Positions 1-64,000 of a DNA stretch of 64,000 nt are shown piece by piece; the first letter of the stretch is position 1; each line of letters starts with the position of its first letter. The position numbers were made by a program, and so were the translations under genes. The notes under the pieces are model-generated. The model was not told where the DNA came from. It worked only from the letters and a program-made list of their open reading frames with translations, and searched no databases. This DNA is from Clostridia bacterium (GTDB lineage Bacteria > Bacillota > Clostridia > Christensenellales > DTU072). Where the stretch lies: the NCBI GenBank assembly GCA_017403145.1, contig JAFQOO010000010.1:96151-160150 (forward strand), written 5' to 3'.

Positions 1-578
1 CTAAATACGTATTTGTGCGCAAACTTGGGTATTATTCTACCAATTACCCATTCGTTAAAATGTTGAGCTTCCGTCGAACGCATATACTCTTCTAGTATGG
101 TATCATAATCGGCGCCGAGAACCAAAAGAATAATAGTAGCGCCAATACCCGCCCTATCCTTACCGGCAGAGCAGTTCATCATTAGCGGAACTTCTTCCTC
201 TATCAAAGAGTTCATAAGAGCCTTGTATGCCTTGTTGTTCAAGGGTAAATGCTCGTAGGTGGGTGCAACGTCTTCCCAAGTTACTTCCCTAAATACCATA
301 CCAAGCATACCGCCACCCTTCAACTTGAAGAGCTTATCGTTCTTGTATGATGCAGGAATGTTGCGATGCTCTGCACCGATATACTCGTATGCGCGGTCGC
401 CGTGGGTTTCGCCCTTTTCACGGAAATCGTAACCAACCTTTATGCCGAGCTTCTTATACTCGTCAAGCTCTTCATTGGTTGCAAAATCTATCGTAGCACT
501 ACGATAAAATAAACCTTTTTTTACTACGCGGTTATTACCAACGGGCAAACCGCCTAAATCTCTAAAATTTGCTATCAT
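1..578 (-). CDS. Protein-tyrosine phosphatase family protein (Y_phosphatase3-like), 3' end cut by window edge
   Basis: Not in the ORF track because it runs off the window. Translation from ATG at 578-576 gives MIANFRDLGGLPVGNNRVVKKGLFYRSA... with the CX5R P-loop NCSAGKDRAG. The frame is still open at base 1. Confidence 0.75.
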   Translation of the reverse strand, partial: MIANFRDLGGLPVGNNRVVKKGLFYRSATIDFATNEELDEYKKLGIKVGYDFREKGETHGDRAYEYIGAEHRNIPASYKNDKLFKLKGGGMLGMVFREVTWEDVAPTYEHLPLNNKAYKALMNSLIEEEVPLMMNCSAGKDRAGIGATIILLVLGADYDTILEEYMRSTEAQHFNEWVIGRIIPKFAHKYVF

Positions 579-587
579 AATGATTGT

Positions 588-616
588 ATAATACCACACA
601 AAAGTGGGCTTGACAA
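588..616 (-). promoter_or_regulatory. Sigma-A-like promoter of the phosphatase gene (TTGTCA-17-TATTAT)
   Basis: On the minus strand, -35 TTGTCA is at 616-611 and -10 TATTAT at 593-588, with a 17-nt spacer. Only 9 nt (acaatcatt) lie between the -10 and the ATG, and there is no SD. Confidence 0.35.
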
Positions 617-700
617 ACAAAAAGCAACGAAAATGCTCATTCTCTTTTAAAATTAGTGATTTTTTGCTTATAGTGCCATACTTTAAATAAAAAAAGCATA

Positions 701-750
701 AAAAAACCACTACGGAATTTTACTAGAGGTAAACACCGAGTGGTTTTTAT
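701..750 (-). terminator. Rho-independent terminator downstream of the PHP hydrolase gene
   Basis: Stem aaaaaccact (702-711) pairs with agtggttttt (739-748), with extra inner CGG/CCG pairs. On the minus strand it reads CCACTCGG...CCGTAGTGG followed by TTTTTT. Confidence 0.6.
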
Positions 751-828
751 TTCTAAATTATATTAAGGCTACTATTTGCGCTAACGATAACTCGTTGCTA
801 TTCCAAAATCGTACCTAAAACACAAGAC

Positions 829-2178
829 CTATTCAAAATAGATGGGCGAACAAAGTGCCGAGCAATATCCACCCTCCGGATGGGGCTTGAAAGCTTGTTG
901 AGGCACCATAAACAGAAGCGCCATATTCAAAACGAACTTCATTATGGGGTCATAGTGATGCTTTGTTTCGGCTCTCACAAAGCCAGCGGAGGGTACCGAA
1001 ACCTCAAATTCATAATCGCCCGTTCTCTTGCATTTCTTCTCGAAAAGAACGCCGTCTTTACCTTTAACGTAGAGAGTATGTCCACGCTTGAAGTTCTTTA
1101 CTTTCACCTTGACGGTAGCGCCCTCTACGTAGCTAACCGTATCACCGCAAATAGCATCGCCCGAAGTCATTGTTATAACCGTTCCACGAGTAGGATACTC
1201 GGAAATAGTAACGTTACCTTTCCTAATACCCTCCAAAATATCGGCAGGAGAATTGGACTTTGCGTATACGAAAGTCGCAGGGTTACCTAAAAAGTTGGTT
1301 ACTACCATATCGTAGTGATAATCCGAACCGCCAACTATCTTTACCTTTTTGCCTTGCACAAGCAAGCTATGCCACCAATCTATACATTCTTGGTTATCAG
1401 GGCGCATCGGTCCGTTCCAAACCTCGATTCTATCCCAAAAATCTTCGCCCTCTAGAGGCCACAACCATCCGCACTTTTTACATCTTGGATGATTTACCGA
1501 AACGATAGCTCCCTTTCTTTCACATTCCTCTTTCATTCTCAACCAATCGCTAAAATTGTTGGTTGCATATCCCTCGGTATAGGGTACTTTTACCCCCCAT
1601 ACGTTGGCGTGCGCTATGGGATAGGTCATCTCTACACCGTTTATCATAGTAACCTTATCGCTACTGGGAAGTTCGCCCATTACCGTACGATTGTGGTCGG
1701 TCATTATTAGATAATCCAACTTGTTCCTTTCCGCCCTTTTAACCAGCCATTCGTAGCTCATATGCCCGTCGGATAGGTGGGAGTGGCAATGGGTGTCGCC
1801 AACGTACCAGCCCGCTTTCTTTTCCACAAGCTCTACGTGAAGTTCTATGGTGTACTCGTTGGATATAAATCTATTCGCGCAAACAACGATAGTCCATTTG
1901 CCGGGTACGATTTCGCGTCTTTCGTAGCCGAGAGTGGAATAGGCACCCGATACTACTATCTTTTCGCCCTTTCTGCCTCTGGTACCTACGTCCATACCGC
2001 TGGGGTCTTTTAGGCATATACCGACTTCGTTTACCCACATTTCACCCTTGACTCTTTCGGGATAAAAGTCATAATAAAACTCTATTCTACCGATATCTTC
2101 GGTAACGTCGATAGGGAAAAAGTGGTACATTATATTGTCTTCTTTTTTTGCATTGATGGTAAAATCTAATTTTTTCAT
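829..2178 (-). CDS. PHP-domain metallohydrolase (CehA/McbA-like)
   Basis: ORF 829..2184. Contains GDTHCHSHLSDGHMS and LIMTDHN, which are PHP metal-binding motifs. The ATG at 2178 (MKKLDF) has AGGAG 5 nt upstream, so I prefer it to the GTG at 2184. Confidence 0.75.
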   Translation of the reverse strand: MKKLDFTINAKKEDNIMYHFFPIDVTEDIGRIEFYYDFYPERVKGEMWVNEVGICLKDPSGMDVGTRGRKGEKIVVSGAYSTLGYERREIVPGKWTIVVCANRFISNEYTIELHVELVEKKAGWYVGDTHCHSHLSDGHMSYEWLVKRAERNKLDYLIMTDHNRTVMGELPSSDKVTMINGVEMTYPIAHANVWGVKVPYTEGYATNNFSDWLRMKEECERKGAIVSVNHPRCKKCGWLWPLEGEDFWDRIEVWNGPMRPDNQECIDWWHSLLVQGKKVKIVGGSDYHYDMVVTNFLGNPATFVYAKSNSPADILEGIRKGNVTISEYPTRGTVITMTSGDAICGDTVSYVEGATVKVKVKNFKRGHTLYVKGKDGVLFEKKCKRTGDYEFEVSVPSAGFVRAETKHHYDPIMKFVLNMALLFMVPQQAFKPHPEGGYCSALCSPIYFE

Positions 2179-2229
2179 AAGCACTCCTACCTAGATATTG
2201 TAGCACGAAAAGAATGCGATTTCAATAGG

Positions 2230-4443
2230 CTATTCTACACCATTTTTAAGGTGCCCCGACGTGGTGTTTTTCACCCTTTCACGATACTCCTTTGGGGTTG
2301 CACTAAATCGCAATGATAAATCTTTGCCTTTATGCAATACAAAATTATAAATCGATAAATTACTATCGTCGTAAATCATTTCCATTGGGTTATATATTTC
2401 AAAATAACACTTGGAAAGCTTTATTCTGCGTAAAGTGAATTTTCTTCCCGCATAGTCGGTCAAGGTATTCAAGGTGGGCTCCTTGCATTTCGCACAATTC
2501 TTGCCATATGGGCAGTAACCGAGCTCCATTCCCTTGACGTCTCCGCGTGTAAACACAAACGCACTTTCTTCGTAGCCCGTTTGCTTTATTTCCTTTTGAG
2601 TAAGCTCCTTGCTGACGGCGACGTGCGTGGCAACCTTGCTCGCATACCCAAGAGAAAGCCCGTTAAACAAGTTAAAATCTGTCCCAATAAACACCTTTTT
2701 GCCCCACTCCTCAGCAAGCGCAAATACGTGAAGATTTTCTCCGTAGAGTCCATCAAAATTCTTAATACGCAAGGCTATTATTTCTTTATCACGAGAATTC
2801 AACAAGCTCGGAAGGTATAGGTAGCGCTCCTTTGCTCCCATAGTTAGGTCGAAAAACTTGTTAAAATATCTTTCGTCATTATAGTCGCTTGGCGCAAATA
2901 TCGCTACGTCATAGCCGGATATTCCCTCGAAACTTTCGCTTATAACCGCAATAGCTTTTTCTTTTATAGGCGCTTTAGCGCACTCGTATGATAAATTGGC
3001 ATCTTTTGCAGAAGGGCGATAAGACAATTTTTCGTAGGCAAGAGTATATGCTTTTCTGCGCAATGCGTTAAGCACGCTTCTAACACCAAAGGGAGCACCC
3101 TCAATAGTAATTTTATAGCTTTCTATAGCAAACGGATAGCAATCTACTTTATCGAAAATTTCTTTTACCTGCTCTTCCACTAGCGGTTTTCCATTTGCTA
3201 TGGGAAGCTCTATATCGCTATATGCACTTGCGACCACCGCGCCATCCGCATAGACCTCGACGTAGGCTTTTTCGTTTTCTTTTGCGACGAATACTACGTC
3301 TAACAATCTAGCTGAACATACGTTTAGTAGCTCTTTGTTTAACCGAACGTCGGTAGTGATATAAACTTTATCTCCTACCGCTATTTTGCCCTTCGCGTTT
3401 AGAGGAACTCCGTCCTTTCCCCTTTCTCCACTACTTTCCGCACTACCCACTTCTTTACCATCGCGGAGTATTTTGAAGCAATCACCTTTAACAGGGTTTA
3501 GGTTTCCGCTAACAAGTATTTTGGAGCCCAATACTCTTTTAACCGTGCCAACAGCTTCTCCAATATGCCCTTGAATATCGGTTGATAAAAATCTTTTATC
3601 TTGCCCAAATGCAAGTCCTTTTGTATAACCGCCACGATTATATGTACGCTTCAAAGCGGAAAGCTCTCCACCCACTTTTTCGTGAGGATAAATCAAGCTC
3701 CTATAATAATTTAGGGAAGCACTAACGTACTCGGCTCGCCTCATTCTTCCCTCTATTTTCAAGGATTTAACACCGGCTTCTTCTAGCTCTTTTATGCTTT
3801 CACCCACGCACAAATCGGCAGTACATATCGCATAATTTTCCTCTTTCCCGCCAATAGTATAGGTTCGCCTACAAGGTTGCTTACATAGACCACGGTTACC
3901 GCTATTTCCTCCCCCGAAGCTACTCATATAACAGTGCCCGGAAAAGGAAGTGCATAGTGCGCCCTGCACGAAAACTTCCGTGTCCATAATAGGCGCAATT
4001 TTCTTTATTTCTTGTAGAGGTGTTTCTCTTGCCAAAATCACCCTTTTAAATCCGTGCTCTTTTGCAACTATCGCTCCCTCAACGTTGTTCACTCCGCCTT
4101 GAGTGCTCAAATGCAATTCAACGTCGGGCAACCTTTCACTTATAAACTTACCGAGGAAAAGGTCTTGCAAAATTATAGCGTCTACACCAATAGCACGAAT
4201 TTTTAGAACTGCATCAAAAAAGCCCTCCAGCTCGTTTTCTTTAACGAGTGTGTTGAGGGCAACGTAAACTTTTACTCCCATTACGCGAGCAAATTTGACT
4301 GCTTCTTCTAGTTCCTCATAGGAGAAATTGTCCGCACTCTTGCGTGCCGAAAAATCTTTTAATCCTAAGTAAACCGCGTTCGCACCAGAACCAACGGCAA
4401 CGTAAAAGGTGGATAAATTTCCGCAAGGTGCAAGTAACTCCAC
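2230..4443 (-). CDS. Peptidase U32 family protein, long form with C-terminal extension
   Basis: N-terminus ELLAPCGN...ANAVYLGLKDFSAR. U32 Cys-rich signature EVFVQGALCTSFSGHCYMSS, plus LKIEGRMR. GTG start at 4443 overlaps the upstream stop (TAGTG), with AAGGAG 9 nt upstream. Confidence 0.85.
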   Translation of the reverse strand: MELLAPCGNLSTFYVAVGSGANAVYLGLKDFSARKSADNFSYEELEEAVKFARVMGVKVYVALNTLVKENELEGFFDAVLKIRAIGVDAIILQDLFLGKFISERLPDVELHLSTQGGVNNVEGAIVAKEHGFKRVILARETPLQEIKKIAPIMDTEVFVQGALCTSFSGHCYMSSFGGGNSGNRGLCKQPCRRTYTIGGKEENYAICTADLCVGESIKELEEAGVKSLKIEGRMRRAEYVSASLNYYRSLIYPHEKVGGELSALKRTYNRGGYTKGLAFGQDKRFLSTDIQGHIGEAVGTVKRVLGSKILVSGNLNPVKGDCFKILRDGKEVGSAESSGERGKDGVPLNAKGKIAVGDKVYITTDVRLNKELLNVCSARLLDVVFVAKENEKAYVEVYADGAVVASAYSDIELPIANGKPLVEEQVKEIFDKVDCYPFAIESYKITIEGAPFGVRSVLNALRRKAYTLAYEKLSYRPSAKDANLSYECAKAPIKEKAIAVISESFEGISGYDVAIFAPSDYNDERYFNKFFDLTMGAKERYLYLPSLLNSRDKEIIALRIKNFDGLYGENLHVFALAEEWGKKVFIGTDFNLFNGLSLGYASKVATHVAVSKELTQKEIKQTGYEESAFVFTRGDVKGMELGYCPYGKNCAKCKEPTLNTLTDYAGRKFTLRRIKLSKCYFEIYNPMEMIYDDSNLSIYNFVLHKGKDLSLRFSATPKEYRERVKNTTSGHLKNGVE

Positions 4444-5654
4444 TATCTTTTTCTCCTTAGAATATCACCTTTTGATAGCTCGACGTCAACTTTTATTTTT
4501 ACCTTTTGTTGTACTATTTTCGCGTCGTCTATTAGATTTCCTTTATCATCATACATTTCGCCAACAACTATTTGAGCGTTTATATTTTCACTTGGCGTAA
4601 GCACTTCCAACCTTTCGCCCTTTCTAAAGCGGTTACGCATTTCTACAATGGCATATCCCTCTTTATAGTCCTCGACGATAGCTATAAACTCGTGCGTTCC
4701 TCCGTTTTGTCCGCTTTCGTAAGCAATGGTTTTTTCGTTATCGCCCAGTGCGTAAGCAACGGTATAATCACGATGAACAACCTTTCTAACCTCGTTTTCA
4801 AAATCTGCAATATTGTCGTTATAAGTTCCCATAAAGTAGCTATCGAGCGCCCTTCTATAGGCATTTACAATAGTTGCAAGATAATACTCGGACTTCATTC
4901 TTCCCTCTATTTTTAGAGAGTGAACACCCGCTCCAATAATATTTGGAATATAGGATATCATATTGAGGTCTTTTGAATTTAGGATATAAGTGCCCCTCTC
5001 GTCTTCTTCCATTTGTAGGGGCTCGCCACCGCGATTATACTCGGTGATGCTATAGTTCCATCTGCAAGCTTGCACGCATTCGCCCCTATTAGCATCCCTT
5101 CCGTCAAGATAGTTTGATAGTAGGCATCTTCCACTATAGGAAACGCACATCGCTCCGTGCACAAAGATTTCAAGCTCCGTACCGGGATTATGCTCTCCAA
5201 TTTCCTTTATCTCTTCAAAAGATAGCTCGCGAGCAAGCACCACTCTTTCTACACCTTGCTTTGCCCAAAATTCAACGGTATATTTGTTTAGGGTGTTAGC
5301 TTGGGTGGATAGGTGTATAGGTAAGCTTGGTGCAACCCTTTTACACAAAGATATAAGCCCTGCATCGGTTATCAAAACAGCATCTACGCCTATGCTTTCG
5401 AGTGCTTTGAAATATTCTTCCGCCACCTTGAAATCCCTATTCTTAGGGAATATGTTGACGGTAACGTACATTTTTTTGCCTCTTGCGTGGCAGTATTCAA
5501 CGCCCTCGCGCATTTCTTCAAGGGTAAAGTTATCGGCATAAGCACGTAGGGAAAACTCCTTTCCGCCTGCATAAACCGCATCTGCGCCAAAGTCAATGGC
5601 TGTCTTCAATTTCTTCAAACTGCCCGCCGGGGCTAATAGTTCTATCTTTTTCAT
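4443..5654 (-). CDS. Peptidase U32 family protein (YhbU/YrrO-like)
   Basis: MKKIELLAPAGSL...ADAVYAGGKEFSLRA, EIFVHGAMCVSYSGRCLLSNY and LKIEGRMKS are canonical U32 motifs. Confidence 0.9.
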   Translation of the reverse strand: MKKIELLAPAGSLKKLKTAIDFGADAVYAGGKEFSLRAYADNFTLEEMREGVEYCHARGKKMYVTVNIFPKNRDFKVAEEYFKALESIGVDAVLITDAGLISLCKRVAPSLPIHLSTQANTLNKYTVEFWAKQGVERVVLARELSFEEIKEIGEHNPGTELEIFVHGAMCVSYSGRCLLSNYLDGRDANRGECVQACRWNYSITEYNRGGEPLQMEEDERGTYILNSKDLNMISYIPNIIGAGVHSLKIEGRMKSEYYLATIVNAYRRALDSYFMGTYNDNIADFENEVRKVVHRDYTVAYALGDNEKTIAYESGQNGGTHEFIAIVEDYKEGYAIVEMRNRFRKGERLEVLTPSENINAQIVVGEMYDDKGNLIDDAKIVQQKVKIKVDVELSKGDILRRKR

Positions 5655-5732
5655 AATTTTATTTTAACATATTCTATTGAAATTGTCATTATTTATGTTA
5701 AACTATTATATACAAATCACTAGGAGCTAGTT

Positions 5733-6686
5733 ATGTTAAATAAATTTAAAATTGGCCATTACACAAACGAAGAAAAAGGAACAGGCTGTACCGTTATTCT
5801 TGCAGAGGATGGTGCGGTAGGCGGTTGTTCTATTAGAGGGTCCTCTCCCGCTACTCGCGAAACCGATTTGCTAAAGACCGAAAAAACCGTATCTAGCGTA
5901 AACGCTGTCGTTCTTTCGGGTGGTTCCGCATTTGGTTTAGAAGCATCAAGCGGAGTTATGGATTATCTATATGAAAACGGAAAAGGCTATAACGCAGGTA
6001 AATACAAAGTACCAATCGTAGTTGGCGCATCCATATACGACCTTGAATACAAGGATTTTGGTTATCCTAACAAGCAAGCAGGCTACGAAGCGGCAAAAAA
6101 CGCAACGGTAAACAATTTCCAAAAAGGTATTATAGGTGGAGCAAGCGGTAGTACCGTTTCCAAGTTACTTGGTATGCCTACTGCGGTTAAAACGGGACTA
6201 GGAGTACAAACCTACTCGATAAACGGGCTGGAAATAGCTGTTATCACTCTTGTTAACGCTCTTGGCGACGTAGTAAAGGATGGTAATATTATTGCAGGCG
6301 CACTTGCACCCGACGGTACTCCCGTGTCTATGAAGAAAATATTTACTATGGGTGGCTTTGACGAACCCAAATGTGCCAATACCACTATAGGATGCGTACT
6401 AACAAACGCAAAACTAACGAAAGCCCAAGCCAATCTTTTAGCAGATATTGCGCACGATGGTTTTGCTCTAGCTCTATCCCCCTCGCACACACGTTTTGAC
6501 GGAGATGCAATGTTCGCACTCGCTAGCGGAGAAATAGACGTTGCATTCGACACCCTACTTGCCCTTATTCCCGACCTAGTTGCGCGTTCCATACAATCCT
6601 CGGTAATCACCACCGAACCCATCGAAACAAAAATCAGTCCAATGATGTTCAAGCTTTTCCAAAAAATTTGGAAGAAGCTATCCTAA
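5733..6686 (+). CDS. P1/S58 (DmpA-type) aminopeptidase family protein
   Basis: KIGHYTNEEKGTGCTVILAEDGAVGG, SPATRETDLL and NTTIGCVLTNAKL. SD ctAGGAGc lies upstream of the ATG. Confidence 0.8.
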   Translation: MLNKFKIGHYTNEEKGTGCTVILAEDGAVGGCSIRGSSPATRETDLLKTEKTVSSVNAVVLSGGSAFGLEASSGVMDYLYENGKGYNAGKYKVPIVVGASIYDLEYKDFGYPNKQAGYEAAKNATVNNFQKGIIGGASGSTVSKLLGMPTAVKTGLGVQTYSINGLEIAVITLVNALGDVVKDGNIIAGALAPDGTPVSMKKIFTMGGFDEPKCANTTIGCVLTNAKLTKAQANLLADIAHDGFALALSPSHTRFDGDAMFALASGEIDVAFDTLLALIPDLVARSIQSSVITTEPIETKISPMMFKLFQKIWKKLS

Positions 6687-6721
6687 AACACGCCACTCTT
6701 TAAACAACTATTTATTGCAAC

Positions 6722-6752
6722 AAAAAACGACCGATTTATTCGGTCGTTTTTC
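6722..6752. terminator. Bidirectional rho-independent terminator between convergent genes
   Basis: aaaaaacgaccg / atttatt / cggtcgttttt: a perfect GC-containing stem flanked by an A-run and a T-run. Confidence 0.65.
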
Positions 6753-6771
6753 AATATCGTTTGCATTTGAA

Positions 6772-7923
6772 TTATTGTTTTAAGCGAGTTTGCTCGATGG
6801 TCATTTCGCCTTCGGTAGAAATGGTGATGATGGTGCCACCGCGTTGCTCGTGTTCGTTTTCGATACCAAAATATGCTAGGTGGTCGATGCTCATTCCATA
6901 GGTAAGACGAATGCCTTTATACTCCAAGCTCCAGAAGTTTACGTGGTCGTGTCCACAGAAAATACCTTGCGTTGAGCCTAGCTCAAGTGCGGTTTCAAAG
7001 AAGTTATCTTCGGGAACCGAGCAACATACTTCTTCGTCCTTTTCTTTTGCTTTACCATAGTAGTAGGTTACGTTTTCGGTGTCTTTATATCCGTTTGCAC
7101 TATATTCTTTCCAAGCGGTTTCGTACTCGCGAAGAGGAATGTGAATGAATACCAAGCTCTTGACAACAGGTGCGTTTTCGTCGATTGCCTTGTTAAGGTT
7201 ATTCATACGATTAACCTCTGCCTTGTACCAATCGATTTGGTTTTGGTGTAGTCCGTCGTAGTCGTCTATAAAGCCTGCAACGTAGGAGTGAGTATCCATC
7301 ATATAGAAGGTTTGGGTTATAAGACCTGCGGAGTTCTTTACGTTGATAGCATAGTTGATATCGTCTACTCCTTCTGCCCTATCTATTAGGCAATACTTGC
7401 TGGAACGATAAATGTTGTATAGGTCATCTCTACGATACAATGAGTAATCTTCGGTGTCGTGGTTACCAAAGCAAACTGCATAATAGACTCCCAAACTATC
7501 CATTAGGGATACGAAAAGTTCGGTTTCACGACGATTGTCAATCGTGCCGGATTGGAAAGGAACGGGGTAAACAATGTCGCCGGTTACTATAACCAAGTCG
7601 GGCTTAACACGTTTGATTAGAGCTTCCACAGCATCAAAAGCTTTTCTATCTTTGCCAACGCTAAAGGCACCGCCACCGATGTGAACGTCGGTTAGTTGTA
7701 GCACTTTGAATTCTCTATCGGTATAAAAGGTATATACTCCGTCTTCCATAACGGGAGTTAGGGGTGAACCGATATATTCCTTGCTTTCTACTATTCTAAT
7801 GTTTTGCTTGTATGCGATAACGTCTATTACGACAACGCCAGCAAGAGCAAGCAAAATGATGCACAATACGGTGCTAACCACAGCAAGAGCTGTCTTACCT
7901 CTTCCGCCTCTTCTTAATGCCAT
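6772..7923 (-). CDS. Membrane-anchored calcineurin-like metallophosphoesterase
   Basis: N-terminal TM helix (ALAVVSTVLCIILLALAGVVVI). Motifs LTDVHIGG, VTGDIVYP, GNHD and GHDH. AAGGAG lies 7 nt upstream of the ATG. Confidence 0.85.
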   Translation of the reverse strand: MALRRGGRGKTALAVVSTVLCIILLALAGVVVIDVIAYKQNIRIVESKEYIGSPLTPVMEDGVYTFYTDREFKVLQLTDVHIGGGAFSVGKDRKAFDAVEALIKRVKPDLVIVTGDIVYPVPFQSGTIDNRRETELFVSLMDSLGVYYAVCFGNHDTEDYSLYRRDDLYNIYRSSKYCLIDRAEGVDDINYAINVKNSAGLITQTFYMMDTHSYVAGFIDDYDGLHQNQIDWYKAEVNRMNNLNKAIDENAPVVKSLVFIHIPLREYETAWKEYSANGYKDTENVTYYYGKAKEKDEEVCCSVPEDNFFETALELGSTQGIFCGHDHVNFWSLEYKGIRLTYGMSIDHLAYFGIENEHEQRGGTIITISTEGEMTIEQTRLKQ

Positions 7924-7963
7924 ATCGAACTCCTTGTTCTTCTAAAATCTATAATATAATTAT

Positions 7964-7991
7964 AGTATATTATTAGGTGGCTTTTTGTCAA
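7964..7991 (-). promoter_or_regulatory. Sigma-A-like promoter (TTGACA-16-TATACT) for the metallophosphoesterase gene
   Basis: On the minus strand, TTGACA is at 7991-7986 and TATACT at 7969-7964. Confidence 0.45.
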
Positions 7992-8013
7992 TAAGAAAAA
8001 ATATCAATAATTA

Positions 8014-8046
8014 GTAAAAAATAAGGACAATCTTTAGATTGCCCTT
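8014..8046 (-). terminator. Rho-independent terminator of the antiporter operon
   Basis: On the minus strand: AAGGGCAATC-TAAA-GATTGTCCTT (one A.C mismatch), followed by ATTTTTTAC. Confidence 0.55.
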
Positions 8047-8071
8047 AAATTACCACTATTCGTGTAAATAT

Positions 8072-9340
8072 CTACGCCTTCTTTTTAGAGAGCTTTTCCT
8101 TTAACCCACCAATAAGGTCAACAATGGGAAGCTTGCCCTTTTCGGTAATTTCGCCCGCCCTCTGCAAACAAATCTTGGTTAGTAGCGGTCCTACTATTTC
8201 GTAGAATAGCGTTGCGCATAATACAACCGTTACTATACTTTGGCTTATGGTTTGTAGTGCCGGTTCGCTTGCAACCGTTTGTGCCATACCTATCGCAACA
8301 CCCGCTTGGGGAAGAAGAGTGATACCTAGATAGTTCTTTACGTTCTTGTCCGACTTGGTAATTAGTCCGCCCAAATATGCTCCGCTATATTTTCCTAAAG
8401 AACGGAAAACGATATAAACTATACCTATCACTCCAATATAAGGAATAATCGTTAGGTCTAACGTTGCACCCGATATTACGAAGAATAACATAAATAGCGG
8501 AGGTGTCCATCTTTCTTGTCCGTCTAGAATGATAACTGCATCCTTTCTTGCATTGGTAAATGCAGCGCCCACCATCATACAGATTAGAAGGGAGCTCATA
8601 TGTACGCCTAGTATTTCTATTTGGCATAGACCAACCGCGATAAGAACGGTTGCTACCATTGCACTAAGTCTGTTCGCACGCGATTTGAATAGCTTACATA
8701 CGAACGCAAGTATCAAGCCAAGCACACAACCTATTCCCAAGCTTAGTACGATTTCAAGCAATGGGTTTAGCACAATAGCTTTTGCTGTAATTTCGCCACC
8801 ACCTGCAAGAACCTTTGCTACACCAAAACATATTGCGAACACAATTAGTCCTATAGCGTCATCGAAGGCAACTACGGGCAATAACGTTTCGGTAACGGGA
8901 CCCTTTGCCTTGTATTGGCGTACAACCATTAATGTTGCTGCAGGTGCCGTAGCCGTAGCAATTGCAGAAAGTAGTAGTATTGCGGGAGTGCTAATAAGCG
9001 TTGGGTCTATCGCTTGTACCACGAATAGGCTGGATATAACAAATGCAACTGCTCCAAAAGCTTGCAAGAAAGTTATGGTAAGAACCTTACCTCCCAATCT
9101 TTTAATAGAATCAATCTTGAACTCTCCACCAATGGAGAAAGCAATAAATCCTAGCGCAATAGTAGAAATAAAACTAATATCACTCAAATTCTGGGTATTC
9201 AGTAGGTTTATGCAATATGGTCCTACCAAAATACCTGCAATCAAATATCCCGTAACGTTGGGTAGGTTGAATAGCTTCATAACTCTGTTGAGTATCAAAC
9301 CAAACACCATAGCAAGCGCTACTCCCAAAATAGCATTCAT
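8072..9340 (-). CDS. Cation:proton antiporter (CPA2/Kef-type Na+/H+ exchanger family), no RCK domain
   Basis: Polytopic protein. N-terminus LPNVTGYLIAGILVGPYCINLL is typical of the Na_H_exchanger family. 422 aa with only a short soluble tail. Confidence 0.85.
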   Translation of the reverse strand: MNAILGVALAMVFGLILNRVMKLFNLPNVTGYLIAGILVGPYCINLLNTQNLSDISFISTIALGFIAFSIGGEFKIDSIKRLGGKVLTITFLQAFGAVAFVISSLFVVQAIDPTLISTPAILLLSAIATATAPAATLMVVRQYKAKGPVTETLLPVVAFDDAIGLIVFAICFGVAKVLAGGGEITAKAIVLNPLLEIVLSLGIGCVLGLILAFVCKLFKSRANRLSAMVATVLIAVGLCQIEILGVHMSSLLICMMVGAAFTNARKDAVIILDGQERWTPPLFMLFFVISGATLDLTIIPYIGVIGIVYIVFRSLGKYSGAYLGGLITKSDKNVKNYLGITLLPQAGVAIGMAQTVASEPALQTISQSIVTVVLCATLFYEIVGPLLTKICLQRAGEITEKGKLPIVDLIGGLKEKLSKKKA

Positions 9341-9381
9341 ATTCTCTATCCTTTATTTGTTGTTTTTCGTTTTAGGTTAAA

Positions 9382-9708
9382 TTATAATCCCTCGTAATCG
9401 TTTACGGGAATGGAAAACATTACGCCTTTATGAGTAAGGTCTTTTACTATATCCCTAACCCTTTGCTTTACTTGCTCCATCTTGTCGGTTTCAACAAGCA
9501 TCATAAGGGTGTGTCCGGAGTCAAAATGACGTCTTGAAATCTTTGTCAAAAACCCAAAAACGGGAACAGCTTCTACGCTATCCTCGTGCATTGCATTATG
9601 TACGCTAACGCTGGGAAGTACTATTCCGTTTAGCCCCACATCGTTTATTTCGTGTATAACGTGCTTAAATTCACTTTCATTCTTTAGATTTATAACTAGT
9701 AAATGCAT
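9382..9708 (-). CDS. Small P-II-like (DarA/PstA-like fold?) protein co-transcribed with the antiporter
   Basis: GGAGG lies 7 nt upstream of the ATG at 9708 (MHLLVINLK...). The TTG at 9729 in the ORF track would include this SD, so I reject it. The pattern MxLxV...FGFLTK...HTLMMLVETD...GVMFSIPVNDY resembles the beta-alpha-beta P-II-like layout. The function call is weak. Confidence 0.55.
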   Translation of the reverse strand: MHLLVINLKNESEFKHVIHEINDVGLNGIVLPSVSVHNAMHEDSVEAVPVFGFLTKISRRHFDSGHTLMMLVETDKMEQVKQRVRDIVKDLTHKGVMFSIPVNDYEGL

Positions 9709-9733
9709 ATTACTCCTCCTTTGATTCAAGCGA

Positions 9734-9762
9734 ATTATAGACCTTTAAATATACTAAGTCAA
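9734..9762 (-). promoter_or_regulatory. Sigma-A promoter TTGACT-17-TATAAT for the P-II-like/antiporter operon
   Basis: On the minus strand, TTGACT is at 9762-9757 and TATAAT at 9739-9734, with a 17-nt spacer. Confidence 0.55.
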
Positions 9763-9786
9763 ATGATTTACAAAAAATATTAGGGC

Positions 9787-9815
9787 TTGATATAAAAATT
9801 TTCGCGTGGTATAAT
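9787..9815 (+). promoter_or_regulatory. Sigma-A promoter TTGATA-17-TATAAT (extended TG) for the hydro-lyase/ClC operon
   Basis: TTGATA at 9787-9792, TGgTATAAT ending at 9815. The ATG at 9822 begins 7 nt after the -10. Confidence 0.55.
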
Positions 9816-9821
9816 GTGCCT

Positions 9822-10724
9822 ATGACGAATTACACCAAAGAACAAGAAAAATTTATTAGCTCCGTAGAAAGAGCTCTCGATATTTGTGCAAAGCAACTGC
9901 CGGACGACGTCGTTAATCGCCTAAAAGAAATGCGTGAAAAAGAAGATTCTCCTTCCGCTCTTGCTTTTTACGACAGCTATTTTACCAATCTAAAAAAGGC
10001 GGTTGAACTAAATCGCCCCATTTGTCAAGATACGGGTGTGGTAAATTTCTATTTGAAAATAGGCACTCGCTTCCCCCTTATAGACGACGTCGAAGAGCTT
10101 TTAACCGAAGCGGTTAGAAGAGCAACCTCAAGCGCGCCCTTGCGCCACAATGCGGTCGAAACTTTTATTGAGAAAAACACCGGAACCAACCTCGGCACCA
10201 AAGTTCCTTACTTCGAATACGAGCTTATTTCAAATAGCGATAAGCTAGAACTAACAATCTATCTTGCAGGCGGTGGCTCCTCTCTCCCCGGTAGAGCAAC
10301 GGTTATGGTTCCCTCCGCCGGATATGGAGCAATCGCCGAATTCGTTATGGATACTATGGTAAATTATGGTATAAACGCTTGTCCTCCTCTCGTTGTAGGA
10401 GTGGGCGTCGGTCCTTGTGTAGCAAGCTCTGCAAGGCTAGCTAAAAAAGCTACTTTACGCATTTTAGGTTCCCATAATCCTATAGAAAAGGTGGCTGAAA
10501 TGGAAAAACTGCTTTTTACTGCCTTAAACGATGTGGGCATTGGGCCACAAGGTCTTGGCGGTAAAGAAAGCGTTATGGCAGTACACGTTGAGAATATGGC
10601 GCGCCACCCCTCTTCCTTTGGCGTTGCAGTTGCATTCGGGTGTTGGGCGCACCGCAGAATGAACCTTTCGTTCGATGGTTCTCTTACACCTATCTGCCAC
10701 ACTCACAAGGGGGTTGAGCTATGA
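9822..10724 (+). CDS. Fe-S hydro-lyase alpha subunit (class I fumarate hydratase / L-tartrate dehydratase family)
   Basis: NRPICQDTGVVNFYLKIG and the overall Fumerase-N-like sequence. The track ORF starts at GTG 9816, but that lies immediately after the -10 box, so ATG 9822 is preferred. Confidence 0.85.
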   Translation: MTNYTKEQEKFISSVERALDICAKQLPDDVVNRLKEMREKEDSPSALAFYDSYFTNLKKAVELNRPICQDTGVVNFYLKIGTRFPLIDDVEELLTEAVRRATSSAPLRHNAVETFIEKNTGTNLGTKVPYFEYELISNSDKLELTIYLAGGGSSLPGRATVMVPSAGYGAIAEFVMDTMVNYGINACPPLVVGVGVGPCVASSARLAKKATLRILGSHNPIEKVAEMEKLLFTALNDVGIGPQGLGGKESVMAVHVENMARHPSSFGVAVAFGCWAHRRMNLSFDGSLTPICHTHKGVEL

Positions 10725-11314
10725 AAAAAATACTAACCACTCCTATAAAAGAAGAAGATATTTCTTCACTAAAAATAGGCGACGTTATATATCTTACGGG
10801 CACTCTGGTAACCGCTCGCGACAGCGGTCATAAAAGACGTGTCGTAGATGGTGTTATTCCCTCCACCTCTCTTGAGGGCGGTGCCGTTTTCCACGCCGGT
10901 CCCATCACCAAAAAGGATGGCGACAAATGGGAAATTGTAGCAATTGGACCGACGACCTCAATGCGAATGGAAAAATATGAATCCGACTTTATCAAGGAAA
11001 CTGGTGTAAAGCTTATTATTGGTAAAGGAGGAATGGGTGAAAAAACCACCTCTGCTTGCAAAGAGTATAAGGCTGTACACGCTGTTTTTCCCGGTGGCTC
11101 TGCTGTTGTCGGCGCATCCCAAGTAGAAGAAGTCGTGGAGGTAGAGTGGTTAGACCTTGGTATGCCGGAGGCTTTTTATACTCTAAAAGTAAAAGAATTT
11201 GGCCCCCTAATTATCTCCATTGATATAGATGGCCACAACCTTTTTGAAAACAATAAAATTGCTTTTATTGATAATAAAAACAAGGCGTTGATTTCGCTCA
11301 AAAACAATCTTTAA
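10721..11314 (+). CDS. Fe-S hydro-lyase beta subunit (fumarate hydratase C-terminal domain / TtdB-like)
   Basis: ATGA overlap with the alpha subunit. Motifs GTLVTARDSGHKR, GPTTSMRME and IGKGGMG. Confidence 0.85.
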   Translation: MKKILTTPIKEEDISSLKIGDVIYLTGTLVTARDSGHKRRVVDGVIPSTSLEGGAVFHAGPITKKDGDKWEIVAIGPTTSMRMEKYESDFIKETGVKLIIGKGGMGEKTTSACKEYKAVHAVFPGGSAVVGASQVEEVVEVEWLDLGMPEAFYTLKVKEFGPLIISIDIDGHNLFENNKIAFIDNKNKALISLKNNL

Positions 11315-11326
11315 TAATAAGGAAAT

Positions 11327-12619
11327 ATGAACAAGGAAAAGCTACGAGAACATTTGGCAAAGTGTTGCCCCATTATATTTTTTAGCACCCTTACGGGAGT
11401 ATTTAGTGGCATTGTCGTCATTCTTTATTCATTCGTTGCAGAGTTCCTATCACACTCCTCAAAAGAACTATACCAAAAGGTCGCGGAAAGTCCTGCCTTT
11501 ATACCACTACTATTTTTAGCCCTCGTCATACTAGCATTTGTAAGTTACGTTATAATTAGATTTCTTCCCGAAGCTAAAGGTACGGGTTTTACTGCCGACG
11601 AGGCAAAAGAAAAAGCTCTTTCTCCTATAAGTTGGTGGCGCACAATGATTGGCACGATTCTTGGCTCCTTCGTCTCCTTTTTTGGTGGTCTTTCTTTCGG
11701 AGTAGAGGGGCCCGCTACCGCAATAGGTTTTTCTCTTGGTAATGGTATATCTAAACTTTACAAAAGCAAAAAAGCAAAAGATAGCCAAGTAAACGAGACA
11801 AAAGAGCTTACCGCCGTATCGGGATTCTCCGCAGCTATCACCGCCGCCTTTAGCGCACCCATAACAGGTGTAATATTCACCCTTGAGGAATTGGATAAAA
11901 AGTTTAGCCCCTACGTTTTTCTTGCAACAAGTTGTAGCGTCATTGCCTCTTTTGCTACCTCTATAGGACTAAGAACCCTACTAGGAATGGAAGCGCGTTT
12001 GCTTTCTCTAACAATATCTCCCCTTCCTTTTAGTTACTATTGGACACTCCTTTTACTAGGTTTAGTTTGTGGCATATGCGCCATAGCCTTTAGTAAAGTA
12101 ATACGTAATATAAATGAAATATCAATATTAAAAAGAATACCTCTAGTTATAAAATTAATAGTAGCATACTTACTTACCGGTGTTGCGGGCTTGTTCTTAG
12201 TAGATGCTATCGGTAGTGGAACCTCGTTAATAAAAGATTTGGTTGCCATTGATTTTAAATGGTGGATACTTATCGTTTTACTCATAGTTAAATCTATTTT
12301 AACAATCATCGCAAAAGGTTCGGAGTCTATCGGGGGATTACTACTGCCTACTATGACCATAGGAGCTCTTATCGGTGCGCTAATGGGTAAAGTTTTTATT
12401 CAATTCGGAGTACCCGGTGAATATTACGTCGTATTCATAATAGTAGGAATCTCGGCATTTTTAGGCGCAACGTTGCATACTCCCATAACTGCAGTTGTAC
12501 TTGTAATAGAAATTACCGCCTCTGCCTCCAATAGCTTTGCTATTGCTCTTACCGTTCTAATCTCTTTTATTCTGTCCGAATTGTTTAATAACCAATCAAA
12601 ACCCGAGGAATTACTATAA
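11327..12619 (+). CDS. ClC-family voltage-gated chloride channel/antiporter
   Basis: Polytopic protein. GVEGPATAIG (GKEGP-type), GVIFTLEE and GGLLLPT (GxFxP-type) motifs. Confidence 0.85.
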   Translation: MNKEKLREHLAKCCPIIFFSTLTGVFSGIVVILYSFVAEFLSHSSKELYQKVAESPAFIPLLFLALVILAFVSYVIIRFLPEAKGTGFTADEAKEKALSPISWWRTMIGTILGSFVSFFGGLSFGVEGPATAIGFSLGNGISKLYKSKKAKDSQVNETKELTAVSGFSAAITAAFSAPITGVIFTLEELDKKFSPYVFLATSCSVIASFATSIGLRTLLGMEARLLSLTISPLPFSYYWTLLLLGLVCGICAIAFSKVIRNINEISILKRIPLVIKLIVAYLLTGVAGLFLVDAIGSGTSLIKDLVAIDFKWWILIVLLIVKSILTIIAKGSESIGGLLLPTMTIGALIGALMGKVFIQFGVPGEYYVVFIIVGISAFLGATLHTPITAVVLVIEITASASNSFAIALTVLISFILSELFNNQSKPEELL

Positions 12620-12689
12620 CATAATTTGCAAAATATAAGTTTTGAAAAATAATTTTTTGATTTTTATGCAAAAAATTTATTTTCAGCAC

Positions 12690-12718
12690 TTGAAATATAC
12701 ATTTCATAGTGATATACT
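12690..12718 (+). promoter_or_regulatory. Sigma-A promoter TTGAAA-17-TATACT upstream of the micro-ORF
   Basis: TTGAAA at 12690-12695 and TATACT at 12713-12718. Confidence 0.5.
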
Positions 12719-12746
12719 ACTAAACATTAAAACAAAAGGAAATAAT

Positions 12747-12860
12747 ATGAGTAAACTTATCGCTCACAACAAAATAGCCTCTTTTTCTAGCCTAAAGTTT
12801 AGGGTTATGGCTATTTGCGCTATTATTTCCATTATAATATCCATTATTATTATCCCCTAG
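12747..12860 (+). CDS. Candidate 37-aa Ile-rich hydrophobic micropeptide (leader peptide or small membrane peptide)
   Basis: AAAGGA SD 6 nt upstream of the ATG at 12747. Peptide is MSKLIAHNKIASFSSLKFRVMAICAIISIIISIIIIP. The longer 72-aa track ORF would start inside or upstream of the promoter. Confidence 0.4.
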   Translation: MSKLIAHNKIASFSSLKFRVMAICAIISIIISIIIIP

Positions 12861-12875
12861 GGGGGATATATTTTA
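12851..12875 (+). terminator. Hairpin spanning the micro-ORF stop codon, weak intrinsic terminator/attenuator candidate
   Basis: tatcccc-tagg-ggggata followed by tattttagg. The TAG stop lies in the loop. Confidence 0.35.
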
Positions 12876-12960
12876 GGCGCTAGTCCAGCAGTACAACGGA
12901 CAAATAAATAGTAATTTTTGAACCCACCGCAAGTGGTCTTTACTTTTGCGTTTAGAATTG

Positions 12961-12989
12961 TTGCCCACGCGGTTAAAATGATATATAAT
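12961..12989 (+). promoter_or_regulatory. Sigma-A promoter TTGCCC-17-TATAAT for the HTH-cupin-acyl-CoA synthetase gene
   Basis: TTGCCC at 12961-12966 and TATAAT at 12984-12989. Direct 9-mers GTTAAAAT(G/A) at 12972 and 12997 flank the -10. Confidence 0.5.
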
Positions 12990-13033
12990 ATGGAAAGTTA
13001 AAATAAAAGGCGCAACACCTATATAAGGAAAAT

Positions 13034-15301
13034 ATGTATAATAATTACGAAATCAAACAAATTGCAACCCGTTTAAAATATTTGCGCGAAGCTTCCGACG
13101 TTAGCGTTGAAGAAGCAGCGAAAGCAGCACAAGTTAGTATCTCCGAATATCGCGATGCCGAAGCAGGAAAAGTTGACTTCACTTTCAACTTCCTACAAAA
13201 GCTTGCTAAACATTTTGGCGTAGATATCATCCAACTAATCACCGGCGAAACTCCCCGCCTTACCGGTTTCCAAGTAACTCGTAAGGGTGAAGGTAGAAGT
13301 CTAGAAAGAGAACACGGTTTCGAGTATATTCACCGCGCTGCAATTTTTAAAGACAAGAGTGCAGAACCCTTTGTTGTAACTGCAAAATACGACCCCGAAG
13401 AAGCAAATAAACCCGTTCAAGTTTCCACCCACGACGACCAAGAGTTCGACTATATTCTAGAAGGCAAGCTTCGTGTAACCATCGATAACTATACCACCAT
13501 TTTGACCGAGGGTGATTCCATATACTATAACGCAAATCTTCCTCACGGAATGGTTGCTTACGACGGAGATTGCAAATTCCTCGCTGTAGTTATAAAGAAC
13601 TCCAAAACTCTTTCCGAAATTCACGAGCTCACTTCCGTCGACGCTAGTGAAACCAACAAAGAATATAAGGAAATCTTCCACAAGTTTATCACCCCCACCC
13701 TTGACGAAAAAGGCAGACTTGTTAAACTCGATTTCCACCCCGAAGATAATTATAACTTTGGTTACGACGTAGTCGATGCTATTGCCGAAAAATCTCCCGA
13801 TAAGACCGCAATGGTATGGCTGGATAACCAAAAGAACGAACGCATCTTCTCTTTCCGTGATATGAGCGAAGAGTCCAATCGTACTGCCAACTACTTCCGT
13901 TCACTTGGTATCGGTAAAGGCGATGCCGTTATGCTCGTTCTAAAGCGCAGATATCAATTCTGGTACTCGATGGTAGCTTTACATAAGCTAGGAGCTGTAG
14001 CAGTACCTGCAAGCAACCAACTAATGGCTCACGATTATGAATATCGCTTTAACACCGCAAAAATCAAGGCTGTCGTTATGGTTGGCGACGAATATATGCA
14101 AAACGAGTGTGAAGAGGCGCTAAAGACCTCTCCCACCGTTAAAACTTTAATACAAGTAGGCGGTTCCTTGAGAGAAGGTTGGCACGACTTTGATGCAGAA
14201 ATGCCCCTATTTAGCGAAAAACTCGATAGAGTTGATACCAAAGTAGATGATATCTGCCTAATGTACTTTACCTCCGGCACCGAAGGATATCCCAAAATTG
14301 CCGCTCACTCACAAAAGTACAACCTTGGCCACCTAGTAACTGCAAAGTATTGGCATAACGTTGATAGAAACGGACTACACTTTACCATTTCCGATACCGG
14401 CTGGGGTAAATCTGTTTGGGGCAAACTATATGGTCAATGGCTTAGCGAAGCAGCGGTATTCACCTATGACTTCGATAAGTTCAAGGCAGAAGATATTCTT
14501 CCATTGTTCGCAAAATATCATATCACCACTTTCTGCGCTCCCCCCACTATGCTCCGCTTCTTCTTGCTAGCTGACATCAACAAGTACGACCTATCCTCCT
14601 TGAAGTACGTTACTACCGCAGGCGAGGCACTAAATAGAGAGGTTTTCGACCAATTCTACAAGACCACCGGTCTAAAGATTAGAGAGGGCTTTGGTCAAAC
14701 CGAAACCACCCTTACCATTGCTAACCTTGTTAATAACGACATTCGCTTGGGCTCAATGGGTAAACCCACTCCCCAATACGACGTTGATATTGTTGATGAA
14801 AATGGTAACACCTGCAAAGATGGTGAGGTTGGTGAAATCGTTATTCGTATCGACGAGGGCGCACCTTATGGTCTATACACCGGCTACTTCCTAAACGAAG
14901 AAGCAACGAAGAAAGCTATGCACGATGGATTATATCATACCGGCGATATGGCTTGGCGCGACGAAGATGGTTTCTTCTGGTATATGAGTCGTATCGACGA
15001 CGTTATCAAATCAAGTGGCTACCGCATTGGACCATTCGAAATCGAGTCTGTTATTATGGAACTCCCCTACGTTGTCGAATGTGCAATCACCGGCGTTCCC
15101 GACCCCATTCGTGGCCAAGTTGTTAAAGCAACTATCGTACTAAAAGAAGGGGTTGAGGGCAACGAACAACTCAAAAAGGATATCCAAACCTATGTTAAGA
15201 CGCATACCGCTCCCTACAAATATCCCAGAGTTGTCGACTTTGTAAAAGAACTCCCCCGCACCACCAATGGTAAGATTAGAAGGGTTGCACTAAGAAAATA
15301 G
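13034..15301 (+). CDS. Fusion protein: XRE-type HTH + cupin + AMP-forming acyl-CoA synthetase (medium/short-chain type)
   Basis: aa 1-70: IATRLKYLREASDVSVEEAAKAAQVSISEYRDAEAGK (HTH_3). aa ~95-190: cupin (EFDYILEGKLRV...GDSIYYNANLPHGM). Then AMP-binding motifs YFTSGTEGYPK, YHTGDMAWRDEDGFFWYMSRIDDVIKSSGYRIGPFEIE and PRTTNGKIRR. Confidence 0.85.
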   Translation: MYNNYEIKQIATRLKYLREASDVSVEEAAKAAQVSISEYRDAEAGKVDFTFNFLQKLAKHFGVDIIQLITGETPRLTGFQVTRKGEGRSLEREHGFEYIHRAAIFKDKSAEPFVVTAKYDPEEANKPVQVSTHDDQEFDYILEGKLRVTIDNYTTILTEGDSIYYNANLPHGMVAYDGDCKFLAVVIKNSKTLSEIHELTSVDASETNKEYKEIFHKFITPTLDEKGRLVKLDFHPEDNYNFGYDVVDAIAEKSPDKTAMVWLDNQKNERIFSFRDMSEESNRTANYFRSLGIGKGDAVMLVLKRRYQFWYSMVALHKLGAVAVPASNQLMAHDYEYRFNTAKIKAVVMVGDEYMQNECEEALKTSPTVKTLIQVGGSLREGWHDFDAEMPLFSEKLDRVDTKVDDICLMYFTSGTEGYPKIAAHSQKYNLGHLVTAKYWHNVDRNGLHFTISDTGWGKSVWGKLYGQWLSEAAVFTYDFDKFKAEDILPLFAKYHITTFCAPPTMLRFFLLADINKYDLSSLKYVTTAGEALNREVFDQFYKTTGLKIREGFGQTETTLTIANLVNNDIRLGSMGKPTPQYDVDIVDENGNTCKDGEVGEIVIRIDEGAPYGLYTGYFLNEEATKKAMHDGLYHTGDMAWRDEDGFFWYMSRIDDVIKSSGYRIGPFEIESVIMELPYVVECAITGVPDPIRGQVVKATIVLKEGVEGNEQLKKDIQTYVKTHTAPYKYPRVVDFVKELPRTTNGKIRRVALRK

Positions 15302-15314
15302 TACTCAAAATAAT

Positions 15315-15346
15315 AAAAGGCACTCCGTATGGAGTGCCTTTTTTTG
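15315..15346. terminator. Bidirectional rho-independent terminator
   Basis: aaaaGGCACTCC-gtat-GGAGTGCCttttttt lying between convergent genes. Confidence 0.75.
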
Positions 15347-15365
15347 TCGTTACTATAGTTTTTTC

Positions 15366-16910
15366 TTAAGCCTCTACGTCGCTTGATTCAGCGGTAGCTT
15401 CTTTCTCGACTACTGCGTTTCCTTCACCGGTTAGCTTTGCCATACGTTCTGCACGCATTACTTCTAGTTCTGCTCTAATCTTTTCCTTTTTCTTGCCGGT
15501 GTAATCGAAGAATAGAATCGGTATGCAAGTCAGTAACATACCCGCAGCAGGTATCAACGTTACCATTAGGAACAAACCATCGCGAGTAGATGCGCTTTGT
15601 ACTTGCTCAACGAGTATTCCATCGATTTCCAAAGGCTCTTGATATTTAATAATGGTTAGCATTACCGAGGTTATTAGAGTTGCAACGCCGGCAGATGCTT
15701 TGGAAATCAAGGTTTGGGCTGCAAACGAAACACCCTCTATACGTTGACCTCCGTTCTTCCATTCTGCGTAGTCGGTACAATCTGCTACGAAGTTATAGGT
15801 TATGCAGTTGAATACTCCAAGAGGAATACCTATTAAAATCAAGAAGAATAGTAGTACGAAAATTGATGCTACTCCAAGTTTATCGTAACCTATAAAGTAT
15901 AGAATAACCGATGCAACTACGCCAAACAGCATACTTGCAATATAGATTTGCTTTAGGCTGAATTTCTTTCTTGCGATGGGAACAAGCACCATTGCAGGTA
16001 CCATACCGATACCTATCATAACGCTCATAACGGTAAGAAACATACCTTTGGTTATAAAGGAGCGAGCTCCGTTAGGATACAAGATATAATAGGAAACAAC
16101 ACCCGCTTCGCTAACTACCTTTTCGGTATCGTATAGATATTTACTAATATACGTGCCGGAGGTTTGTGCCATTACAACGGTTGAAGCGAGTAGCGCTGCA
16201 AGTATAAATATAAGCAAGGGCTTGTTGGTAACGAAGCCTTTGAAAATTTCCTTGATAGACTTTGGTTCGGACTTGAGGATAAGCTTTTCTTTGGTGCCGA
16301 AGAAGGAAAGAAGGCTAATTGCACTACCTACGCAACCAAACACGATACCGGCGATAAGATAACCCTTTTCAAGACCTAGTGAATCGGTAATCATAGGAAC
16401 TACCAAAGTGGGAGCGATACCACCAATGGTACTACCTATACGGGCAATAGAGATAAACTTGCTACGTTCACCGTCGTTGGGTGAGATTGCGGAAGATAAA
16501 CTCCAGAAAGGAACGTCTTGAATGGTAAAGCACATTCCCCATAGAATATAGGTAAAATAGCAGAAAACCAATTTACCTGCCTCGCTCACTATACCGAGGT
16601 ATTTGGGGGAAAGGAACAATAGGCAAGTGGAAACTGCTATAATCGCGGGAGAGAATAAAAGGTATGGACGGAACTTGCCCCACTTGGTTTGTGTCTTATC
16701 GACGACTATTCCCATTATTGGGTCGTTGAAAGCATCGAAGATACGAGCAACTAGAATTAGAATACCCGCTTGAATGGGGTCGATACCAACAGCATCGGTA
16801 AAGAAGATTAGTGCAAAGGTCGACATCAAAGTATAAATCATAGACCTACCGAATGCCGATGCAGTAAACGATGCATACTCGTGTGTTGCGACGTACTTAG
16901 TGTTCTCCAT
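15366..16910 (-). CDS. Glycoside-pentoside-hexuronide (GPH):cation symporter family MFS transporter
   Basis: ARIFDAFNDPIMGIVVDKTQTKWGKFRPYLL is the GPH signature. Protein has about 12 TM segments plus a charged C-terminal tail. Confidence 0.85.
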   Translation of the reverse strand: MENTKYVATHEYASFTASAFGRSMIYTLMSTFALIFFTDAVGIDPIQAGILILVARIFDAFNDPIMGIVVDKTQTKWGKFRPYLLFSPAIIAVSTCLLFLSPKYLGIVSEAGKLVFCYFTYILWGMCFTIQDVPFWSLSSAISPNDGERSKFISIARIGSTIGGIAPTLVVPMITDSLGLEKGYLIAGIVFGCVGSAISLLSFFGTKEKLILKSEPKSIKEIFKGFVTNKPLLIFILAALLASTVVMAQTSGTYISKYLYDTEKVVSEAGVVSYYILYPNGARSFITKGMFLTVMSVMIGIGMVPAMVLVPIARKKFSLKQIYIASMLFGVVASVILYFIGYDKLGVASIFVLLFFLILIGIPLGVFNCITYNFVADCTDYAEWKNGGQRIEGVSFAAQTLISKASAGVATLITSVMLTIIKYQEPLEIDGILVEQVQSASTRDGLFLMVTLIPAAGMLLTCIPILFFDYTGKKKEKIRAELEVMRAERMAKLTGEGNAVVEKEATAESSDVEA

Positions 16911-16935
16911 TAGTTCACCTACCTTTTTTATTTAT

Positions 16936-16959
16936 ATTGTACGCACGTATGCGTACAAT
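16936..16959. promoter_or_regulatory. Perfect 10-bp-arm palindrome overlapping the GPH transporter promoter (operator candidate)
   Basis: ATTGTACGCA-cgta-TGCGTACAAT. On the minus strand it spans TTGTAC(-35)-16-TATAAA(-10), just upstream of the SD and ATG at 16910. Confidence 0.4.
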
Positions 16960-17002
16960 ACTTATATTATGGGTATCTAAAATTGATATTTAGGCTACCT
17001 CT

Positions 17003-18001
17003 TTATTTCTTTTTGTTGCGCTTGAACGAGAAGATTTCTCTCCAGCCAAAGTTTTTATAGTTGTTATAACGAGTAATAAAATATCCTACTACCGACGATA
17101 TAACCACAGATATTGCAACCACTATCCAGAACCCGTAATCCTTGCCTTCGAAGGGAACGCCGGTGTTCATACCCCAAAACGATGCAAACAACGTAGGTAC
17201 GCTGATGATAACCGTCATTATGGTTAGCGTTTTCATAATAGAGTTTTGGTTGTTGGATATAACCGAAGCATAGGTTGACATCGTAGAGGCAAGAATATCT
17301 TGGAAGTTCTTACACATATCGATTGCTTGCCTATTTTCTACGCCTACGTCTTCTAGAATTTCTTCTTCCTCTTCGCTCTTTACCTTTTGCATTTTTGATA
17401 CTCTTTCGATTACAACCGAGTTACCGCGCAACGAGGTAGAAAAGTATACTAGCGACTTTTCTAGGTCAAGGAGTTGAATTAGCTCTTTGTTCTTGGTTGC
17501 CCTATGAAGTTCGGTTTGAATACGTTGCGAGCTTCTATCTATTTGGCGAAGATATTGTTGATATTTAACGTGGGTATAAAACAAAAGCTGATAGAGGAAA
17601 AAGAAGCGCTTCGAGGTATCCAAGCCCTTTGCTCTACCGGACATAAGAGTATGTATTACCGAGTTTTCTCTTAGGCAAATGGTAATAACGGTATTATGAG
17701 TTAGCACCACGCCAAGAGGCATAGTGGAATAAGAATAATAGTCCTCTTCTTCTTCAATCGTGGGGATATCGAACAAAATCAAGGTATCGCCGTCGTCGAC
17801 CTCAATACGAGCGCGTTCGTCTTCGTCCAGCGCAGCTTTGAGTAAGCTTTCGTCAACGCCGGTTATGCGCTCTATGAGCTCGATTTCGCGGTCGGTGGGG
17901 TTCTCCATATGAATCCACTTATCCTTTAGATTCATACCGCCACCAAATTCAGGACTTTTTTCTACAATGCGTTTTTTCTCTGTTTGGAATAGTTGTATCA
18001 C
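17003..18001 (-). CDS. corA: CorA-family divalent metal (Mg2+/Co2+) transporter
   Basis: C-terminal two TM helices with FWGMNTGVPF (GMN motif) and an acidic N-terminal domain. GTG start with AGGAGG 6 nt upstream. Confidence 0.85.
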   Translation of the reverse strand: MIQLFQTEKKRIVEKSPEFGGGMNLKDKWIHMENPTDREIELIERITGVDESLLKAALDEDERARIEVDDGDTLILFDIPTIEEEEDYYSYSTMPLGVVLTHNTVITICLRENSVIHTLMSGRAKGLDTSKRFFFLYQLLFYTHVKYQQYLRQIDRSSQRIQTELHRATKNKELIQLLDLEKSLVYFSTSLRGNSVVIERVSKMQKVKSEEEEEILEDVGVENRQAIDMCKNFQDILASTMSTYASVISNNQNSIMKTLTIMTVIISVPTLFASFWGMNTGVPFEGKDYGFWIVVAISVVISSVVGYFITRYNNYKNFGWREIFSFKRNKKK

Positions 18002-18023
18002 ATTGCACCTCCTTCATTTTTGG

Positions 18024-18056
18024 CAAAATAAAAAGGGATATAAGCCTATATCCCCT
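18024..18056 (-). terminator. Intrinsic terminator inside the corA 5' leader (attenuator expression platform)
   Basis: On the minus strand: GGGGATATA-ggct-TATATCCCT followed by TTTTTATTTTG, about 20 nt upstream of the corA SD. Confidence 0.55.
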
Positions 18057-18173
18057 TTTGCGCAAAAATGGGTTTACCACAACTTATCGTTGTGGCATAG
18101 GCTTATTTGACTATTAAGTTTCTACTATAAGGGTCGTCCATTATTTTACCTTTTTACGTTTTTTAAATGCGCT

Positions 18174-18205
18174 AAAGCGCATAACGAGTCTATGATATGC
18201 GCTTT
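18174..18205 (-). other. 10-bp perfect-stem hairpin just downstream of the 371-aa gene (possible terminator lacking a clean U-tract)
   Basis: AAAGCGCATA-12 nt-TATGCGCTTT. It also overlaps the palindrome GCGCTAAAGCGC. Confidence 0.3.
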
Positions 18206-18225
18206 AGTTAATGTTTTTATGATAA

Positions 18226-19341
18226 TTATTTAGCAAATTTTTCGTCGTATACTCCGGCACAAACCATTAAGCAATCATAGAAGATTTCGGTTTCTACTTC
18301 GCTGTAATTACCGCTGTTTACTTCTTTATCAAGGAACTCTGCAAACTCGGTTAAGGTTAATTCGTCAAGGTTGTCGTCAAGAGCAACTTTTTCGGTTAGT
18401 TTTACTAACTCGAGTAGGTAAAGACCTCTTTCTTCTTCCTCGGTAAGGGGAGCTTCTGCTATATCGGCAACAACTTCGGGCTCAACTACAACGGGAGCGA
18501 TAACGGGGGTTTCTTCTTCGATAACCAAGCTATCGTCTACTCTGGGAGTGGTAACGATTTCTAGGATTTCGCTGTCGCCAAGTTTGGAAGCTAGGATATC
18601 TTCGATAGCAGCGTTGATTTCTTCGATATTTTCGCTGATGAATTCGTCTTGGGTTTCACGGAAGATAATTACGTTGGTATCAAGTGCATCTTGGAACTTG
18701 CGGAAAGATTGTTGAACTTTCTTATACTCGTTCTTACCGGCAAGATTTAGGAATGCGCCAAAGATAACGTATACAATCCACGGAACTACTAAAGTGCCTA
18801 GTACGGGAAGAACCAAAAGAACTATTCCCTTTATGCCTTCTACACTAGCAACGTCGATGCCCTTGACTACGTCGTAGCAACTGATTGCGGAAAGAAGAAT
18901 GCAAGCAAGAATTACGATTGAGCCTACTACTTTGTAGAAACCCTTACCAGCTTTGTAGTTGGGGTTGCCTTTACGAGCGCCCAAGCAATCGTTTTCGGTA
19001 ATATAGTCAGAGGGGTAACCGTTTTGTTGGTCTAGGAAAACTCCCCAACCGCGTTTAACGGATACAGGCATTTGGTTTGCTTGGATATAAGCATTGAGGC
19101 CTTCAACGTTTTCTGCATCAACGGTGCCGGTTGCGTTCAAGTAAGCAACGGTATCGTCCAAATGCTTTCTCAACTTATTAGCTTTACTGCCAGACTTGAT
19201 AGCAAGTGCAATAAAGAAAGTGATGATAACCAAAATGGCGCCAAGAGCCAAAATGTAAACTGCAGGAGAAAGGGTGCCACCTAGTTCTAGGAAGTCTACT
19301 TTCGCCATAATTGCTTGGATGCTTTCGATAATTTTATTCAT
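18226..19341 (-). CDS. Hypothetical membrane protein with acidic C-terminal domain
   Basis: 371-aa ORF with SD TAGGAG. About 3 predicted TM helices (AVYILALGAILVIITFFIALAI; VVGSIVILACILLSAI; IVLLVLPVLGTLVVPWIVYVIFGAFL). I recognise no family motif. Confidence 0.65.
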   Translation of the reverse strand: MNKIIESIQAIMAKVDFLELGGTLSPAVYILALGAILVIITFFIALAIKSGSKANKLRKHLDDTVAYLNATGTVDAENVEGLNAYIQANQMPVSVKRGWGVFLDQQNGYPSDYITENDCLGARKGNPNYKAGKGFYKVVGSIVILACILLSAISCYDVVKGIDVASVEGIKGIVLLVLPVLGTLVVPWIVYVIFGAFLNLAGKNEYKKVQQSFRKFQDALDTNVIIFRETQDEFISENIEEINAAIEDILASKLGDSEILEIVTTPRVDDSLVIEEETPVIAPVVVEPEVVADIAEAPLTEEEERGLYLLELVKLTEKVALDDNLDELTLTEFAEFLDKEVNSGNYSEVETEIFYDCLMVCAGVYDEKFAK

Positions 19342-19373
19342 ATCCCGCTCCTAAATGAATAGTATGTAAATTT

Positions 19374-19402
19374 ATTATAAATGCAATCGTCAAATTTTGC
19401 AA
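19374..19402 (-). promoter_or_regulatory. Sigma-A promoter TTGCAA-17-TATAAT for the 371-aa membrane protein gene
   Basis: On the minus strand, TTGCAA is at 19402-19397 and TATAAT at 19379-19374. Confidence 0.5.
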
Positions 19403-19455
19403 CCCCTTTTTTTATAAAATTTTATATTATATATAAATATATGCGTTTTTTAGGG

Positions 19456-22400
19456 TTAAAATTCGACCACCTCGCCCCTGTTGAGGACAAAAATTGCCTT
19501 TTTGTGGATTTTTCTTCCCGTCATTTCTTCATAAGCCTTGGCGTAAAGTTCTATTTGGGTGCGATAACGCGCCCTCAAAGTACTCTCGGAGGCATCCGAA
19601 ACCTTGTAATCGATAAGAACGTTCTCCTCGCCTTCTATCACCAAGTCCATTACGCCTTGAATTAGTACTCTATCTTCGTCTAGAATTTCTTTTTGGGCGT
19701 CGCTAAGCTCCTCATCGTAACTAAGCACTATACTTGCAGGTGCGTAGTAGATAAATTCTTGCTCGCGCAAGCACTTGCCTTTGCGCGCAAGGTCGAATAG
19801 CGCGTGGTTAATACCCTTGCACACGTTAAGTGCGTCGACTTGCCCCTTCTCGATAGTTCCACTCTTTTCCAAGCTAGAAACAAAGTCCTTTATTTCGCTT
19901 TCTAAACGCAAATTGAAGTCTATTAACTCCATAACCTTGTGGTATGCAACACCTTTTTGGATACTTTGGGCACCTAAAGAAGGTATTCTCGTATCCTTTT
20001 CATCATTTTTGGTATGCGAATTTATGCCTGTAACCGTATATTTGTTGGAAATTGCGGTACTTAGACTATGCCTATAACTACCAAACTCTAGTTTAGGAGC
20101 GTTGCTGGTTTCGTTCCACGTTGATAGGCGTGTTTCGTTCGGTTTAGATAGGTTAGAGTAGGGATACTCTCCCGGTTTTGTTTGAATAAGCGGTATATTG
20201 GGGTTACGTCGTTTAGCGTATGCTACCCAGCCCATAAACGACTTTTGGTCGGCGGGGCTTTCCAGCAAGTCGGTATCGGGAGATAAATCCACGTTCATAT
20301 TACCAACGAGATACAAACGATATTTCGCACGAGTAAAGGCAACGTACATCAACCTTAGTTCTTCTAGACTCTGCTTAAAGAATATGTTTTTTTCGATAGC
20401 AACTCTGCGCGGACCTTTTTTCGACGAACTATTGTCGCTATCAAAGGCTTTTACCCCTATCCCATAGGTGGAATCCAATACGACTTCCTTTTTACCACTT
20501 TCTTTACTTATAGGGGTATCCATTCTTGCCACAAATACAACGGGGAACTCTAGTCCCTTACTGCGGTGAATAGTCATTATGGTTACAGCATCGCCCGAAG
20601 CGGAAGGAGTGGGAAGCTCCATTTCTACTCCGCTTTCTAAAAACTCCACGTAAGCTTGTAGCGATTTTGCAAACCTCTTTGTGCGCAAGGTTTGTATAAA
20701 CGAGTTATAGGTAGCAATTCTTGCGGTCTTACCCTCTGCCATAAGCGCCGATATATATCCCGTTTCCGTCGTGATTTGTCCTATTAGCGTAGGCACGTCA
20801 ACCAACGCGGACAACTGCTTATAACCATTGACTCTATCGAAGAAAGCCTTTACTTTTTTTGCTAAGGCATCGTCGTAGTCGCTTATATATTTATCCAGCG
20901 CGTTATGGAAAAATTCGCTTTCGTAATCATTCTTTCTGATTTCCGCAAGCTCTTCTTCGTTAAATCCGCCCATATAGGAAAGCATTGCACACACAAGATG
21001 TTTATCTTGCTTATAGTTATCGATGGTGCATAGATAACTATTGATAGCATCTATATCACGACTGCCGGACTTACCCTCCATACCCTCGGCAACGTAAGGA
21101 ATACCCCTACTATCGAACAGTTTCGTCAAGGTGCCCACGTGCTTTTTGGAGCGATACAATATACAAATATCGCTATATTTTATGGGACGCACTCCGCCCT
21201 CTTTGTCGGCGACCAAATCGCTACCTACCATTGCGCTTATCTTATCGGCTATATATCTATCGCCATAATATTCTTTCTTTATATCCTTTCTACCGTTTTT
21301 GACGGAATAAACGTGGGTATCTACGTTTCTACCTTCATCTTTTTCGGGAGTAAAGATAATACCTTCTACCACAGGGTAAGGACCATTTGTGCCTTGGGGC
21401 AATCCCGCTTTACCAAATCTCATTTTATTCGCGTAATCAACGCCACCGAAAGAGGGTGTCATAATTTCGCTAAATACGTCGTCGACAAAAGTGAGAATTT
21501 TTTGCGAAGAACGGAAGTTCTTGGAAAGTATGCGGTTATCCCCGTCCTTACCATTATCATAATCATCTTGCAAGCCTTGGAAAATATCGGAATCCGCCTC
21601 ACGGAATCCATAAATTGCTTGTTTGAGGTCGCCCACTAAATAACGATTATGGTTGGCAATTTTAGTAAATATAGCCTCTTGTAGTCGGTTGGTATCTTGG
21701 AACTCGTCGCAGAAGATGTGTTTTATGCTTTTACTAAACTCACCGCATATTTTTTCATTTTCAAATATGCGTAGCACCTTTCTTTCGACGTCTTCAAAGT
21801 CGTTTTTGTTTTCCTCAAGCTTGTACTCGATATGCCTTTGACGAATATCCTTTACAATTTGGATAAGCTTTAGAACCAAGTCTTGTCCAATCTTATCTTC
21901 TTGCTCGCATTCTGCTAAACTCTTGCTAAAGAGTTCTTTGCCTTCCTCGATTAACTTCTTTACGCTAGTGTTTAGAGCGCCCAGCTTCTTATGGAACTTG
22001 GTATATTCAACGTCGTTAAGATTGGCGTTGGGCATATTTTCTTTCATTTTTAACCCGTTTACCATTTCGCAAAATAGCGAGGGGTCTACCTTGAGCTTAG
22101 TAATCACGTCGTTCAGCTCGTCAAGTTTCTTCCTGCCTTTCGTAGCATACTTGGATTCCAACCCTTCAAGATTTTTGAATTCGGTTTCTAAATTTAGAAG
22201 CTTTTCTTTGCTTGCTTGGGCAGTGTTACCATACAACAAAGACTCCATTTTACCAAGTTTACTTTGTATTCCCTTTATCGCATCGATAATCGCTTTGCTC
22301 TTCATAAGAGGAGTTCTTGCTTCCTCTAGAGCAAATTCCAGATACTTGTCGGGATACTCTTGCGCTGATAGGAAATTCAAAAGTACTTCGATGGTTTCGC

Positions 22401-25400
22401 GCAATTTATCAAAGCTCTTTGCATTGCTGAATAAATCGGCAATTTCATTGAAATCGGCATCACCTTCAAGTATCCTTTCGTTAAAAATAGCATCTATCGC
22501 CTTTGCTCGTAAGCTGTTACTTTCTTCTTTATCCATCATTTCGAGCACGGGAGAGCCACCCAGCACTTCAAAGTAACGCTTATATATTTGACCGCAAACC
22601 GAGTCTATCGTTCCAATATAGGCAAAGGGCATCTGGCTTAGTTGCTTACGATAATGCTCTGCGTTTTCATCTCCCCTTCTAATTAGCGACGCAAGTTTTT
22701 CGGTAATCTTTTCGCGCATATCGTTTGCGCTGGCCTTTGTGAAGGTAAGTATTATGAGGCTCGTGATTTCACCCTTCTTTTCGCCCTTCTTTTCACCCTG
22801 CTTTTCATCCTGCTTTTCATCTTGCTTTAGATATTCTAATATCCTTTCTACCATAACGGTAGTTTTACCACTACCTGCGCTTGCCGAAACGAGCATATTT
22901 TTATTGGTAATATCAAGCGCTCTTAGTTGCTCTTCCGTAAAGCTCTTTTTCTTTGAGGAGGTTGCTACCAACACTTCTTCCGGCACCTCGTCCTTTATTG
23001 ATTTGGTACCGCTTACACACGGTGCGCTGGGTGTTACGGGTGTAGATAAATTATCCAAATCCACCTTTAACGGGCTGTTGGAAGCTTTCATTTCCCTAAC
23101 ATCTTCTTCTTGTGCTCCGCCACAAATTTCCTTATGGTAACAGCGCTCGCATTTATCACCAAGCGGGCTTCTATCAATGTATCCGCTACCCATCTCCTCG
23201 ATTGCCATAGGTATAAGTTTTTCAAGGTAACTCAAAATGATTTCCATACCCTCTTCGTCAACCTTGTTTTTCTTGCTACCCGTATCTACCACACCATTCT
23301 TTATGGTAAAGTTGATGGGTATTATGTCGGAAGAGGTGCTCTTTGCCGAGCTAATCGCTTGGGTATGCGCCTCGGTGTCGAGTGCCTTAATCATATCGTT
23401 ATTGAAAACGAATTGCCCTTGGAAACGATAGCTTCTGCCATTTTTAGTATATCCACTCTTGATAGGCAAATAGAAAGAACCGCCCGGCTTTAGCTTTAAG
23501 CCCTCTTTCAAAGCGATTAAGTAGAGATATAACTGCACTTTCGAGCCATAATAAACGTAATTCAAATCGGCATCGACCGAGCCCGTTTTATAGTCGATAG
23601 CGATAGCGACTTTTTCACTACCGAGTGTAGCGACGTCTACTCTATCGATTTTACCGTGGAAGGATATCTTGCCATACTTTGTGTCGAAGACCACCGAATT
23701 GGTTTGACCGGGCCTGCTACCAAACGATAACTCGAAATAGGTGGGTTCAAACTCTCCTTTTAGCACGTTGTCGGTTAGGTCGAGAGCAGTTCTCTTGCTT
23801 TCTCTTTTTAACCTATCTAACAAGAACTTTACGCTGGGATTGCTAATTAAATATGCTAGTTCGGGGTTACTAAAAACTTCCTCTACCGCTTTATCGGCAT
23901 AGGTTTCTAACTCGTCGCGAGTAAGAGAACGAAGTTGCCCCTTGGTCTTCTTGAAATATAATTCCATAACCGAGTGAACGATGGTTCCCACGTCGGTCAA
24001 ACGTAGCACTCCCTCTTTCCTCTCGTTAACCCTTAGTCCATATTGCAGATAGTGGCTATAAGGGCAACTAAAATATCTTTCGATTTGGCTTATGCTGGTA
24101 TGATTGTCGGCACGGAAAGTATAGGTTAAATCAGGAGCGGGAGTAGGCGCTTGTTTTTTTAACATAACCTCGCGCTCTTTTGGAGAAATGGTTGCAAAAA
24201 CCCTTTCGCGCACCTCGTCGAACCTACCCTTGTCTTCCTTCAATCCGGGGTAAGTAAGCAAGGTATAAAAGGCGTTATCGGGGTGTCCTACCGCGTCTTC
24301 CGCTTGCAGTATAGCTTCTTCTAGTGTTTTAGCATATTTAAGCGAAAACCTAGCGTTAAGGCTTATGGGTTCTTTCTTCTTTTCATTGGAAAATATCTCT
24401 AAAATATCCTTTATGGCTTGTGAAGGTTTATTTTGGGTTCCGTCAAAAGCGGTTTCCGGATAACCTATATATAGTTTTTCCGTCTTAGTAATCAAATCTA
24501 TAAACGCAAACCTCTCTTCACGTAGCCTATCCACGGGAGTGGGATACAAACGTAACCCCGCCTCCTCTAGTCTTCCCATATCAAGTGAGGAAATTATTGC
24601 TTGATAACTTTGCTCGCTAGGCAAATTGAAATAGGTTGCGTTCAAAACGAAAACAACTTTAGGATTTATTATGCAACTTTCCCTTAACGTACTAACGTAA
24701 ACCGCGTCTAGGTAGTGAGGAATAAGGGCAATTTCCTCTGCCTCGCAACTAGATGCCAACGTCTTTATAAAGCCTGTCGTGGTTTCTTCTTCGTTGGGAA
24801 TAAGCTTTTCGTATTCGTCCAAAATAGCCCCCAATCTTTCCATAGCTTGCTTATTGCGAGCCACCAAATTCTCCTCGCAACCCTCAAGAGCAACGTTAAA
24901 CCTTTCCTCGAACTCTTTTTCGCTTATAATAGCTCTAACGTTTTTTACGTAATCGCTAACTTTTTTGCAGTTCGCAAAACGATTGGTTTGCTTAACGAGT
25001 CTTATTCTTAACTGTTCGTACTCTTCATCGGATATCGATATATAAAAATCATCGTGGTTTAGATTGTTTGCAAGAATATAGTTTTCAAATCCGCTAACAA
25101 TATCGCCATCTATGGAAAATAGGGGGCTCTTGATAAAAGCCCTAACCTTATCGAGGCGGTTATTAAATCTAACAACGTCGAATAGCGTAGCTAGATACTT
25201 GTAAATCAAGGTATCGGTCAAGCTATATCTTTCGTCCATAAAGACGGGTACGTTATATCTCTTTAAAATCTCTTTGAAATCTATCGGGGCCCTTTCTTCG
25301 CAATCGATAATCGCAATATCTTTATATCGCAATCCCTTTTCGCGCCTTATCAGCCTAACGATTTCTCTCGCTACGGCGTTATATTGCTCGTACGAGTTTA

Positions 25401-26292
25401 GCTCCTTGAATACCGTAACCGCATCGTTTGTGTTCAACGTACGTGCATCGATTAAATTGAATAGATTGTCGTGCAATACGTTAAACGGAGGCTTTATTTG
25501 ATTATAACCCTCGCTATCTTCTTCTATTTTTATAGTTTCGTCTTTTTCAAGATAGGCTTTTAGCCTTTCCACAACGTCATCGGGGTAAAGAGACTTGTTT
25601 CCTGCTCCATTGGAATGTGCTAAACCTATAGTAACCCCTTTAGAGTATTTTGCAAGGGTGGCTATTATTTCTATTTGCTTTTTGGAAAGAGAATCGAAAC
25701 CATATATATAAAAATAACTATCGCTTACTTTAGTGGCATCGGTGCTTGCGCATTTTTCCTTGAAGCGGTCAAGTCTAGAAGTGGAGTCGGAATATCCTTG
25801 AGCTTTGAGCTCCTCCATATATTCTTTATAGAGTAACTTTATATCTTCTGCTTTTTCACAAGTAGTACCACTTAGCTTAAGTATTGCTTCCTCAAGCTCA
25901 GCTTCGGTTATAGCATTATTACGCACCGAGGCAATTACAGCATACATTTCTCCCGCAAAGCCATCGGTTTTAGAAGCTTGTTTGTAGTGGCAAAGCTTTT
26001 CTTGTACCTTGTTTATAACCTTTTTGAAGAACAAAACCGCACCTTGTTTGCTCAAGGTGTGCCCTATGTCGTCGCCAAGTACCTTGCGCGCCAAACGTGT
26101 AAAGGATACTGCCTCTATGTTCATAGAACCATTAAGATTTAACCTATCGAAAATAACCTTTTCCGCAGTTAAAGAATGAGCATCGGGTATAATAACGACG
26201 TGATGCCCCTCGTTTAAGCCATTTTTCTTGATACTATCTATAACCTCATAGGTACAACTATTCAAGGTGTTTCTAAGTATAATTTTTATCAT
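19456..26292 (-). CDS. addBA: Single-polypeptide AddB-AddA fusion (ATP-dependent helicase/nuclease, RecBCD analogue)
   Basis: aa 1-~1058 are AddB-like: nuclease GKIDRVDV...AIDYKTG, plus Fe-S cysteines FSCPYSHY and DKCERCYHKEICGG. aa ~1121-2278 are AddA/UvrD-like: FTEEQLRAL, SASAGSGKTT, TFTKASANDM, FCDEFQDTN, TIHRSKGLEFPVV and the RecB nuclease IQGVMDLVIEGEENVLIDYKVS. There is no stop between the halves. SD AAAGGAG. Confidence 0.85.
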   Translation of the reverse strand: MIKIILRNTLNSCTYEVIDSIKKNGLNEGHHVVIIPDAHSLTAEKVIFDRLNLNGSMNIEAVSFTRLARKVLGDDIGHTLSKQGAVLFFKKVINKVQEKLCHYKQASKTDGFAGEMYAVIASVRNNAITEAELEEAILKLSGTTCEKAEDIKLLYKEYMEELKAQGYSDSTSRLDRFKEKCASTDATKVSDSYFYIYGFDSLSKKQIEIIATLAKYSKGVTIGLAHSNGAGNKSLYPDDVVERLKAYLEKDETIKIEEDSEGYNQIKPPFNVLHDNLFNLIDARTLNTNDAVTVFKELNSYEQYNAVAREIVRLIRREKGLRYKDIAIIDCEERAPIDFKEILKRYNVPVFMDERYSLTDTLIYKYLATLFDVVRFNNRLDKVRAFIKSPLFSIDGDIVSGFENYILANNLNHDDFYISISDEEYEQLRIRLVKQTNRFANCKKVSDYVKNVRAIISEKEFEERFNVALEGCEENLVARNKQAMERLGAILDEYEKLIPNEEETTTGFIKTLASSCEAEEIALIPHYLDAVYVSTLRESCIINPKVVFVLNATYFNLPSEQSYQAIISSLDMGRLEEAGLRLYPTPVDRLREERFAFIDLITKTEKLYIGYPETAFDGTQNKPSQAIKDILEIFSNEKKKEPISLNARFSLKYAKTLEEAILQAEDAVGHPDNAFYTLLTYPGLKEDKGRFDEVRERVFATISPKEREVMLKKQAPTPAPDLTYTFRADNHTSISQIERYFSCPYSHYLQYGLRVNERKEGVLRLTDVGTIVHSVMELYFKKTKGQLRSLTRDELETYADKAVEEVFSNPELAYLISNPSVKFLLDRLKRESKRTALDLTDNVLKGEFEPTYFELSFGSRPGQTNSVVFDTKYGKISFHGKIDRVDVATLGSEKVAIAIDYKTGSVDADLNYVYYGSKVQLYLYLIALKEGLKLKPGGSFYLPIKSGYTKNGRSYRFQGQFVFNNDMIKALDTEAHTQAISSAKSTSSDIIPINFTIKNGVVDTGSKKNKVDEEGMEIILSYLEKLIPMAIEEMGSGYIDRSPLGDKCERCYHKEICGGAQEEDVREMKASNSPLKVDLDNLSTPVTPSAPCVSGTKSIKDEVPEEVLVATSSKKKSFTEEQLRALDITNKNMLVSASAGSGKTTVMVERILEYLKQDEKQDEKQGEKKGEKKGEITSLIILTFTKASANDMREKITEKLASLIRRGDENAEHYRKQLSQMPFAYIGTIDSVCGQIYKRYFEVLGGSPVLEMMDKEESNSLRAKAIDAIFNERILEGDADFNEIADLFSNAKSFDKLRETIEVLLNFLSAQEYPDKYLEFALEEARTPLMKSKAIIDAIKGIQSKLGKMESLLYGNTAQASKEKLLNLETEFKNLEGLESKYATKGRKKLDELNDVITKLKVDPSLFCEMVNGLKMKENMPNANLNDVEYTKFHKKLGALNTSVKKLIEEGKELFSKSLAECEQEDKIGQDLVLKLIQIVKDIRQRHIEYKLEENKNDFEDVERKVLRIFENEKICGEFSKSIKHIFCDEFQDTNRLQEAIFTKIANHNRYLVGDLKQAIYGFREADSDIFQGLQDDYDNGKDGDNRILSKNFRSSQKILTFVDDVFSEIMTPSFGGVDYANKMRFGKAGLPQGTNGPYPVVEGIIFTPEKDEGRNVDTHVYSVKNGRKDIKKEYYGDRYIADKISAMVGSDLVADKEGGVRPIKYSDICILYRSKKHVGTLTKLFDSRGIPYVAEGMEGKSGSRDIDAINSYLCTIDNYKQDKHLVCAMLSYMGGFNEEELAEIRKNDYESEFFHNALDKYISDYDDALAKKVKAFFDRVNGYKQLSALVDVPTLIGQITTETGYISALMAEGKTARIATYNSFIQTLRTKRFAKSLQAYVEFLESGVEMELPTPSASGDAVTIMTIHRSKGLEFPVVFVARMDTPISKESGKKEVVLDSTYGIGVKAFDSDNSSSKKGPRRVAIEKNIFFKQSLEELRLMYVAFTRAKYRLYLVGNMNVDLSPDTDLLESPADQKSFMGWVAYAKRRNPNIPLIQTKPGEYPYSNLSKPNETRLSTWNETSNAPKLEFGSYRHSLSTAISNKYTVTGINSHTKNDEKDTRIPSLGAQSIQKGVAYHKVMELIDFNLRLESEIKDFVSSLEKSGTIEKGQVDALNVCKGINHALFDLARKGKCLREQEFIYYAPASIVLSYDEELSDAQKEILDEDRVLIQGVMDLVIEGEENVLIDYKVSDASESTLRARYRTQIELYAKAYEEMTGRKIHKKAIFVLNRGEVVEF
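22765..22824 (-). repeat. In-frame 12-nt x 5 imperfect tandem repeat (QDEK QDEK QGEK KGEK KGEI) inside the AddA helicase core
   Basis: On the minus strand: caagatgaaaag caggatgaaaag cagggtgaaaag aagggcgaaaag aagggtgaaatc. It lies between Walker A and motif Ia. Confidence 0.8.
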
Positions 26293-26408
26293 AGGTTCTC
26301 CTTTACGTGCGCGCGCACATACACATTATACATTAACATATAAGTATCTTTTTTTCAAGACGTAATTTTATTATACTCCCCTAACTGTCCCTTTTTGGTA
26401 ACGTCCTA

Positions 26409-28628
26409 TCAAAATAGGCGAGCGCATATCATAGAACAATCGTCGCGCTCCTCGGGGGCAATTCTTTCCACGTTAGACATCACCCTTTCGCATATCTCGT
26501 TGGGATTGCGAGTATCAAGCTTCAATAAGATTTCTTCCAAACGTTCCTTACCTAAACCGTCGATAACCCCGTCGGAAAACATAACTATAAAATCTCGTGG
26601 CGTAAGACGTACCGTTTCGGTTATAGGCGTGGCTCCCTCGATTATGCCAAGAGGCAACGAACCGCAAGCTATTTCCTTTATCCCTTCGGGCGAGATAACG
26701 TACCCTTCGCGTGCACCCTGCTTGATAAAATCGACGTCGCCCGTATCGGTATCTATTACCGCGATATCTATCGCGTTAAACTCCTCCTTGTTCCTCACTT
26801 TAAGCATATTGCCCACGCTCTTTAGTACCGTTTCGTGGTTAAAGCCCGCCTTATAAAAGGACTCTATAAGACTCATTGCGCAACTGCTATTTTCACCGGC
26901 CTCTCTTCCGTGTCCCATTCCATCTGCAAGACATAACATTACCTTATGTGAGTTTAGTCGTATTACCGCTTCCTTATCCCCGGACCCGCTAAAGTCCTTT
27001 GCCGATACCCTTTCGCCATATGCTACCCTATACTTCGGCTCTCTTTCCCAAAAGGTTACCACCTCTCCGTTTATACTCTCTTTTTTATCATAAATCCACA
27101 TTGGAGCGCCCATAATTTGGCTAATAGTTTCCCTTAATTTAGGTTTTGATAAATCGCTTTCCCTAACGCTCAAACTTATATGCCCATTATCGAACGCCAT
27201 TATCTCTTTTACGCCAACCCCAACGTCGTTGAAGGCATCTTGTAAACGTTTTTCGAGCGCGGTATCGTATCTGAGCGGAACCCCTGCTTCTACACCCATC
27301 ACCTCTATCACTTCCGCAAGCCCCTCGACTTGCTCTTTGAGTAGCTTTTTGTTTTCGGAAGCCTCTTTGTTTTCTTTTATTTCCTCTTGTTTTTCGTATA
27401 GTACTTCGTTTGCCCTCATAATAAGCTGGTTAAGATTTAGACATCTACTGCTTAAAAAGGGAGAGGCATCCAATATGCTAGCCTTCCCCATTTCTATCGC
27501 CGAGCCCATTAGCTCTTGCACGACGATTTCCGTACCACTCCCACCCAAACTCTTTTTGCACCTTTGGTAATGGGCGCACCTTTTACAAGTTCTATTCACC
27601 ACCTCGATTGCAAGCTCCATTTGGTTAAGACTATACTCCCTATCCTCGCTCGCAAGCGCATAACCAACGTCGTAAAGGGAACGCGATAGGTTGTCTAGCT
27701 TATCCTTTATATCCGCTCTATTTTTATTTATCAAAGAGCGGGTAAGGCTGTCCCCGCCCCTATGAAAACGAGTGTAGATTTTCCTTTTTATTTTTATAGG
27801 TAATGCTAAAGATATCACCGTTGCAAGAGCGGGCGCAATCAAGCCAAGATACTCCCTATCTATAATACTAGCTAGCATCAAAACGCCCTCTAAAACCAGT
27901 GCTATAACTCCGCCAAAGTAAGCGTGTTCTTTTGGGAAAAAATTGGTTATTACTCCTATACCCACCATAAAAGCAAAGCTCTCTATTCCAAAAGGTAATC
28001 CACCCAAGCCTAGGCTTAACCCTACCTCTATTACGTTCAATATCGATAAACAAGGAATAAGGGTGATAAAAAGAATACCTATAAACCAATAAAAGCTAAA
28101 GAAATATATATTCAAGTACTTTAACCCTAGCCCTAAAATTGCTAGGCAAACGCAAAAGGTAGCTCTTTCGAAACGCGACAACTCGTAGTTCAGTTTTTTA
28201 CCTACCACCGCATACACCGCGGTAATAAAAAAATAGGTTAGAGCAAGCGACGTTAATGCTCCGCCTACTAACCTAAAAGCCGACGTCCACTCCTTACTTT
28301 CCACTATCACGCGAGGAACAAGGGAAATAAAGGAATATAATACCGCGTGTAGCTTGCTAATACTTTTTCCAAGCTTATAGTGAACGAATACGGAAACCAG
28401 CACAACTACGATGGGAAAGGCAACGTAAAGCGCTCCCCACAACGAAAAATTGAAAGCAATTCCGCTAGCGAGATAAAGAGGCGCAACAATAAGCATATTT
28501 TGTTTACCCCACAAAAGTGCAAAAAGAAATGCGGACGTAAAAGCATATATGCCCGTTTTACACTCTAAAAAATGCAAAAAAGCAAGTATAATAGCATATA
28601 TAATATATTTGATTATATCATTTTTCAT
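26409..28628 (-). CDS. spoIIE: Stage II sporulation protein E (SpoIIE), membrane PP2C phosphatase
   Basis: About 10 N-terminal TM helices, a central regulator region and a C-terminal PP2C domain (LADGMGHGREAGENS, DIAVIDTDTGDVDFIKQGA, VMFSDGVIDG). Confidence 0.85.
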   Translation of the reverse strand: MKNDIIKYIIYAIILAFLHFLECKTGIYAFTSAFLFALLWGKQNMLIVAPLYLASGIAFNFSLWGALYVAFPIVVVLVSVFVHYKLGKSISKLHAVLYSFISLVPRVIVESKEWTSAFRLVGGALTSLALTYFFITAVYAVVGKKLNYELSRFERATFCVCLAILGLGLKYLNIYFFSFYWFIGILFITLIPCLSILNVIEVGLSLGLGGLPFGIESFAFMVGIGVITNFFPKEHAYFGGVIALVLEGVLMLASIIDREYLGLIAPALATVISLALPIKIKRKIYTRFHRGGDSLTRSLINKNRADIKDKLDNLSRSLYDVGYALASEDREYSLNQMELAIEVVNRTCKRCAHYQRCKKSLGGSGTEIVVQELMGSAIEMGKASILDASPFLSSRCLNLNQLIMRANEVLYEKQEEIKENKEASENKKLLKEQVEGLAEVIEVMGVEAGVPLRYDTALEKRLQDAFNDVGVGVKEIMAFDNGHISLSVRESDLSKPKLRETISQIMGAPMWIYDKKESINGEVVTFWEREPKYRVAYGERVSAKDFSGSGDKEAVIRLNSHKVMLCLADGMGHGREAGENSSCAMSLIESFYKAGFNHETVLKSVGNMLKVRNKEEFNAIDIAVIDTDTGDVDFIKQGAREGYVISPEGIKEIACGSLPLGIIEGATPITETVRLTPRDFIVMFSDGVIDGLGKERLEEILLKLDTRNPNEICERVMSNVERIAPEERDDCSMICARLF

Positions 28629-28635
28629 AACGATA

Positions 28636-28674
28636 TAATAAAATAAAACAAGCCGATTGTTTTGGCTTGTTTTG
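28636..28674 (-). terminator. Rho-independent terminator after signal peptidase I
   Basis: On the minus strand: AAAACAAGCC-aaaacaatc-GGCTTGTTTT followed by ATTTTATTAT. Confidence 0.55.
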
Positions 28675-28700
28675 TCGAGAAGGTGTTATTCGTGTATACT

Positions 28701-29258
28701 CTAGGCGTTGACTCGTTTAACGATAGTCAAATCGCTCAGCAAACCTGCTTTTGCATCGTACCTTAAAATTACTCTACCTAAAATAGAATCCATTTGTCCC
28801 ATCATACCACTTCTTGAGTCTAGTGAATTCATACGATTATCACCGCAAAAATAGAAGCAACCTTCGGGAACCACTCTTTTTTCGTGAGCATCGCTTTCTC
28901 TAGCACGGATATTTCCGCCGAGGTAATTTTCCTCAAGCTTAACGTCGTTAACGAAAATAAAATACGCTGCTCCATCCTTCTTGATTTCAACAGTATCACC
29001 GGGAAGGGCTATTATGCGTTTGATATAATGACTTTCTCCACTTTCCGTTTGCACGTGGGTGTTGAATACGACTATATCTCCGTAACGATAATTACCTTGC
29101 TTATATAGGATAACGTTATCACCGTCTTGAATGGTTTCCGTCATAGAGGTGCCGGATACGGGGATTGTGGTGAACAACCAATTGGAAAGGAAGTATGCGC
29201 CTACAACGCAAACTATCACTAGTAATATATCAACTATAATTTTTGCTACTTTACTCAT
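28701..29258 (-). CDS. lepB: Signal peptidase I (S26A)
   Basis: N-terminal TM anchor. Motifs VSGTSMTETI (catalytic Ser box), YIKRIIALPGDTV (Lys box) and GDNRMNSLDSR. The ATG directly abuts the upstream stop. Confidence 0.9.
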   Translation of the reverse strand: MSKVAKIIVDILLVIVCVVGAYFLSNWLFTTIPVSGTSMTETIQDGDNVILYKQGNYRYGDIVVFNTHVQTESGESHYIKRIIALPGDTVEIKKDGAAYFIFVNDVKLEENYLGGNIRARESDAHEKRVVPEGCFYFCGDNRMNSLDSRSGMMGQMDSILGRVILRYDAKAGLLSDLTIVKRVNA

Positions 29259-30938
29259 CTAAATAAACAATATATTTCCTACTACTATTTGTTTTCCCCT
29301 TATAGAAAGGGCTTTAACGCCATACCAATTTGTTAGTGGCATCAAGTTATCGTCTTTAAAGTCGGTTATCTTCAAACGGGTACCCATAAATAGACCTTTG
29401 GTATTATTAACCGCTATGGTTGCTTTATAGGTTTTACTACCCTCACTAGATACGCCAAGCAAAATTATTTCCGCTTCGGCATCTTCTACTGTGTATAGTT
29501 CCAGTTGTAAAATTCTATCCTTATCGGTGCCTTCCGTAGGACAAAAACGATAGGTTCTCAGTCCGTCGCTATCGCTTGTTAAGCCAACCATTCCCTTTGC
29601 AGTTTCCACTAGGCGCAACGATTTTTCGAATAATACGGTACCGGAATGTTCTTCTACAAAACCGCTTTCTTCTTCTCCTGCTTGATAGATAACGCGCAAG
29701 GTTGCGTTGGCATTCTTAACCTTTTCCTTTACCGGTAAACCTTTGAGGTCGCGGTACTCTACTAGTGAAGAAAGGGATAATCCACTTTCGTATTCTACTA
29801 TAGCATAGGCGAACAAGGGCGCATCTTTGTCGTACTCTACCGCTTCGGCTATATATTCGTTATAGGATACGGACAATCCGTCCGCCTCTCTATAATTGCG
29901 AATTTCGTGGTGATATTCTTTTTCCGCATAGTAAACCACTACCTTCTTTATCATCGAAGAGGGGTCGCAGTCCACGTTAAAAGTGGGAACTCCGCTATCG
30001 CTTACTCTTATTTTAAGCACGGGAGCGGTGGGTAGCTCGTCGGTATTATCGCGCACTACCGCACTAAGCCAAATCATAAGAGTTCTATATGCTTCGGGGA
30101 GCATAAAATCGGTTGCGCGCGGACTTATTGCAATACGAACGTCGTCGTTATCCATAAGTGCTACAAGGTTGGAAAGTCTATCTATATCGCTATTCCTTGC
30201 ATTAGAGCCCAGCGCTATAAAGGTAGGTGCTTTAACGTGTTTTGCATAAGCTACCGAGGCAACGCCCGTTAGCCAACACATACGTTCCTCGTCCATAACC
30301 AACTCTCTTTGCTCGCCATATCGATTTTGCTTTATGTACTCTCTGTACCCCGAACCATTTATGCAAGCAAGTCCGTCTACTTTATCTTGCTCGGTTGCAC
30401 TAACCGCAATAGCAATTTCTACCGCGTCGCCGAGTCCCATAAGAATGAGCTTGCCATCGCTTATCACCCTTTTAACAAAGGTTAAGGTGCGTTTCACGAT
30501 TATGGCATAGAGATATTGGCTGGTTTCTTTTGCGGTGGGCATAACCTTTTTGATATGGTCGCCCGCCTTTTCATAAAGTCCGTACTCAAGGGATGGTGGG
30601 AAAGTGGTTTTGAATTCCCCTACTCCGCTCAAATCGGGAATAACTATGGTATAACCGGCGTTTGCGAGCGCGTGTACTAGTTTTTCATCGGGCGAACGAT
30701 GGTATTCGCCAACCATAACGATGACGGGAGATGCGCTCACGTCTCCCTCTCTACGTAACAAACGGACGGCAACCGTTACGTTGCCGTCGTCTGTTTCTAA
30801 AGCTGTAAAGAGGTGCCTTTCTTCTAAAATATCTTCGCCAACAGTACCGACATAATCGGTTTTGAGGTTACCTAGGGGTAAGCTACCCGCATCGTAACCT
30901 TGCCATATTTGGCTAGGCACCATTACCTTATAGTCCAT
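29259..30938 (-). CDS. Hypothetical protein, N-terminal alpha/beta-hydrolase-like region (no clear GxSxG)
   Basis: 559-aa ORF with no signal peptide. VIVMVGEYH...IVIPDLSGVG...LILMGLGDAVEIA resembles AXE1/DLH-type folds, but the nucleophile position reads G-L-G-D-A. Confidence 0.45.
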   Translation of the reverse strand: MDYKVMVPSQIWQGYDAGSLPLGNLKTDYVGTVGEDILEERHLFTALETDDGNVTVAVRLLRREGDVSASPVIVMVGEYHRSPDEKLVHALANAGYTIVIPDLSGVGEFKTTFPPSLEYGLYEKAGDHIKKVMPTAKETSQYLYAIIVKRTLTFVKRVISDGKLILMGLGDAVEIAIAVSATEQDKVDGLACINGSGYREYIKQNRYGEQRELVMDEERMCWLTGVASVAYAKHVKAPTFIALGSNARNSDIDRLSNLVALMDNDDVRIAISPRATDFMLPEAYRTLMIWLSAVVRDNTDELPTAPVLKIRVSDSGVPTFNVDCDPSSMIKKVVVYYAEKEYHHEIRNYREADGLSVSYNEYIAEAVEYDKDAPLFAYAIVEYESGLSLSSLVEYRDLKGLPVKEKVKNANATLRVIYQAGEEESGFVEEHSGTVLFEKSLRLVETAKGMVGLTSDSDGLRTYRFCPTEGTDKDRILQLELYTVEDAEAEIILLGVSSEGSKTYKATIAVNNTKGLFMGTRLKITDFKDDNLMPLTNWYGVKALSIRGKQIVVGNILFI

Positions 30939-30941
30939 CTT

Positions 30942-33671
30942 TTATTTTTTCTCCATCATACGTTCGATAAACTTTTGGATTTCAACCATAGGAACGATTA
31001 GGAAGGAAGCACCTATTGCTATTAACCATTGTGCCCAATCTAGAGGAACGGTATCGAATATCGTACCGATAGGAGCAATGGATACTACTAAAACTACTAG
31101 CACTACGCCAACCAAGAAAGCAAGGTTGAGGAACTTGTTATCAAACATCTTCTTGTTGAAGAGTGATTGAGATTGGCTCTTTAGGTTGAAGCTGTGGAAT
31201 AGTTGGATGAAGCATAGGGTTACGAATGCCATAGTTTCGCTAACTGCGTGGGTTGCACCATTTCTTTCGAAGTACAAGAAACCTACTAGGAAGCTTCCCA
31301 TAACGAGTGCGGTTTGCATTATACCTTGGATAATGATATCAACACCGGTCTTACCGGCAAACAAGCTTGAACCCGATTTTCTAGGCGGATATTCCATAAC
31401 GTTAGCTTCGGCTTTTTCCATACCAAGAGCAAGAGCGGGTAGCGAGTCGGTAACCATATTTACCCACAGTATCATAACGGGGGTTAGGAATACTAGTTGT
31501 CCTTCGCTCTCTGCAAGCAAATCGGGATTTACTGCGTTAACTATAGTCGAAATTACAACAACGCTTAGGAACAAGCAAAGAACTTCTGCGATATTTGCAG
31601 AGAGCAAATATTGTATTGCCTTCTTGATATTTGCATAAACCTTTCTACCTTCTTCAACTGCGCTAACGATGGTAGCAAAGTTGTCGTCGGCAAGAACCAT
31701 ATCACTAGCGCCCTTACTTACGTCGGTGCCGGTGATACCCATACCGATACCTATATCGGCTTTCTTGATGGAAGGAGCATCGTTAACACCGTCGCCGGTC
31801 ATTGCTACTACCTTACCAAGTGAACGATATGCACAAACGATTCTAACCTTATTTTCGGGAGAAACACGAGCGTATACGCGATATCTATCGATATTAGCCA
31901 TATATTCTTCTTCGCTCATCTTGTCTAGCTCTGCACCGGTTAGAACTTCTTGGTCGGGACTATCGATTATGCCAACCTCTCTAGCGATTGCAGCAGCGGT
32001 CTTTGCGTGGTCGCCGGTAATCATTATAGCGCGGATACCTGCTTTCTTACAGGTTGCAACAGCTGCCTTAACTTCATCACGAGCGGGGTCTATCATACCG
32101 GTTAGACCTACGAAAATCAAATCTTCTTCGAACTTTTCTCTATCTTCTTCGTTTAGCTTGATAGCATATGCGAGTACACGGAGTGCTTTTTCCGCCATAT
32201 CACCGTTTGCCTTGAGAACGTTTTCTTTATCTTCTTCGGTGATTGCACGAACTTGTCCGTCTACCCAAATAGAACTACATCTGTTTAGTAGAATATCGGG
32301 AGCGCCCTTAACGTGGATGATTTTTTCGCCATCAACGTCGTTTACGGTGCTCATAAGCTTACGTTTACTATCAAAAGGAATTTCGTCAACACGAACGTAT
32401 TTTGCGCTCATATCGAGGTCTTTCTTTCTTGCATAGGCTACGAGTGCGGTTTCGGTGGGGTCGCCTACGAGCTTGCCTTCGCTTTCTTGAGTGTCGTTAC
32501 ACAAGGTCATTACGCGAATAAGAGTGTTAACGTCGCCTGCTACTTCGTCGCTGTCGGTAATGATACCGCCACTAGTGGTATATAACTCTTTAACGGTCAT
32601 TTGGTTAAGAGTGATGGTACCGGTCTTGTCGGAGCAAATAATTTCACAGCAACCAAGAGTTTCAACTGCGGGAAGGTTTCTAACGATAGCCTTTCTTTCA
32701 CTCATTCTTTGAACGCCGATAGCAAGAACGATGGTAACAACTGCAGGTAGACCTTCGGGTATAGCGGCAACTGCGATTGCAACTGCGGTCATAAAGGATT
32801 CTACTATGCTACCGCCGAATTCTTGCCAATCGGTAACCTTCCAACCGGAGGTGGAAAGTACGATAAGAATACTTGCTAGGAATATAACTGCCGCGATGCC
32901 TAGAACTGCAACGGATAGTAATTTTGCAGTCTTTGCAAGTTGTATTTGAAGGGGAGTGGTATTGTCGGTTTTTTCGTTAAGCATCTTAGCGATTTTACCT
33001 ACCTCGGTATCCATACCGGTTGCGGTAACAACGCCTTCGCCTCTACCAAAAGAAACGGTACCACTACTAAAAGCCATACAAGCGCGGTCGCCAAGAGGGG
33101 CTTCCTCGTTGGTGAGTGCGTTGGTGTGCTTGTTAACGGGAACCGATTCACCGGTAAGAGCAGCTTCTTCTATTTGTAAAGAAGAGCACTTGATAAGACG
33201 CATATCGGCGGGAACCATATCGCCTGCTTCGAGAACAACGATATCACCTACTACCAATTCTTCCGAGGAAATCTTTTCAAGATTGCCTTCACGGATAACT
33301 TTAGCAAAGGGCTTGTTCATATTCTTTAGAGCTTCGAGCGATTTTTCCGCTTTACCCTCTTGAACAAGACCTATAATCGCGTTAACTACAACGATTAGTA
33401 GGATAAGTCCGCTATCGATAAGGTCGCCGTAGTTCTTTTCGATGATAGAAAGAACACCCGATACCAAAGCGGCAACTAGTAGAACGATAATCATAAGGTC
33501 TTTGAATTGGTCAAGGAACCTCAAAATCATCGGGCGCTTTTTAGCTTCGTCAAGAGCGTTTTTACCATTTGCTTCAAGACGAGCTTTTGCTTCGGACGAA
33601 GTTAAACCGGAGGGAGTGGATTTCACCTCTTGTAAAACTTCTTCTACTTCACTCGTGTAGAATTGTTTCAT
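30942..33671 (-). CDS. Calcium-translocating P-type ATPase (type IIA/IIB, YloB-like)
   Basis: ICSDKTGTITLN, IPEGLPAVVT, KGAPD, MITGDH and GDGVNDAPSIKKADIGIGMG, plus an N-terminal cation_ATPase_N (LTSSEAKARLEANGKNAL). The ATG at 33671 (MKQFY) has GAGGAA upstream; the GTG at 33683 would contain that SD. Confidence 0.9.
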   Translation of the reverse strand: MKQFYTSEVEEVLQEVKSTPSGLTSSEAKARLEANGKNALDEAKKRPMILRFLDQFKDLMIIVLLVAALVSGVLSIIEKNYGDLIDSGLILLIVVVNAIIGLVQEGKAEKSLEALKNMNKPFAKVIREGNLEKISSEELVVGDIVVLEAGDMVPADMRLIKCSSLQIEEAALTGESVPVNKHTNALTNEEAPLGDRACMAFSSGTVSFGRGEGVVTATGMDTEVGKIAKMLNEKTDNTTPLQIQLAKTAKLLSVAVLGIAAVIFLASILIVLSTSGWKVTDWQEFGGSIVESFMTAVAIAVAAIPEGLPAVVTIVLAIGVQRMSERKAIVRNLPAVETLGCCEIICSDKTGTITLNQMTVKELYTTSGGIITDSDEVAGDVNTLIRVMTLCNDTQESEGKLVGDPTETALVAYARKKDLDMSAKYVRVDEIPFDSKRKLMSTVNDVDGEKIIHVKGAPDILLNRCSSIWVDGQVRAITEEDKENVLKANGDMAEKALRVLAYAIKLNEEDREKFEEDLIFVGLTGMIDPARDEVKAAVATCKKAGIRAIMITGDHAKTAAAIAREVGIIDSPDQEVLTGAELDKMSEEEYMANIDRYRVYARVSPENKVRIVCAYRSLGKVVAMTGDGVNDAPSIKKADIGIGMGITGTDVSKGASDMVLADDNFATIVSAVEEGRKVYANIKKAIQYLLSANIAEVLCLFLSVVVISTIVNAVNPDLLAESEGQLVFLTPVMILWVNMVTDSLPALALGMEKAEANVMEYPPRKSGSSLFAGKTGVDIIIQGIMQTALVMGSFLVGFLYFERNGATHAVSETMAFVTLCFIQLFHSFNLKSQSQSLFNKKMFDNKFLNLAFLVGVVLVVLVVSIAPIGTIFDTVPLDWAQWLIAIGASFLIVPMVEIQKFIERMMEKK

Positions 33672-33701
33672 TATTTTCCTCACAAAATATATAGTTTTTT
33701 G

Positions 33702-35168
33702 TTATTTTCCGTATTTAGCTTGTAGCCTCTTTTTATTTTCCGCTACGTTTTTTGCATTTCTTAGTTGCGTTTTATCCCACGCATTGCCGAAAAACCTTAT
33801 TAACGTTGCCAATTTTTTGAAAATATTCGGGTCTGCATCGTTTATTTTAACACACTTTATACCTAGATTGTCAATAATCTTACTATTATATTTTACGCGC
33901 GCACGGAAATCTTTATAATCGTCGTGATAAGGACTCCACCCTCTTTCCGCAGTAGCGAGCAATCTTGGGAAGGTTTGACGGTCTATATCGGCATCGCATT
34001 TTACGTACTCACACCATAACGGGGCCTCTACTCCCAAAATATTTTCGGTCTTTTCCACACCCTCGATTTCGGGATTGAGACTGAATGCTTTTTTTAGAGA
34101 GGTTAAACCATATGGATAATCTAAATAATAGTTAAAAAAGGGACTAATTATACCTTTTTTACCACGATTTATTTCTCTTATTGCAGCTTCCTTGTTGACG
34201 GGGGAATATTGCCAATAGTGCACAATTATACTTTCGTGCACGTTTTCACCTACCATTCCATCATTCCAATTTATTACGGTTTTTCCGTTTTCTAAACAAA
34301 ACTCGGCTAGTTTAGCCATAAAATGAGCTTGTAGCTCGTCTTCATTTTTGAGCCCGTTTTCCGCCATTTCACGTTGGCAATCGGGACAATCCAGCCAATG
34401 CAAACGCAATGCTTCGTCGCCACCCAAGTGAATCAACTCAAAGGGGAAGATTTCGAACATTTCCTTTAGAACGTCTTTACAAAACTCTACGCTACTTTCC
34501 TTACCCGCACAAAGCACCTCGGGATGTATGCCAAAGCTATCTTTAACCTCGATTTTAGTACCGAAGCAGTCCAAATGCGGATAGGCACTAATAGCGGCTG
34601 CGGTATGTCCGGGGATATCAAATTCGGGAAGAACTTGCATATGATAACCCTTGCAATACTCCACTATCTCGCGCATTTCCTCTTTGGTATAGTAACCGTG
34701 TACCGGTTTACCATCTCCTCTGGTTCCGTCGCGATAAGATGCTAGCTCGGTTAAAAGAGGATACTTGTCCACCTGCACGCGCCAGCCCTGGTCGTCGGTC
34801 AAATGCCAATGGAAGACGTTAATTTTAAATCTTGCAACCGCATCTATTATCCTCTTGATGCTATCTATCGAGTGAAAATGCCTAGCGCAGTCCAGCATAT
34901 ATCCCCTATAGGAATATCTGGGATAATCCACTATTTCACAGTGAGGCAAATCACCTAGCTCCATCAAATTGCGAAGGGTTACTTTTGCATAATAAAATCC
35001 GTCGTCGTCGCTTGCCTTAACGGTTATACCCGTGCTATCTATACTAAGCACGTATCCACTCTTGTTTATGGAATCGTCGCGTAGTTCGCGCACGTTGTCC
35101 ATAGTGTAGTTAAAGGTAGCGTCGGAAAGTATATTTTCTTTAACGGGCTTTGGAATAATGGGTAACAT
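33702..35168 (-). CDS. GH20 beta-N-acetylhexosaminidase
   Basis: MLDCARHF, NVFHWHLTDDQGWR and HLGGDE. I see no N-terminal signal peptide. Confidence 0.9.
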   Translation of the reverse strand: MLPIIPKPVKENILSDATFNYTMDNVRELRDDSINKSGYVLSIDSTGITVKASDDDGFYYAKVTLRNLMELGDLPHCEIVDYPRYSYRGYMLDCARHFHSIDSIKRIIDAVARFKINVFHWHLTDDQGWRVQVDKYPLLTELASYRDGTRGDGKPVHGYYTKEEMREIVEYCKGYHMQVLPEFDIPGHTAAAISAYPHLDCFGTKIEVKDSFGIHPEVLCAGKESSVEFCKDVLKEMFEIFPFELIHLGGDEALRLHWLDCPDCQREMAENGLKNEDELQAHFMAKLAEFCLENGKTVINWNDGMVGENVHESIIVHYWQYSPVNKEAAIREINRGKKGIISPFFNYYLDYPYGLTSLKKAFSLNPEIEGVEKTENILGVEAPLWCEYVKCDADIDRQTFPRLLATAERGWSPYHDDYKDFRARVKYNSKIIDNLGIKCVKINDADPNIFKKLATLIRFFGNAWDKTQLRNAKNVAENKKRLQAKYGK

Positions 35169-35170
35169 AA

Positions 35171-35905
35171 CTATTCTCCTATACTATAACTTGATTGGGG
35201 TACTACAAAGTCGCTCTCTCCGTTGGATATCGAACCGCTTTGAACACTTATGGTACCCGAACTGCTTGGTTTAGTTGCTTTAACATTCAATATTGTGTCT
35301 CCGTCGTTTATGCAGTCGTAACCGCTTTCCGAGTAAACTACCACTACCATAGAGCTAACGGAAACCGAGTATATTTCCATTTTAAAAGCGCTTGTTAACT
35401 TGAGGGTGGGCTCGCTTAGAACAATTCCGCCCGAGGTGGAAAGAGTAAATCTAAGAGCATATACTCCACCGCTAACCGTGCTTGCCTTATCTGCCTTTAT
35501 ATCGACGTCGTAACCGGTCTTACTTTCGTTTTCTACCACACCAATATTAAACCTAAATGAAGTTTCTACCGAAAGAGAGCTTTGTACCTTGTAAATATAG
35601 TTGGCACTCTTGCCTTTATAGGTAACGGAAAGCGTTCTACCCGTCGTAGTAGTCGAGGTATCAAAGCCACTAACCATACCCTCGGTAATACTTATGCTTG
35701 CAGTAGAGCCATCGGTATAGGTAACGAGTATTTTGGATGCGCTTAGGTTCAATTTTTCATCTAGCGCGTAAATTTCCTTGAACGAACCTTGTATTATTTG
35801 AATGGAAGATACCGCTTTTTCTTTGTTACAAGCAGTAAGCATACATACGAATACTAGGCAAAGGAGTATCACCGTTATTATCGTTCTAATATTTTTCTTA
35901 TTCAT
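35171..35905 (-). CDS. Lipoprotein with one Ig-like (Big_3-type) domain and a C-terminal cohesin-like domain
   Basis: Lipobox LLCLVFVCMLTAC. Ig-like domain KILVTYTDGSTASISITEGMVSGFD...TLSVTYKGKSANYIYKV. The C-terminal ~125 aa show a cohesin-like strand pattern. The start overlaps the upstream stop by 8 nt (ATGAATAA). Confidence 0.7.
   Translation of the reverse strand: MNKKNIRTIITVILLCLVFVCMLTACNKEKAVSSIQIIQGSFKEIYALDEKLNLSASKILVTYTDGSTASISITEGMVSGFDTSTTTTGRTLSVTYKGKSANYIYKVQSSLSVETSFRFNIGVVENESKTGYDVDIKADKASTVSGGVYALRFTLSTSGGIVLSEPTLKLTSAFKMEIYSVSVSSMVVVVYSESGYDCINDGDTILNVKATKPSSSGTISVQSGSISNGESDFVVPQSSYSIGE
35210..35593 (-). other. Cohesin-like module of the lipoprotein (inferred)
   Basis: FRFNIGVVENESKTGYDVDIKADKASTVSGGVYALRFTLSTSGG...SMVVVVYSESGYDCINDGDTILNVKATKPSSSGTISV. 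This parallels the type I cohesin pattern (V.I.V......G..V.VPV......GI....F.L.YD......IVFLF.D.....I..DGVFA.I.FKVK). By-eye comparison only. Confidence 0.4.
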
Positions 35906-38900
35906 TGACGTCCTCCCTGCTCTTTAGTCTAGAAGGTGTAGCTATAATGGTGCGAGCTACGTCGCTTACAGGCACTTGCTTAGGACTTGCACCGCTAGCT
36001 TCTCTAGCATATTTTACAAGGTCGGTTAGGTTGCTCTTGCCATCTCCGTTATAGTCCATAACCTCGTCTTTAGCGGTACCGTTTGCAAGCATTCCCGCCA
36101 TACCTGATAGGTCTTCGGCATTTACCTTACCATCTCCGTTAACGTCGCCCTTGACGTATATGGTAAATACGAATACCTCTTGCCCTTCGCTGTTGACGAA
36201 TATAAGTTTATCACCCGTACCCGCACTCTTGTTCACGTTGTCGTTTGGTAACAAGTTGCCGAGCTTAACGCTACTATAGTTTGCGCTTAGATAATCGCTA
36301 ACCTTTACCGAGCCCAAAACGTCGCCTATGGTTGTTGTCGCGTCGAATGCGATTTGACGTTTGGATACGTTTACCTTGTATCCTTCGCCACTAACCTCTG
36401 CTACCGCTTGACTTTCTCTAGTAACGTTAATATTGAAGAAAGCACTTTGGCTACCGCTGGAAACGGTAACTCTTTGTTGGCCGGATATTAGAGTGCTATA
36501 GGATATCGTAAGGTTTTTCTTTATATCTTCCGCCTCGTAGCTAACTACACCCGCCGCCGCATAGGTTACGTTAACCCTTGCGCCCGTCCAACTTATAACG
36601 TCGCCGAACCCATAACTTACACGGTTAGGTACGTTAGCGATGCTTATGCTTGTAACGGTATCGATAACCTCTACGTTATAGGTAGTGGTATAGGTCTTTT
36701 CGTTATAAACGTAGGAAACGGTTATTTCTTGCTTACCAACCTTATTGGGATTGTAGCTGGTAGAGTAATCGCTTCTGCCTAACGTTTGGCTCCTTGATTC
36801 CTTTGCGTAATATACTCTAACGGAAATACTTAGTGCCTCGCCATAGGTGTACTCACTCTTGGAGCTAGCGCTAACCACTTCGAGTTTGGTTACAAAGTCG
36901 GGCACGATGCAACCACCGCTCCATACCAAGAAGGGTGATTCTACGCCCTCTCCAACGTAATAGATATATACGTATTGAGCGCGACCTACCGTTTCCATAG
37001 AGGAATTGAATTCGGGGGTATAGTAAAAGTCTTCTTCGTTATAGGGAACTATAGTTGTCGCTCCGCTAATCATAGTTATAACGTAGGTGGAGGTAGGATT
37101 AAACTTATCGCCTACTGCATATTCGGTTTTGGGCTTATCCTTGATTGCAATGCTCTTGAACGCATCGCCTACTACTAGCTTGAACGAGGTGCTTAAAGTA
37201 TTATCAAGCGCATAAGAAACGGTTATGGTTTGCGTACCTACCACCAAGTTTGAATAACTAGAAACGATATACTCCGTATTCTCTAAAAGCATTCTTCCGC
37301 TACGAGCGTATAACGCATATACGTCGAACGTTACTTTTTCACCCCATAGTATACTTACGTCCGCAATACTATCAAGCGACACTACGTAGTCGACTATGCA
37401 AATTTCCAACTCTAGCCACTCGCCAAGATATCTTGCTTTTAGGGTTTGTTTACCTATCAGTTCGCTATTATATACTATTTCCATTGGTTCTATTATCTCT
37501 TTAGAACCATCGGTCAAGGTCTTTTCAAGTTGGATATCTAGGTTGTTTTCATCTCCGTTTATAACGTGTCCGTACTTATATTCCGTTACCGCGCCCTCTT
37601 TAATCTTTACCGAAGTAGTAGGCTCAAGGGGAGATGCGTTGATAGAAAGACTCCATACCTCTATGGTAACCACGCTTAGCGAGTTACCCGATATCGTTTG
37701 ACGATTTACAAATATCTTTATTAGTGCGTTTTGAACGTCGTCCAAAGTGTTATCAAATGGAATCAAGGTTTCGCCCATAGTGTAAAGACTATAATAAATA
37801 TTATCACTTGCACTTTGGTATTTATTGATTTCAACGTCCTTTACACCTTGTTGAACGAGAGTGATGCCTATATATGGGTCTTTGCCCTTTTCATAATAGT
37901 AGCATAGGGTGTCTTCCTGTCTACCTACTACCTTGAATTCTCCCGCGATATCAACGTTAATTGCGGTTGTCGTACTCTTTTCTTCCTCGGTTTCGGGGTC
38001 AACGTAGCTTATTTTTACTTGGTGAGTACCCACTCTCAAGCTATAAAGTGCGTATAAGGGAGAGCTTTGGTCGCTTACCTCGGTGTGTTCGTCCTTTATC
38101 ATACACTCTATCAACTGTACTTGGCGCGTAGCTCCGCTTACCATATGAACGTCTACGAATTCGTGGCGGTCTATTTCCTCACCATACATATACGAGGTGC
38201 GGAGGGGTTGGAATGATATACTATTAACGTAATCAACTACGGTTATCTCTTCTTCGAAGGTAAATATCGTGCCCCAAGTGCCATCGGTATAGGTATATAT
38301 AACCTTTTGAACGCCAATAACGTCCTTGCGATAGCCGGAGTAATTGGTTGCGGTAAACTTATTGGGGCCTTCCACCTCTCCGGAAGCTTTATAAACCTTG
38401 AAGCCACCGCTTTCGGCGTCTAGGTCGTAATTATATAAATATCTCTTGGTGGGCTCGCTAACCTTTTCTACCCCCACTACGTAGTCTTTTACCGATACGG
38501 TGAAAGTAGTGGTAATTCCCATATAGGTTACGGTCAGCGTTTGATATTTAGAAGTCTTATCGGTTGCATCGTAGCCCGATATCATATCTTCCGTCATAAC
38601 GACGTTTTCCACGTTGGTACCGATAGTAACTTTCAAAAGATATCTAGAAGGGTCCAACGCCTCGCCATAGCGATATTGGGTAGAACCACCGTTCAAATCG
38701 ACTTCTATCTTGCTTACCGCACCAACAATAGTAACTACTATTTCGGCACTAAATCCTGCCGCTTCGGCGGTGATAGTCGCCTTTTGTCCTATGCTACCTA
38801 CCGCGTGAATTAAGCCCGCCTCGTTTACCGTGATAATGCTATCGTTAGATGAAGTAAAGATGGGAACAAGTGAGCCATAGGTTCCGTCTTCTGGTAGGAA

Positions 38901-41900
38901 TATAACGGATAAATATGCCCTTTCGCCTTCTAGAATACTTCTAGCTTCTTCGGTAAACGCAATGCCTTCAAGAGGCTTTTCTTCGAAAACTTCTATTGTT
39001 GCAAGATACGTTATGTCCGTTCCGTTGGCTTTTACGGTCAAGATTGCGGTTCCTACCTCGTTCGCAGTAATAGTTGCGGTATCCCTATCGGTAGCTTCTA
39101 CGCTTGCAATCGCGGTGTTACTAGAACTAAACAACATTCTAATATAGGTAGCGTTCGTGGGAAGGAAGGTAACTCCGCCTATTGAAACGGTGTTTCCCTT
39201 TGCCACTCTTATTTTGCCACCGGATATTCCCGTCATTCCAGTAATAGAGGTTAACTCAACGTAATTGGAATATAGCAAGTTGCCTACTCCTTCGTTTGTG
39301 CAATACTTGGTAGAGCCCGTGCCTCTATACTCCACTACACCATCTTCGCGTAGGAATGCACTATGATATTCGCCCGCTGCAACGTCGATAATATCGTACA
39401 ATTCCTCCACGTTGCATTGTCCGTAGGAATTATCACCTGTTGCAATAACCTTGCCCTCTTCGGTGATAGCTACAATATGATGAGTGCCTGCGGAAACCTT
39501 TTTAACGCCACTAAAAGCAGTCAAATCCGCGCTCGGTAAAGTACCCGCTATTTGCACGCTTCCGTCGTTCTTGAGGGCGACAAGATAGTTTAGACCTACC
39601 CCTATTTGTTTTACGTTGGTAAGGGTGCTAATCGTGGCTTTTTCGCTTTCGGTAAAGTTACCGGCAACCACAACTTCACCGGTAATGGTTAGTCCAGCCA
39701 CCCTCTTGCCCATAGCGGAAATAGCTTGTATACCGCTCCAAGAGGATACTTCTAGTTGTTGCTTATCGTTAAGTCCCGTTACAACCACCGTTCCATTGGT
39801 CTTTAGTCCGTAGCTACAATAGGTGCCCGCCGCCACCGCCTTAACGTCGTACCAAGAGGATACTTGGGTTTCGCTATAGTTATCATCGCCAACAGCTATA
39901 ACGTTAAGGGATTGAGTGAGCAATAAGGTATGAGTATATCCTAGAGCAACTGCGGTAACTCCGTCGATATCCTCTATATCCCATTGTCCCGTACCAAAAT
40001 TACCGCTTGCATCCACCTTTCCGTCGCGCTTAACGCCTACCGTCATTCTGGTAGAAGCGGATATAGAAGCTTTTAGCTCGGTTTTGGCGTTCACAATAGT
40101 ATCCCAACCGATGTTGGCACTATCGCTAACCGGTATTTCATCGATTACTTTGCTGTCTCCGTCGGCGTCAACAATCTTCAACACAGCGGTTACGGGCGCA
40201 TCGTCCCTAAGGAATGCTCCGTATGAGAATAGACCTGCAACCGGGTCGTTGCCCTTATCTGCATATATAAATTGACATAACGATTCTCTCGTTCCACCAT
40301 TATATTCTGCAAGGAATCTACCCAAATTCATATTATTTGTAACAATCGTGTTGCCATCTCTGTTACGAAGCTCTACTTGTAGAGCGGATAAATATTGGGG
40401 GTTTAGGCTATTGTACTTTAGGTTTACAGCAACGCCTGCGTATGCGGTAGAGTTAACCAGCTCTGCCGATTTTAGCGAAATTCTATCGTCGAAATATCCA
40501 TCGCTAACCATATCTTGACCGAGCTTGACGTTGAACTCTATGCTATCTTCACTTATAGAAAGGGCTTCTATTATAATATCGCTATTGGTTCCGTCGCTGT
40601 AATATATGGTTTCGGGGTCGTATAAACCTAGAGAAACGGTCTTACCTAATTTGGAATAATATTGATTATTGGGCGAAAGATATGCGTAATCGATATCGTA
40701 ACGACTGTTGTTATAACGGTCGGAAACGAAAAGCTCGTTACCCGTCATTTTAATGGAGGGACGGAATACGAAAACCTCGTCGGCCTTATTGCCCGTACCT
40801 CTATAAACTGCGTCCATATTACCGCGAGAATTACTAAAATCGCTTGGTTCTTTAATTCTATAAATTATAAGACCGCTTCCCGGTAGCAACGAGTCGTATC
40901 CGGAAGAGGTAACTTTACGATATTCCACCATAAAGTATTCGTTTTTCGAAGTGGGAATTTTATAAGCAATAACGTCGTTTTCACCGGTTTGAGTAACGGG
41001 TTTAAGGGAATACGTTCCGTTTTCGCTGATGGAGCCTATTTGACTATCCGCAATACCGCCTATATAATTTTTACGCATATATGCTAAAAGATATTGGGGT
41101 GTTTTCAAATCTATTTCCATCAAGTCCCACTTACCTACCGTAATGATATCTTGGTTTTGGGTTGTTGAACCATAGTGATACAAGTCGGGAGCGCCAAGAA
41201 CGTGAGCTGTTTCGTGGCAAAGCACGCCGAGAGTAATATCGTCGGAGAAGTTAAAGGAATATTTACCAACCTTTTTACCATTTACGGTAGTATAGTTATT
41301 ATCTCCGTCAACAGCATCAAGGTTTACGCTATGAGGCCATAGCAACGAGCCCCAAACCGAGCTCGATTTTCCGTGAACTATTATGGATACCGAATCTATA
41401 TAACCATCTCCGTTAACGTCAAGGTTGGTTCCGCTAGAGAATGAATAATGCTCTTTGGCACTGTTTATCGCATTGGATACTAAAGAAACCTCTCTTGCCC
41501 AGCGAGCATTGCCATCGGTATTATAATAATCACGTCTTTGACTATCTTGATAAACGTAAACTGCACCGTAATCGTTATAGGCTATTTGGGAATGAATGTT
41601 TACCCTATCGTTGCTTATATCTTGATAATAACTCTTCAAAGAGGTGTTTGAACCATTAAAAGTATTGATTAAACTGGTGCTGGGAACAAATTCTTCCCCA
41701 TAGAAGGATATAAAAATGGTTAGGTTTGTAATGGATACGTAATTGGTTCCGCTTGCAAGCACAGGGTCGGTTTCTATAATGGTCATACCATCTAGACCTT
41801 GCATACCTTCTTGCACTTCGGGGTGTGATAAATCGATATCGCTTCCAAGCATTCTAACGATTTTTGATAGCGCTTTAGCATCGCTACCATAGCTTACACC

Positions 41901-42230
41901 GCTTGGAGAGGGCTTTCCTCCCTCGTTTACAGCATATTCGAGAGTTCCCTTGTCTTCGTCTTTAACAAGCACGTAGCCCTCGTTATCGTGGGCGTAGGAA
42001 TAATACTCGTTACCGCTTTCGTAGTAATATGCGGTTTTACCCGAAGCAAGCTCCATTTCGCGTAAGAAGGTAAATTCACCATAGTCGTAGTTTTGCTTCA
42101 ATTCCCCCGCTTCCACTACTTTATCCACGTTAAAATCTACACAAACCAAAGCTATGGCACATAGCACCATAACCAAACAAACTATCAAAATTTTCCCGTT
42201 AAATCTTGTCTTTTTCATATCCTTTTTCAT
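35898..42230 (-). CDS. 2,110-aa secreted multidomain protein: signal anchor, M6 (InhA-like) metalloprotease domain, RCC1 repeats, Big_2 and Big_3-type Ig repeats, C-terminal dockerin
   Basis: TM/signal ILIVCLVMVLCAIALVCV. Zinc site CHETAHVLGAPDLYH (codons at ~41216). RCC1-like blades (GYTHTLLLTQ..., AGTYCSYGLKTNGTVVVTG, AGTHHIVAITEEGKVIATGDNSYGQC, AGEYHSAFLREDGVV). Big_2 (ATITANEVGTAILTVKA; ATITAEAAGFSAEIVVTI). At least 7 Big_3-like units (...QTLTVTYMGITTTFTVSV...). Dockerin at the C-terminus. Confidence 0.85.
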   Translation of the reverse strand: MKKDMKKTRFNGKILIVCLVMVLCAIALVCVDFNVDKVVEAGELKQNYDYGEFTFLREMELASGKTAYYYESGNEYYSYAHDNEGYVLVKDEDKGTLEYAVNEGGKPSPSGVSYGSDAKALSKIVRMLGSDIDLSHPEVQEGMQGLDGMTIIETDPVLASGTNYVSITNLTIFISFYGEEFVPSTSLINTFNGSNTSLKSYYQDISNDRVNIHSQIAYNDYGAVYVYQDSQRRDYYNTDGNARWAREVSLVSNAINSAKEHYSFSSGTNLDVNGDGYIDSVSIIVHGKSSSVWGSLLWPHSVNLDAVDGDNNYTTVNGKKVGKYSFNFSDDITLGVLCHETAHVLGAPDLYHYGSTTQNQDIITVGKWDLMEIDLKTPQYLLAYMRKNYIGGIADSQIGSISENGTYSLKPVTQTGENDVIAYKIPTSKNEYFMVEYRKVTSSGYDSLLPGSGLIIYRIKEPSDFSNSRGNMDAVYRGTGNKADEVFVFRPSIKMTGNELFVSDRYNNSRYDIDYAYLSPNNQYYSKLGKTVSLGLYDPETIYYSDGTNSDIIIEALSISEDSIEFNVKLGQDMVSDGYFDDRISLKSAELVNSTAYAGVAVNLKYNSLNPQYLSALQVELRNRDGNTIVTNNMNLGRFLAEYNGGTRESLCQFIYADKGNDPVAGLFSYGAFLRDDAPVTAVLKIVDADGDSKVIDEIPVSDSANIGWDTIVNAKTELKASISASTRMTVGVKRDGKVDASGNFGTGQWDIEDIDGVTAVALGYTHTLLLTQSLNVIAVGDDNYSETQVSSWYDVKAVAAGTYCSYGLKTNGTVVVTGLNDKQQLEVSSWSGIQAISAMGKRVAGLTITGEVVVAGNFTESEKATISTLTNVKQIGVGLNYLVALKNDGSVQIAGTLPSADLTAFSGVKKVSAGTHHIVAITEEGKVIATGDNSYGQCNVEELYDIIDVAAGEYHSAFLREDGVVEYRGTGSTKYCTNEGVGNLLYSNYVELTSITGMTGISGGKIRVAKGNTVSIGGVTFLPTNATYIRMLFSSSNTAIASVEATDRDTATITANEVGTAILTVKANGTDITYLATIEVFEEKPLEGIAFTEEARSILEGERAYLSVIFLPEDGTYGSLVPIFTSSNDSIITVNEAGLIHAVGSIGQKATITAEAAGFSAEIVVTIVGAVSKIEVDLNGGSTQYRYGEALDPSRYLLKVTIGTNVENVVMTEDMISGYDATDKTSKYQTLTVTYMGITTTFTVSVKDYVVGVEKVSEPTKRYLYNYDLDAESGGFKVYKASGEVEGPNKFTATNYSGYRKDVIGVQKVIYTYTDGTWGTIFTFEEEITVVDYVNSISFQPLRTSYMYGEEIDRHEFVDVHMVSGATRQVQLIECMIKDEHTEVSDQSSPLYALYSLRVGTHQVKISYVDPETEEEKSTTTAINVDIAGEFKVVGRQEDTLCYYYEKGKDPYIGITLVQQGVKDVEINKYQSASDNIYYSLYTMGETLIPFDNTLDDVQNALIKIFVNRQTISGNSLSVVTIEVWSLSINASPLEPTTSVKIKEGAVTEYKYGHVINGDENNLDIQLEKTLTDGSKEIIEPMEIVYNSELIGKQTLKARYLGEWLELEICIVDYVVSLDSIADVSILWGEKVTFDVYALYARSGRMLLENTEYIVSSYSNLVVGTQTITVSYALDNTLSTSFKLVVGDAFKSIAIKDKPKTEYAVGDKFNPTSTYVITMISGATTIVPYNEEDFYYTPEFNSSMETVGRAQYVYIYYVGEGVESPFLVWSGGCIVPDFVTKLEVVSASSKSEYTYGEALSISVRVYYAKESRSQTLGRSDYSTSYNPNKVGKQEITVSYVYNEKTYTTTYNVEVIDTVTSISIANVPNRVSYGFGDVISWTGARVNVTYAAAGVVSYEAEDIKKNLTISYSTLISGQQRVTVSSGSQSAFFNINVTRESQAVAEVSGEGYKVNVSKRQIAFDATTTIGDVLGSVKVSDYLSANYSSVKLGNLLPNDNVNKSAGTGDKLIFVNSEGQEVFVFTIYVKGDVNGDGKVNAEDLSGMAGMLANGTAKDEVMDYNGDGKSNLTDLVKYAREASGASPKQVPVSDVARTIIATPSRLKSREDVNE
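35997..36149 (-). other. Type I dockerin module (two EF-hand-like Ca2+ loops)
   Basis: GDVNGDGKVNAEDLSGMAGMLANG...MDYNGDGKSNLTDLVKYAREA: a duplicated DxNxDGxxxxxD loop plus helix. Confidence 0.75.
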
Positions 42231-42263
42231 AATCTACCCGCCCGTAGATATTTATACACAATA

Positions 42264-42292
42264 ATTATACTATGAAATAGTATAATCGTCAA
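42264..42292 (-). promoter_or_regulatory. Sigma-A promoter TTGACG-17-TATAAT of the 2,110-aa gene, with embedded palindrome
   Basis: On the minus strand, TTGACG is at 42292-42287 and TATAAT at 42269-42264. The spacer and -10 lie within the palindrome ATTATACTAT-ttc-ATAGTATAAT (42264-42286). Confidence 0.55.
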
Positions 42293-42324
42293 TATGCCAA
42301 AAAATTGATATCTAAAGCCCCTAT

Positions 42325-42360
42325 CAACAAAAAAAGCTCCGAATTTCTTCGGAGCTTTTA
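42325..42360 (-). terminator. Strong rho-independent terminator of the giant gene
   Basis: On the minus strand: AAAAGCTCCGAA-gaaa-TTCGGAGCTTTT followed by TTTTGTTG, starting 13 nt after the stop codon. Confidence 0.8.
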
Positions 42361-42372
42361 TTGGAATAGTTA

Positions 42373-45300
42373 TTATACTATATCGATTGAGCAGAACAAC
42401 GTTAGCTTGTTGCTGTCGCTGAACGCCATTTCGGTTACTAGGGTGTATCTACCGTTTTGACGACTGCGTTCTGTGGTGATTGCACCAAATCCGCCGTTTA
42501 CCAACGAACCATAGGTTCCGTTCAAGGGGTTCCACTTGTTCGGGTCTTCCTTGCTGTTGGTGTAGTATACCTTTGCGTTTTGCCACGGGATGAGATACAT
42601 CAAGTCGTATTCGAAGCCTGCCATAGTTTGTGATTCGAATACTCCCATAAATCCGCCGGGGTTGTATTCAACGGTAGGTCTGCTTTCGGTTACTGCTATG
42701 GTGGGCAAGTTCCTCAAGTCGAAGGTACTGTTGATTGCAACGCTTATTACAGGTACTGCAGTTTGTTGGAATCTATTGTTGTTGTAAGTTACTTTGTAGC
42801 TCGTAGCGTTCTTGGGCATAGTTACCGAGGAGTCGCCTGTTACCGTTACTGCACCTAACGCACTCATATTCATAGGATAGGTCCAAGTATCGGGTACTAA
42901 AGGTCTGATTTCGCTATATCCAAACATTGCGTCGGGATGATAGATATATGCACCAAAGTCTTTCAAGTTGTCATAAGGTCCACTGCCACCGCCGGCATCT
43001 CTTACAGGAGTTGCATCTTGGATGATGGGGTCGCGATATACTGCAAATACAATCTTGCCACCTACCGATTTGTTGGGCTTGGGATATGCACGATACTTGG
43101 TTGCGTCCCAAGTGATATAGCTTACGTAACCCGAACCATCGCTTACCTTTTGGTCTCCGCCATCGTTGAAGGAATAGTGGTAAGAAGGAGTATGCTTTTC
43201 TGCAACAACCTTGTATTCTTCGCCTTCCACTCTCTTTACGCCCAAGGGGTAAGTATCGTTTGCACTTCCGCCTACCGAGTAGTAGCTAGACATTCCGGTG
43301 GAGTAATGTAGCGGTATCTTTCTAGCTTGGTTCAAGGTCGAACCGCTGAATAGTTGCTTATAGGTGCTATCAAGGGTAATGGTTTCTTCCATTTGCATTG
43401 CGTACATTGTGGGTACGGTGTTATTTACTAGAGCCTTAGCGCTATTTACGTAGAAGCCCCATTTTACCGTTTGACCACCCTTTCCGCCAAGCGTCATAGT
43501 TGCGTATTGCATTACGGTGGAAGGTGCGTTCCAGTTTACCATATCGAAGTTCCACTTCATATAGTTATCACGGAATGAGCCACCGCCCGCTACTCCGGTG
43601 AAGGAGAAGGTACGTGCATCTTCTCCGCTAGTGAAGGTAATGGTATAAACGTCGTTTCTGTAAATACCGGTACCTGCTACGATTTCTATATTGCCTTCGG
43701 TGGAAACGCTCAAGATGTTTGCATCTCTTACGGTTTCGTTGCCGGGCATCAAGATTACTTCTTCTTTACCATAAGCATAACCTTCTAGGAACAATACGTC
43801 TTCTTCTTTTTGAGTATCCAGCGTCCACTCATCGGATAGATGGAACTTGAAGTTGTATACTTGTCCGTCTAGGTCGAGTTGGAATGCGGTTGTATGGTCT
43901 AGCTCGTTATACTTGATTCTCGTGCGGTTGTTTACTACGTTATCCCAAGAGGTGTCGCTCAAGAATGCGTAGGTTGCATTGTCTATAGTCTCGTATTGAG
44001 CTTGAGCATCATCCATCTTAGGTCCAACGTATACTAGTGCTTGTGTGGGAACCGGTATACCGCCCTTACTAATGAAGTAGTACGGATTATCTACGTAGTA
44101 GCTATCTAGATAGTAGGAACCATATTGCGTTTCGAAACGTACTATAGCATCGCCGTCGTCGGTACCGAACGCATCGGGGTCTACTTGTTGTAGCCACTCG
44201 TAGTAATCGAGGTCGTAGTAATCGGGATTATCTTCGTTACCTTCGGCGCCTGCCTTGTTTTCGTTAAAGAATCTTACACCGTGTACGTAGGATTCTGCTA
44301 CGGGAACGTCAAATCTTGCAAGTTGTTGTCCCTTTGCACCAAGACCGAAGCCGGGGATGGTGATATAGAATCTTGCATCTTTACCCTTATGTCCAAGACC
44401 TCTTGCTCCGTCTAGGATGAAGCCCATCTTCAAGTTCATTTCACTTTCGGTAATAACGAACTTGCTTCCTTGTTCAACAGATGCGCTGTTTGCACTTGCT
44501 AGTGCGCCGATGGTGAAGGTGATGGTCTTGTTCTTCCAGCAATCTCTGTTGCTCATATTGCCGAACTCTACTACGAATGCTTCTTTGGTTCTGAAGTAAT
44601 CTGCAACTACCGATGCGCTTACGTCATCAACGTAGCTGTACAAGTAGGGTTGAATCATTGCGTCTTTATCCTTCAATACGTTGGTAAATCCGGTAACGGT
44701 TCTGTCTTCAACGATTACTTTGTAACGCAAGATTTGTTCGAACGTGCCATTGTAGCTTATGGTTGCGGTAACGTATCCGGTGTTAGAACCGCTATAGGTG
44801 CGAATTACCTTGCTGTCGTCCCATTCTACCAATACGCCGTTACCCTTTGTGGAGAAGGAACCAATCGTTCCGTCTGCGAATAGAACCTTGCTACCTGATT
44901 GCGGGTAGATATCGTTACGTCCTTCATAGGACTCGAAGGGGTCTATTTCAAAGTGAACGGTTGCGGGTGCGCCTTCGGGAGTAGTATCGAATGCATAAGG
45001 TACTTCGTCAACGTCGAACAACGATACGATTTGTCTATTTGCATAGTTTACGGGAATGGTGATGGTTTGATATCCACCAAGCTCGTTACCTATAGTTGCA
45101 TAAATTCTTGCGGTACCACCTTGAACGCCAATCTTACCTGCTTCTTTACCATAGGTATCGAAGATGGTCAACGCATCGGTGCGGTCGTAAACGATATCGG
45201 ACTCGAATTCTTGTCCCGATACGCTCATAAACTTACCTTGATGCGTTACGGTCATTTGATTTTCGTCGCTGATGCCTGCGAAGGGAGCGATTTCGGTAGC

Positions 45301-48300
45301 CTTGTTTGCATCTATACCATAGGTATCGATTTCGTAGCTATTAACTAGACCGCTTTCGTAGGTCATATCCATAATGGTTAGAACTATCGAGGTGCTCCAT
45401 CTGGTATCGCTTGCTGCGGTTAGAGAAGTTGAACCATAGGAGAAGTTTGCCTCTACCTTTCTACCGGTATATAGGTTCTTGAGGTCGGTTGCACGGTTGG
45501 TTGCAATATCAACTATTTCGTAGCTGTCTGCACTCAAGTTGAATATGAGTTCTTTACCGGTCTTATCGTACATATTGGCGGAAGTATCTTCACCACTTAC
45601 GCTATTTACTACGATAAGAACTCTCTTGTAGTAGTAGAAGTCTTTAGAGTTGAAGTCTTCGGAGTATCTCTCGGTGTAGGGGTTGAGGGTCAATCTGGTT
45701 TGTAGTTGCTCGAACTCGTCTCCTACTACGCCTGCCAACTTAGCTTGTTCGTATTCTTCGGTAGTTGCATACTTGGATACGAATACCGACTTTCTGGTAC
45801 GATTTAGTACGGTTACGGGAACTTCAACGTTTTGTACTATCAAGGAACCGTCGTCCTTCTTGACCGATACGATAGCTATTGCAGACTTGTTGTTGCTTGC
45901 GTCGTATCTTCCGCCTGCGGAGGTCATTTCGGCTAAGATTGCTCTATAGTTCCATTCAACGTCTAGTTCAACGGGTGAACTCATATTGTCAAAGTATGCC
46001 ATTATCTTATCGGGTAGACCTACGAATCCAATGTAGGGGTCTACTACCAACTCGGTAATAACGCCACTTTCATTAGTTCTTACTACGCTATCCTTATTAA
46101 CACCTGCGGTGGTTACGCCAACTTCGGTGATATAAGAGGAATGTAGATATACTTTGAATTGGAAGATTTGTTCGGTTTCTCCGCTACCTAGCGTTGCCTT
46201 TACGTTGAAGGTTCCACCGGGGAAGGAGTAGATTACGCTACTATCGTCGAAGGTTAGGTCATACTTCTCTTCTTCACCTGTTGAGAATAGAACGGTTACG
46301 CCTTCGTCGAAGCTCTTAACTTCTACTAGAACGTCGTCGCCTGCTACTAGGTAAGAATTATTGGTTGCCTTGTTGAAGAGAGCGGATAACTCGAATCTAG
46401 CGAGTAGAGCGTCTACGTCTACGTTACCGCGGTATGCGATATAGTAGGTATCTCTAGTAGCGTCGTGATATACTTTTGCGATTTGACCATTTGCCTTAGC
46501 AAGCTCGGTTGCGCTGTTCCAAGAGAATACTTCGCTTGGCCACAAGTTGCTTTCAAGCTCTACAGCACCGGTTGATGCGAGCAATTGAGCAAGGCTATTA
46601 GCATCACCAATCAATTTATCGGTGCTTTCCTTGCCTTGGCCTATAGCAACAATGGTTGCCTTTCCGAGTGCGCTAAAGTCGATGGGCTCGTATACGCTAC
46701 CGGTGATATTGGTGGTCTCGTCGGTATACCAAGTCTTGATGCCTACTGCGACACGACTTTCAACGACTACCATTACGGGAACGTTTTGACGAACCTCTAG
46801 GATATTGCTATCCATAATGGTTTCGATTTCGCCTTCTTCGGTTAGGGTTACGATTTGTTCTACGCCACCAAAGTCTAGGGTAACGCCTACTGCAAGGTCA
46901 ACGTTATGAGTGGTGGTTACTCTATAGTCTAACGGGATGTAGGGATATTGAACGTCTAGAGCCTTTTCGTTACCGAGGGTGGTGGTTACGTTCAAGCAAC
47001 CATCGGTTAGTCCTAGTAGCTTGTCTAGTTCGTTTTCGATGCCCTTTACAGCATAGGGGTTGATGCTTACGGAGTTGGGTAAGGTGTAGTTGTGGATGCT
47101 TTCTGCGTTGATGGTTAGTTCTTCATAACGCTTGATGTATCCAAATACCTCGTCGCCAATCCAAGCGTGAGCTTCAATCTTGCCACCTTCAAGACCATAT
47201 GCTTCGATATACTTCCAAGTTACGTCGTAAACGTTATCTTCGGGAATTCCGCCAACGTTAATCTTAGCATACTTGGGTAGTTCGAATGCTTCGAGTGCAT
47301 CATAGGTGAAATCATTGAATTCTTCGGTTGCATTTGCGTCAACGTAGTAAGTTACCTCGATATCGTTTCTGGGGTTATCGTTGACGTAAATCATCTTATA
47401 GGTTACTTGGTTGTTAACCTTGTCGCCTAGAGTTATGGTGCCTTCGATACCTTCGGTTGCGGAGTAGAAGTCAAACTTCTTATCGCCAAAGTCGAAGGTT
47501 ACGGGAACCATACCGGTCTTGCCATCCTTGAAGGATACTTCTAACTCAGTGGGCAATTCGAACTTGAAGGGGTCGTCTAGGGTTAGAACGAGGTCGCCGT
47601 TGTTACTAATGGTATAGCCTTCACCAAACTTGGTTGCAATACCCGTGATTTCTTTTGCGGGTAGCATATCTTGGGTTAGGGTTACGGTTACTTGTTGCGA
47701 CCATACCTTCTTGCCTTGCTTCCAACCAACGTTAGCTATTTCAACGTTAATTTGAGGTACGTCTTCGCCTACGAAGGTGTATGCGGGTTTAAATCCGTCT
47801 GCATCAACGTAGTTCCAGCCAACGATTTCGAATGCGTTGGTTCCGATGGTGTTGTTAGCAATTTGGTAAATAGATGCGGTGATACCGGGTTGTGCAAGTA
47901 GTGCGTTAATACCGTTATCTGCATCGTAGAGGTAAACCTCTTGAACGGGGATATTTAGTCCGGAGATGGTTGACTTACTCAATACAACGCGAACGTGCTT
48001 GATGGTTACGTAACCGAATACGTCGTCGTGCAATAGAACGTCAACGAAGTACCAAGCTCCCTCGAACGACGGGTCTACGAAGGTTACGTTGGTGAGGTAT
48101 TCCTTACCATTGATAACTATCTTATCACCCTTTACCTTGTTTGCTAAATCGCTATTCAAGATATCGAAGTATACTTCGGTTTCTATCTTAGCGGTACCGC
48201 TTGCGGTCTTGTAATTTACAGCTTGTTCGTTTTCAAGAACGCTTGCGTTATCGTAAACTTCGGTATTGGTGCCGGTAATGTAGTAGCTTGAGTAGGGATA

Positions 48301-51300
48301 TACTACGATTTGCTCTACGCTTCTGGGCTCTCTTGCTTCAACAGTGAAGGTTACGGGTAGTTCTTGGATATTATCACCCTCTCCTACTACTGCAGTCCAA
48401 GTATAGGTCCAATCCTTAGCGCTATATTCGTATGCGAGCTTGTCGTCTTTTTCTTCCCCTCTCCAATAGAAGTCTTTGCCCTCTACTAAGGTGGTGCGAT
48501 AGAATATGCTATTTACATCTATACCATATCCAACGTCGATGGTGGAAGGTAGATTGAAGGAGTTGATTTCTCCACTTGCAAGATACTTGGTAGCATCTAC
48601 GCTTTCGCCCATTCTATTTACTCTAATCTTATTCAAGGTACCTGCGTCTACATAGCTTTGTGCGTAGGAAGCAAATTCACTTTCGGAAACGCCTTCGTAA
48701 ACCACGTACAAGGTACCGTTTGCATTGGTGTAGGTCTTGATACCACTCTTACCACCATTGTATGCGGTTATGCCGGTACCGAACTTGTTAATCTTGTTGG
48801 CAGGCCATACGCTTACTATTTCTACAACGTTATCGTTTTCTAGTGCGTTAACGTCTACTCCGCTATAGTTAGCTTGAACGCTTGCGGGATAGAATGCAAG
48901 AACCATATTAGCGCCTTGTTCATAGGATAGTACGAATTGGGTTGCGTTTCTATCTTCGAAAGGTGCTATATCGCGGTCAGCGATGGTCGCGTCAAGGTTA
49001 TGTTCTACTATCTTCTTGGGTAGAATATTCAAGAATACTTCTATTCCTTGTTCGTGTCCTTGAGCATCCGTTACGTAGAAGATTACTTTGTAGAGAGGAT
49101 GTGAGGTTGCATTCAAATCAACGTCAGCGATAGAGCTTGCATCAACTCTTACAACCTTCCAATTTTCAATCTTGGTGGTGATGGGATTACCTTCGCCATC
49201 AAGAACGGGTTGGTTTTCTCTATCGGTTACGTTTGCAGTAATGCTAATCCACTTGATAGAACGAATATCGTTATAGATGTTTACTCCATCAATGGGATTT
49301 ACGGTAAGAACGTTGTTCTCTAGCTCTGCGGTGAAATCGCTTACAACGCCACTATAGTGATACAATACCTTTCCGTCTTCTAGATATGCGTAGGAGTTGG
49401 AGTTATTAACTACTACGTTATCAACGCCGAGGTTCAAGTAGAAGTCGCGGTATAGTTCGAAATCTTCACGAGTTACTCCACCGTATACCAAGTAGGTTAC
49501 GTCGGTTGCATCGTCATAGTATGCACGGAAGGAGGAGTTGCCACCCTTGAATTCGGTGTATGCGCCATAAATTTTGCTTAGTTCGTTAGCAATGGGGTCT
49601 GCGATTTCTGCGTACTTGGTAACGTTTGCACTATCGATACCTGCTAAGGTTTCTGCATCACGACCAAGAGCAATAACCATATTGCCACCCTTTTGGTATA
49701 CAAGGTTCATAGTCATTCTAGAAGTAATGCTATCTGCACTAACTGCTAGACAGTTCTTTACCTTGATAGGTACGTTGATGGTTACAGCTTCTGCATCCTT
49801 ACCTAGTGATACGTGGTCCTTATTATCATAGGTACGCGTATACTTATAGGTTAGTTTTGCATAGGCGGTAGAACCGTCGTACTTGACTACGGTATCACTC
49901 AAATCCCATTCAAGGTCGTTGAATACGTATCTCTTGAGTAGGTAATCGGTTTCTCCCGTTTGTCCGGGTAGAGTGAACTTTTGATATACGCCTTGTTGCA
50001 AGTAACGTATCTTTGCGGTGTAAACCAAAGTTTCGGGAAGTAGTTTCTTGTATTCTTCCTCGTTGTAGGTCAACGGGTCGATAGCCGGTAAATCAAGAAC
50101 GGGTTCTTGGTTATCTTCGTCGATTATCCAGCTGATTTGGTGATTATTTCTTCCACCTTGTTCTTCTAACTTCAAGGTAGAATCGGGGTCAACCATAATA
50201 CCGCCTTCAACTTCGGCCTTGATGTATTGAACAGCACCGTTCTTATCCTTCGAATAGGTTTCTTCTGCAATATAACCAATAATGTAGCCCTTGGTTCCTT
50301 CTAGGGTAGGTGCGAAGCTCAACATACTGAAATCCCAGTATACTTCTACACCTGCGGAATCGTCGGAGTTACCATCTTCGAAGTTTGCATAGTTACGTGT
50401 GGGTAGTATCTTCTTGATATCGGTTACGGCATAGGTTCCGTCGTTGTTAACGTTATGACGTGTACCACCCGTGCTTTGTGCCCAAGTACCACCATAAGCG
50501 GTAAAGTCAAGAATGTTATAGGGGTCGTGGAATACGATGGTATCGGGAGGTAACATTACCTTTTCGCTCATACCGGCGGTACCGCCTGCTTCGGAGTAGT
50601 AGAACTCGGAAGTAATGGAGGATACCGAGCGCATTCTTAAGCCCGTATTATTGATATCGATTTCTTGGAACCTATCGTCCTTTGCACTCATTACTTCGAT
50701 AGCGGTTGCAAAAGGTCCGGGGTTATTGTAGTTCAAGGTTCCGTCTGCCTTGATGGGATAACGACTTACGTAAGAGTAATTGTAGCTTTCAAGAGCATCG
50801 CTATATAGAGCGCCACCGGTTGCAAGACCTGCCCAGTTGAAGTTGCCCTTATAGTTGTTCTTGCTTACTGCCCAAGCAATATCACCATAAATAAAGTCGT
50901 GAGTATCAAAGTGTCCGTAAACGTCGCGAACGTAGGTCTTACCGATTAGTCTGCTGGTTACAGCACCGGTAACGGGGTCTGCAACGTACTCGTAGTCGCT
51001 AATGATAACGTAGCTGTTTACGATATTGGTTCTTATCCACTCTTGAATCATATCTTCGACTTCTTGGTAGTAATCGTCGACAGGTTCACCCTCTCTATTG
51101 TAAAGAATGGTATCGGCACGGAGTGCGGTTGCGCCGGGCATATATGCGTCGGCAGCGATTTCCATTTGGGGATTACCATCTGCGTCGTAGATGATATTGC
51201 CATCAGCATCGTGTGCATATTTCTTACCTACGGTACCGAGGGTTGCGTTAGAGTAGCTTGCACCGTTTAGGAACAAGGTAATTCTATCTAGCAAGGTATC

Positions 51301-54300
51301 AACTGCGTTGTTTAGAGTAATCTTTGCATAAACGCTCTTGTCGATAAAGTCAAGTTCACGAGAGTAACCGGTCATGATATTGCCATCATCGTCGAAGGTT
51401 GCGTTTATATTAACCTTACCATCGTCTTCACCGTCTATAACGGCACCGAGGTTGGAGTAATTGTAGTAGTTCTTGTAGTTGTATCCTACTAGATTATCGC
51501 CGGCATCAAGAATACCTGCATTCGAAATCAAGTCTTTAACGTCGGTTGCAAGGTGTCCGTGCTCTTTGATTAGTAGCGTTTGGATATCCGCGTCGAGAGC
51601 TACGCCCGAAATGGTAGAGGTAGGTCTAGACTCGTCTAGTTTAGGCTCGTAAACACCGGTTTGGTTGTCGTATTCACTATCCAAATAGGTGTATTCTGCA
51701 TCCGGGTCTGCCCACAAGGTTGATGCAACGGAGGTTTGCTTCAAGGGGCTACCATCTAGATTTTGCTCGTCTATCATACTGTAAGCATAGGTAAACGGTA
51801 GCAAGTGTGATAGCAAGCGTAGTGCTTGGTCGAAGATATCAATCAAGAAGTCGATTTGATATAGTACCATTTGAACGATGTTCATAATGGTGCCCGCATT
51901 ATCGCCAAGAGCTGAACCTAGAGCAAAGTTTAGTACGAATCCTAGTAACGAACCTACTAGTCTGCTACCTGCTGAGTACAAGGTATCTCTATAGTAGGAC
52001 TCGGTGTCGTATACGTAGTCGTACATCATTATGTCTTGTTCTTCGTTGAATTCACCAACGAATTGTAGCTTGTTAACCTTCTTATCATCGGTGCCTTCGG
52101 GTATAGCACATAGGTCAGCCATATTGTAACGTTGTTCCTTGGAAATGGGACTATATCCGCTATAACCAAGTAGCAAGTTGTGAACGATATCGAATACACC
52201 GTTTATCATGCTGGAAGAAATCCAAGCTTCTATATAGGTGATGGAGTCGGAGGTATCTTCCTTACCTTCTTCGTAACCTGCAACGTAGTTGGTCCACGGT
52301 ACGAATACGGGCTTGCCCATGGGGTCTAGATATTGAGAAGTGGTATCAACGCCGGATACGGAACCGAACAAGGAACCTAGTACGTTACCTGCAAGGGTGG
52401 AAACTATAGTACCACCGATACCGCCTATTGCGTTGCTGATAGCATTCTTGATAGCACTGGAAGCTTGTCCCTTTGCGGTATCAAGGAGTGCGTTAACAGC
52501 TTGGTCGCCTAGTTTGGTTAGGTAGGAGTATTGGGTTAGCGGTATACCGTCTTGAGTGTAACCTGCGTCGGAGGGGTCTTGTGCTTGGTCGACAACGTCT
52601 CTACTTGAAGCATCGGATAGGTCTGCACCTAGACGTAGACGTAAGCCTTCGATGGGTAATCCGCCTGCAGTAGCGTTGCTATTAGCAATCCACTCGGGTA
52701 TTTCTTTGGGCTCTAGGAAGATTTCACCATAGTTGTAGAAGTTCGATTGAGTAGTCAAGGTATGACGACCAACGTCGAAGTTGGTGTAATCGGTTGCTCT
52801 TATCTTCAAGTTGTACTCTCTGTTGAGGAGTAGGTTGGGGATAGAGAAGGTACCATCACTGTTCAATGCGTTAGCCTTATCGTTCAACTCGGTTTGGCTA
52901 CCGTTGATTTGTACGGAGCCGAGGAAGTTTCTTGCATTGTTTTGCCAATACAAGTCGCCTTGAGCCATTCCCGTACCATCCGCTTTCTTGAACGAACGAG
53001 TATTTTGATTACCACCGTTGTAGTCGTCGGACATTCTAATGGTTCTACCATCTAGCTCTAGCCATACTTCTACGCCACTGAGAACGGGAGTGGTAGAAGC
53101 CTTTGCTATAGCAAGGACTACTCTGTATGCAGTTTCGGTACCACCGTTTTCAGCAACGTATTTTTGAGTGGTGAAGCCACGAACTTCAACTATGCTCTTA
53201 ATATCGTAGCTGATTGCGTGATAGTACAAGGAAGGAATCTTTTCGGTGATTTCAAAGCCGGACTTGTTTGCTAGCTTTTCATCAACGAAGTTCTTTATTG
53301 CGTTGGTTACGTTATTCTTTGAGGGATAATCGTATACGCGATATTCAACGTAGTTTCTATCGAACGATGCGTATAGCTTGCCACCTGCAGCCTCAGCTAG
53401 CGGGTCGTCGAACGTTGTGTTAAAGTAAGAATTGATTTGGTTGGTTGCAGCATCGTCATAAGTGGGATTTTCGGTTGCATCCTTACCTAGCAAGGTGAAT
53501 ACTTCACTTGCGCTACCATCCATAATCCAATCGTTCTTCAAGGTTACGAGGATACCACTCAAGGTACCAACGGTCGGGTCGTGATAACCGGTGGTCTTGA
53601 AGTATACGTCATAAGGATTGCTTTCACTCTTCGAGTTAGGAGTACCATCTCCGTTAAGTTCCAATGCCAAATTGCTTTGTAGCATTTGTCCATTGGCCTT
53701 CTTTAGTTGAATTGCGTGGTTGAAGCCCTTGAGTGAAGGAACTACTACTTGTAGAACACCATCTGCTCCGGTGGTACCCAATTCGGTTGCAACGCCGTCT
53801 ATTAGGATATATACGGTTGCACCGACCATAGGACGAAGAGCGGTATTGTTTGCTTCGTACTCTTCTTCACCCCTTACTCTTAGGTGTACGTTTGTCCAAA
53901 CGGTTTCTCTATACTCGGAAAGAGTAAAGTTTGCTTCGGTTGCAGGATACTCGTTAGAACGTAGTACCGTTGCGTAAACGGGAGTCTCGCCTCTACGCGG
54001 TAAATCGTTATAACCCTTCTTGGTTATCTTTACGCTATATCTTGCAGGACGAATGTTAATGAATGCGTAGTTACCGTCTTTATCGGTGGTGGTTGTATAT
54101 CTTCCGCCATCTAGGTCTACCAAAGCATCGGCAACGGGTTCCCATTCTCCGGTACTATTATTATATGTGTTTACGTTACCATACAATGAACCAAAGTTTG
54201 TATCTTCCTCAACAGGCTTGAGCGAAGCTACTAACGTGGGCAAGAAGGTGGGTAGATACAAGTTTACTACGGGAATACCGCCTGCTCCACCGCCCAATAC

Positions 54301-57300
54301 GTCGTCAAGAATTTGACCAATACGTAGCGGTGAACCATATCCGGTAGCATCACCTATCATATCGGCTATCCAAGTAGAAACGTACGGACCTGCGAAGTCC
54401 CAAACTATTCCTACTACCTGTCCGGCAATTCCATTGATAGCTCCTGCTATGGTTTCTAGCAACCAGCCTGCAACTGTGTTGATTAGACCACTCAAGTCTA
54501 TTACCAAGATGTTAGCTAGACTTAGGTGTAGAACGTTGTTCTTCAAGAATGCGGTTAGACCTTGAGGCTCCCAATCTTCTTCGTTTGAAAGTGAACCTTG
54601 AACGTTTGCAACTTGGGTTAACTGTGCAATGGGGATTTCCGTCTTATTGGTCATAGTCTTGTTAAGAGCAAGCCTAATTCTTCTATATGCGTTATCGAAG
54701 AATATGGGTTCGTATGCCTTTAACAATCCACCAACGTCAATGCTAATACTGGTATTGGGAATGCTTAGTACCCAATCGAATGCACCACCCTTAGATACGA
54801 ATGCGTGGTCGTAAGAGGTTAGTCCACCGGTTGATTCGTTTGCACGGTTTCTAATTACGGGGCTGAAGTAGGTGGGACCGGTCGAATAGCTGGTTCCTAG
54901 AGCGGAAATTTCGAGGGTACCGTTTGCGCCACCATAACCGAGGTTACGTAGGAAGAAGTAGTCGTTACGTTTTTCGATATACAAGGTGAAATCGCTAAAC
55001 GAGATAACGTCTAGTAATCCTTGTGCAAGGCTCAATGCGTTAATGTTAGCGGCGAGGTTACCTGCGGAATCCATACCGAGGGACAAGCCTTCGATACCAC
55101 CGTATAGGCTTTCGTCGCCCACACTAATTTGTTTTTGATATTGTTCTGCAGTCGCACCAAGAGCAATAGCAAAGTTGCCTTCTTGTACACCTACGTTCAA
55201 GTAGTTGCCCTTTTGGTCTAGCTTGATACGCAAATTCAAGTTGTTTAGACCTTGATATAGGTTTATAGAAAGTCTAATGTCGCTCAATGCGGGCAATGCC
55301 ATACTATCGCCTAGTAGACTTTGAACGATTGCCATATTGGGATTGATGATGATTTCCTCGTTGGACATCAAAATCTTCAATAGCGGTGAATCGGTAGCGG
55401 TGATTAGGTCGATAGTAGCGTTTTGTGCCTTATCGGAAAGGCTTACTGCTTCGGTTTGTGCACTTGCGTTGGAAAGTGCGTTGTTTGCGTTTAGTGCTGC
55501 TCTTTCTTCATCCTCTACGGTGAGTATGCCGGCAAGCATTTCGTTTAAGTTGATGCCTTCTTCGCCGAGGAATCCACCGAGGAAGTTGTTGAGTATGCCA
55601 AGAACGTCAACACCGTTTAGTGCTGCTTGGAATAGGCCAAGACCACTCAAGTTGACGTAAACGGTATTAACTTGACCGATAAAGTATACGCCTATTAGCT
55701 CTTCGCCGGTTAGGTTAATAGTTAGAGCAAGAGCGGTGTTGGACATATCTGCTAGGTCAGCGTAAACGGTTAGACCAAGTGAGAATACCAATACGGTGTC
55801 TTGAACGTCAAAGTTGATGGTGTCGGCAGAAAGTCCCAACAAGTCTTGTAGTAGATTTTGTACTGCTATGAGTTGCGGAGGCTTTTCTTCGGAATCTTTG
55901 GTGCGTACGCGAGCTTCAAGTTCGAGGTTCAATGCAACCTTATTGATGATACCGATATCTTCGTAAACGATACCATCTTCACCCGTTCCTTCAACGAATT
56001 CACGAGCATCGATAGAAGAATCTCTTTCGGGTTTACCTTGTGCTTCAAGAACGCTATCTGCCCACATATCGAACGAGCCACCAATGTTTAGACCAATGCG
56101 GAATGCCTTCTCGTAAGGAGTATCGTCGGTAAGTCTCAAGCATAGACCGTATACACCGTCTTCCTCGGAGTAACCGATTTGCAAGTTTCTAAACATAGGT
56201 ATTAGAATTTGTGAACCACCAAGTACGCTGGATATAGCGGCATTCTTGAATGCGTTAGAAATTAGTGAATATGCCAATGCACCGGTGATTGCGAGAGAGG
56301 TTTCGTCTGCGCCGAAGGTTAGAAGAAGTAGTCTTTCGGTCCAACCATAATCTTTGAGGTATACTCTTTCGATTTCTTGCTTTTCAATAGCATCGCCTGA
56401 TGCACCTGCGTTGTCGTTAGCGTTTTCGCCTTCGTTTTGTGCACCTGCGTTTTGTACTTCAGCGCCTGCGTTTGCAACAGCATTGGAGCCTGCATCGGTG
56501 CTTTCGTCGCTAGCACCAAGTCCGCTGATGAGGTTACGTAGTACTGCACCAAGTTGAATTCCTTCAAGCTTCAAGCTGGGGAAGCCTAGACCGCTTAGGT
56601 CTACGTAAATGGTACTGCTTTCATAAATGCCATACTCGTCTACTGCGTATCCGCCTTGATAGGTGATAAGAGCCATAGTCTTATCGTTGTAGGTCATTTC
56701 GAGTTGTAGACGGAAGGGTTCGATGCTACCAAAGTCGATATATAATCTTAGTGCCAATTGTACCGAAATTGCTATATCGTCAATGGGTTGTAGAGCCATA
56801 TTGATTTGGCTAATCATTTCGCCTATTCCGGGTCCTAACAATCCGCCAACGGTACCAAGAAGCTCGCTCATATCGAATAGACCGCCAACGGTGTCGTCGA
56901 TTTTAAATTCGAGGGTAACTTCTGCTTCCATTTCGTACTCAGACAAGGGCTTGAAGTAGGTTGAGAAGTATTCTAGATAATCTTCTCTCATCATAGAACC
57001 GAGAGGAGTTTCGGCAAAGATGTTGGTTTGACCCAAACCGATATCGATACCGTGAATCTTAACACCAACGTTGTACATACTCTTGGTGCTGGATACAGCC
57101 ATAAGTACCTTATAATCTGCAACGTTACCAAAGCTATCCAATACTTCAGCGACCTTAACGGATACGTTAAGCATTGCTGCATAGTGGTGGAAGGTATGTA
57201 CACCTTGTGCGTTTTGACTCCATACGTACGTGCTCTTATGGAGAATATCGGATATGGATTCTATTACCTTTTCTGCATTAGCCTTTGCAAATTCAAGATA

Positions 57301-60300
57301 TCTTGTAGTGCCGGGTAGATATGCAGAATCGATAGCATAATAGTCGGAAGGATTATAGATGAAATAGAATACGTTACGTGTTCCGGAGTTCTCTAGCGGG
57401 AAGTCCTTATCTTCCGTGATAACTTGTTGTTGTAGATAGGTCTTTTCTGCAACGAGAGGTTTCTTTCCGTCGTCGGTTGCGATTTCTGCATTGACGAGGA
57501 AGCCGGATTCATAGGTTGAACGTATTTCTTCAAGAGCTGCTTTCTCGGAAACGATGCTTACTAGCTTATCGCCTAGCATAGAGCATTCGATACCTGCAAT
57601 ATTAAGAGGTATGCTGGTGTCGCCCAATACGTATGCTAGTAGAACGTTGTTTTCGGAAATCTTAATCGCTATCTTGGTTGTACTATCGGATAGAATATTG
57701 ATATCGTTTGCTATGTCGTTATTCGAGCTAAGGCCTGCGTTAACAAGAGCGTTTACGATAGCAGTTCTTACTGCGATTGCACGTTGTCTTAGCGCTTCGC
57801 TTCCGTAGGCGATATTCTTATCTAGTTCGTAAATATCATAGGTGTTATATACTAGATATCCTACCTCTTTATTGGTTCCTACGGGAATAACGTTATATGC
57901 CTCGCTGTTAAAGGAGGTGCCAATATAACCTTCGGATGCAAATACACTATAGGTTCCAATGTTATTATAGCTTGCGGTTATGCCGGTAAGTGCTATAGAG
58001 GGAGCGCCAAGTCCGTTCTTAACAGCGTCTACACTTTCTTGTGATGCAAGCGTAGTGTTAAGGTTTGCTATTTCGGTCTTGGTAACGTCGATAGGTTCTT
58101 GATAATCTAGACCAAGATTCAAAGATAGTGAGTTAGCGGTATTATCTAGGGTAACGGAGAGGTTACCTATCTTTTCGTCGAAGGGGAATCCAACGGTTTC
58201 TTTTAGCAAGGTTTGAATTGCGGTTTGAGCAACTACTATAGAAATAGCACCTTTAGTAAATTGGATACTATCAAGTAGTCCAATGAACCACATACCACTA
58301 TCTTCTTCTACTTCTTCTTCGTAATCGTAGATATTGTCTTCGTCGCTTGCTTCTTCGCCGGCGTTTTGTACGCCACTTTCTACTCCTCCATTGGAGTTAC
58401 CGTCGTTTTCATCCTTCATCTTGTCTTCGTCGCCGAGCATATCGTACAGTTGGTCAATCAAGTCGTCAAGGGTGTTAACGATACCGCCTGCGGTGTTGGA
58501 CAACGTTCCGCCGAGGCTATCCAGAACTGCGTTAAGGTTCAATGATAGGAACTCTTCGAATACTTGGTGATTTAGTTCAATACCGGTAATGCCATAGTTT
58601 TGGAAGGCACCCATAGTTAGGTATAGACCAAGTCTGCTTTCTTCGTAAGATTGTGCATCTCTATGCATTGAGCCTAGAACGTACAATGCAAAGTATTCTT
58701 CTTCAACGTCGCTTTCGCCTTCAGCATAGGTGCCGGGCTCTTTTAGTTTTACAAGTTGAACTATTGCATCGATACCCCACTTGTCAAGGTCTTTTAGTGC
58801 AACGTCTGCCTTGATACGCAAGGTTGCGTCGCCCATAATATCGTTAAGAGCTTGAATGTAGAATGCTGCACCGATTACGTTACCATCAACGTCTTCTTCG
58901 TTTTGGAATAGAGAGCTCCAGTTGAGGATATATTCACGAATATCGGCGGATACCGAAATATCGATACCGAGGTTCAATCTCCATTCGAGGTTACCGGTGG
59001 AGAAACATCCTTCCTTGAATTCTCTCATTTCCTCGTCGTTGCGCATAAAGTCGAGATATTCGTTGAAGGAATCGGTGTTGATAAGTGCAACCGAGTCGTG
59101 TAGCAAGCTTAGAGTTGCAGCATAACCTGCACTCATATACTTGTTACCATCGGGAGTTTCGATTTCCGCACTATCCTTAGTGATGTTAATTTGTAGACTT
59201 ACGCCACCCGTTCCTTCTTCGAAGAATAGACCAACCGATGCGTAGTCGAGTAGTAGATTTGCTATACCTTCGATGTGCTCGGTGGTAACTTCAACGTCGC
59301 TATCTGCGGCGCCGAGTAGTCCGGTCAAAATTTCGATTAGAGCATCGCCAACGCCAATGATTAATTCTTTAGTAACCATCAAGCCAAAGCCTTCACTATT
59401 CAAGTAAATGATAGGCTTTAGGAAGTTGCCGATAGCATAATCGCTTTCTTGGTACATATCTATAATAGGATTACGCGCGGGACCATCGGGAGCGGTTGAG
59501 GGGGCGTTTTGAACGTCGGAGCCACCGCCAACACCTTGGTCAACGTCGGCCATATCGAATATATCGCTCATTATATCACGTACGAAAGCGGTAATATCGA
59601 ATTCGTCAAGCTTAATATCAAGGTTGGTGTCGAATATTTCAAGACCGAGATATGCAACGTTATCAACCATATAAACTTGTAGTAGTTTTTGAGTGTCGTA
59701 AATTTCACCGGTAGTGTTATCGATAATTGTATAACGTACTACGAGGTCAACTATTAGTGCCGAACCGAATACTTCTGGGTCGGTAGAAAGCATTCTCTTG
59801 AGGTCTAGACCTGCTTTGAGGTTGATTTCCATAAACAAGGTCTCGTCGCCACCTGCAAGAACTATAGAGGTATCTAGGTCTTCGGGAAGCTTGATGTTGA
59901 GCATACTAAATACCACTTCGAGTAGGTCAACGAGTGAAACGTCGCCGTCTTCAAAGTCAAGTTGAAGACTCAAGTTGGTACCAATTTGGAATGCCATTTC
60001 GTCGTACTTGGTGTAAGAGCTTCTTTCTTCTGCGCTTATAACGGGTACGAGAGTAGACTCCTTACCGTAAGGAGTATAAATTTCGGTTTCGTTTTGGATA
60101 TCAGCCTTGATATTTTGTCCTAGTATGGAAATACCAAAGTTGATACCTGCGCCTGCGTTATAGTCTTGAGCATCGGTAACGATAACCCTATCACCATTTT
60201 CGTCAACAACGTACTCGCCGTTTTCATCATATAGATAGCTACCTAAAATGTGGTTACCATTTTCATCGTATACGTAGTTGCCATCTTTGTCTACAAGGTA

Positions 60301-63300
60301 TCTACCTATTACGTATTCGCCCGTTGCGGGGTCGATTACCCAATGGTCGCGGTAGTCTTTACCGGTATCTAGGTGAATACCTACTTGATATTCACTTTGA
60401 GGAGTCATACCGATATCAACGCTGGGCTCAAGAACGCCTGCCAAGTAATCTTGTAGGTCGATATCTAGACCAACGAGCATTAGTAGAACGTTAATCATTT
60501 CGAAGGTTACGGTTAAGAGTAGTCCATCGTCTTGTGAGAGGAGTATCTTAACGATACCGATTAGTTGTTCTTCTGCTTCTTCACCATTGAGTGCAAGCAT
60601 TTGTCCCCAAGTGGGATAGGTCTCGGCAAATAGTGCTTCTACTTCGGGAGTAATAGCAACGTTTTGAGCTTCGCCTTCGCCACCTTCCCCTTCTTCGGTA
60701 TTTCCACCATTCATAATGTACTCAAACATACCCATTAGTTCCCAAATTTCAATCTTGCCTAAGCCGATTGTAGAAAGGTCAAGGTATAGGTCGCCATCAA
60801 ACAGAGCAATGGAGATATAGAATCTTTCTTTATCCTTCAAGGAGTATATTTCTACCTTGAGTTGTAGCTTGTTGAGTAGTCCGTCTAGACCGCCCTTAAT
60901 GAATGCTTTTGCAAGAATATCAATTCTAATGGTATCGCCAAAGGAATCTTCATCACCCTTCAAGAAGCCAAGCATTATGAGGTTGGGTAGTGCGGTTGCA
61001 AGAGGACTATCCTTACTAAATAGAGTTTCAAATGCGGTATCCTTAGCCATTCCGCCAAGAGGTCCGTTGATATCCAAAATGGTATCGTATAGGTTGCCGA
61101 GGTCTACAACACCATCGTTAATCTTGAACTTGATTTCAAAGCCTGCTTCTAGTTCGATGGTATTAACGTCGTGTGCGGGTAGATAGTTAGCGGTTTGCGG
61201 GAGGATAAGTTTATCAGAGGGATATGCTTCAAAGTTCAAGTCGTGGTCGCCTAGTGCTATACCGAGGTCAAGAACCTTGGAAGTTTCCATCGTGGTTTCG
61301 CTAGTGCTGGTAGCGGAAAGTTCTAAATCGATACCAAGGTTAAAGCTGTTCTTCTTGGGGGCAAGGGAAATTTGTAGTAATACGTCGCTAAATACCTTTA
61401 ATGAAGGTAGCGGTACTATGCCAAGAACACTATTTACTGCGGTTTCGGTTAGATATAATGCTAGACCATAAGTAGCAATGCCTCTAATGAGCATAGGTGC
61501 ACCGAGGTCGATATTGATGGGAGTATAAGCGCCACCGTTTGCGTTTTGTGCGCCGGCGTTTTGTACTTCACCTTCGGTACCTTCTTCCTTGTCTTCGTTA
61601 GAGCCCGTGCCAAAGCCGAGGTCGATATCTTTTTCACCTAGCAAGCTTTCGAGAACTTCTTCAACACTAAACTTAGGTCCGTTCAAATAGGTCAAGTCAA
61701 CGTACAAGTTGGAGTTGTGGAGGTTTACTTGAACAAGTTTATAATCGTGGTTACCATCAACGCGTCTTACGGTTAATTGAACCTCGATACCTCTATAGTT
61801 GAGTAGAGGTAGGTTTACTAGAATTTCTACAACCAAGCTGATTTGATGTTCACCAACAACCTCTAGAAGAATACCTAGAGTGTTATCGAGCATACCTGCA
61901 AGAAGGCTTGCAAGTAGCGATGTTAAAGGTTCTTTGTTAAGGTCGTAACCGGAGTATACTTCGTCGGTCAAGATACCTAGTAGACCTTCGCCGGTAATAG
62001 CTTCGGAGCCGAGGTCAAAGTAAAGGTTTAGACCAAAGCTTACTACAGGGTCGGTATGGTCGAAGTCAACGTAATCTTGTTTTACGTAATCGTAAAGAAC
62101 GTTGCCTTCGTCGTCGAGGGTTTCGCCATCAACGTATGCATATTGAGGAGCTACCATCGTGTGGTCAACGAAAACAGACTCTACTCTAATAGAACCATCC
62201 TTTTCCTTATAATAGGTATCTTCTATCCAACCAAAGCTCAATGCCATTGTAAATTCGTTGGATATACCAAACGACAAGCCAATCTTTCCACCCTTTTCGT
62301 AATCGTGTACGTTGGGGTCGGTGGAAAGGTCAACTCTTTCGTCGCCTGCAAACTTGTATCCTTGGAAGGTTAAACCGAACTCTAATACGTGGTCGGGACC
62401 GGCTATACCAAGTTCTATTTCAAGTTCACCGATGGGTTCAACGTAGCTAGAGAAGTCCATAGCCTCGCCACCAATTGCACGTAGTATGCCAAATAGTGCG
62501 GCGGAGGTGATGCTGATAATCAAGCCTTGAGGACTAATTAGAGCGTTGATATATCCTACGATAGGAGTTGCGCCTTCGGGTAGGTTGAATAGTACGAAGG
62601 GGTCAAAGTTAGATTGATAGCCTGCAAAGCCGTGATTCTTGACCTCTTCTTCTTCCTTACCATAGTTGGGGTCTTTACCGCCTTCAACGTGTTCTACGCC
62701 GAATGAAGGTAGTATATCTTGGGTTAGGAAGTTCCAAGCATCTTCTATCTTAACTGCTTGTAGATTGAAGCATTCTGCATTCAAATAAGCACAGCTATCG
62801 ATATGATAGAAGGAAAGAACTTCTTTGAACTTTTCTTCACCATCGTAGTTAACGGTTTCATTTCTATCGCGTAAAATTACAGCAAAGTTCGTCTTGTAGA
62901 AAGTCATATTGTAAATGATTTCGCCCAAGTTGATATTGCCTATAATTTCAAGTCTATAGTGAGTGGTTACGTTGGAAAGAAGTTGAATGATGGGAGCAAG
63001 ACCAAGTCCGCCGATAGTATCCATAATACCGCCTGAACCAAGTAATCCAAGAGCCCCTGCTACGGTTTCGTCAAGGTTGAATTTAGCGGTATCGTCGCCA
63101 TCAATATCAAAATCAATATATAATTCAACGTAAATGGAGTCAACGTCAACTGCTCCTGCGTAGTTGTTCTTATCAAAGCCTTCGGGTGCGATATTTACGT
63201 CGCCCATTTCGTCGGAAGCATCTCTAAAGTCAACGTCTAGACCCATTATTGCAAAGCCTACGGTGTAGTTTGCAAGCTCTAGAGTTAATCCTAGTAGTGC

Positions 63301-64000
63301 GTTTTCGTCGTCTTCTGCAACGATGCCTTCGTCGGTTTCTTTAGTCCAGAAATCGTTCATAAAGGCTAGGTTTGCAATTAAACCTAGTTGCAATGCAAAG
63401 TTATCGTTTACGATATCGGCAACTAGTCCGCCCAAATCGTCAACGCCTTCTATACCTAAATCAAGACCGCCGAGAACTGCGAACAATACTGCGCCCATTA
63501 TGTCGATAATGAAGCCGGTTCCGTTACCAAATACCATTCTTACGTAGGGAAGTAGTGCTTCGCTATCTACTTCTTCGTTCATAGCGTACTTGGCTAGATA
63601 TTCTTCGTCGCTCATCTTACCGCTTGCACGAAGCTCGCTGATACTTGCATTGTTTACTACTTCTTCGTCGCCTTCGTAAATTTCGTCGTCGTCTTCGTTT
63701 TCTTTATCATAGTAGTCGTCCAAATCGTCGCCACCAATCAATCCGAAGATAACGTCCATAAACTTGTCTATCTTTAGTCTTTGGATACCAAGTATACGAC
63801 CATCGATATATGCGGTACCGTCTTTATAATATATTGATATGTAGTCGACTACTTTTTCGGTATATTTTACGGTATAACCCTTTAGTTCACTTTGTTCAAC
63901 GTCGATAAATTCTCTTTCAACTTCTAGACCTATGCGGAGTAGGAACTCTATTCTAACGAGTAGCCAATTGATATCGTTAGTTGCAAGGAAGAGCATAATA
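42373..64000 (-). CDS. Giant (at least 7,207 aa) multidomain protein, probably 5'-truncated by the window: diverged long-module array, Gly-zipper hydrophobic segments, CarboxypepD_reg-like domains and an Ig-like (Big_4-type) array
   Basis: Uninterrupted frame of 21.6 kb. The codon upstream of the first ATG (63999-63997) is sense. There is no signal peptide at the apparent N-terminus. Domain motifs are listed in the findings. Confidence 0.9.
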   Translation of the reverse strand, partial: IMLFLATNDINWLLVRIEFLLRIGLEVEREFIDVEQSELKGYTVKYTEKVVDYISIYYKDGTAYIDGRILGIQRLKIDKFMDVIFGLIGGDDLDDYYDKENEDDDEIYEGDEEVVNNASISELRASGKMSDEEYLAKYAMNEEVDSEALLPYVRMVFGNGTGFIIDIMGAVLFAVLGGLDLGIEGVDDLGGLVADIVNDNFALQLGLIANLAFMNDFWTKETDEGIVAEDDENALLGLTLELANYTVGFAIMGLDVDFRDASDEMGDVNIAPEGFDKNNYAGAVDVDSIYVELYIDFDIDGDDTAKFNLDETVAGALGLLGSGGIMDTIGGLGLAPIIQLLSNVTTHYRLEIIGNINLGEIIYNMTFYKTNFAVILRDRNETVNYDGEEKFKEVLSFYHIDSCAYLNAECFNLQAVKIEDAWNFLTQDILPSFGVEHVEGGKDPNYGKEEEEVKNHGFAGYQSNFDPFVLFNLPEGATPIVGYINALISPQGLIISITSAALFGILRAIGGEAMDFSSYVEPIGELEIELGIAGPDHVLEFGLTFQGYKFAGDERVDLSTDPNVHDYEKGGKIGLSFGISNEFTMALSFGWIEDTYYKEKDGSIRVESVFVDHTMVAPQYAYVDGETLDDEGNVLYDYVKQDYVDFDHTDPVVSFGLNLYFDLGSEAITGEGLLGILTDEVYSGYDLNKEPLTSLLASLLAGMLDNTLGILLEVVGEHQISLVVEILVNLPLLNYRGIEVQLTVRRVDGNHDYKLVQVNLHNSNLYVDLTYLNGPKFSVEEVLESLLGEKDIDLGFGTGSNEDKEEGTEGEVQNAGAQNANGGAYTPINIDLGAPMLIRGIATYGLALYLTETAVNSVLGIVPLPSLKVFSDVLLQISLAPKKNSFNLGIDLELSATSTSETTMETSKVLDLGIALGDHDLNFEAYPSDKLILPQTANYLPAHDVNTIELEAGFEIKFKINDGVVDLGNLYDTILDINGPLGGMAKDTAFETLFSKDSPLATALPNLIMLGFLKGDEDSFGDTIRIDILAKAFIKGGLDGLLNKLQLKVEIYSLKDKERFYISIALFDGDLYLDLSTIGLGKIEIWELMGMFEYIMNGGNTEEGEGGEGEAQNVAITPEVEALFAETYPTWGQMLALNGEEAEEQLIGIVKILLSQDDGLLLTVTFEMINVLLMLVGLDIDLQDYLAGVLEPSVDIGMTPQSEYQVGIHLDTGKDYRDHWVIDPATGEYVIGRYLVDKDGNYVYDENGNHILGSYLYDENGEYVVDENGDRVIVTDAQDYNAGAGINFGISILGQNIKADIQNETEIYTPYGKESTLVPVISAEERSSYTKYDEMAFQIGTNLSLQLDFEDGDVSLVDLLEVVFSMLNIKLPEDLDTSIVLAGGDETLFMEINLKAGLDLKRMLSTDPEVFGSALIVDLVVRYTIIDNTTGEIYDTQKLLQVYMVDNVAYLGLEIFDTNLDIKLDEFDITAFVRDIMSDIFDMADVDQGVGGGSDVQNAPSTAPDGPARNPIIDMYQESDYAIGNFLKPIIYLNSEGFGLMVTKELIIGVGDALIEILTGLLGAADSDVEVTTEHIEGIANLLLDYASVGLFFEEGTGGVSLQINITKDSAEIETPDGNKYMSAGYAATLSLLHDSVALINTDSFNEYLDFMRNDEEMREFKEGCFSTGNLEWRLNLGIDISVSADIREYILNWSSLFQNEEDVDGNVIGAAFYIQALNDIMGDATLRIKADVALKDLDKWGIDAIVQLVKLKEPGTYAEGESDVEEEYFALYVLGSMHRDAQSYEESRLGLYLTMGAFQNYGITGIELNHQVFEEFLSLNLNAVLDSLGGTLSNTAGGIVNTLDDLIDQLYDMLGDEDKMKDENDGNSNGGVESGVQNAGEEASDEDNIYDYEEEVEEDSGMWFIGLLDSIQFTKGAISIVVAQTAIQTLLKETVGFPFDEKIGNLSVTLDNTANSLSLNLGLDYQEPIDVTKTEIANLNTTLASQESVDAVKNGLGAPSIALTGITASYNNIGTYSVFASEGYIGTSFNSEAYNVIPVGTNKEVGYLVYNTYDIYELDKNIAYGSEALRQRAIAVRTAIVNALVNAGLSSNNDIANDINILSDSTTKIAIKISENNVLLAYVLGDTSIPLNIAGIECSMLGDKLVSIVSEKAALEEIRSTYESGFLVNAEIATDDGKKPLVAEKTYLQQQVITEDKDFPLENSGTRNVFYFIYNPSDYYAIDSAYLPGTTRYLEFAKANAEKVIESISDILHKSTYVWSQNAQGVHTFHHYAAMLNVSVKVAEVLDSFGNVADYKVLMAVSSTKSMYNVGVKIHGIDIGLGQTNIFAETPLGSMMREDYLEYFSTYFKPLSEYEMEAEVTLEFKIDDTVGGLFDMSELLGTVGGLLGPGIGEMISQINMALQPIDDIAISVQLALRLYIDFGSIEPFRLQLEMTYNDKTMALITYQGGYAVDEYGIYESSTIYVDLSGLGFPSLKLEGIQLGAVLRNLISGLGASDESTDAGSNAVANAGAEVQNAGAQNEGENANDNAGASGDAIEKQEIERVYLKDYGWTERLLLLTFGADETSLAITGALAYSLISNAFKNAAISSVLGGSQILIPMFRNLQIGYSEEDGVYGLCLRLTDDTPYEKAFRIGLNIGGSFDMWADSVLEAQGKPERDSSIDAREFVEGTGEDGIVYEDIGIINKVALNLELEARVRTKDSEEKPPQLIAVQNLLQDLLGLSADTINFDVQDTVLVFSLGLTVYADLADMSNTALALTINLTGEELIGVYFIGQVNTVYVNLSGLGLFQAALNGVDVLGILNNFLGGFLGEEGINLNEMLAGILTVEDEERAALNANNALSNASAQTEAVSLSDKAQNATIDLITATDSPLLKILMSNEEIIINPNMAIVQSLLGDSMALPALSDIRLSINLYQGLNNLNLRIKLDQKGNYLNVGVQEGNFAIALGATAEQYQKQISVGDESLYGGIEGLSLGMDSAGNLAANINALSLAQGLLDVISFSDFTLYIEKRNDYFFLRNLGYGGANGTLEISALGTSYSTGPTYFSPVIRNRANESTGGLTSYDHAFVSKGGAFDWVLSIPNTSISIDVGGLLKAYEPIFFDNAYRRIRLALNKTMTNKTEIPIAQLTQVANVQGSLSNEEDWEPQGLTAFLKNNVLHLSLANILVIDLSGLINTVAGWLLETIAGAINGIAGQVVGIVWDFAGPYVSTWIADMIGDATGYGSPLRIGQILDDVLGGGAGGIPVVNLYLPTFLPTLVASLKPVEEDTNFGSLYGNVNTYNNSTGEWEPVADALVDLDGGRYTTTTDKDGNYAFINIRPARYSVKITKKGYNDLPRRGETPVYATVLRSNEYPATEANFTLSEYRETVWTNVHLRVRGEEEYEANNTALRPMVGATVYILIDGVATELGTTGADGVLQVVVPSLKGFNHAIQLKKANGQMLQSNLALELNGDGTPNSKSESNPYDVYFKTTGYHDPTVGTLSGILVTLKNDWIMDGSASEVFTLLGKDATENPTYDDAATNQINSYFNTTFDDPLAEAAGGKLYASFDRNYVEYRVYDYPSKNNVTNAIKNFVDEKLANKSGFEITEKIPSLYYHAISYDIKSIVEVRGFTTQKYVAENGGTETAYRVVLAIAKASTTPVLSGVEVWLELDGRTIRMSDDYNGGNQNTRSFKKADGTGMAQGDLYWQNNARNFLGSVQINGSQTELNDKANALNSDGTFSIPNLLLNREYNLKIRATDYTNFDVGRHTLTTQSNFYNYGEIFLEPKEIPEWIANSNATAGGLPIEGLRLRLGADLSDASSRDVVDQAQDPSDAGYTQDGIPLTQYSYLTKLGDQAVNALLDTAKGQASSAIKNAISNAIGGIGGTIVSTLAGNVLGSLFGSVSGVDTTSQYLDPMGKPVFVPWTNYVAGYEEGKEDTSDSITYIEAWISSSMINGVFDIVHNLLLGYSGYSPISKEQRYNMADLCAIPEGTDDKKVNKLQFVGEFNEEQDIMMYDYVYDTESYYRDTLYSAGSRLVGSLLGFVLNFALGSALGDNAGTIMNIVQMVLYQIDFLIDIFDQALRLLSHLLPFTYAYSMIDEQNLDGSPLKQTSVASTLWADPDAEYTYLDSEYDNQTGVYEPKLDESRPTSTISGVALDADIQTLLIKEHGHLATDVKDLISNAGILDAGDNLVGYNYKNYYNYSNLGAVIDGEDDGKVNINATFDDDGNIMTGYSRELDFIDKSVYAKITLNNAVDTLLDRITLFLNGASYSNATLGTVGKKYAHDADGNIIYDADGNPQMEIAADAYMPGATALRADTILYNREGEPVDDYYQEVEDMIQEWIRTNIVNSYVIISDYEYVADPVTGAVTSRLIGKTYVRDVYGHFDTHDFIYGDIAWAVSKNNYKGNFNWAGLATGGALYSDALESYNYSYVSRYPIKADGTLNYNNPGPFATAIEVMSAKDDRFQEIDINNTGLRMRSVSSITSEFYYSEAGGTAGMSEKVMLPPDTIVFHDPYNILDFTAYGGTWAQSTGGTRHNVNNDGTYAVTDIKKILPTRNYANFEDGNSDDSAGVEVYWDFSMLSFAPTLEGTKGYIIGYIAEETYSKDKNGAVQYIKAEVEGGIMVDPDSTLKLEEQGGRNNHQISWIIDEDNQEPVLDLPAIDPLTYNEEEYKKLLPETLVYTAKIRYLQQGVYQKFTLPGQTGETDYLLKRYVFNDLEWDLSDTVVKYDGSTAYAKLTYKYTRTYDNKDHVSLGKDAEAVTINVPIKVKNCLAVSADSITSRMTMNLVYQKGGNMVIALGRDAETLAGIDSANVTKYAEIADPIANELSKIYGAYTEFKGGNSSFRAYYDDATDVTYLVYGGVTREDFELYRDFYLNLGVDNVVVNNSNSYAYLEDGKVLYHYSGVVSDFTAELENNVLTVNPIDGVNIYNDIRSIKWISITANVTDRENQPVLDGEGNPITTKIENWKVVRVDASSIADVDLNATSHPLYKVIFYVTDAQGHEQGIEVFLNILPKKIVEHNLDATIADRDIAPFEDRNATQFVLSYEQGANMVLAFYPASVQANYSGVDVNALENDNVVEIVSVWPANKINKFGTGITAYNGGKSGIKTYTNANGTLYVVYEGVSESEFASYAQSYVDAGTLNKIRVNRMGESVDATKYLASGEINSFNLPSTIDVGYGIDVNSIFYRTTLVEGKDFYWRGEEKDDKLAYEYSAKDWTYTWTAVVGEGDNIQELPVTFTVEAREPRSVEQIVVYPYSSYYITGTNTEVYDNASVLENEQAVNYKTASGTAKIETEVYFDILNSDLANKVKGDKIVINGKEYLTNVTFVDPSFEGAWYFVDVLLHDDVFGYVTIKHVRVVLSKSTISGLNIPVQEVYLYDADNGINALLAQPGITASIYQIANNTIGTNAFEIVGWNYVDADGFKPAYTFVGEDVPQINVEIANVGWKQGKKVWSQQVTVTLTQDMLPAKEITGIATKFGEGYTISNNGDLVLTLDDPFKFELPTELEVSFKDGKTGMVPVTFDFGDKKFDFYSATEGIEGTITLGDKVNNQVTYKMIYVNDNPRNDIEVTYYVDANATEEFNDFTYDALEAFELPKYAKINVGGIPEDNVYDVTWKYIEAYGLEGGKIEAHAWIGDEVFGYIKRYEELTINAESIHNYTLPNSVSINPYAVKGIENELDKLLGLTDGCLNVTTTLGNEKALDVQYPYIPLDYRVTTTHNVDLAVGVTLDFGGVEQIVTLTEEGEIETIMDSNILEVRQNVPVMVVVESRVAVGIKTWYTDETTNITGSVYEPIDFSALGKATIVAIGQGKESTDKLIGDANSLAQLLASTGAVELESNLWPSEVFSWNSATELAKANGQIAKVYHDATRDTYYIAYRGNVDVDALLARFELSALFNKATNNSYLVAGDDVLVEVKSFDEGVTVLFSTGEEEKYDLTFDDSSVIYSFPGGTFNVKATLGSGETEQIFQFKVYLHSSYITEVGVTTAGVNKDSVVRTNESGVITELVVDPYIGFVGLPDKIMAYFDNMSSPVELDVEWNYRAILAEMTSAGGRYDASNNKSAIAIVSVKKDDGSLIVQNVEVPVTVLNRTRKSVFVSKYATTEEYEQAKLAGVVGDEFEQLQTRLTLNPYTERYSEDFNSKDFYYYKRVLIVVNSVSGEDTSANMYDKTGKELIFNLSADSYEIVDIATNRATDLKNLYTGRKVEANFSYGSTSLTAASDTRWSTSIVLTIMDMTYESGLVNSYEIDTYGIDANKATEIAPFAGISDENQMTVTHQGKFMSVSGQEFESDIVYDRTDALTIFDTYGKEAGKIGVQGGTARIYATIGNELGGYQTITIPVNYANRQIVSLFDVDEVPYAFDTTPEGAPATVHFEIDPFESYEGRNDIYPQSGSKVLFADGTIGSFSTKGNGVLVEWDDSKVIRTYSGSNTGYVTATISYNGTFEQILRYKVIVEDRTVTGFTNVLKDKDAMIQPYLYSYVDDVSASVVADYFRTKEAFVVEFGNMSNRDCWKNKTITFTIGALASANSASVEQGSKFVITESEMNLKMGFILDGARGLGHKGKDARFYITIPGFGLGAKGQQLARFDVPVAESYVHGVRFFNENKAGAEGNEDNPDYYDLDYYEWLQQVDPDAFGTDDGDAIVRFETQYGSYYLDSYYVDNPYYFISKGGIPVPTQALVYVGPKMDDAQAQYETIDNATYAFLSDTSWDNVVNNRTRIKYNELDHTTAFQLDLDGQVYNFKFHLSDEWTLDTQKEEDVLFLEGYAYGKEEVILMPGNETVRDANILSVSTEGNIEIVAGTGIYRNDVYTITFTSGEDARTFSFTGVAGGGSFRDNYMKWNFDMVNWNAPSTVMQYATMTLGGKGGQTVKWGFYVNSAKALVNNTVPTMYAMQMEETITLDSTYKQLFSGSTLNQARKIPLHYSTGMSSYYSVGGSANDTYPLGVKRVEGEEYKVVAEKHTPSYHYSFNDGGDQKVSDGSGYVSYITWDATKYRAYPKPNKSVGGKIVFAVYRDPIIQDATPVRDAGGGSGPYDNLKDFGAYIYHPDAMFGYSEIRPLVPDTWTYPMNMSALGAVTVTGDSSVTMPKNATSYKVTYNNNRFQQTAVPVISVAINSTFDLRNLPTIAVTESRPTVEYNPGGFMGVFESQTMAGFEYDLMYLIPWQNAKVYYTNSKEDPNKWNPLNGTYGSLVNGGFGAITTERSRQNGRYTLVTEMAFSDSNKLTLFCSIDIV

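Follow-up and report, generated by a model that had tools for sequence, protein, structure and literature searches.

A dockerin-bearing M6 metalloprotease and an overlapping gene for a lipoprotein with a predicted cohesin fold: a candidate lipid-anchored tether

In this study, two overlapping genes of a gut Clostridia bacterium were analysed in a window of 64 kb (the whole stretch of DNA under study), one encoding a 2,110-aa M6 metalloprotease that ends in a type I dockerin and the other a 244-aa lipoprotein whose C-terminal domain is predicted to adopt the cohesin fold. Since the dockerin-bearing protease is encoded next to a lipoprotein with this predicted fold, the pair is probably a one-to-one tether at the membrane. 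With moderate confidence, we propose that the 244-aa protein acts as a minimal anchoring scaffoldin, itself attached by a lipid, and tethers the protease there. The genes and their junction lie as follows.

35898..42230, minus strand: large protease gene, an ORF of 2,110 aa with Pfam and NCBIfam matches
35171..35905, minus strand: lipoprotein gene, an ORF of 244 aa with a Big_3 domain and the cohesin-like module
35898..35905, minus strand: start/stop overlap ATGAATAA of 8 nt, from the sequence
35911..35918, minus strand: Shine-Dalgarno sequence AGGGAGGA of the lipoprotein gene, inside the large gene, from the sequence
33702..35168, minus strand: gene for a GH20 beta-N-acetylhexosaminidase (Pfam Glyco_hydro_20, E 3e-95)

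The large protein is composed, in order, of a signal peptide or anchor, an M6 metalloprotease domain, RCC1 propeller repeats, Ig-like domains and a C-terminal dockerin.

42138..42194, minus strand: N-terminal hydrophobic segment ILIVCLVMVLCAIALVCV, about aa 13-31, behind a basic n-region, from the translation
40857..41717, minus strand: M6 (InhA-type) metalloprotease domain, aa 172-458, TIGR03296
41184..41216, minus strand: zinc-site motif HETAHVLGAPD (HEXXHXXGXXD), aa 339-349, from a motif search
39300..39632, minus strand: RCC1-like beta-propeller repeats, best Pfam stretch aa 867-977, with repeats continuing further
36687..36863, minus strand: one Big_3 Ig-like domain, aa 1790-1848, Pfam
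35997..36152, minus strand: dockerin, aa 2027-2078, with the PF00404 match at aa 2027-2072
35901..35996, minus strand: post-dockerin tail SPKQVPVSDVARTIIATPSRLKSREDVNE, 32 aa, kept within the genus in an alignment of C-termini

The model TIGR03296 scored 116.6 bits against a cut-off of 110.8, and the HEXXHXXGXXD motif was intact in this protein and kept in 11 orthologous loci. Judged by this domain model and the zinc site, the large protein is an M6 (InhA-like) metallopeptidase. Moreover, RCC1_2 matched in 4 stretches (E 2.9e-25), the Pfam model WD40_RLD gave an E of 1.4e-18, and Big_3 matched in 2 stretches with 37 bits against a cut-off of 21.2; Big_2 scored slightly under its Pfam cut-off. 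The matches to TIGR03296, RCC1_2 and Big_3 bore out the original prediction, which had placed M6, RCC1 and Ig domains together in the 2,110-aa protein. The catalytic domain and the zinc-site motif are shared with the Bacillus InhA (M6 immune-inhibitor-A) proteins; however, the present protein is 2,110 aa long and has in addition an RCC1 propeller, many Ig domains and a dockerin, whereas InhA proteins are, to our knowledge, of approximately 800 aa and have not been described with dockerins. As read from the translation, the hydrophobic N-terminus serves either as a Sec signal peptide or, if left uncleaved, as a signal anchor. This segment may already anchor the large protein, an observation that counts against a tethering role for the lipoprotein.

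The original prediction had also located a type I dockerin duplication at the end of the large protein (35997-36149), and the Dockerin_1 model PF00404 agreed, scoring 34.2 bits where the cut-off is 22.9 (E 2.9e-8). Type I dockerins consist of a 22-residue segment in duplicate. Within 35997-36152 lie the calcium-loop segments DVNGDGKVNAEDL and DYNGDGKSNLTDL, whose F-hand calcium loops, DVNGDGKVNAED and DYNGDGKSNLTD, are each followed by a predicted helix. Both 12-residue loops carry D or N at positions 1, 3, 5, 9 and 12, and the spacing of 30 aa between the loops is at the short end of the range. Furthermore, type I dockerins in the PDB matched this region (6kge, 1daq and 2mte; E 4e-4 to 2e-3). 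By profile and duplicated calcium loops, the large protein therefore carries what is a genuine type I dockerin. For the dockerin region (aa 1960-2110), the AF2 model built from two sequences, in which alone the helices were visible, had a pLDDT of 38 and was unusable. When the dockerin and its tail were used as query for homologues, one fragment of 159 aa was recovered, which was uninformative on other proteins with this dockerin type. Near-symmetric segments with a dual binding mode are typical, though not defining, of type I dockerins borne by enzymes. In the alignment across loci such near-symmetry was not found: the second segment (NLTD[LI]V; NLTDLV.YAR) was almost invariant in the 15 loci, far above the first, in which positions 8-11 varied freely. 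This difference suggests that the dockerin probably binds in a single orientation through its second helix.

The lipoprotein is composed of an N-terminal export signal with a lipobox, an Ig-like domain and the cohesin-like module.

35828..35839, minus strand: lipobox L-T-A-C, aa 23-26, from the sequence
35597..35779, minus strand: Big_3 Ig-like domain, aa 43-103, a presumed stalk or spacer
35174..35572, minus strand: cohesin-like beta-sandwich module, about aa 112-244, about 135 aa, from AF2 and Foldseek

Its N-terminus consists of the basic n-region MNKKNIRT, the hydrophobic core IITVILLCLVFVCM and LTAC. Cys26 was invariant in 21 homologues, among which the variants LTAC, LSAC, LSGC, FSAC and LASC all fit the lipobox pattern. 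These features indicate that the lipoprotein is, as far as its sequence tells, a substrate of signal peptidase II, and the mature protein would begin with a lipidated Cys26. The Big_3 domain scored 28 bits against the cut-off of 21.2 (E 2.7e-6, Pfam) and matched the PDB entries 4fdw and 4fd0 both by sequence and by Foldseek. Thus the lipobox lipoprotein of 244 aa and the Big_3 unit common to it and the large protein, both foreseen in the original prediction, were recovered. No SLH or other wall-binding domain was detected in the lipoprotein by Pfam, and LPXTG was absent, the C-terminus reading ...SSYSIGE. On these grounds the lipobox is the sole recognizable anchor, and the protein departs in this respect from the anchoring scaffoldins of cellulosomes.

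The AF2 model of the lipoprotein had an overall pLDDT of 86 (approximately 85-95 across the C-terminal module) and contained 9-10 strands in aa 118-242. The cohesin fold is a nine-stranded flattened beta-sandwich (jelly-roll) of approximately 140 aa. In a Foldseek search of the PDB, the best five matches of the lipoprotein were the non-cellulosomal cohesins of Clostridium perfringens 2jh2, 2w1n and 2vo8 (E 5e-7 to 2e-5). Chains A-C of 2jh2 aligned over approximately 130 columns with E 5e-7 to 2e-6, an rmsd of 2.6-2.8 A (about 2.7 A) and a target TM of 0.72-0.78, a value that refers to single-module PDB entries. More than 15 cellulosomal cohesins ranked after those of C. perfringens; further cohesin matches included 6kgd, 5nrk, 2o4e, 4uyp, 5lxv, 2vn5, 5n5p, 2xdh and 1g1k, and the Foldseek probability was 1.00 for at least 20 cohesin entries. 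The C-terminal domain of the lipoprotein is accordingly predicted by the model to adopt the cohesin fold. The conserved residues of the module (G147, Y149, A150, F153; S192, G195; Q222, S225, S227, G229) lie mostly on the third, sixth and eighth strands of the model. The face with which cohesins contact dockerins is built from strands 8-3-6-5. As a side observation, beta-sandwiches can converge, which counts against the identity of the module as a cohesin.

In contrast to the predicted fold, the sequence searches were negative throughout. The Pfam Cohesin model PF00963 gave no match at E<=1 for the lipoprotein and none at E<=10 in 20 family members. A profile search of PDB sequences with the lipoprotein family found no cohesin, and HHalign against three CipA cohesins (the CipA sequence having been verified against 1aoh, 3kcp and 2ccl) returned a probability of 0.5% and an E of 0.12. 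Moreover, when 5.8 billion proteins were searched by profile, only the lipoprotein's own family was recovered, with no bridge to cohesins. In the structural alignment, the identity of the module to cohesins was only 8-16%; it was only 13-16% to the C. perfringens X82 cohesins, for which HMMER gave no match in PDB sequences. The cohesin assignment therefore rests on the predicted fold plus the gene context, and the module is probably a cohesin that sequence searches leave undetected. The original prediction had guessed a cohesin-like C-terminal part from its strand pattern; the fold was supported by Foldseek, but the sequence matches to cohesins that a Pfam search might have provided did not appear. 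The extent given then (35210-35593, about 125 aa) was also revised: the domain is real but reaches the C-terminus, at 35174-35572.

Because every sequence test for cohesin membership was negative, the Foldseek E values do not go below a modest 5e-7 and few residues are identical, another reading has to be weighed, in which the module, as a beta-sandwich of generic type, has some other ligand, such as a glycan, a wall polymer or the protease substrate. In that case the lipoprotein would assist in substrate binding or adhesion, and the dockerin would dock to a cohesin elsewhere in the genome or be merely calcium-stabilized. Orphan dockerins that lack recognizable cohesins are common in genomes (Peer et al. 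2009, as cited in PMC13487519). However, the single-domain Foldseek matches are cohesins rather than CBMs or other sandwiches, the module family occurs only beside the dockerin protein with one of each per locus, and neither the 64-kb window nor the flanks of the 15 loci yielded another cohesin. We regard this reading as rather unlikely. By Pfam, no second cohesin or dockerin was present in any ORF of the window, the giant neighbouring ORF included. A 727-aa protein (P0028, matched in 4 stretches) was considered as a multi-cohesin scaffoldin and rejected, its matches being weak low-complexity ones to Gly/Asp-rich repeats.

The distribution of the pair was followed in 15 independent loci of Candidatus Stercoripulliclostridium and relatives, with approximately 20 kb viewed per related genome. 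In each locus a single dockerin and a single cohesin-like module were present, always adjacent and with the genes nearly always overlapping, and the dockerin with both its loops was kept in 15 of 15. Orthologues of the large protein (2,046-2,125 aa) occupied the equivalent position in all of them. The lipoprotein family is narrow, with about 30 clusters of 237-247 aa and a uniform architecture; when 1.8 billion representatives were searched exhaustively with phmmer, 10 matches resulted, namely 8 proteins of 237-246 aa, a 108-aa fragment and a spurious protein of 727 aa. The pairing holds where the cohesin-like module is only about 25-35% identical, while whole-protein identity of the lipoprotein falls to about 31% across loci and the flanking genes vary. 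The operon also contains apparently unrelated genes (the GH20 gene and one for a P-type ATPase), as would be expected if adjacency were meaningless, the two proteins sharing only an operon and the likeness in fold being coincidental. Yet pairing, overlap and dockerin have been kept in 15 loci despite deep divergence and varying flanks, and such a coincidence appears extremely improbable.

The 8-nt stop/start overlap proposed earlier for the two ORFs was read directly at 35898-35905. The large gene terminates in GTC AAT GAA TAA, the ATG of the lipoprotein gene sits inside that end, and the Shine-Dalgarno sequence is found 5 nt upstream of the ATG, so that the last codons of the post-dockerin tail double as Shine-Dalgarno sequence and start codon. 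An identical 8-nt overlap was present in 8 of the 10 loci compared, the remaining 2 having a 1-nt gap, and overlaps also occur in L011, L013, L015, L016 and L017. Overlap and internal Shine-Dalgarno sequence are features indicating translational coupling of the two genes. A small lipoprotein so tightly coupled in translation to a large secreted protease, in a 1:1 gene pairing that is conserved, might also suit a protein dedicated to the maturation, folding or inhibition of the M6 protease, which would keep the enzyme inactive or assist its folding once exported and would act on the catalytic part without cohesin-dockerin contact; proteases are typically coupled in this manner to their foldases or inhibitors. 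Against this, the module had no similarity to known foldases or inhibitors in Pfam, NCBIfam, PDB sequences or Foldseek, and the cohesin-like fold and the strictly kept dockerin would be left unexplained. We consider a function of this kind improbable.

For the preferred reading of a membrane tether, we infer lipidation, physical interaction, orientation and surface retention in the following manner. After Sec export, processing by Lgt and Lsp would lipidate Cys26, and the Big_3 Ig domain would serve as a short stalk. The cohesin-fold module would bind, with Ca2+, the C-terminal dockerin of the M6/RCC1/Ig protease of 2,110 aa encoded upstream. The 8-nt overlap and the internal Shine-Dalgarno sequence would couple translation of both genes, and it is proposed that the partners are thereby made at approximately 1:1 and at one site. 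The protease would thus be retained within the wall or on the external side of the membrane, rather than released.

The best structural matches of the module belong to the X82 cohesin-dockerin system of C. perfringens (2jh2, 2o4e, 2w1n, 2vo8), which is likewise non-cellulosomal, has a single cohesin per protein and belongs to a clostridium associated with the gut or a host. Its modules were recognized as cohesins by structure rather than by sequence. They were once classed apart as X82 (PMC12997984). In C. perfringens, however, the cohesin is part of large glycoside hydrolases (GH84, GH33) and links enzymes mutually, whereas here it lies on a non-catalytic lipoprotein of 244 aa; the cargo here is an M6 protease instead of secreted glycoside hydrolases, and the cohesins share no detectable sequence similarity. 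As a probable lipid-anchored single-cohesin tether for a protease, the present pair would be a variant of this known non-cellulosomal theme.

Anchoring scaffoldins of cellulosomes are of the SLH type (SdbA/OlpB/Orf2p) or the sortase type (ScaE), with LysM or C-terminal transmembrane variants. Like them, the 244-aa protein is non-catalytic, combines a cohesin-like module with an envelope anchor and would retain a dockerin partner at the surface. It differs in its N-terminal lipobox anchor, in the lack of a Pfam Cohesin match and in that it would bind the enzyme directly instead of a primary scaffoldin. A genome survey of 2024 lists SLH, LPXTG, LysM and C-terminal transmembrane anchors and never mentions lipoproteins (PMC11557425), and our literature searches found no lipoprotein cohesin. 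ClcC/ClcD of Cellulosilyticum lentocellum are also a single-cohesin protein and a dockerin enzyme encoded by adjacent genes; they form a 1:1, minimal cellulosome-like complex with a phylogenetically divergent cohesin (PMC13487519). Unlike the present pair, ClcC has a CBM3 and directs its enzyme, a GH5 cellulase, to cellulose and not to the membrane, and its cohesin is recognizable by sequence (PMC13487519). The mucinolysome of Limousia, also from animal-gut Clostridia, is another cohesin-dockerin assembly for non-cellulose substrates, in which several dockerin-bearing peptidases have been described (PMC12997984). However, that system, from a different genus, has multi-cohesin scaffoldins, a sortase-anchored base and many dockerin enzymes per genome, in contrast to the single dedicated pair found here.

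If the interaction is true, a lipid anchor would be a third way, beside SLH domains and sortase, of fixing cohesin-dockerin complexes to Gram-positive cells, and the protease would be an uncharacterized, very large surface protein from a poorly known animal-gut genus. Cohesins would also exist beyond the reach of current HMMs, so that Pfam-based counts of cohesins would miss single-pair systems and wrongly score their dockerins as orphans. Furthermore, the pair would be compact (approximately 135 aa plus 60 aa) and apparently dedicated 1:1, a possible orthogonal tag for surface display.

A giant ORF adjoins the pair upstream, with at least 7,207 aa here and about 9,400 aa in relatives, and G/E-rich linkers of the form ...[VA]QNA... 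recur in its product (8 sites, with 0.3 expected). It was tried as a cohesin carrier and rejected, having no Pfam cohesin and no match to the module HMM. In locus L013 the upstream position lacks it, and in L002 a further gene intervenes; the giant ORF is therefore no obligate partner. A bolder and very improbable extension is that the module founds a new, sequence-orphan type of cohesin with one partner and a lipid anchor, and that the tethered M6 protease acts at the membrane on products of the neighbourhood, for example by cutting the giant protein at its [VA]QNA linkers; the locus would then be a self-contained surface-assembly machine and not a source of nutrient-degrading enzyme. Downstream, the GH20 gene begins 2 nt past the end of the lipoprotein gene; its product lacks a signal peptide, and the gene is retained in third place in the cluster in every locus with sequence there. 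From this linked GH20 gene and the gut habitat, it may be speculated that host or dietary glycoproteins are the substrate of the protease.

The large protease encoded in the window and the lipoprotein encoded directly behind it form a translationally coupled pair with the following features:

35898..42230, minus strand: ORF of the large M6/RCC1/Ig/dockerin protein (the protease), 2,110 aa
35171..35905, minus strand: ORF of the lipoprotein, 244 aa
35898-35905, minus strand: 8-nt overlap of the two genes in the DNA sequence, ATGAATAA
35901-35925, minus strand: dual-coding tail, in which the protease codons ...S R E D V N E are also the Shine-Dalgarno sequence AGGGAGGA and the lipoprotein start codon

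The simplest reading of this pair, and in our judgement the probable one, is that the lipoprotein is a one-cohesin anchoring scaffoldin that captures the dockerin of the protease. The lipidated Cys26 would sit in the membrane, the Big_3 domain of the lipoprotein would serve as a stalk, and its C-terminal cohesin-fold module (approximately aa 112-244) would capture the C-terminal dockerin; lipidation, binding, orientation and surface retention of the pair are what we infer in this reading, and what the analysis itself demonstrates is the domain make-up, the predicted fold, the translational coupling and the joint inheritance of the two genes.

The M6 metalloprotease domain of the large protein spans aa 172-458 (TIGR03296, 116.6 bits; cut-off 110.8), and a motif search found its zinc site, HETAHVLGAPD at aa 339-349, to be intact and kept in the orthologues. 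Pfam searches further identified RCC1_2 repeats (E 2.9e-25), a Big_3 match and a Big_2 match slightly under its cut-off. The C-terminal type I dockerin that had been claimed for this protein was borne out, as Dockerin_1 (PF00404) matched aa 2027-2072 with 34.2 bits (cut-off 22.9, E 2.9e-8). The dockerin has DVNGDGKVNAED and DYNGDGKSNLTD as its canonical pair of calcium loops, and its sequence is matched by type I dockerins of solved structure (E about 4e-4). Across the loci compared, segment 2 of the dockerin (NLTD[LI]V, then an aromatic residue and a basic one) hardly changes while positions 8-11 of segment 1 are free to vary, which argues for a single binding mode via the second helix. In contrast, the dockerins of many cellulosomal enzymes are symmetric and dual-mode.

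The lipoprotein begins with a basic n-region, a hydrophobic core and L-T-A-C, the lipobox Cys is invariant in 21 homologues, and a Pfam Big_3 domain occupies aa 43-103. Therefore, together with the ORFs and the gene overlap, all sequence-level statements of the original prediction were confirmed, namely the lipobox lipoprotein, the Big_3-type Ig unit on both proteins, the dockerin and the 8-nt stop/start overlap. The cohesin-like C-terminal part that had also been proposed found no HMM match: Pfam Cohesin did not match the lipoprotein at E<=1 or 20 members of its family at E<=10. Moreover, a profile search with the module retrieved no cohesin among the PDB sequences, and hhalign of the module against three verified CipA cohesins gave a probability of 0.5%.

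The predicted structure, on the other hand, resembled cohesins clearly, and the proposed cohesin was thus borne out by the structure prediction but not by the HMM. The AlphaFold2 model of the lipoprotein (18-sequence alignment) had a mean pLDDT of 86 and 9-10 strands within residues 118-242. When it was compared with the PDB by Foldseek, the five best matches were all non-cellulosomal cohesins of Clostridium perfringens, namely 2w1n, 2vo8 and, at the top, chains A-C of 2jh2 (E from 5e-7 to 2e-6, target TM 0.72-0.78, rmsd 2.6-2.8 A with some 130 columns aligned). These were followed by 2o4e and many cellulosomal and archaeal cohesins (6kgd, 5nrk, 4uyp, 5lxv, 2vn5, 5n5p, 2xdh and 1g1k), each with a probability of 1.00. 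The remaining good matches were 4fdw, 4fd0 and 2l7y, which aligned to the Big_3 domain of the lipoprotein, and adhesins and integrins in loose two-domain superpositions (rmsd >10 A). The module is thus a cohesin by predicted structure and not by sequence. Furthermore, its conserved residues cluster on model strands 3, 6 and 8. In cohesins these strands belong to the dockerin-binding face, which the conserved strands of the module may match.

The failure of every sequence test for a cohesin leaves some room, about one chance in five by our estimate, for a module whose sandwich binds something else, with the partner of the dockerin encoded elsewhere or nonexistent, and the cohesin scans covered the window and the related loci. 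However, the fold matches are specific to cohesins, and module and dockerin are paired exclusively: when all six frames were scanned with a dockerin-loop pattern and a module HMM, each locus yielded a single dockerin and a single module, and Pfam detected no further cohesin or dockerin in the other substantial ORFs of the window, the giant ORF upstream of the protease gene included.

The organism belongs to the Clostridia, resembles Candidatus Stercoripulliclostridium and stems from metagenomes of animal guts, and the identical protein MBQ4073438.1 is named at NCBI only 'bacterial Ig-like domain-containing protein'. The module belongs to a very small family. When 1.84 billion representatives were searched exhaustively with phmmer, 10 proteins were returned, eight of which have 237-246 aa and the layout of the lipoprotein and one of which is a 108-aa fragment; the last, of 727 aa, was spurious and was rejected as a member. 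Nothing new emerged when 5.8 billion proteins were searched with a profile. In all 15 distinct loci compared (the window and the related loci L001-L009, L011, L013 and L015-L017), an M6/RCC1 protein of 2,046-2,125 aa with a terminal dockerin is followed immediately by the lipoprotein gene, usually with an overlap of 8 nt and otherwise with one of 4, 10 or 14 nt or a 1-nt gap. The pairing persists where the module shares only about 25-35% identity with that of the window and where the upstream neighbour differs (L013 without the giant gene, L002 with an extra inserted gene). An adjacency without meaning is therefore very improbable, since the pair is conserved while the flanking genes change.

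The end of the large gene (...AAT GAA TAA) encloses the ATG of the lipoprotein ORF, and the Shine-Dalgarno sequence sits 5 nt upstream of this ATG. Because of this translational coupling, protease and lipoprotein would be supplied in matched amounts. A K/R-E-E/D-like C-terminal ending is retained in the protease orthologues, which is consistent with dual coding constraints; the conservation of the protease tail is in part due to its last codons also carrying the Shine-Dalgarno sequence and start codon of the lipoprotein. A lipoprotein that acts as chaperone or inhibitor of the protease seems to us improbable, since neither role explains the cohesin fold or the conserved dockerin.

Non-cellulosomal cohesin-dockerin pairs as such are already well established. 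In C. perfringens, whose cohesin structures are the nearest matches to the module, single cohesins (formerly X82) on glycoside hydrolases give rise to enzyme complexes, as summarised in PMC12997984, and the Limousia mucinolysome includes dockerin-bearing peptidases (PMC12997984). A two-gene 1:1 cohesin/dockerin system has recently been characterised in Cellulosilyticum lentocellum (PMC13487519). Unlike these systems, the putative anchoring pair described here combines a cohesin family invisible to profile methods, an N-terminal lipobox as sole anchor, an M6/RCC1 protease as cargo and conserved overlapping genes. The cohesin anchors in a genome survey of 2024 were SLH, LPXTG, LysM and C-terminal TM, and lipoproteins were never mentioned (PMC11557425). 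No lipoprotein-anchored cohesin was found in the partial literature coverage, an absence that is not proof. What stands out within a familiar principle is thus the lipid anchor, together with a cohesin that HMMs do not see.

The neighbouring genes are as follows:

42373-63996, minus strand: giant ORF of 7,207 aa or more, cut off by the end of the window
33702-35168, minus strand: GH20 beta-N-acetylhexosaminidase gene, 2 nt after the lipoprotein stop
30942-33683, minus strand: P2-type cation ATPase gene, with the Cation_ATPase_N and Cation_ATPase_C domains that Ca2+ pumps typically have
26409-30938, minus strand: downstream conserved block of a 559-aa protein without Pfam match, a type I signal peptidase (S26) and SpoIIE
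19456-26292, minus strand: AddB+AddA ORF, 2,278 aa, with ADDB_N, PD-(D/E)XK nuclease and UvrD helicase N and C domains

The giant ORF is separated by 142 nt from the protease gene downstream of it, and its orthologues in L001, L002 and L011 have 9,357-9,501 aa. It is nearly without Pfam matches, with only a borderline CarboxypepD_reg-like match near aa 3286. The motif [VA]QN[AV] recurs in its protein at 812, 817, 1111, 1496, 1877, 2515, 2858 and 6055 (8 observed against 0.29 expected from composition), mostly within Gly/Glu/Asp-rich low-complexity linkers such as GTEGEVQNAGAQNANGG, GGEGEAQNVAITPE and VESGVQNAGEEASDED, and could mark linker or processing sites. The GH20 gene follows the lipoprotein gene in every locus with sequence there; its protein starts with MLPIIPKPVKEN... 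and has no signal peptide, and it is therefore a cytoplasmic enzyme tightly co-transcribed with two exported proteins. The ATPase gene comes directly after it, and keeps this place in L001, L002 and L017 and probably in L011, where the gene found downstream is cut short and carries no annotation, but not in L013; conceivably, the ATPase is tied to the dockerin's need for calcium. The 2,278-aa ORF looks like an AddB-AddA fusion or is possibly an assembly or frame artefact, and AddB in L002 is a separate 1,098-aa gene.

Follow-up and report, generated by a model that had tools for sequence, protein, structure and literature searches.

A 7,208-codon reading frame in a gut Clostridia genome as the distal part of a predicted giant cell-surface lipoprotein

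A single minus-strand reading frame runs off the edge of a 64,000-nucleotide stretch of DNA from a Clostridia bacterium (contig JAFQOO010000010.1; hereafter the window), which raises the question of whether a gene of such length is real and, if so, what kind of protein it specifies. On balance, we consider it probable that the frame belongs to a ~9,500-codon gene encoding a giant lipoprotein of the cell surface, of which the window contains the distal three quarters; its family is uncharacterised and restricted to uncultured Christensenellales-like gut Clostridia.

In the frame scan of the window, minus-strand frame 1 is open from position 63999 to a TAA at 42373-42375 and comprises 7,208 sense codons, and the remaining two minus frames reach a stop after 7 and 16 codons from the window edge. 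Counted from its first ATG, the ORF listing gives 42373..63996 and 7,207 aa, with a translation that starts 'IMLFLATNDINW...'. The original prediction had described a giant minus-strand frame open to the window edge, a sense codon ahead of the ATG at 63996, an end at TAA 42373 and a terminator behind it; all of this is borne out, the terminator as a 12-bp hairpin with a T-run (Table 1). With ~5% stops in random sequence of the same composition, the chance of 7,208 open codons would be about e^-400.

The frame is collinear with many relatives along its whole length and shows no sign of a hidden frameshift (aa 1-3224 are covered by P0001, aa 2690-5081 by P0008 and aa 3352-7208 by P0006), which argues against a chimeric assembly or a degenerating pseudogene still open by chance, the non-functional origins that an unverified source assembly leaves to be considered. 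Repeat-collapse mis-assembly was rejected because the windowed gene has no long internal DNA repeats able to cause it, the only repeats found being three 30-nt copies with 67-83% identity (61546-61575, 58351-58380 and 56437-56466). An independently assembled ENA metagenome contig (L021) matches CDS nt 7953-15243 at 98.7% with zero gaps, a span of 7.3 kb that is only one third of the windowed gene, and judging from its codon differences, 68 synonymous to 21 non-synonymous (roughly dN/dS 0.1), the giant gene is evidently under purifying selection. Complete single ORFs of 7,125-7,879 aa are present on five further contigs, and in six other species the corresponding frame continues without a stop as far as the retrieved DNA reaches, over at least 4,222-4,239 aa. 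On the other side stand three related assemblies in which the frame breaks at different places, which may be assembly error and could be decay, and one public annotation that calls shadow ORFs on the opposite strand across the giant gene. We regard a non-functional origin as extremely improbable and close to refuted; the windowed ORF is confirmed to belong to a real gene. MAG annotations regularly split or misassign the gene through frameshifts and opposite-strand shadow ORFs of this kind, and members of the family are under-counted as a result. Codon usage agrees with that of the other window genes (RSCU r = 0.86) and GC content is 44%; recent horizontal transfer was rejected on the basis of this native codon usage and GC content.

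The beginning of the protein can be placed with two relatives that are 70-82% identical to it, P0001 and P0002, both of which begin with a lipoprotein signal peptide. Window residue 1 aligns to residue 2308 of P0001 and residue 2343 of P0002; therefore, ~2,300 codons are missing from the window and the full protein has ~9,500 aa, as expected from the earlier claim that the gene continues upstream. A lipobox pattern (PROSITE-style, [LVI][ASTVI][GAS]C) with its Cys at 25-28 occurs in 12/12 N-complete family members, and the equivalent N-terminal Cys, beyond the window edge, is likely to be the anchor. The C-terminus ('...KLTLFCSIDIV' before the stop) has neither LPXTG nor a hydrophobic tail, and Pfam and NCBIfam searches detected no SLH, choline-binding, dockerin, catalytic or toxin families in the giant protein, in agreement with the previous view that it carries no C-terminal anchor and no catalytic or toxin motif. 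The windowed protein has a mass of 792 kDa and is strongly acidic (pI 4.3). Mid-protein transmembrane segments were rejected, and no membrane-spanning segment is assigned, because all hydropathy peaks contain charged residues.

The N-terminal part consists of a fixed series of 14 beta-rich modules of ~250-350 aa, joined by acidic, low-complexity linkers of ~33 aa, and iterated HMMs tile these modules across the N-terminal 4,000-5,200 aa of every full-length member. The module chain makes up two-fifths of the windowed part, which contains modules 8-14 together with the C-terminal end of module 7. Identity between modules is 13-24%, and each module resembles the module at the corresponding position in distant relatives more closely than it does the adjacent modules of its own chain, with 21-192 bits for positional counterparts versus at most 16 bits for paralogous modules. 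The array is thus unlike the near-identical tandem-repeat adhesins (Ebh/Bap) from which it had been distinguished at the outset. Module 13 was recovered as two HMM pieces (aa 1908-2134 and 2245-2492), both of which map to a single module of P0012 (3371-3748).

Neither Pfam, NCBIfam nor the PDB contains a sequence match to the module: the PDB sequence search with both protein halves and two profiles returned nothing even at E = 10, scans of 46 individual modules gave no recurring Pfam family, and the consensus sequences produced no match for the module. The placement of the first ~3,100 aa outside named families therefore holds in these databases, and the N-terminal half does not belong to an already characterised family. 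The same residues are not featureless, since they comprise modules 8-14 of the family-specific array. The AlphaFold2 model of module 10 (aa 822-1100; pLDDT 75, pTM 0.60, weak in its N-terminal third) has strands of 11-17 residues, and a hydrophobic helix opens each module; an earlier AlphaFold model of aa 455-1115 with a 5-sequence alignment was unusable (pLDDT 31.8). By Foldseek, the module 10 model gave a best E of 0.46 in the PDB (TM <=0.27) and of 0.013 in BFVD (TM 0.14), and non-significant beta-rich matches (pore-forming toxins, porins) were not taken as homology. As the module has no relative in Pfam, NCBIfam, the PDB or BFVD, and its profile recovers only 42 clusters among 1.84 billion representatives, we propose the modelled ~300-aa unit as a candidate new fold.

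Strands of this length and a hydrophobic helix at the start of each module could also suggest a lipid-transfer or groove protein of the bridge type (AsmA/TamB/VPS13-like) with long amphipathic beta strands, and among the weak, non-significant Foldseek matches are beta folds that bind lipids (LmcA, PRELID1, a BPI-like protein and ApoB). This is very unlikely given that Pfam yields no AsmA, TamB or DUF490-type match, that the PDB comparison by Foldseek is as poor as stated, and that the disordered acidic linkers between modules would break a continuous groove. In addition, the organism appears to be a monoderm member of the Clostridia and would have no second membrane to bridge.

Beyond the modules, a Leu/Ala/Gly-rich transition region contains moderately hydrophobic stretches with charged residues and no clear transmembrane helix. 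The PF13620 match that defines the CarboxypepD_reg-like domain (aa 3287-3332; 32.3 bits, E = 1.3e-7) lies exactly at the gathering score of 32.3, and the domain is also recorded in P0008, P0012, P0016, P0017 and P0020. Big_4-like copies are detectable near aa 4537-4598, 4639-4757, 5551-5649, 5874-5961, 5984-6073, 6236-6329 and 6351-6440, in an Ig array that a 130-aa insert with no Pfam match breaks up at two places (aa 4761-4893 and 5019-5150). Against the PF07532 gathering score of 22.1, the family repeat consensus reaches 24.5 bits, the best single window copy 20.8 bits and two other repeat consensuses 15.5-16.4 bits. The conserved C-terminal region closes with a strand, '...CSIDIV', that is likewise conserved. 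With Pfam and NCBIfam at E up to 1, the giant protein shows no recognised domain for adhesion, carbohydrate binding or ligand binding.

Table 1 Features of the giant gene and its downstream neighbours (positions in the window; aa numbering of the windowed protein).
Feature	Coordinates	Strand	Evidence
Giant gene, 3' part: 7,208 codons + TAA	42373..63999	-	frame scan, relatives
Module 7, C-terminal end, cut by window edge	63727..63978 (aa 8-91)	-	family HMM
Module 8	62719..63573 (aa 143-427)	-	best match is positional counterpart P0012 1928-2157
Module 9	61621..62580 (aa 474-793)	-	family HMM
Linker motif VQNAG, example	61552..61566 (aa 812-816)	-	30-nt DNA copies, linker statistics
Module 10	60709..61482 (aa 840-1097)	-	family HMM, AlphaFold2 model
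Module 11	59539..60582 (aa 1140-1487)	-	family HMM
Module 12	58534..59412 (aa 1530-1822)	-	family HMM
Module 13	56524..58278 (aa 1908-2492)	-	two HMM pieces
Module 14, last	55576..56340 (aa 2554-2808)	-	family HMM
Transition region after modules	54220..55512 (aa 2830-3260)	-	sequence, hydropathy; conserved in relatives
CarboxypepD_reg-like beta-sandwich domain	53926..54138 (aa 3288-3358)	-	Pfam PF13620
Central acidic region, Gly-rich and hydrophobic stretches	51370..52602 (aa 3800-4210)	-	no family match
Big_4-like Ig array, domains ~90 aa	44680..50532	-	PF07532 repeat consensus
Conserved C-terminal 909 aa	42376..45102	-	alignment A3; no sorting signal
Intrinsic-terminator-like hairpin, 12 bp + T-run, directly 3' of stop	42332..42359	-	
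M6 gene, 2,110 aa, syntenic, downstream	35898..42230	-	TIGR03296, PF05547
244-aa lipoprotein (LTAC|N), Big_3 domain, syntenic	35171..35905	-	
GH20 beta-N-acetylhexosaminidase, syntenic	33702..35168	-	no signal peptide seen in N-terminal sequence

Based on this anatomy, we infer a lipid-anchored fibrillar adhesin or scaffold that would be exposed at the cell surface and may have a ligand there. The precursor would be exported and lipidated at the lipobox Cys, a step read from the sequences of relatives only and extended to the present genome, and its N-terminus would be tethered on the external side of the cytoplasmic membrane. The observed series of 14 modules with acidic linkers could then make up an extended, segmented stalk that crosses the cell wall and projects past it, and the distal ~4,000 aa, in which the CarboxypepD_reg-like domain, the acidic region, the Big_4-like array and the two inserts are observed, may present binding surfaces.

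The module profile detects 15 loci among 185,579 species genomes, and relatives are found in a narrow set of gut lineages only. Synteny is kept across these relatives, at GC contents of 37-55% and with differing outer flanks, and the genes conserved beside the giant gene encode surface lipoproteins (transglutaminase-like, M6 protease) and GlcNAc-type sugar enzymes. All database copies of the giant protein that were found are unnamed or labelled hypothetical, and we found no description of the family in the literature. The M6 neighbour combines an N-terminal signal/anchor, an M6 metalloprotease domain, RCC1 repeats, Big_2/Big_3 and a dockerin; it scores 116.6 bits with TIGR03296 (cut-off 110.8) and 23.9 bits with PF05547 (cut-off 22), has the HExxH motif as HETAH, and has its own promoter-like site (42292-42264, 11/12 matches). 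Cohesin-dockerin docking of this protein onto the giant protein was rejected, as there is no cohesin and related copies have no Pfam dockerin. The M6 gene is missing downstream in L023, L025 and L028. Upstream, four related loci that show the protein fully encode a lipoprotein with an intact transglutaminase-core Cys-His-Asp, which also carries Big_2 domains; the upstream cluster is missing in one related locus (L004). Other flanking genes encode a PIG-L deacetylase, a ROK kinase and a mutarotase-like protein.

The giant protein probably acts with the co-conserved transglutaminase-like, M6 and small Big_3 lipoproteins, and the flanking, apparently cytoplasmic GH20, PIG-L, ROK and mutarotase-like enzymes may contribute to the capture and use of GlcNAc-glycoconjugates (mucin, chitin or cell-wall material), a step that we read from gene neighbourhood only. 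These sugar enzymes could instead recycle cell-wall sugars and have nothing but genome order in common with the giant gene. The latter would suit an envelope scaffold or cell-cell tether, that is, an S-layer/sheath-like organiser of the wall zone or a means of attachment to other microbes instead of a nutrient or host adhesin, for which the anchor and modular anatomy are just as suitable. The neighbouring enzymes are of kinds able to act in GlcNAc/MurNAc recycling, those inspected have no signal peptide, Pfam and NCBIfam reveal no known ligand-binding domain, and a role in cell-cell interaction has been suggested for giant proteins from other uncultured bacteria in the abstract of a preprint (bioRxiv 10.1101/2023.11.21.568195). 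However, SLH, cell-wall-binding and self-assembly domains are absent, and the narrow gut-lineage range is more in keeping with a niche function than with a core component of the envelope. We therefore consider a scaffold or tether possible but unlikely, and give a similarly low weight to the idea that the GH20, ROK, PIG-L and mutarotase genes serve its cell-wall amino-sugar turnover.

Short motifs are enriched in the linkers between modules. The dipeptide NA is present in 104 of 203 linkers versus 54.5 +/- 6.5 after shuffling, and QN[AV] in 5 of 8 window linkers (shuffled: 0.3) and 6 of 11 linkers of the distant P0020. Further QN[AV] copies in the windowed protein begin at aa 818, 1112, 1497, 1878, 2516 and 2859 and sit in acidic Gly/Ala-rich inter-module linkers, except for that at 2859, which follows module 14. 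QNA is expected ~1 time per windowed protein; QNA and QNV were observed 11 times, with seven occurrences between or just after modules. Elsewhere the linker motifs are E..GT.[DE] in P0036 and [AS]L[AS]T[AET] in P0039 (~0 expected after shuffling), and the linkers of P0013, P0016 and P0021 have no enriched motif.

The lineage-specific enrichment above shuffling, the transglutaminase-core lipoprotein upstream in four related loci and the M6 protease downstream in the window gene's clade are all features that a polyprotein or cross-linking substrate might show, with the linker motifs as sites for the transglutaminase-like Cys enzyme or the M6 protease. That the motifs are such sites is doubtful, since several lineages have none enriched, the Gln is not retained in members that have the transglutaminase-like gene (P0012, P0017), and the motifs could have arisen incidentally as low-complexity sequence evolved. 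The proposed outcome, a chain cut into ~300-aa pieces or a matrix fixed by covalent bonds, seems equally doubtful, as the modules are not interchangeable subunits, each retaining its own position and sequence. A more speculative proposal, which we hold to be improbable, is that the array is a new fold serving as a wall-spanning segmented stalk, the linker motifs are transglutaminase-like/M6 sites, and the protein is cut or cross-linked into a matrix after export. If true, this would be a Gram-positive surface structure built without sortase or S-layer.

As a giant cell-surface lipoprotein, our preferred reading, the protein would at ~9,500 residues rank among the largest of the Bacillota, and its gene would occupy a noticeable share of probably small genomes. 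It would provide a handle on the environmental contact of uncultured Christensenellales-like gut bacteria in chickens, ruminants and other hosts, and its probable, conserved partnership with a surface transglutaminase-like enzyme, an M6 protease and GlcNAc enzymes suggests hypotheses of mucin/chitin foraging or of a sortase-independent surface structure.

Giant surface proteins are well known as a class. Among families related to parts of the locus, NF045980 (MAG6410 family, transglutaminase-related lipoproteins) resembles the upstream neighbour of related loci, and not the giant protein, in being a lipoprotein with a transglutaminase core, although this match is partial (62.6 bits versus a cut-off of 450). 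The C-terminal half shares its beta-sandwich types with Big_4 (PF07532) and CarboxypepD_reg (PF13620) surface arrays; unlike in typical arrays, the individual copies have diverged strongly, no more than the family consensus exceeds the Big_4 cut-off, and the protein consists only in part of such domains. The giant genes described for Omnitrophota and further uncultured bacteria (bioRxiv 10.1101/2023.11.21.568195) are likewise rare, metagenome-derived, often fragmented in assembly and proposed to act at the cell surface. The giants described there can be tens of thousands of residues long, and the authors associate them with predatory bacteria that degrade cell walls, whereas the present protein occurs in gut Clostridia and has no degradative domain. 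Giant1-5 of Apilactobacillus kunkeei (PMC12863079) also belong to the Bacillota, have 3,000-8,000 aa, are surface-located and largely free of classical domains, and take a large share of a small genome. Database searches, as opposed to a direct comparison, revealed no sequence relationship to them, and the N-terminal beta-solenoid that the abstract of that paper describes for Giant1-4, similar to that of serine-rich repeat proteins, was not found here. Ebh, Bap, SiiE, LapA and similar fibrillar adhesins and giant surface proteins differ from the giant protein in using LPXTG/sortase, T1SS or autotransporter routes in place of an N-terminal lipobox anchor; its stalk units of ~300 aa are poorly conserved among themselves (13-24% identical), position-fixed and of no known family, and it has no recognised adhesive tip domain. 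However, it resembles these proteins in being very large, extracellular by prediction, strongly acidic and free of enzymatic domains, with an anchor followed by a serial-domain stalk and Ig-like arrays, and the serial repeated stalk that characterises fibrillar adhesins is present in the form of the 14 modules and the Big_4-like array.

The giant minus-strand gene holds 7,208 sense codons without a stop, between the window edge (63999) and its TAA (42373-42375), in agreement with the original prediction, and the remaining two minus-strand frames at the same edge stop after 7 and 16 codons. So long an open frame cannot be put down to chance (order of e^-400 by estimate). The alternative that the ORF is an assembly or reading-frame artefact has to contend with relatives that are collinear along the full windowed length in BLASTP alignments (P0001, window aa 1-3224, 70% identity; P0002, aa 1-2400, 82%; P0008, aa 2690-5081, 99%; P0006, aa 3352-7208, 48%), so that none of the hidden frameshifts initially considered is needed. 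ENA contig L021, which was assembled independently, matches CDS nt 7953-15243 at 98.7% identity with zero gaps, and the codon differences comprise 68 synonymous and 21 non-synonymous changes (dN/dS roughly 0.1). The giant gene has a GC content of 44.3% and native GC3 and relative codon usage (r = 0.86 versus the window's other genes), and a DNA repeat search found no long internal repeats in it. Three related assemblies (L001, L002 and L004) do carry a broken giant frame, each at different places; in L002 an indel is likely, given that homology resumes in a different frame. On the sequence evidence, we consider the gene in the window to be real and intact.

Counted from its first ATG, the listed ORF spans 42373..63996, and a sense codon stands before this ATG, the translation opening 'IMLFLATNDINWLLVRIEF'. 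The expectation that the gene continues upstream is supported by the four relatives retrieved with the N-terminal half, all of which start with a signal peptide ending in a lipobox (e.g. 'MNRNLAHKLILLLIVVALAVALFAC|SPR') and have ~2,300 residues ahead of the point matching the window start. Given these additional residues, the full gene should comprise ~9,500 codons (2,307-2,342 plus 7,208); the windowed protein alone is 792 kDa with a pI of 4.3. A PROSITE-style lipobox pattern fits 12/12 N-terminally complete family members, with the cysteine at 25-28. Sequence inspection and Pfam revealed no LPXTG, hydrophobic tail or known anchor domain at the C-terminus, as had been claimed, and the anchor is most likely an N-terminal lipid, which would be unusual for a protein of ~9,500 residues.

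Internal similarity is faint by plain self-BLAST; using profile tiles and iterated HMMs, we found that a module of ~250-350 aa covers the entire N-terminal part. Across the wider family the module HMM detects 296 instances, 14 in series in each full-length member, and the window contains the C-terminal end of module 7 followed by modules 8-14 (Table). Ebh- and Bap-type adhesins consist of near-identical repeats, whereas these modules share only 13-24% pairwise identity, which upholds the distinction drawn in the original prediction. Modules at the same position in the distant relatives P0012 and P0017 score 21-192 bits, compared with at most 16 bits for other modules of the same protein. Since each module is closest to its positional counterpart, the array is old, keeps a fixed order and has not been homogenised. 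Large insertions within or between modules set family members apart; for example, P0029 (5,267 aa) has a region of >2,000 aa with a low-complexity, helical appearance, and P0013, P0014, P0022 and module 13 here (compared with window aa ~1960-2330) have extra domains. The stalk seems to tolerate lineage-specific additions.

The dominant module is without a known relative. Pfam (E up to 1) gave no match in aa 1-3250, NCBIfam none anywhere in the windowed protein, and PDB sequences none by sequence or profile, bearing out the claim that the first ~3,100 aa match no nameable family. Scanned singly against Pfam (E up to 5), 46 modules returned ten different single chance matches and no recurring family, and the module consensus had no Pfam match. 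AlphaFold2 reached a pLDDT of 32 with only five aligned sequences; when 46 orthologous and paralogous modules were aligned (A4), aa 822-1100 yielded a model with pLDDT 75 and pTM 0.60, mostly >90 in the final 80 residues. The model is an alpha/beta domain in which long strands (11-17 residues) predominate and which has a hydrophobic helix close to its start. Foldseek found nothing significant in PDB (best E = 0.46, TM <=0.27) or BFVD (best E = 0.013, TM 0.14), and on this comparison the module may provisionally be regarded as a new fold. A groove-type lipid bridge is an improbable rival reading of the protein.

Linkers between modules (median 33 aa) are rich in Ala, Gly, Glu, Ser, Asp and Asn, and 'NA' is present in 104/203 of them, compared with 54.5 +/- 6.5 after shuffling. 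The giant protein has QN[AV] in 5/8 linkers (0.3 after shuffling), as does the distant P0020 in 6/11; QNA is expected about once over the windowed protein, QNA and QNV together occur 11 times, and seven of these occurrences sit in gaps between modules or just after them. Other relatives have their own motifs, E..GT.[DE] in 4/12 linkers of P0036 and [AS]L[AS]T[AET] in 5/14 of P0039 (both ~0 expected after shuffling), and the same analysis found no enriched motif in P0013, P0016 or P0021. The sole DNA repeat family in the gene is 30 nt long, 67-83% identical, and encodes the linker motif (E/G)VQNAG, which is discernible even in DNA; the modules flanking the copies are unrelated at the DNA level. 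These motifs could represent a processing or cross-linking site, in keeping with a rival reading of the protein as a processed or cross-linked polyprotein, or have arisen incidentally as low-complexity sequence evolved.

Beyond module 14, hydrophobic stretches in the acidic central region were considered as membrane helices, which look unlikely because they contain charged residues. The following array comprises at least six to seven related beta domains by iterated HMMs; the repeat consensus matches Pfam Big_4 at 24.5 bits (threshold 22.1), and two further consensuses match it weakly. The last 909 aa are the best-conserved part of the protein (mean column identity 60% in alignment A3).

Features of the giant gene and its neighbourhood (aa counted from the window edge, nt from the window start)
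Feature	Position	Details
Hairpin, 12 bp, with T-run	42359-42332	directly past giant-gene stop
Promoter-like site of next gene	42292-42264	TTGACG-17-TATAAT
30-nt repeat copies	61546-61575, 58351-58380, 56437-56466	linker motif
End of module 7	aa 8-91	family HMM
Module 8	aa 143-427	family HMM
Module 9	aa 474-793	family HMM
Module 10	aa 840-1097	family HMM
Module 11	aa 1140-1487	family HMM
Module 12	aa 1530-1822	family HMM
Module 13	aa 1908-2492	family HMM, in two pieces
Module 14	aa 2554-2808	family HMM
Leu/Ala/Gly-rich transition	aa 2830-3260	after module 14
CarboxypepD_reg-like domain	aa 3287-3332	Pfam, 32.3 bits, exactly the gathering score
Acidic central region	aa 3800-4210	Gly-rich hydrophobic stretches
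Array of ~90-aa beta domains	from ~aa 4490	iterated HMMs
130-aa insert, two copies	aa 4761-4893, 5019-5150	family not recognised
M6 metalloprotease, 2,110 aa	35898-42230, minus	TIGR03296, 116.6 bits (cut-off 110.8); HETAH
Big_3 lipoprotein, 244 aa	downstream, after M6 gene	
GH20 hexosaminidase	downstream	no signal peptide seen in sequence
Lipoprotein, 950-1,050 aa	upstream, in relatives	Big_2 and transglutaminase core; Cys-His-Asp motifs
Mutarotase-like protein, ~280 aa	upstream, in relatives	
ROK kinase	upstream, in relatives	
PIG-L deacetylase	upstream, in relatives	

The family is rare in databases. A word-indexed search of 5.8 billion proteins returned four relatives of the N-terminal half and six of the C-terminal part, the few with a source name being labelled hypothetical. 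Searching 1.84 billion cluster representatives exhaustively with a profile gave 42 proteins, many of them giant (7,125-7,879 aa), and a one-genome-per-species scan (185,579 species) gave 15 loci. The 15 loci derive from MAGs of Ca. Stercoripulliclostridium (the closest, 77% identity), sheep-rectum Clostridia, Christensenellaceae and similar lineages, with a GC content of 37-55%. In six, the giant frame meets no stop before the retrieved DNA ends (at least 4,222 aa), and whole single ORFs occur on contigs L022, L023, L024, L025/L026 and L028. Nine short minus-strand public calls in L001 (GCA_964480195.1, CAYZOJ010000002.1, 45-9839) overlie a plus-strand ORF of 3,264 aa, which forms the upstream portion of the giant gene, and look like a mis-annotation.

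In L002, L003 and L022, the giant gene is likewise followed by the M6 gene and the 244-aa lipoprotein gene, and L006-L009, L012, L013, L016 and L017 have large ORFs of corresponding size and order downstream; among related loci, GH20 is Pfam-confirmed in L002 only. Where relatives show it, the upstream set of four genes is conserved, and the cluster is incomplete in L004, L023, L024 and L028. Because the outer flanks vary among loci, the cluster is probably held together by function rather than shared ancestry alone. The M6 protein further carries RCC1 repeats, Big_2/Big_3 domains and a type I dockerin (aa 2027-2072, E = 2.9e-8); related M6/RCC1 copies have no dockerin by Pfam, the L022 copy begins with a lipobox, and the large proteins of the window yielded no cohesin. 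How this partner is attached to the surface seems to vary from lineage to lineage. Near the cluster, a 559-aa protein (29259-30938, minus strand) matches nothing in Pfam or NCBIfam and shows no visible signal peptide; a gene of like size follows GH20 in L002 and possibly other related loci, and in the window an inserted P-type ATPase separates this gene from GH20. AddB and AddA, helicase-nuclease subunits, are normally encoded by two adjacent genes. At 19456-26292 (minus strand), one 2,278-aa ORF with AddB features followed by AddA features (ADDB_N, PD-(D/E)XK nuclease, then UvrD helicase N- and C-terminal domains) appears to fuse them.

We propose, with slightly better than even confidence, that the giant protein is a surface-anchored adhesin or scaffold. 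A membrane-proximal lipid would anchor an extremely long surface protein, 14 unique modules would form its segmented stalk, and the Ig-like array would lie at the distal end. The neighbouring genes suggest a surface machine that, with its partners, may bind and process GlcNAc-bearing glycoconjugates, the binding, ligand and geometry all being deduced; a specific link to glycan foraging is less probable than the general reading. The same layout could instead serve to scaffold the envelope or to tether cells to one another. Surface proteins of giant size are already known as a kind in bacteria (PMC11573180; PMC12863079; bioRxiv 10.1101/2023.11.21.568195), and the present family is undescribed in the literature searched. 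Its layout follows the same logic as that of fibrillar adhesins, from which it differs in its unusual anchor and in a stalk unit of no recognised family.

Follow-up and report, generated by a model that had tools for sequence, protein, structure and literature searches.

Ebh-type proteins are giant repetitive surface proteins of Gram-positive bacteria. Giant1-5 of Apilactobacillus kunkeei are also giant repetitive surface proteins of a Gram-positive organism (PMC12863079). The protein considered here is encoded in the window, by which we mean the whole 64,000-nucleotide stretch of Clostridia DNA analysed. It shares with fibrillar adhesins a length of thousands of residues, a secretion signal, a stalk-like array of tandem domains and different domains at the far end, and, like the giant surface proteins, it is encoded among other genes for large surface proteins. 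Unlike fibrillar adhesins with an LPXTG or C-terminal anchor, this giant lipoprotein has an N-terminal lipobox, and because that is the anchor, the repeat array would lie proximal to the membrane. Its repeating unit is a ~290-aa alpha/beta module, different from the Ig-like, helical or beta-solenoid units of adhesins, and its linkers, unlike those of giant adhesins, carry a conserved Asn motif.

A further comparison is with the AsmA-like or repeating-beta-groove (RBG) bridges, in which an N-terminal transmembrane helix serves as the anchor and is followed by a Chorein-N domain (PMC10345924). The giant protein resembles RBG proteins such as TamB and YhdP in being very long, in its amphipathic antiparallel strands and disordered loops, and in its N-terminal anchoring to the cytoplasmic membrane. 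However, there is no sequence or Foldseek similarity to them, a lipobox takes the place of the transmembrane helix and Chorein-N, and the sequence suggests discrete modules with acidic linkers between them more than a continuous groove built of repeated five-strand-plus-loop units. In addition, no second membrane is expected in the Clostridia host, and the module array is about three times as long as TamB. The AsmA/RBG resemblance noted in the preliminary description is therefore unsupported, since neither a sequence-family match (Pfam, NCBIfam, PDB sequences) nor a groove protein among the listed Foldseek matches was obtained, and the analysis corrects a tempting misreading of the protein as an AsmA/VPS13-like lipid bridge. 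Cellulosomal scaffoldins, finally, are also large surface proteins with many tandem modules and low-complexity linkers, and a dockerin occurs in the product of the neighbouring gene; but no cohesin match was found in the giant protein, and its linkers are acidic and Gly/Asn-rich, not Pro/Thr-rich.

Module array of the giant protein

A single minus-strand ORF (42373..63996, 7,207 aa within the window) encodes all of the motifs described before, including the eight strand motifs with their linkers and junction strings, each at the position previously given for it, and all of the modules. Because no stop codon lies upstream at the window edge, the true start of the ORF must be outside the window. 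A homologue with 82% identity to the window protein, P0001, has 2,343 additional residues on the upstream side and starts with a lipobox signal (MKRN...LFAC/S, read as ..LFAC/SPR). The window ORF is the predicted C-terminal three quarters of a lipoprotein of ~9,550 aa, a length taken from P0001. As the N-terminus of the giant ORF is cut off by the window end, the lipobox can be read in homologues only; a signal of the form [LVI][ASTVI][GAS]C is present in P0001 and in 30 of the 38 family members that exceed 3,000 aa, and the others seem to be N-terminally truncated.

The full protein contains ~14 modules, eight copies of which, one of them partial, fall within the window, all on the minus strand. 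The array enters the window with only the C-terminal tail of Module 0 (63739..63996, aa 1-86; strand motif TAYIDGRILGIQRLKI at 63769-63816), and continues through Module 1 (62704..63642, aa 119-431; CAYLNAECFNLQAVKI at 62746-62793), Module 2 (61633..62619, aa 460-788; NLYVDLTYLNGPKFSV at 61663-61710), Module 3 (60712..61530, aa 823-1095; DLYLDLSTIGLGKIEI at 60745-60792), which is the one modelled below, and Module 4 (59557..60654, aa 1115-1480; VAYLGLEIFDTNLDIKL at 59608-59658). Module 5 (58438..59496, aa 1501-1853; LGLYLTMGAFQNYGITGIEL at 58573-58632) is the most diverged copy, giving the weakest match to a profile of the module C-end and being missed by the longer module profile, and Module 6 (56524..58281, aa 1906-2491; TIYVDLSGLGFPSLKL at 56566-56613) is 586 aa long and carries an insertion of ~300 aa. 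The array ends with Module 7 (55519..56376, aa 2541-2826; TVYVNLSGLGLFQAAL at 55618-55665). Successive strand motifs are spaced by 341, 361, 306, 379, 345, 669 and 316 aa, and module length is mostly 270-370 aa (about 300). Each module closes with a hairpin, 'xLYLDLSxLGxxKIxI', followed by a short helix; the hydrophobic strand-helix segment that had been said to open each new module is conserved in ortholog alignments as GL.L.vTK..i..LL. Long, strictly amphipathic strands occur in the modules, for example IELEAGFEIKFKI.

That the modules are a genuine internal repeat is supported in several ways. The C-end profile finds eight copies in aa 1-2,800 of the window protein, none in its C-terminal 4,400 aa, and six further copies in the upstream part of P0001 that were absent from the seed. 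A fuller profile of the module reaches convergence with 52 copies from 6 proteins and matches nothing in 30 shuffled proteins, while the strand regular expression is seen 6 times against 0.77 expected from shuffles. The module interiors had been regarded as barely alignable to each other; this no longer holds, since hhalign comparison of ortholog profiles gives homology across nearly the whole module (U5 against M3: probability 96.5%, E 9e-10, residues 18-279 against 18-292). The claim of at least eight modules stands for seven complete copies, whereas the eighth is a tail only, and aa 2862-3250, which follow the last junction, could not be established as a ninth, with hhalign probabilities of at most ~1.7% and no profile match.

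Downstream of the array, the region without modules (42373..55413, minus strand, aa 2862-7207) presumably makes up the distal portion of the protein, where binding would occur. In this C-terminal part (~4,200-4,400 aa) Pfam finds only CarboxypepD_reg, at about aa 3286-3331, and Big_4 as a weak match; comparison with PDB sequences gave no relative of the region, and the Pfam and PDB sequence searches identified no known adhesive domain at the distal end.

Module fold, family and host

Pfam searches of aa 1-3000 returned no family at E<=0.1, those of 41 individual modules at E<=1 returned no AsmA, AsmA_2, TamB (DUF490), Chorein_N or cohesin match, and neither the region, the 41 single modules nor the module profile found a module relative in Pfam, NCBIfam or PDB sequences. 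P0001-P0005 likewise have no precomputed Pfam domain. Two AlphaFold2 runs on Module 3 gave a pLDDT of 65.8 and then 73.3, with 80-96 in the C-terminal half; confidence is low for residues 1-17 at the N-terminal edge and for residues 99-112, which form an internal loop. This model, which covers one module without its junction linkers and at moderate confidence, consists of 9-11 long strands and short helices (~18% helix). The fold assignment that single-module prediction followed by Foldseek had been hoped to provide was not obtained: searches with the Module 3 models (PDB twice, BFVD once) gave no match at E<=0.001, the best TM-score being 0.28, and against PDB all E-values were >=0.08 with no groove protein among the matches listed. 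The top matches, all non-significant, are open beta-sheet lipoproteins and lipid binders, namely JlpA, LmcA, Mdm12 and ApoB100. JlpA (Campylobacter, PDB 3uau) and LmcA (Mycobacterium, PDB 7n3v) are, like the giant protein, lipoproteins with curved antiparallel sheets, but their matches remain at E 0.09-0.4 and TM 0.15-0.26, and both are single-domain proteins, not arrays. Judged from sequence profiles and the predicted structure, the module represents a previously undescribed family of mixed alpha/beta domains whose beta-strands are long and amphipathic.

When 1.84 billion proteins were searched with a profile, only 129 representative sequences were recovered, many of which are lipoproteins of 5,000-7,900 aa with 10-17 matched stretches, and in the long relatives tabulated these stretches are confined to the N-terminal 4,000-5,600 aa. 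A word-indexed homologue search with the module profile added only 5 short fragments. Relatives were located by genome scan with a narrow ortholog alignment; the same scan with a single protein as query gave no match. Close relatives reside in uncultured gut Clostridia, Candidatus Stercoripulliclostridium and its relatives, and all family members come from uncultured MAGs, where they are annotated as hypothetical. This unnamed family of ~130 sequence clusters is thus among the largest bacterial lipoproteins (5,000 to ~9,500 aa), is built on a domain without a relative in Pfam, NCBIfam or PDB, and has its located members mostly in uncultured Clostridia of animal guts. The giant proteins occupy ~1% of a small genome and are probably the dominant component of the cell surface, and for this reason they likely matter for attachment to particles, glycans or other cells. 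SpoIIE is encoded within the window; from it and from the Clostridia taxonomy we infer that the host is monoderm.

Acidic linkers and the junction motif

The linkers that join the modules are 19-52 aa long and of low complexity; they are acidic, with a net charge of -4 to -17, and have a high content of Gly, Asn and Ala (an example is GEVQNAGAQNANGG). On the minus strand, in the order of translation, these are J0 (63643..63738, aa 87-118, charge -14, ending EEVVNNAS), J1 (62620..62703, aa 432-459, charge -4, EEEVKNHGFAG), whose Asn is conserved in every aligned orthologue, J2 (61531..61632, aa 789-822, charge -6, EGEVQNAGAQNANGG), J3 (60655..60711, aa 1096-1114, charge -5, EGEAQNVA), J4 (59497..59556, aa 1481-1500, charge -4, GSDVQNAPS), J5 (58282..58437, aa 1854-1905, charge -17, ESGVQNAGEE), J6 (56377..56523, aa 2492-2540, charge -8), which carries tandem motif copies (NAVANAGAEVQNAGAQNEGENANDNAG), and J7 (55414..55518, aa 2827-2861, charge -4, NALSNASAQTE...KAQNAT), which precedes the region without a module-profile match. 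The junction Asn sits 26-69 aa past each strand motif. The linkers diverge faster than the modules, with identity to P0001 of 74.6% against 85.5%.

In the window protein the junction motifs occur well above chance: [VA]QNA is found 6 times against 0.14 expected, a count reached in 0 of 2,000 shuffles, and a looser junction pattern 13 times against 2.3 expected. The loose pattern is present at all eight boundaries and the strict 'NA' at seven of them. Family-wide, [QSA]NA occurs in 20.5% of 444 junction windows, compared with 9% of shuffled windows and 2.6% of module interiors (z = 9 relative to shuffling these junction windows with their composition preserved). The motif is present at only about half of the junctions across the family. 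The enrichment is limited to the clade of the window protein; the other clade keeps the same architecture with the motif at chance level. In the sequence logo Gln is enriched 5.6-fold at position -1, although it is not invariant, S, A and L occurring there too, and Pro is enriched at -2 and +2. Orthologues with as little as ~30% identity retain the motif at the corresponding junction, while linker residues on either side of it differ; the motif often stands in tandem (AQNA-GAQNA, PSNAGPSNAG). We describe [P/A/V]-Q-N-[A/S]-[P/E/G] as an apparent clade-specific short linear motif, most plausibly a putative recognition site for a partner enzyme. An N-glycosylation sequon was considered as the junction motif and set aside, as only 3 junction Asn sites in the window are N-x-S/T.

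The identical DNA string reported at two junctions is indeed there, the 16-mer GTACAAAACGCCGGCG occurring exactly twice on the minus strand, at 58356-58371 (J5) and at 61551-61566 (J2). As an argument for gene conversion, though, it is weak and mostly explained by codon bias: given the codon usage of the giant gene, two V-Q-N-A-G sites share all five codons ~5% of the time (P ~0.05 per pair). A weak residual signal for such conversion comes from GCC, a rare Ala codon (7% usage) that 3 of the 6 Q-N-A sites use.

Stalk model, neighbouring genes and other readings

We propose, with a probability of roughly 0.6, that a giant surface protein anchored in the membrane has this array as its segmented stalk, the linkers being flexible hinges and the junction motif a clade-specific addition. 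The lipoprotein signal peptide implies that a lipidated Cys at the N-terminus anchors the protein in the cytoplasmic membrane. From there the polypeptide would run through ~14 modules, of which positions 55380-64000 of the window would represent the middle, and on to ~4,300 aa of other domains, so that a long, segmented and negatively charged stalk would take the distal part across the cell wall and past it. The acidic Gly/Asn-rich linkers probably act as flexible hinges between modules; hinges were among the readings offered in the preliminary description, and with linkers of such low complexity, charge and fast divergence compared with the modules, this one fits best. We infer both the stalk-and-hinge function and the location on a monoderm surface. 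The strongly amphipathic strands could instead form a ligand- or lipid-binding surface, in place of a passive stalk.

Such strands, IELEAGFEIKFKI being an example, also bring to mind a conduit for lipids or other hydrophobic cargo, either as one continuous RBG/AsmA-like groove or as a chain of half-barrel lipid pockets. The model, with runs of long antiparallel strands split by a disordered loop, and the identity of the best non-significant Foldseek matches are consistent with this. Nevertheless, we consider a conduit very unlikely, given the lack of AsmA, TamB or Chorein family matches among the sequences searched, the Foldseek values (all E >=0.08, TM <=0.28), the lipobox where an anchor helix would be needed, a Clostridia host that would have no second membrane to bridge, and the ~18% helix of the model, which could cover the sheet. 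The two halves of a module, examined as RBG-like units that might have arisen by internal duplication, are not detectably homologous either (hhalign probability 0.4%). Quite another doubt concerns the motif. It might be functionless, a low-complexity sequence that slippage and gene conversion have spread through linkers rich in Ala, Asn, Gly and Glu, as its tandem copies, the shared 16-mer, the GCC codons and the unchanged architecture of the clade that lacks it would all allow; yet conservation at the same junction to ~30% identity amid changing flanks, the position-specific enrichment at -2, -1 and +2, and the excess over composition-preserving shuffles make this doubtful.

If the motif does have a function, the neighbouring genes suggest candidate partners. 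The gene following the giant gene (35898..42230, minus strand) encodes 2,110 aa with RCC1 repeats, Big_3, a dockerin and, at aa 172-458, the M6 metalloprotease domain already suspected there (TIGR03296, E 2e-33). On the other side, a transglutaminase-core lipoprotein is encoded upstream in 5/5 motif-clade loci and in 0/4 loci of the other clade; it is transglutaminase-like (papain-fold), and its translation, inspected by eye, shows a plausible Cys-His-Asp triad. In locus L032 its gene lies at 3085-6159. As only two clades are compared, this contrast amounts to about one evolutionary event. Let us assume that one of the two enzymes cuts after Q-N or elsewhere in the linker, the giant protein being a polyprotein that would release modules of ~35 kDa. 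The motif lies in an exposed linker at every boundary of the window protein, and orthologues have it at the corresponding junctions. The window, L001 and L003 each have an M6 gene downstream of the giant gene, and it is syntenic in the two closest loci with a visible downstream side. However, of the 6 motif-clade loci with a visible downstream side, only 3 have the M6 gene next to the giant gene; its absence beside the motif-bearing P0008, P0009 and P0012 rules it out as a constant partner of the motif. With about half of the junctions family-wide lacking the motif, and the transglutaminase contrast counting as about one event, processing into modules appears unlikely. Modification of the motif Gln or Asn, by Gln-Lys cross-linking or deamidation through the transglutaminase-like lipoprotein or by Asn-linked glycosylation, would link giant proteins with one another or with the wall and would be compatible with the stalk model. 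The 5.6-fold Gln at -1, the Pro at -2/+2, the frequent tandem duplication, the co-occurrence of the lipoprotein with the motif-bearing clade and the flanking GlcNAc-related genes all point in this direction, but the -1 Gln varies, N-x-S/T sequons are a minority of the sites, the loci show no glycosyltransferase and the correlation comes from the same two clades, so we regard it as rather improbable. The more specific proposal that [P/A/V]-Q-N-A-[P/E/G] is a putative substrate site of the upstream lipoprotein, either for Gln cross-linking to giant proteins or wall or for cutting, is a long shot that we nonetheless mention: if true, uncultured gut Clostridia would bear a surface mesh in which each of the ~14 junctions per molecule serves as a covalent node. 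The junction motif together with the co-encoded surface enzymes offers a hypothesis that can be tested biochemically.

The GlcNAc-related genes themselves, PIG-L, GH20 and ROK, flank the locus in both clades; the stalk model leaves them unexplained, and they hint at a role tied to amino-sugar glycans.

A giant lipoprotein built from diverged modules

All of the repeats lie in one minus-strand open reading frame of 7,207 codons (42373..63996), and since the window ends at its first ATG and the preceding codon is not a stop, the gene must extend upstream. The closest relative, P0001 from a 'Clostridia bacterium' MAG, is 82% identical, aligns with the window protein from P0001 residue 2,344 onward, and starts with a lipoprotein signal with lipobox (MKRNLTHKILLLILAVALIAALFAC, then SPR). 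Because P0001 extends upstream, we estimate the full protein at ~9,550 aa, with 6 + 8 = 14 module C-ends. Within the window, seven complete modules (numbered N- to C-terminally) are preceded by the tail of module 0 and followed by 4,300 aa of non-module sequence in which Pfam recognized a CarboxypepD_reg domain, a weak Big_4 match and nothing else. Module 6 (56524-58281, minus strand; 586 aa) is double the usual length owing to a ~300-aa insertion (aa ~1,960-2,300) unmatched by the module profile. By eye, a ~100-aa element ('...AYYDDATDVTYLVYGGVTREDFELYRDFY...' and '...KVYHDATRDTYYIAYRGNVDVDALLARFE...', for example) recurs in the distal part (aa ~4,900-5,900, about 46300-49300), and a similar element is inserted within one module of the homologue P0004 (aa ~2,330-2,700).

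The preliminary description proposed long, highly diverged modules with recurring boundaries, and its eight strand motifs and all of its quoted junction strings are indeed present at the coordinates it gave. The strand motifs are spaced by 341, 361, 306, 379, 345, 669 and 316 aa, with a junction Asn 26-69 aa past each. Both patterns occur well above chance in comparison with residue shuffles: [VA]QNA was found six times against 0.14 expected (six or more in 0/2,000 shuffles), a looser junction pattern 13 times against 2.3, and the strand expression six times against 0.77. A profile seeded with the eight module C-ends of the window protein recovered all eight and no others within the first 2,800 aa, none in the remaining 4,400 aa, and six more copies upstream in the homologue, which was absent from the seed. 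A fuller module profile converged on 52 copies, spread over six proteins, and matched none of 30 shuffled sequences. Plain BLAST between modules gave weak matches, yet in register; profile-profile comparison of ortholog alignments extended the homology over nearly the full module (single-module profiles U5 vs M3, probability 96.5%, E 9e-10, residues 18-279 vs 18-292; U3 vs U4, probability 86%). These profile searches and profile-profile homologies establish the internal repeat as real, and the module interiors, described earlier as barely alignable, do align in the orthologue-based alignments A1 and A2.

Homologues and module fold

The initial homology search returned five relatives and no more. 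Searching 1.84 billion representative proteins with the module profile by HMMER gave 129 matches at E<=0.001 (50 at E<=1e-30), ~30 of which measure 5,000-7,900 aa and carry 10-17 matched stretches apiece. A lipobox signal opens 30 of the 38 members that exceed 3,000 aa, and the remainder look N-terminally truncated; in the members tabulated, modules fill the N-terminal 4,000-5,600 aa. Public annotations read 'hypothetical protein' or 'carboxypeptidase-like regulatory domain-containing protein', and a literature search on the giant protein found none. Module 2 has close relatives (80-84% identity) in Candidatus Stercoripulliclostridium MAGs, and more distant ones mainly in MAGs of uncultured Clostridia, Eubacteriales or Christensenellaceae, several of which carry animal-gut labels. 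On the contig of P0004 (L002, 907-21796) the giant gene is divided into two adjacent ORFs of 3,629 aa and >4,850 aa, probably by a frameshift or assembly error, and database lengths of family members are therefore partly underestimates.

AlphaFold2 modelled module 3 with pLDDT 65.8 from 41 aligned sequences and 73.3 (pTM 0.60) from 56, the C-terminal 160 residues reaching pLDDT 80-96 and the first 17, on the junction side, having low confidence. The predicted fold is mixed alpha/beta. It contains nine to eleven strands, many of them 10-15 residues long, and an internal loop that is disordered (residues 99-112). Short helices, several in all, occupy the second half, and the domain is closed by the conserved LYLDLS hairpin together with a terminal helix. 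Searches of Pfam, NCBIfam and PDB sequences with the module, permissive thresholds included, gave no match, and Foldseek with this model gave none against PDB and BFVD at E<=0.001, the top non-significant ones being JlpA (E 0.42, TM 0.26), BamA, LmcA and porins. As relatedness between the two halves of the module was also undetectable, we treat it as a new domain family.

An AsmA-like look had been suggested. AsmA-like proteins are defined by a helix anchoring the N-terminus, a Chorein-N domain, and repeated strand units that form one continuous hydrophobic groove between two membranes (PMC10345924). The giant protein shares long amphipathic strands and disordered loops with them, as judged from sequence and model. 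However, its sequence matches none of their families, and its homologues start with a lipobox in place of anchor helix and Chorein-N. Foldseek, with one module modelled, retrieved no groove protein among the hits listed, and the host, a Clostridia bacterium whose SpoIIE is encoded in the window, would have no outer membrane to bridge. On present evidence the resemblance is genuine yet superficial, and an AsmA/RBG-like conduit for lipid or other hydrophobic cargo is highly improbable.

Linkers, junction motif and neighbouring genes

The eight linkers span 19-52 aa, carry net charges from -4 to -17 and contain much Asp/Glu, Gly and Asn; relative to P0001 they are less conserved than the modules (74.6% vs 85.5% identity). 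In the family's 444 junction windows, NA was present in 49%, compared with 36% of shuffled junctions and 24.5% of module interiors (z 5.9), and [QSA]NA in 20.5%, 9% and 2.6%, respectively (z 9.1). The enrichment is a property of one clade, the window's: N-A occurs at 40-100% of junctions, mostly at least 60%, in the window protein, P0002-P0012, P0014, P0022 and P0028, and at or below chance in the other clade (P0015, P0017-P0035). In the logo of the window's clade, the Asn is preceded by [P/A/V] at -2 and by Q at -1, the latter enriched 5.6-fold, and followed by [A/S] and [P/E/G] in that order; the motif is frequently duplicated in tandem. An identical DNA 16-mer at two junctions (58356-58371 and 61551-61566, minus strand) had been taken to suggest selection or gene conversion. 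The shared string is there, but given the same peptide and the gene's codon bias its chance is ~5% per pair, which does not establish conversion; the rare Ala codon GCC (7% of the gene's Ala codons) in three of six Q-N-A sites (58356-58371, 59497-59523 and 61551-61566, all minus) hints weakly at common descent or conversion.

This predicted membrane-anchored lipoprotein, its lipobox seen in homologues, consists of ~14 homologous globular modules joined by short, acidic, low-complexity linkers, and of a different distal region. We propose that the array most likely acts as a segmented stalk projecting the distal region past the wall, with the linkers as flexible, mutually repelling hinges, so that the earlier hinge reading appears right, and the Q-N-A element would be a recognition site for a partner. 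It would belong to a known kind, the giant repetitive surface proteins, as a variant distinguished by a new domain, a stalk proximal to the lipobox and a clade-specific linker motif. An origin of the motif in linker low complexity, with no function, seems unlikely to us: at the junction before module 3, x-N-[A/S/G/K] is kept in 11/11 orthologues, down to ~30% identity, while surrounding residues vary.

The M6 protease noted earlier is confirmed downstream in a 2,110-aa protein (35898-42230, minus; TIGR03296, E 2e-33), which combines the InhA-like metalloprotease domain with RCC1 repeats (beta-propeller), Big_2/Big_3 and a type I dockerin; a cohesin did not turn up anywhere in the window. Beyond it follow a small Big_3 protein, a GH20 hexosaminidase and a P-type ATPase, an order that also adjoins P0006 and P0007 and is absent next to P0008, P0009 and P0012. 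Upstream, outside the window, all five visible loci of its clade (L032, L001, L003, L026 and L027) encode a ~1,000-aa lipoprotein that matches Big_2 and has a transglutaminase-like core, in which a Cys-His-Asp triad is plausible by eye, and the other clade has it in 0/4 loci. The junction motif thus co-occurs with this lipoprotein, although, two clades being compared, the contrast amounts to approximately one evolutionary event. Cross-linking or modification at the motif Gln/Asn, and cleavage there by the M6 or the transglutaminase-like enzyme, are both, we think, quite unlikely. The conserved cassette that this lipoprotein opens (3085-9178 in L032) continues with a ~280-aa DUF4380-like protein (not in L003) and ROK, and includes a PIG-L deacetylase in all but L026; the other clade has PIG-L and GH20 upstream of the giant gene in 3/4 loci and Mem_trans downstream in 4/4. 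The PIG-L, ROK and GH20 neighbours suggest a link to GlcNAc-containing glycans.

Elsewhere in the window, three minus-strand ORFs of 371-559 aa (829-2184, 18226-19341 and 29259-30938) gave no Pfam match within the thresholds applied. One 2,278-aa ORF (19456-26292, minus) carries AddB N-terminal, PD-(D/E)XK nuclease, UvrD-helicase and UvrD_C domains, and looks like AddB and AddA fused in one polypeptide.
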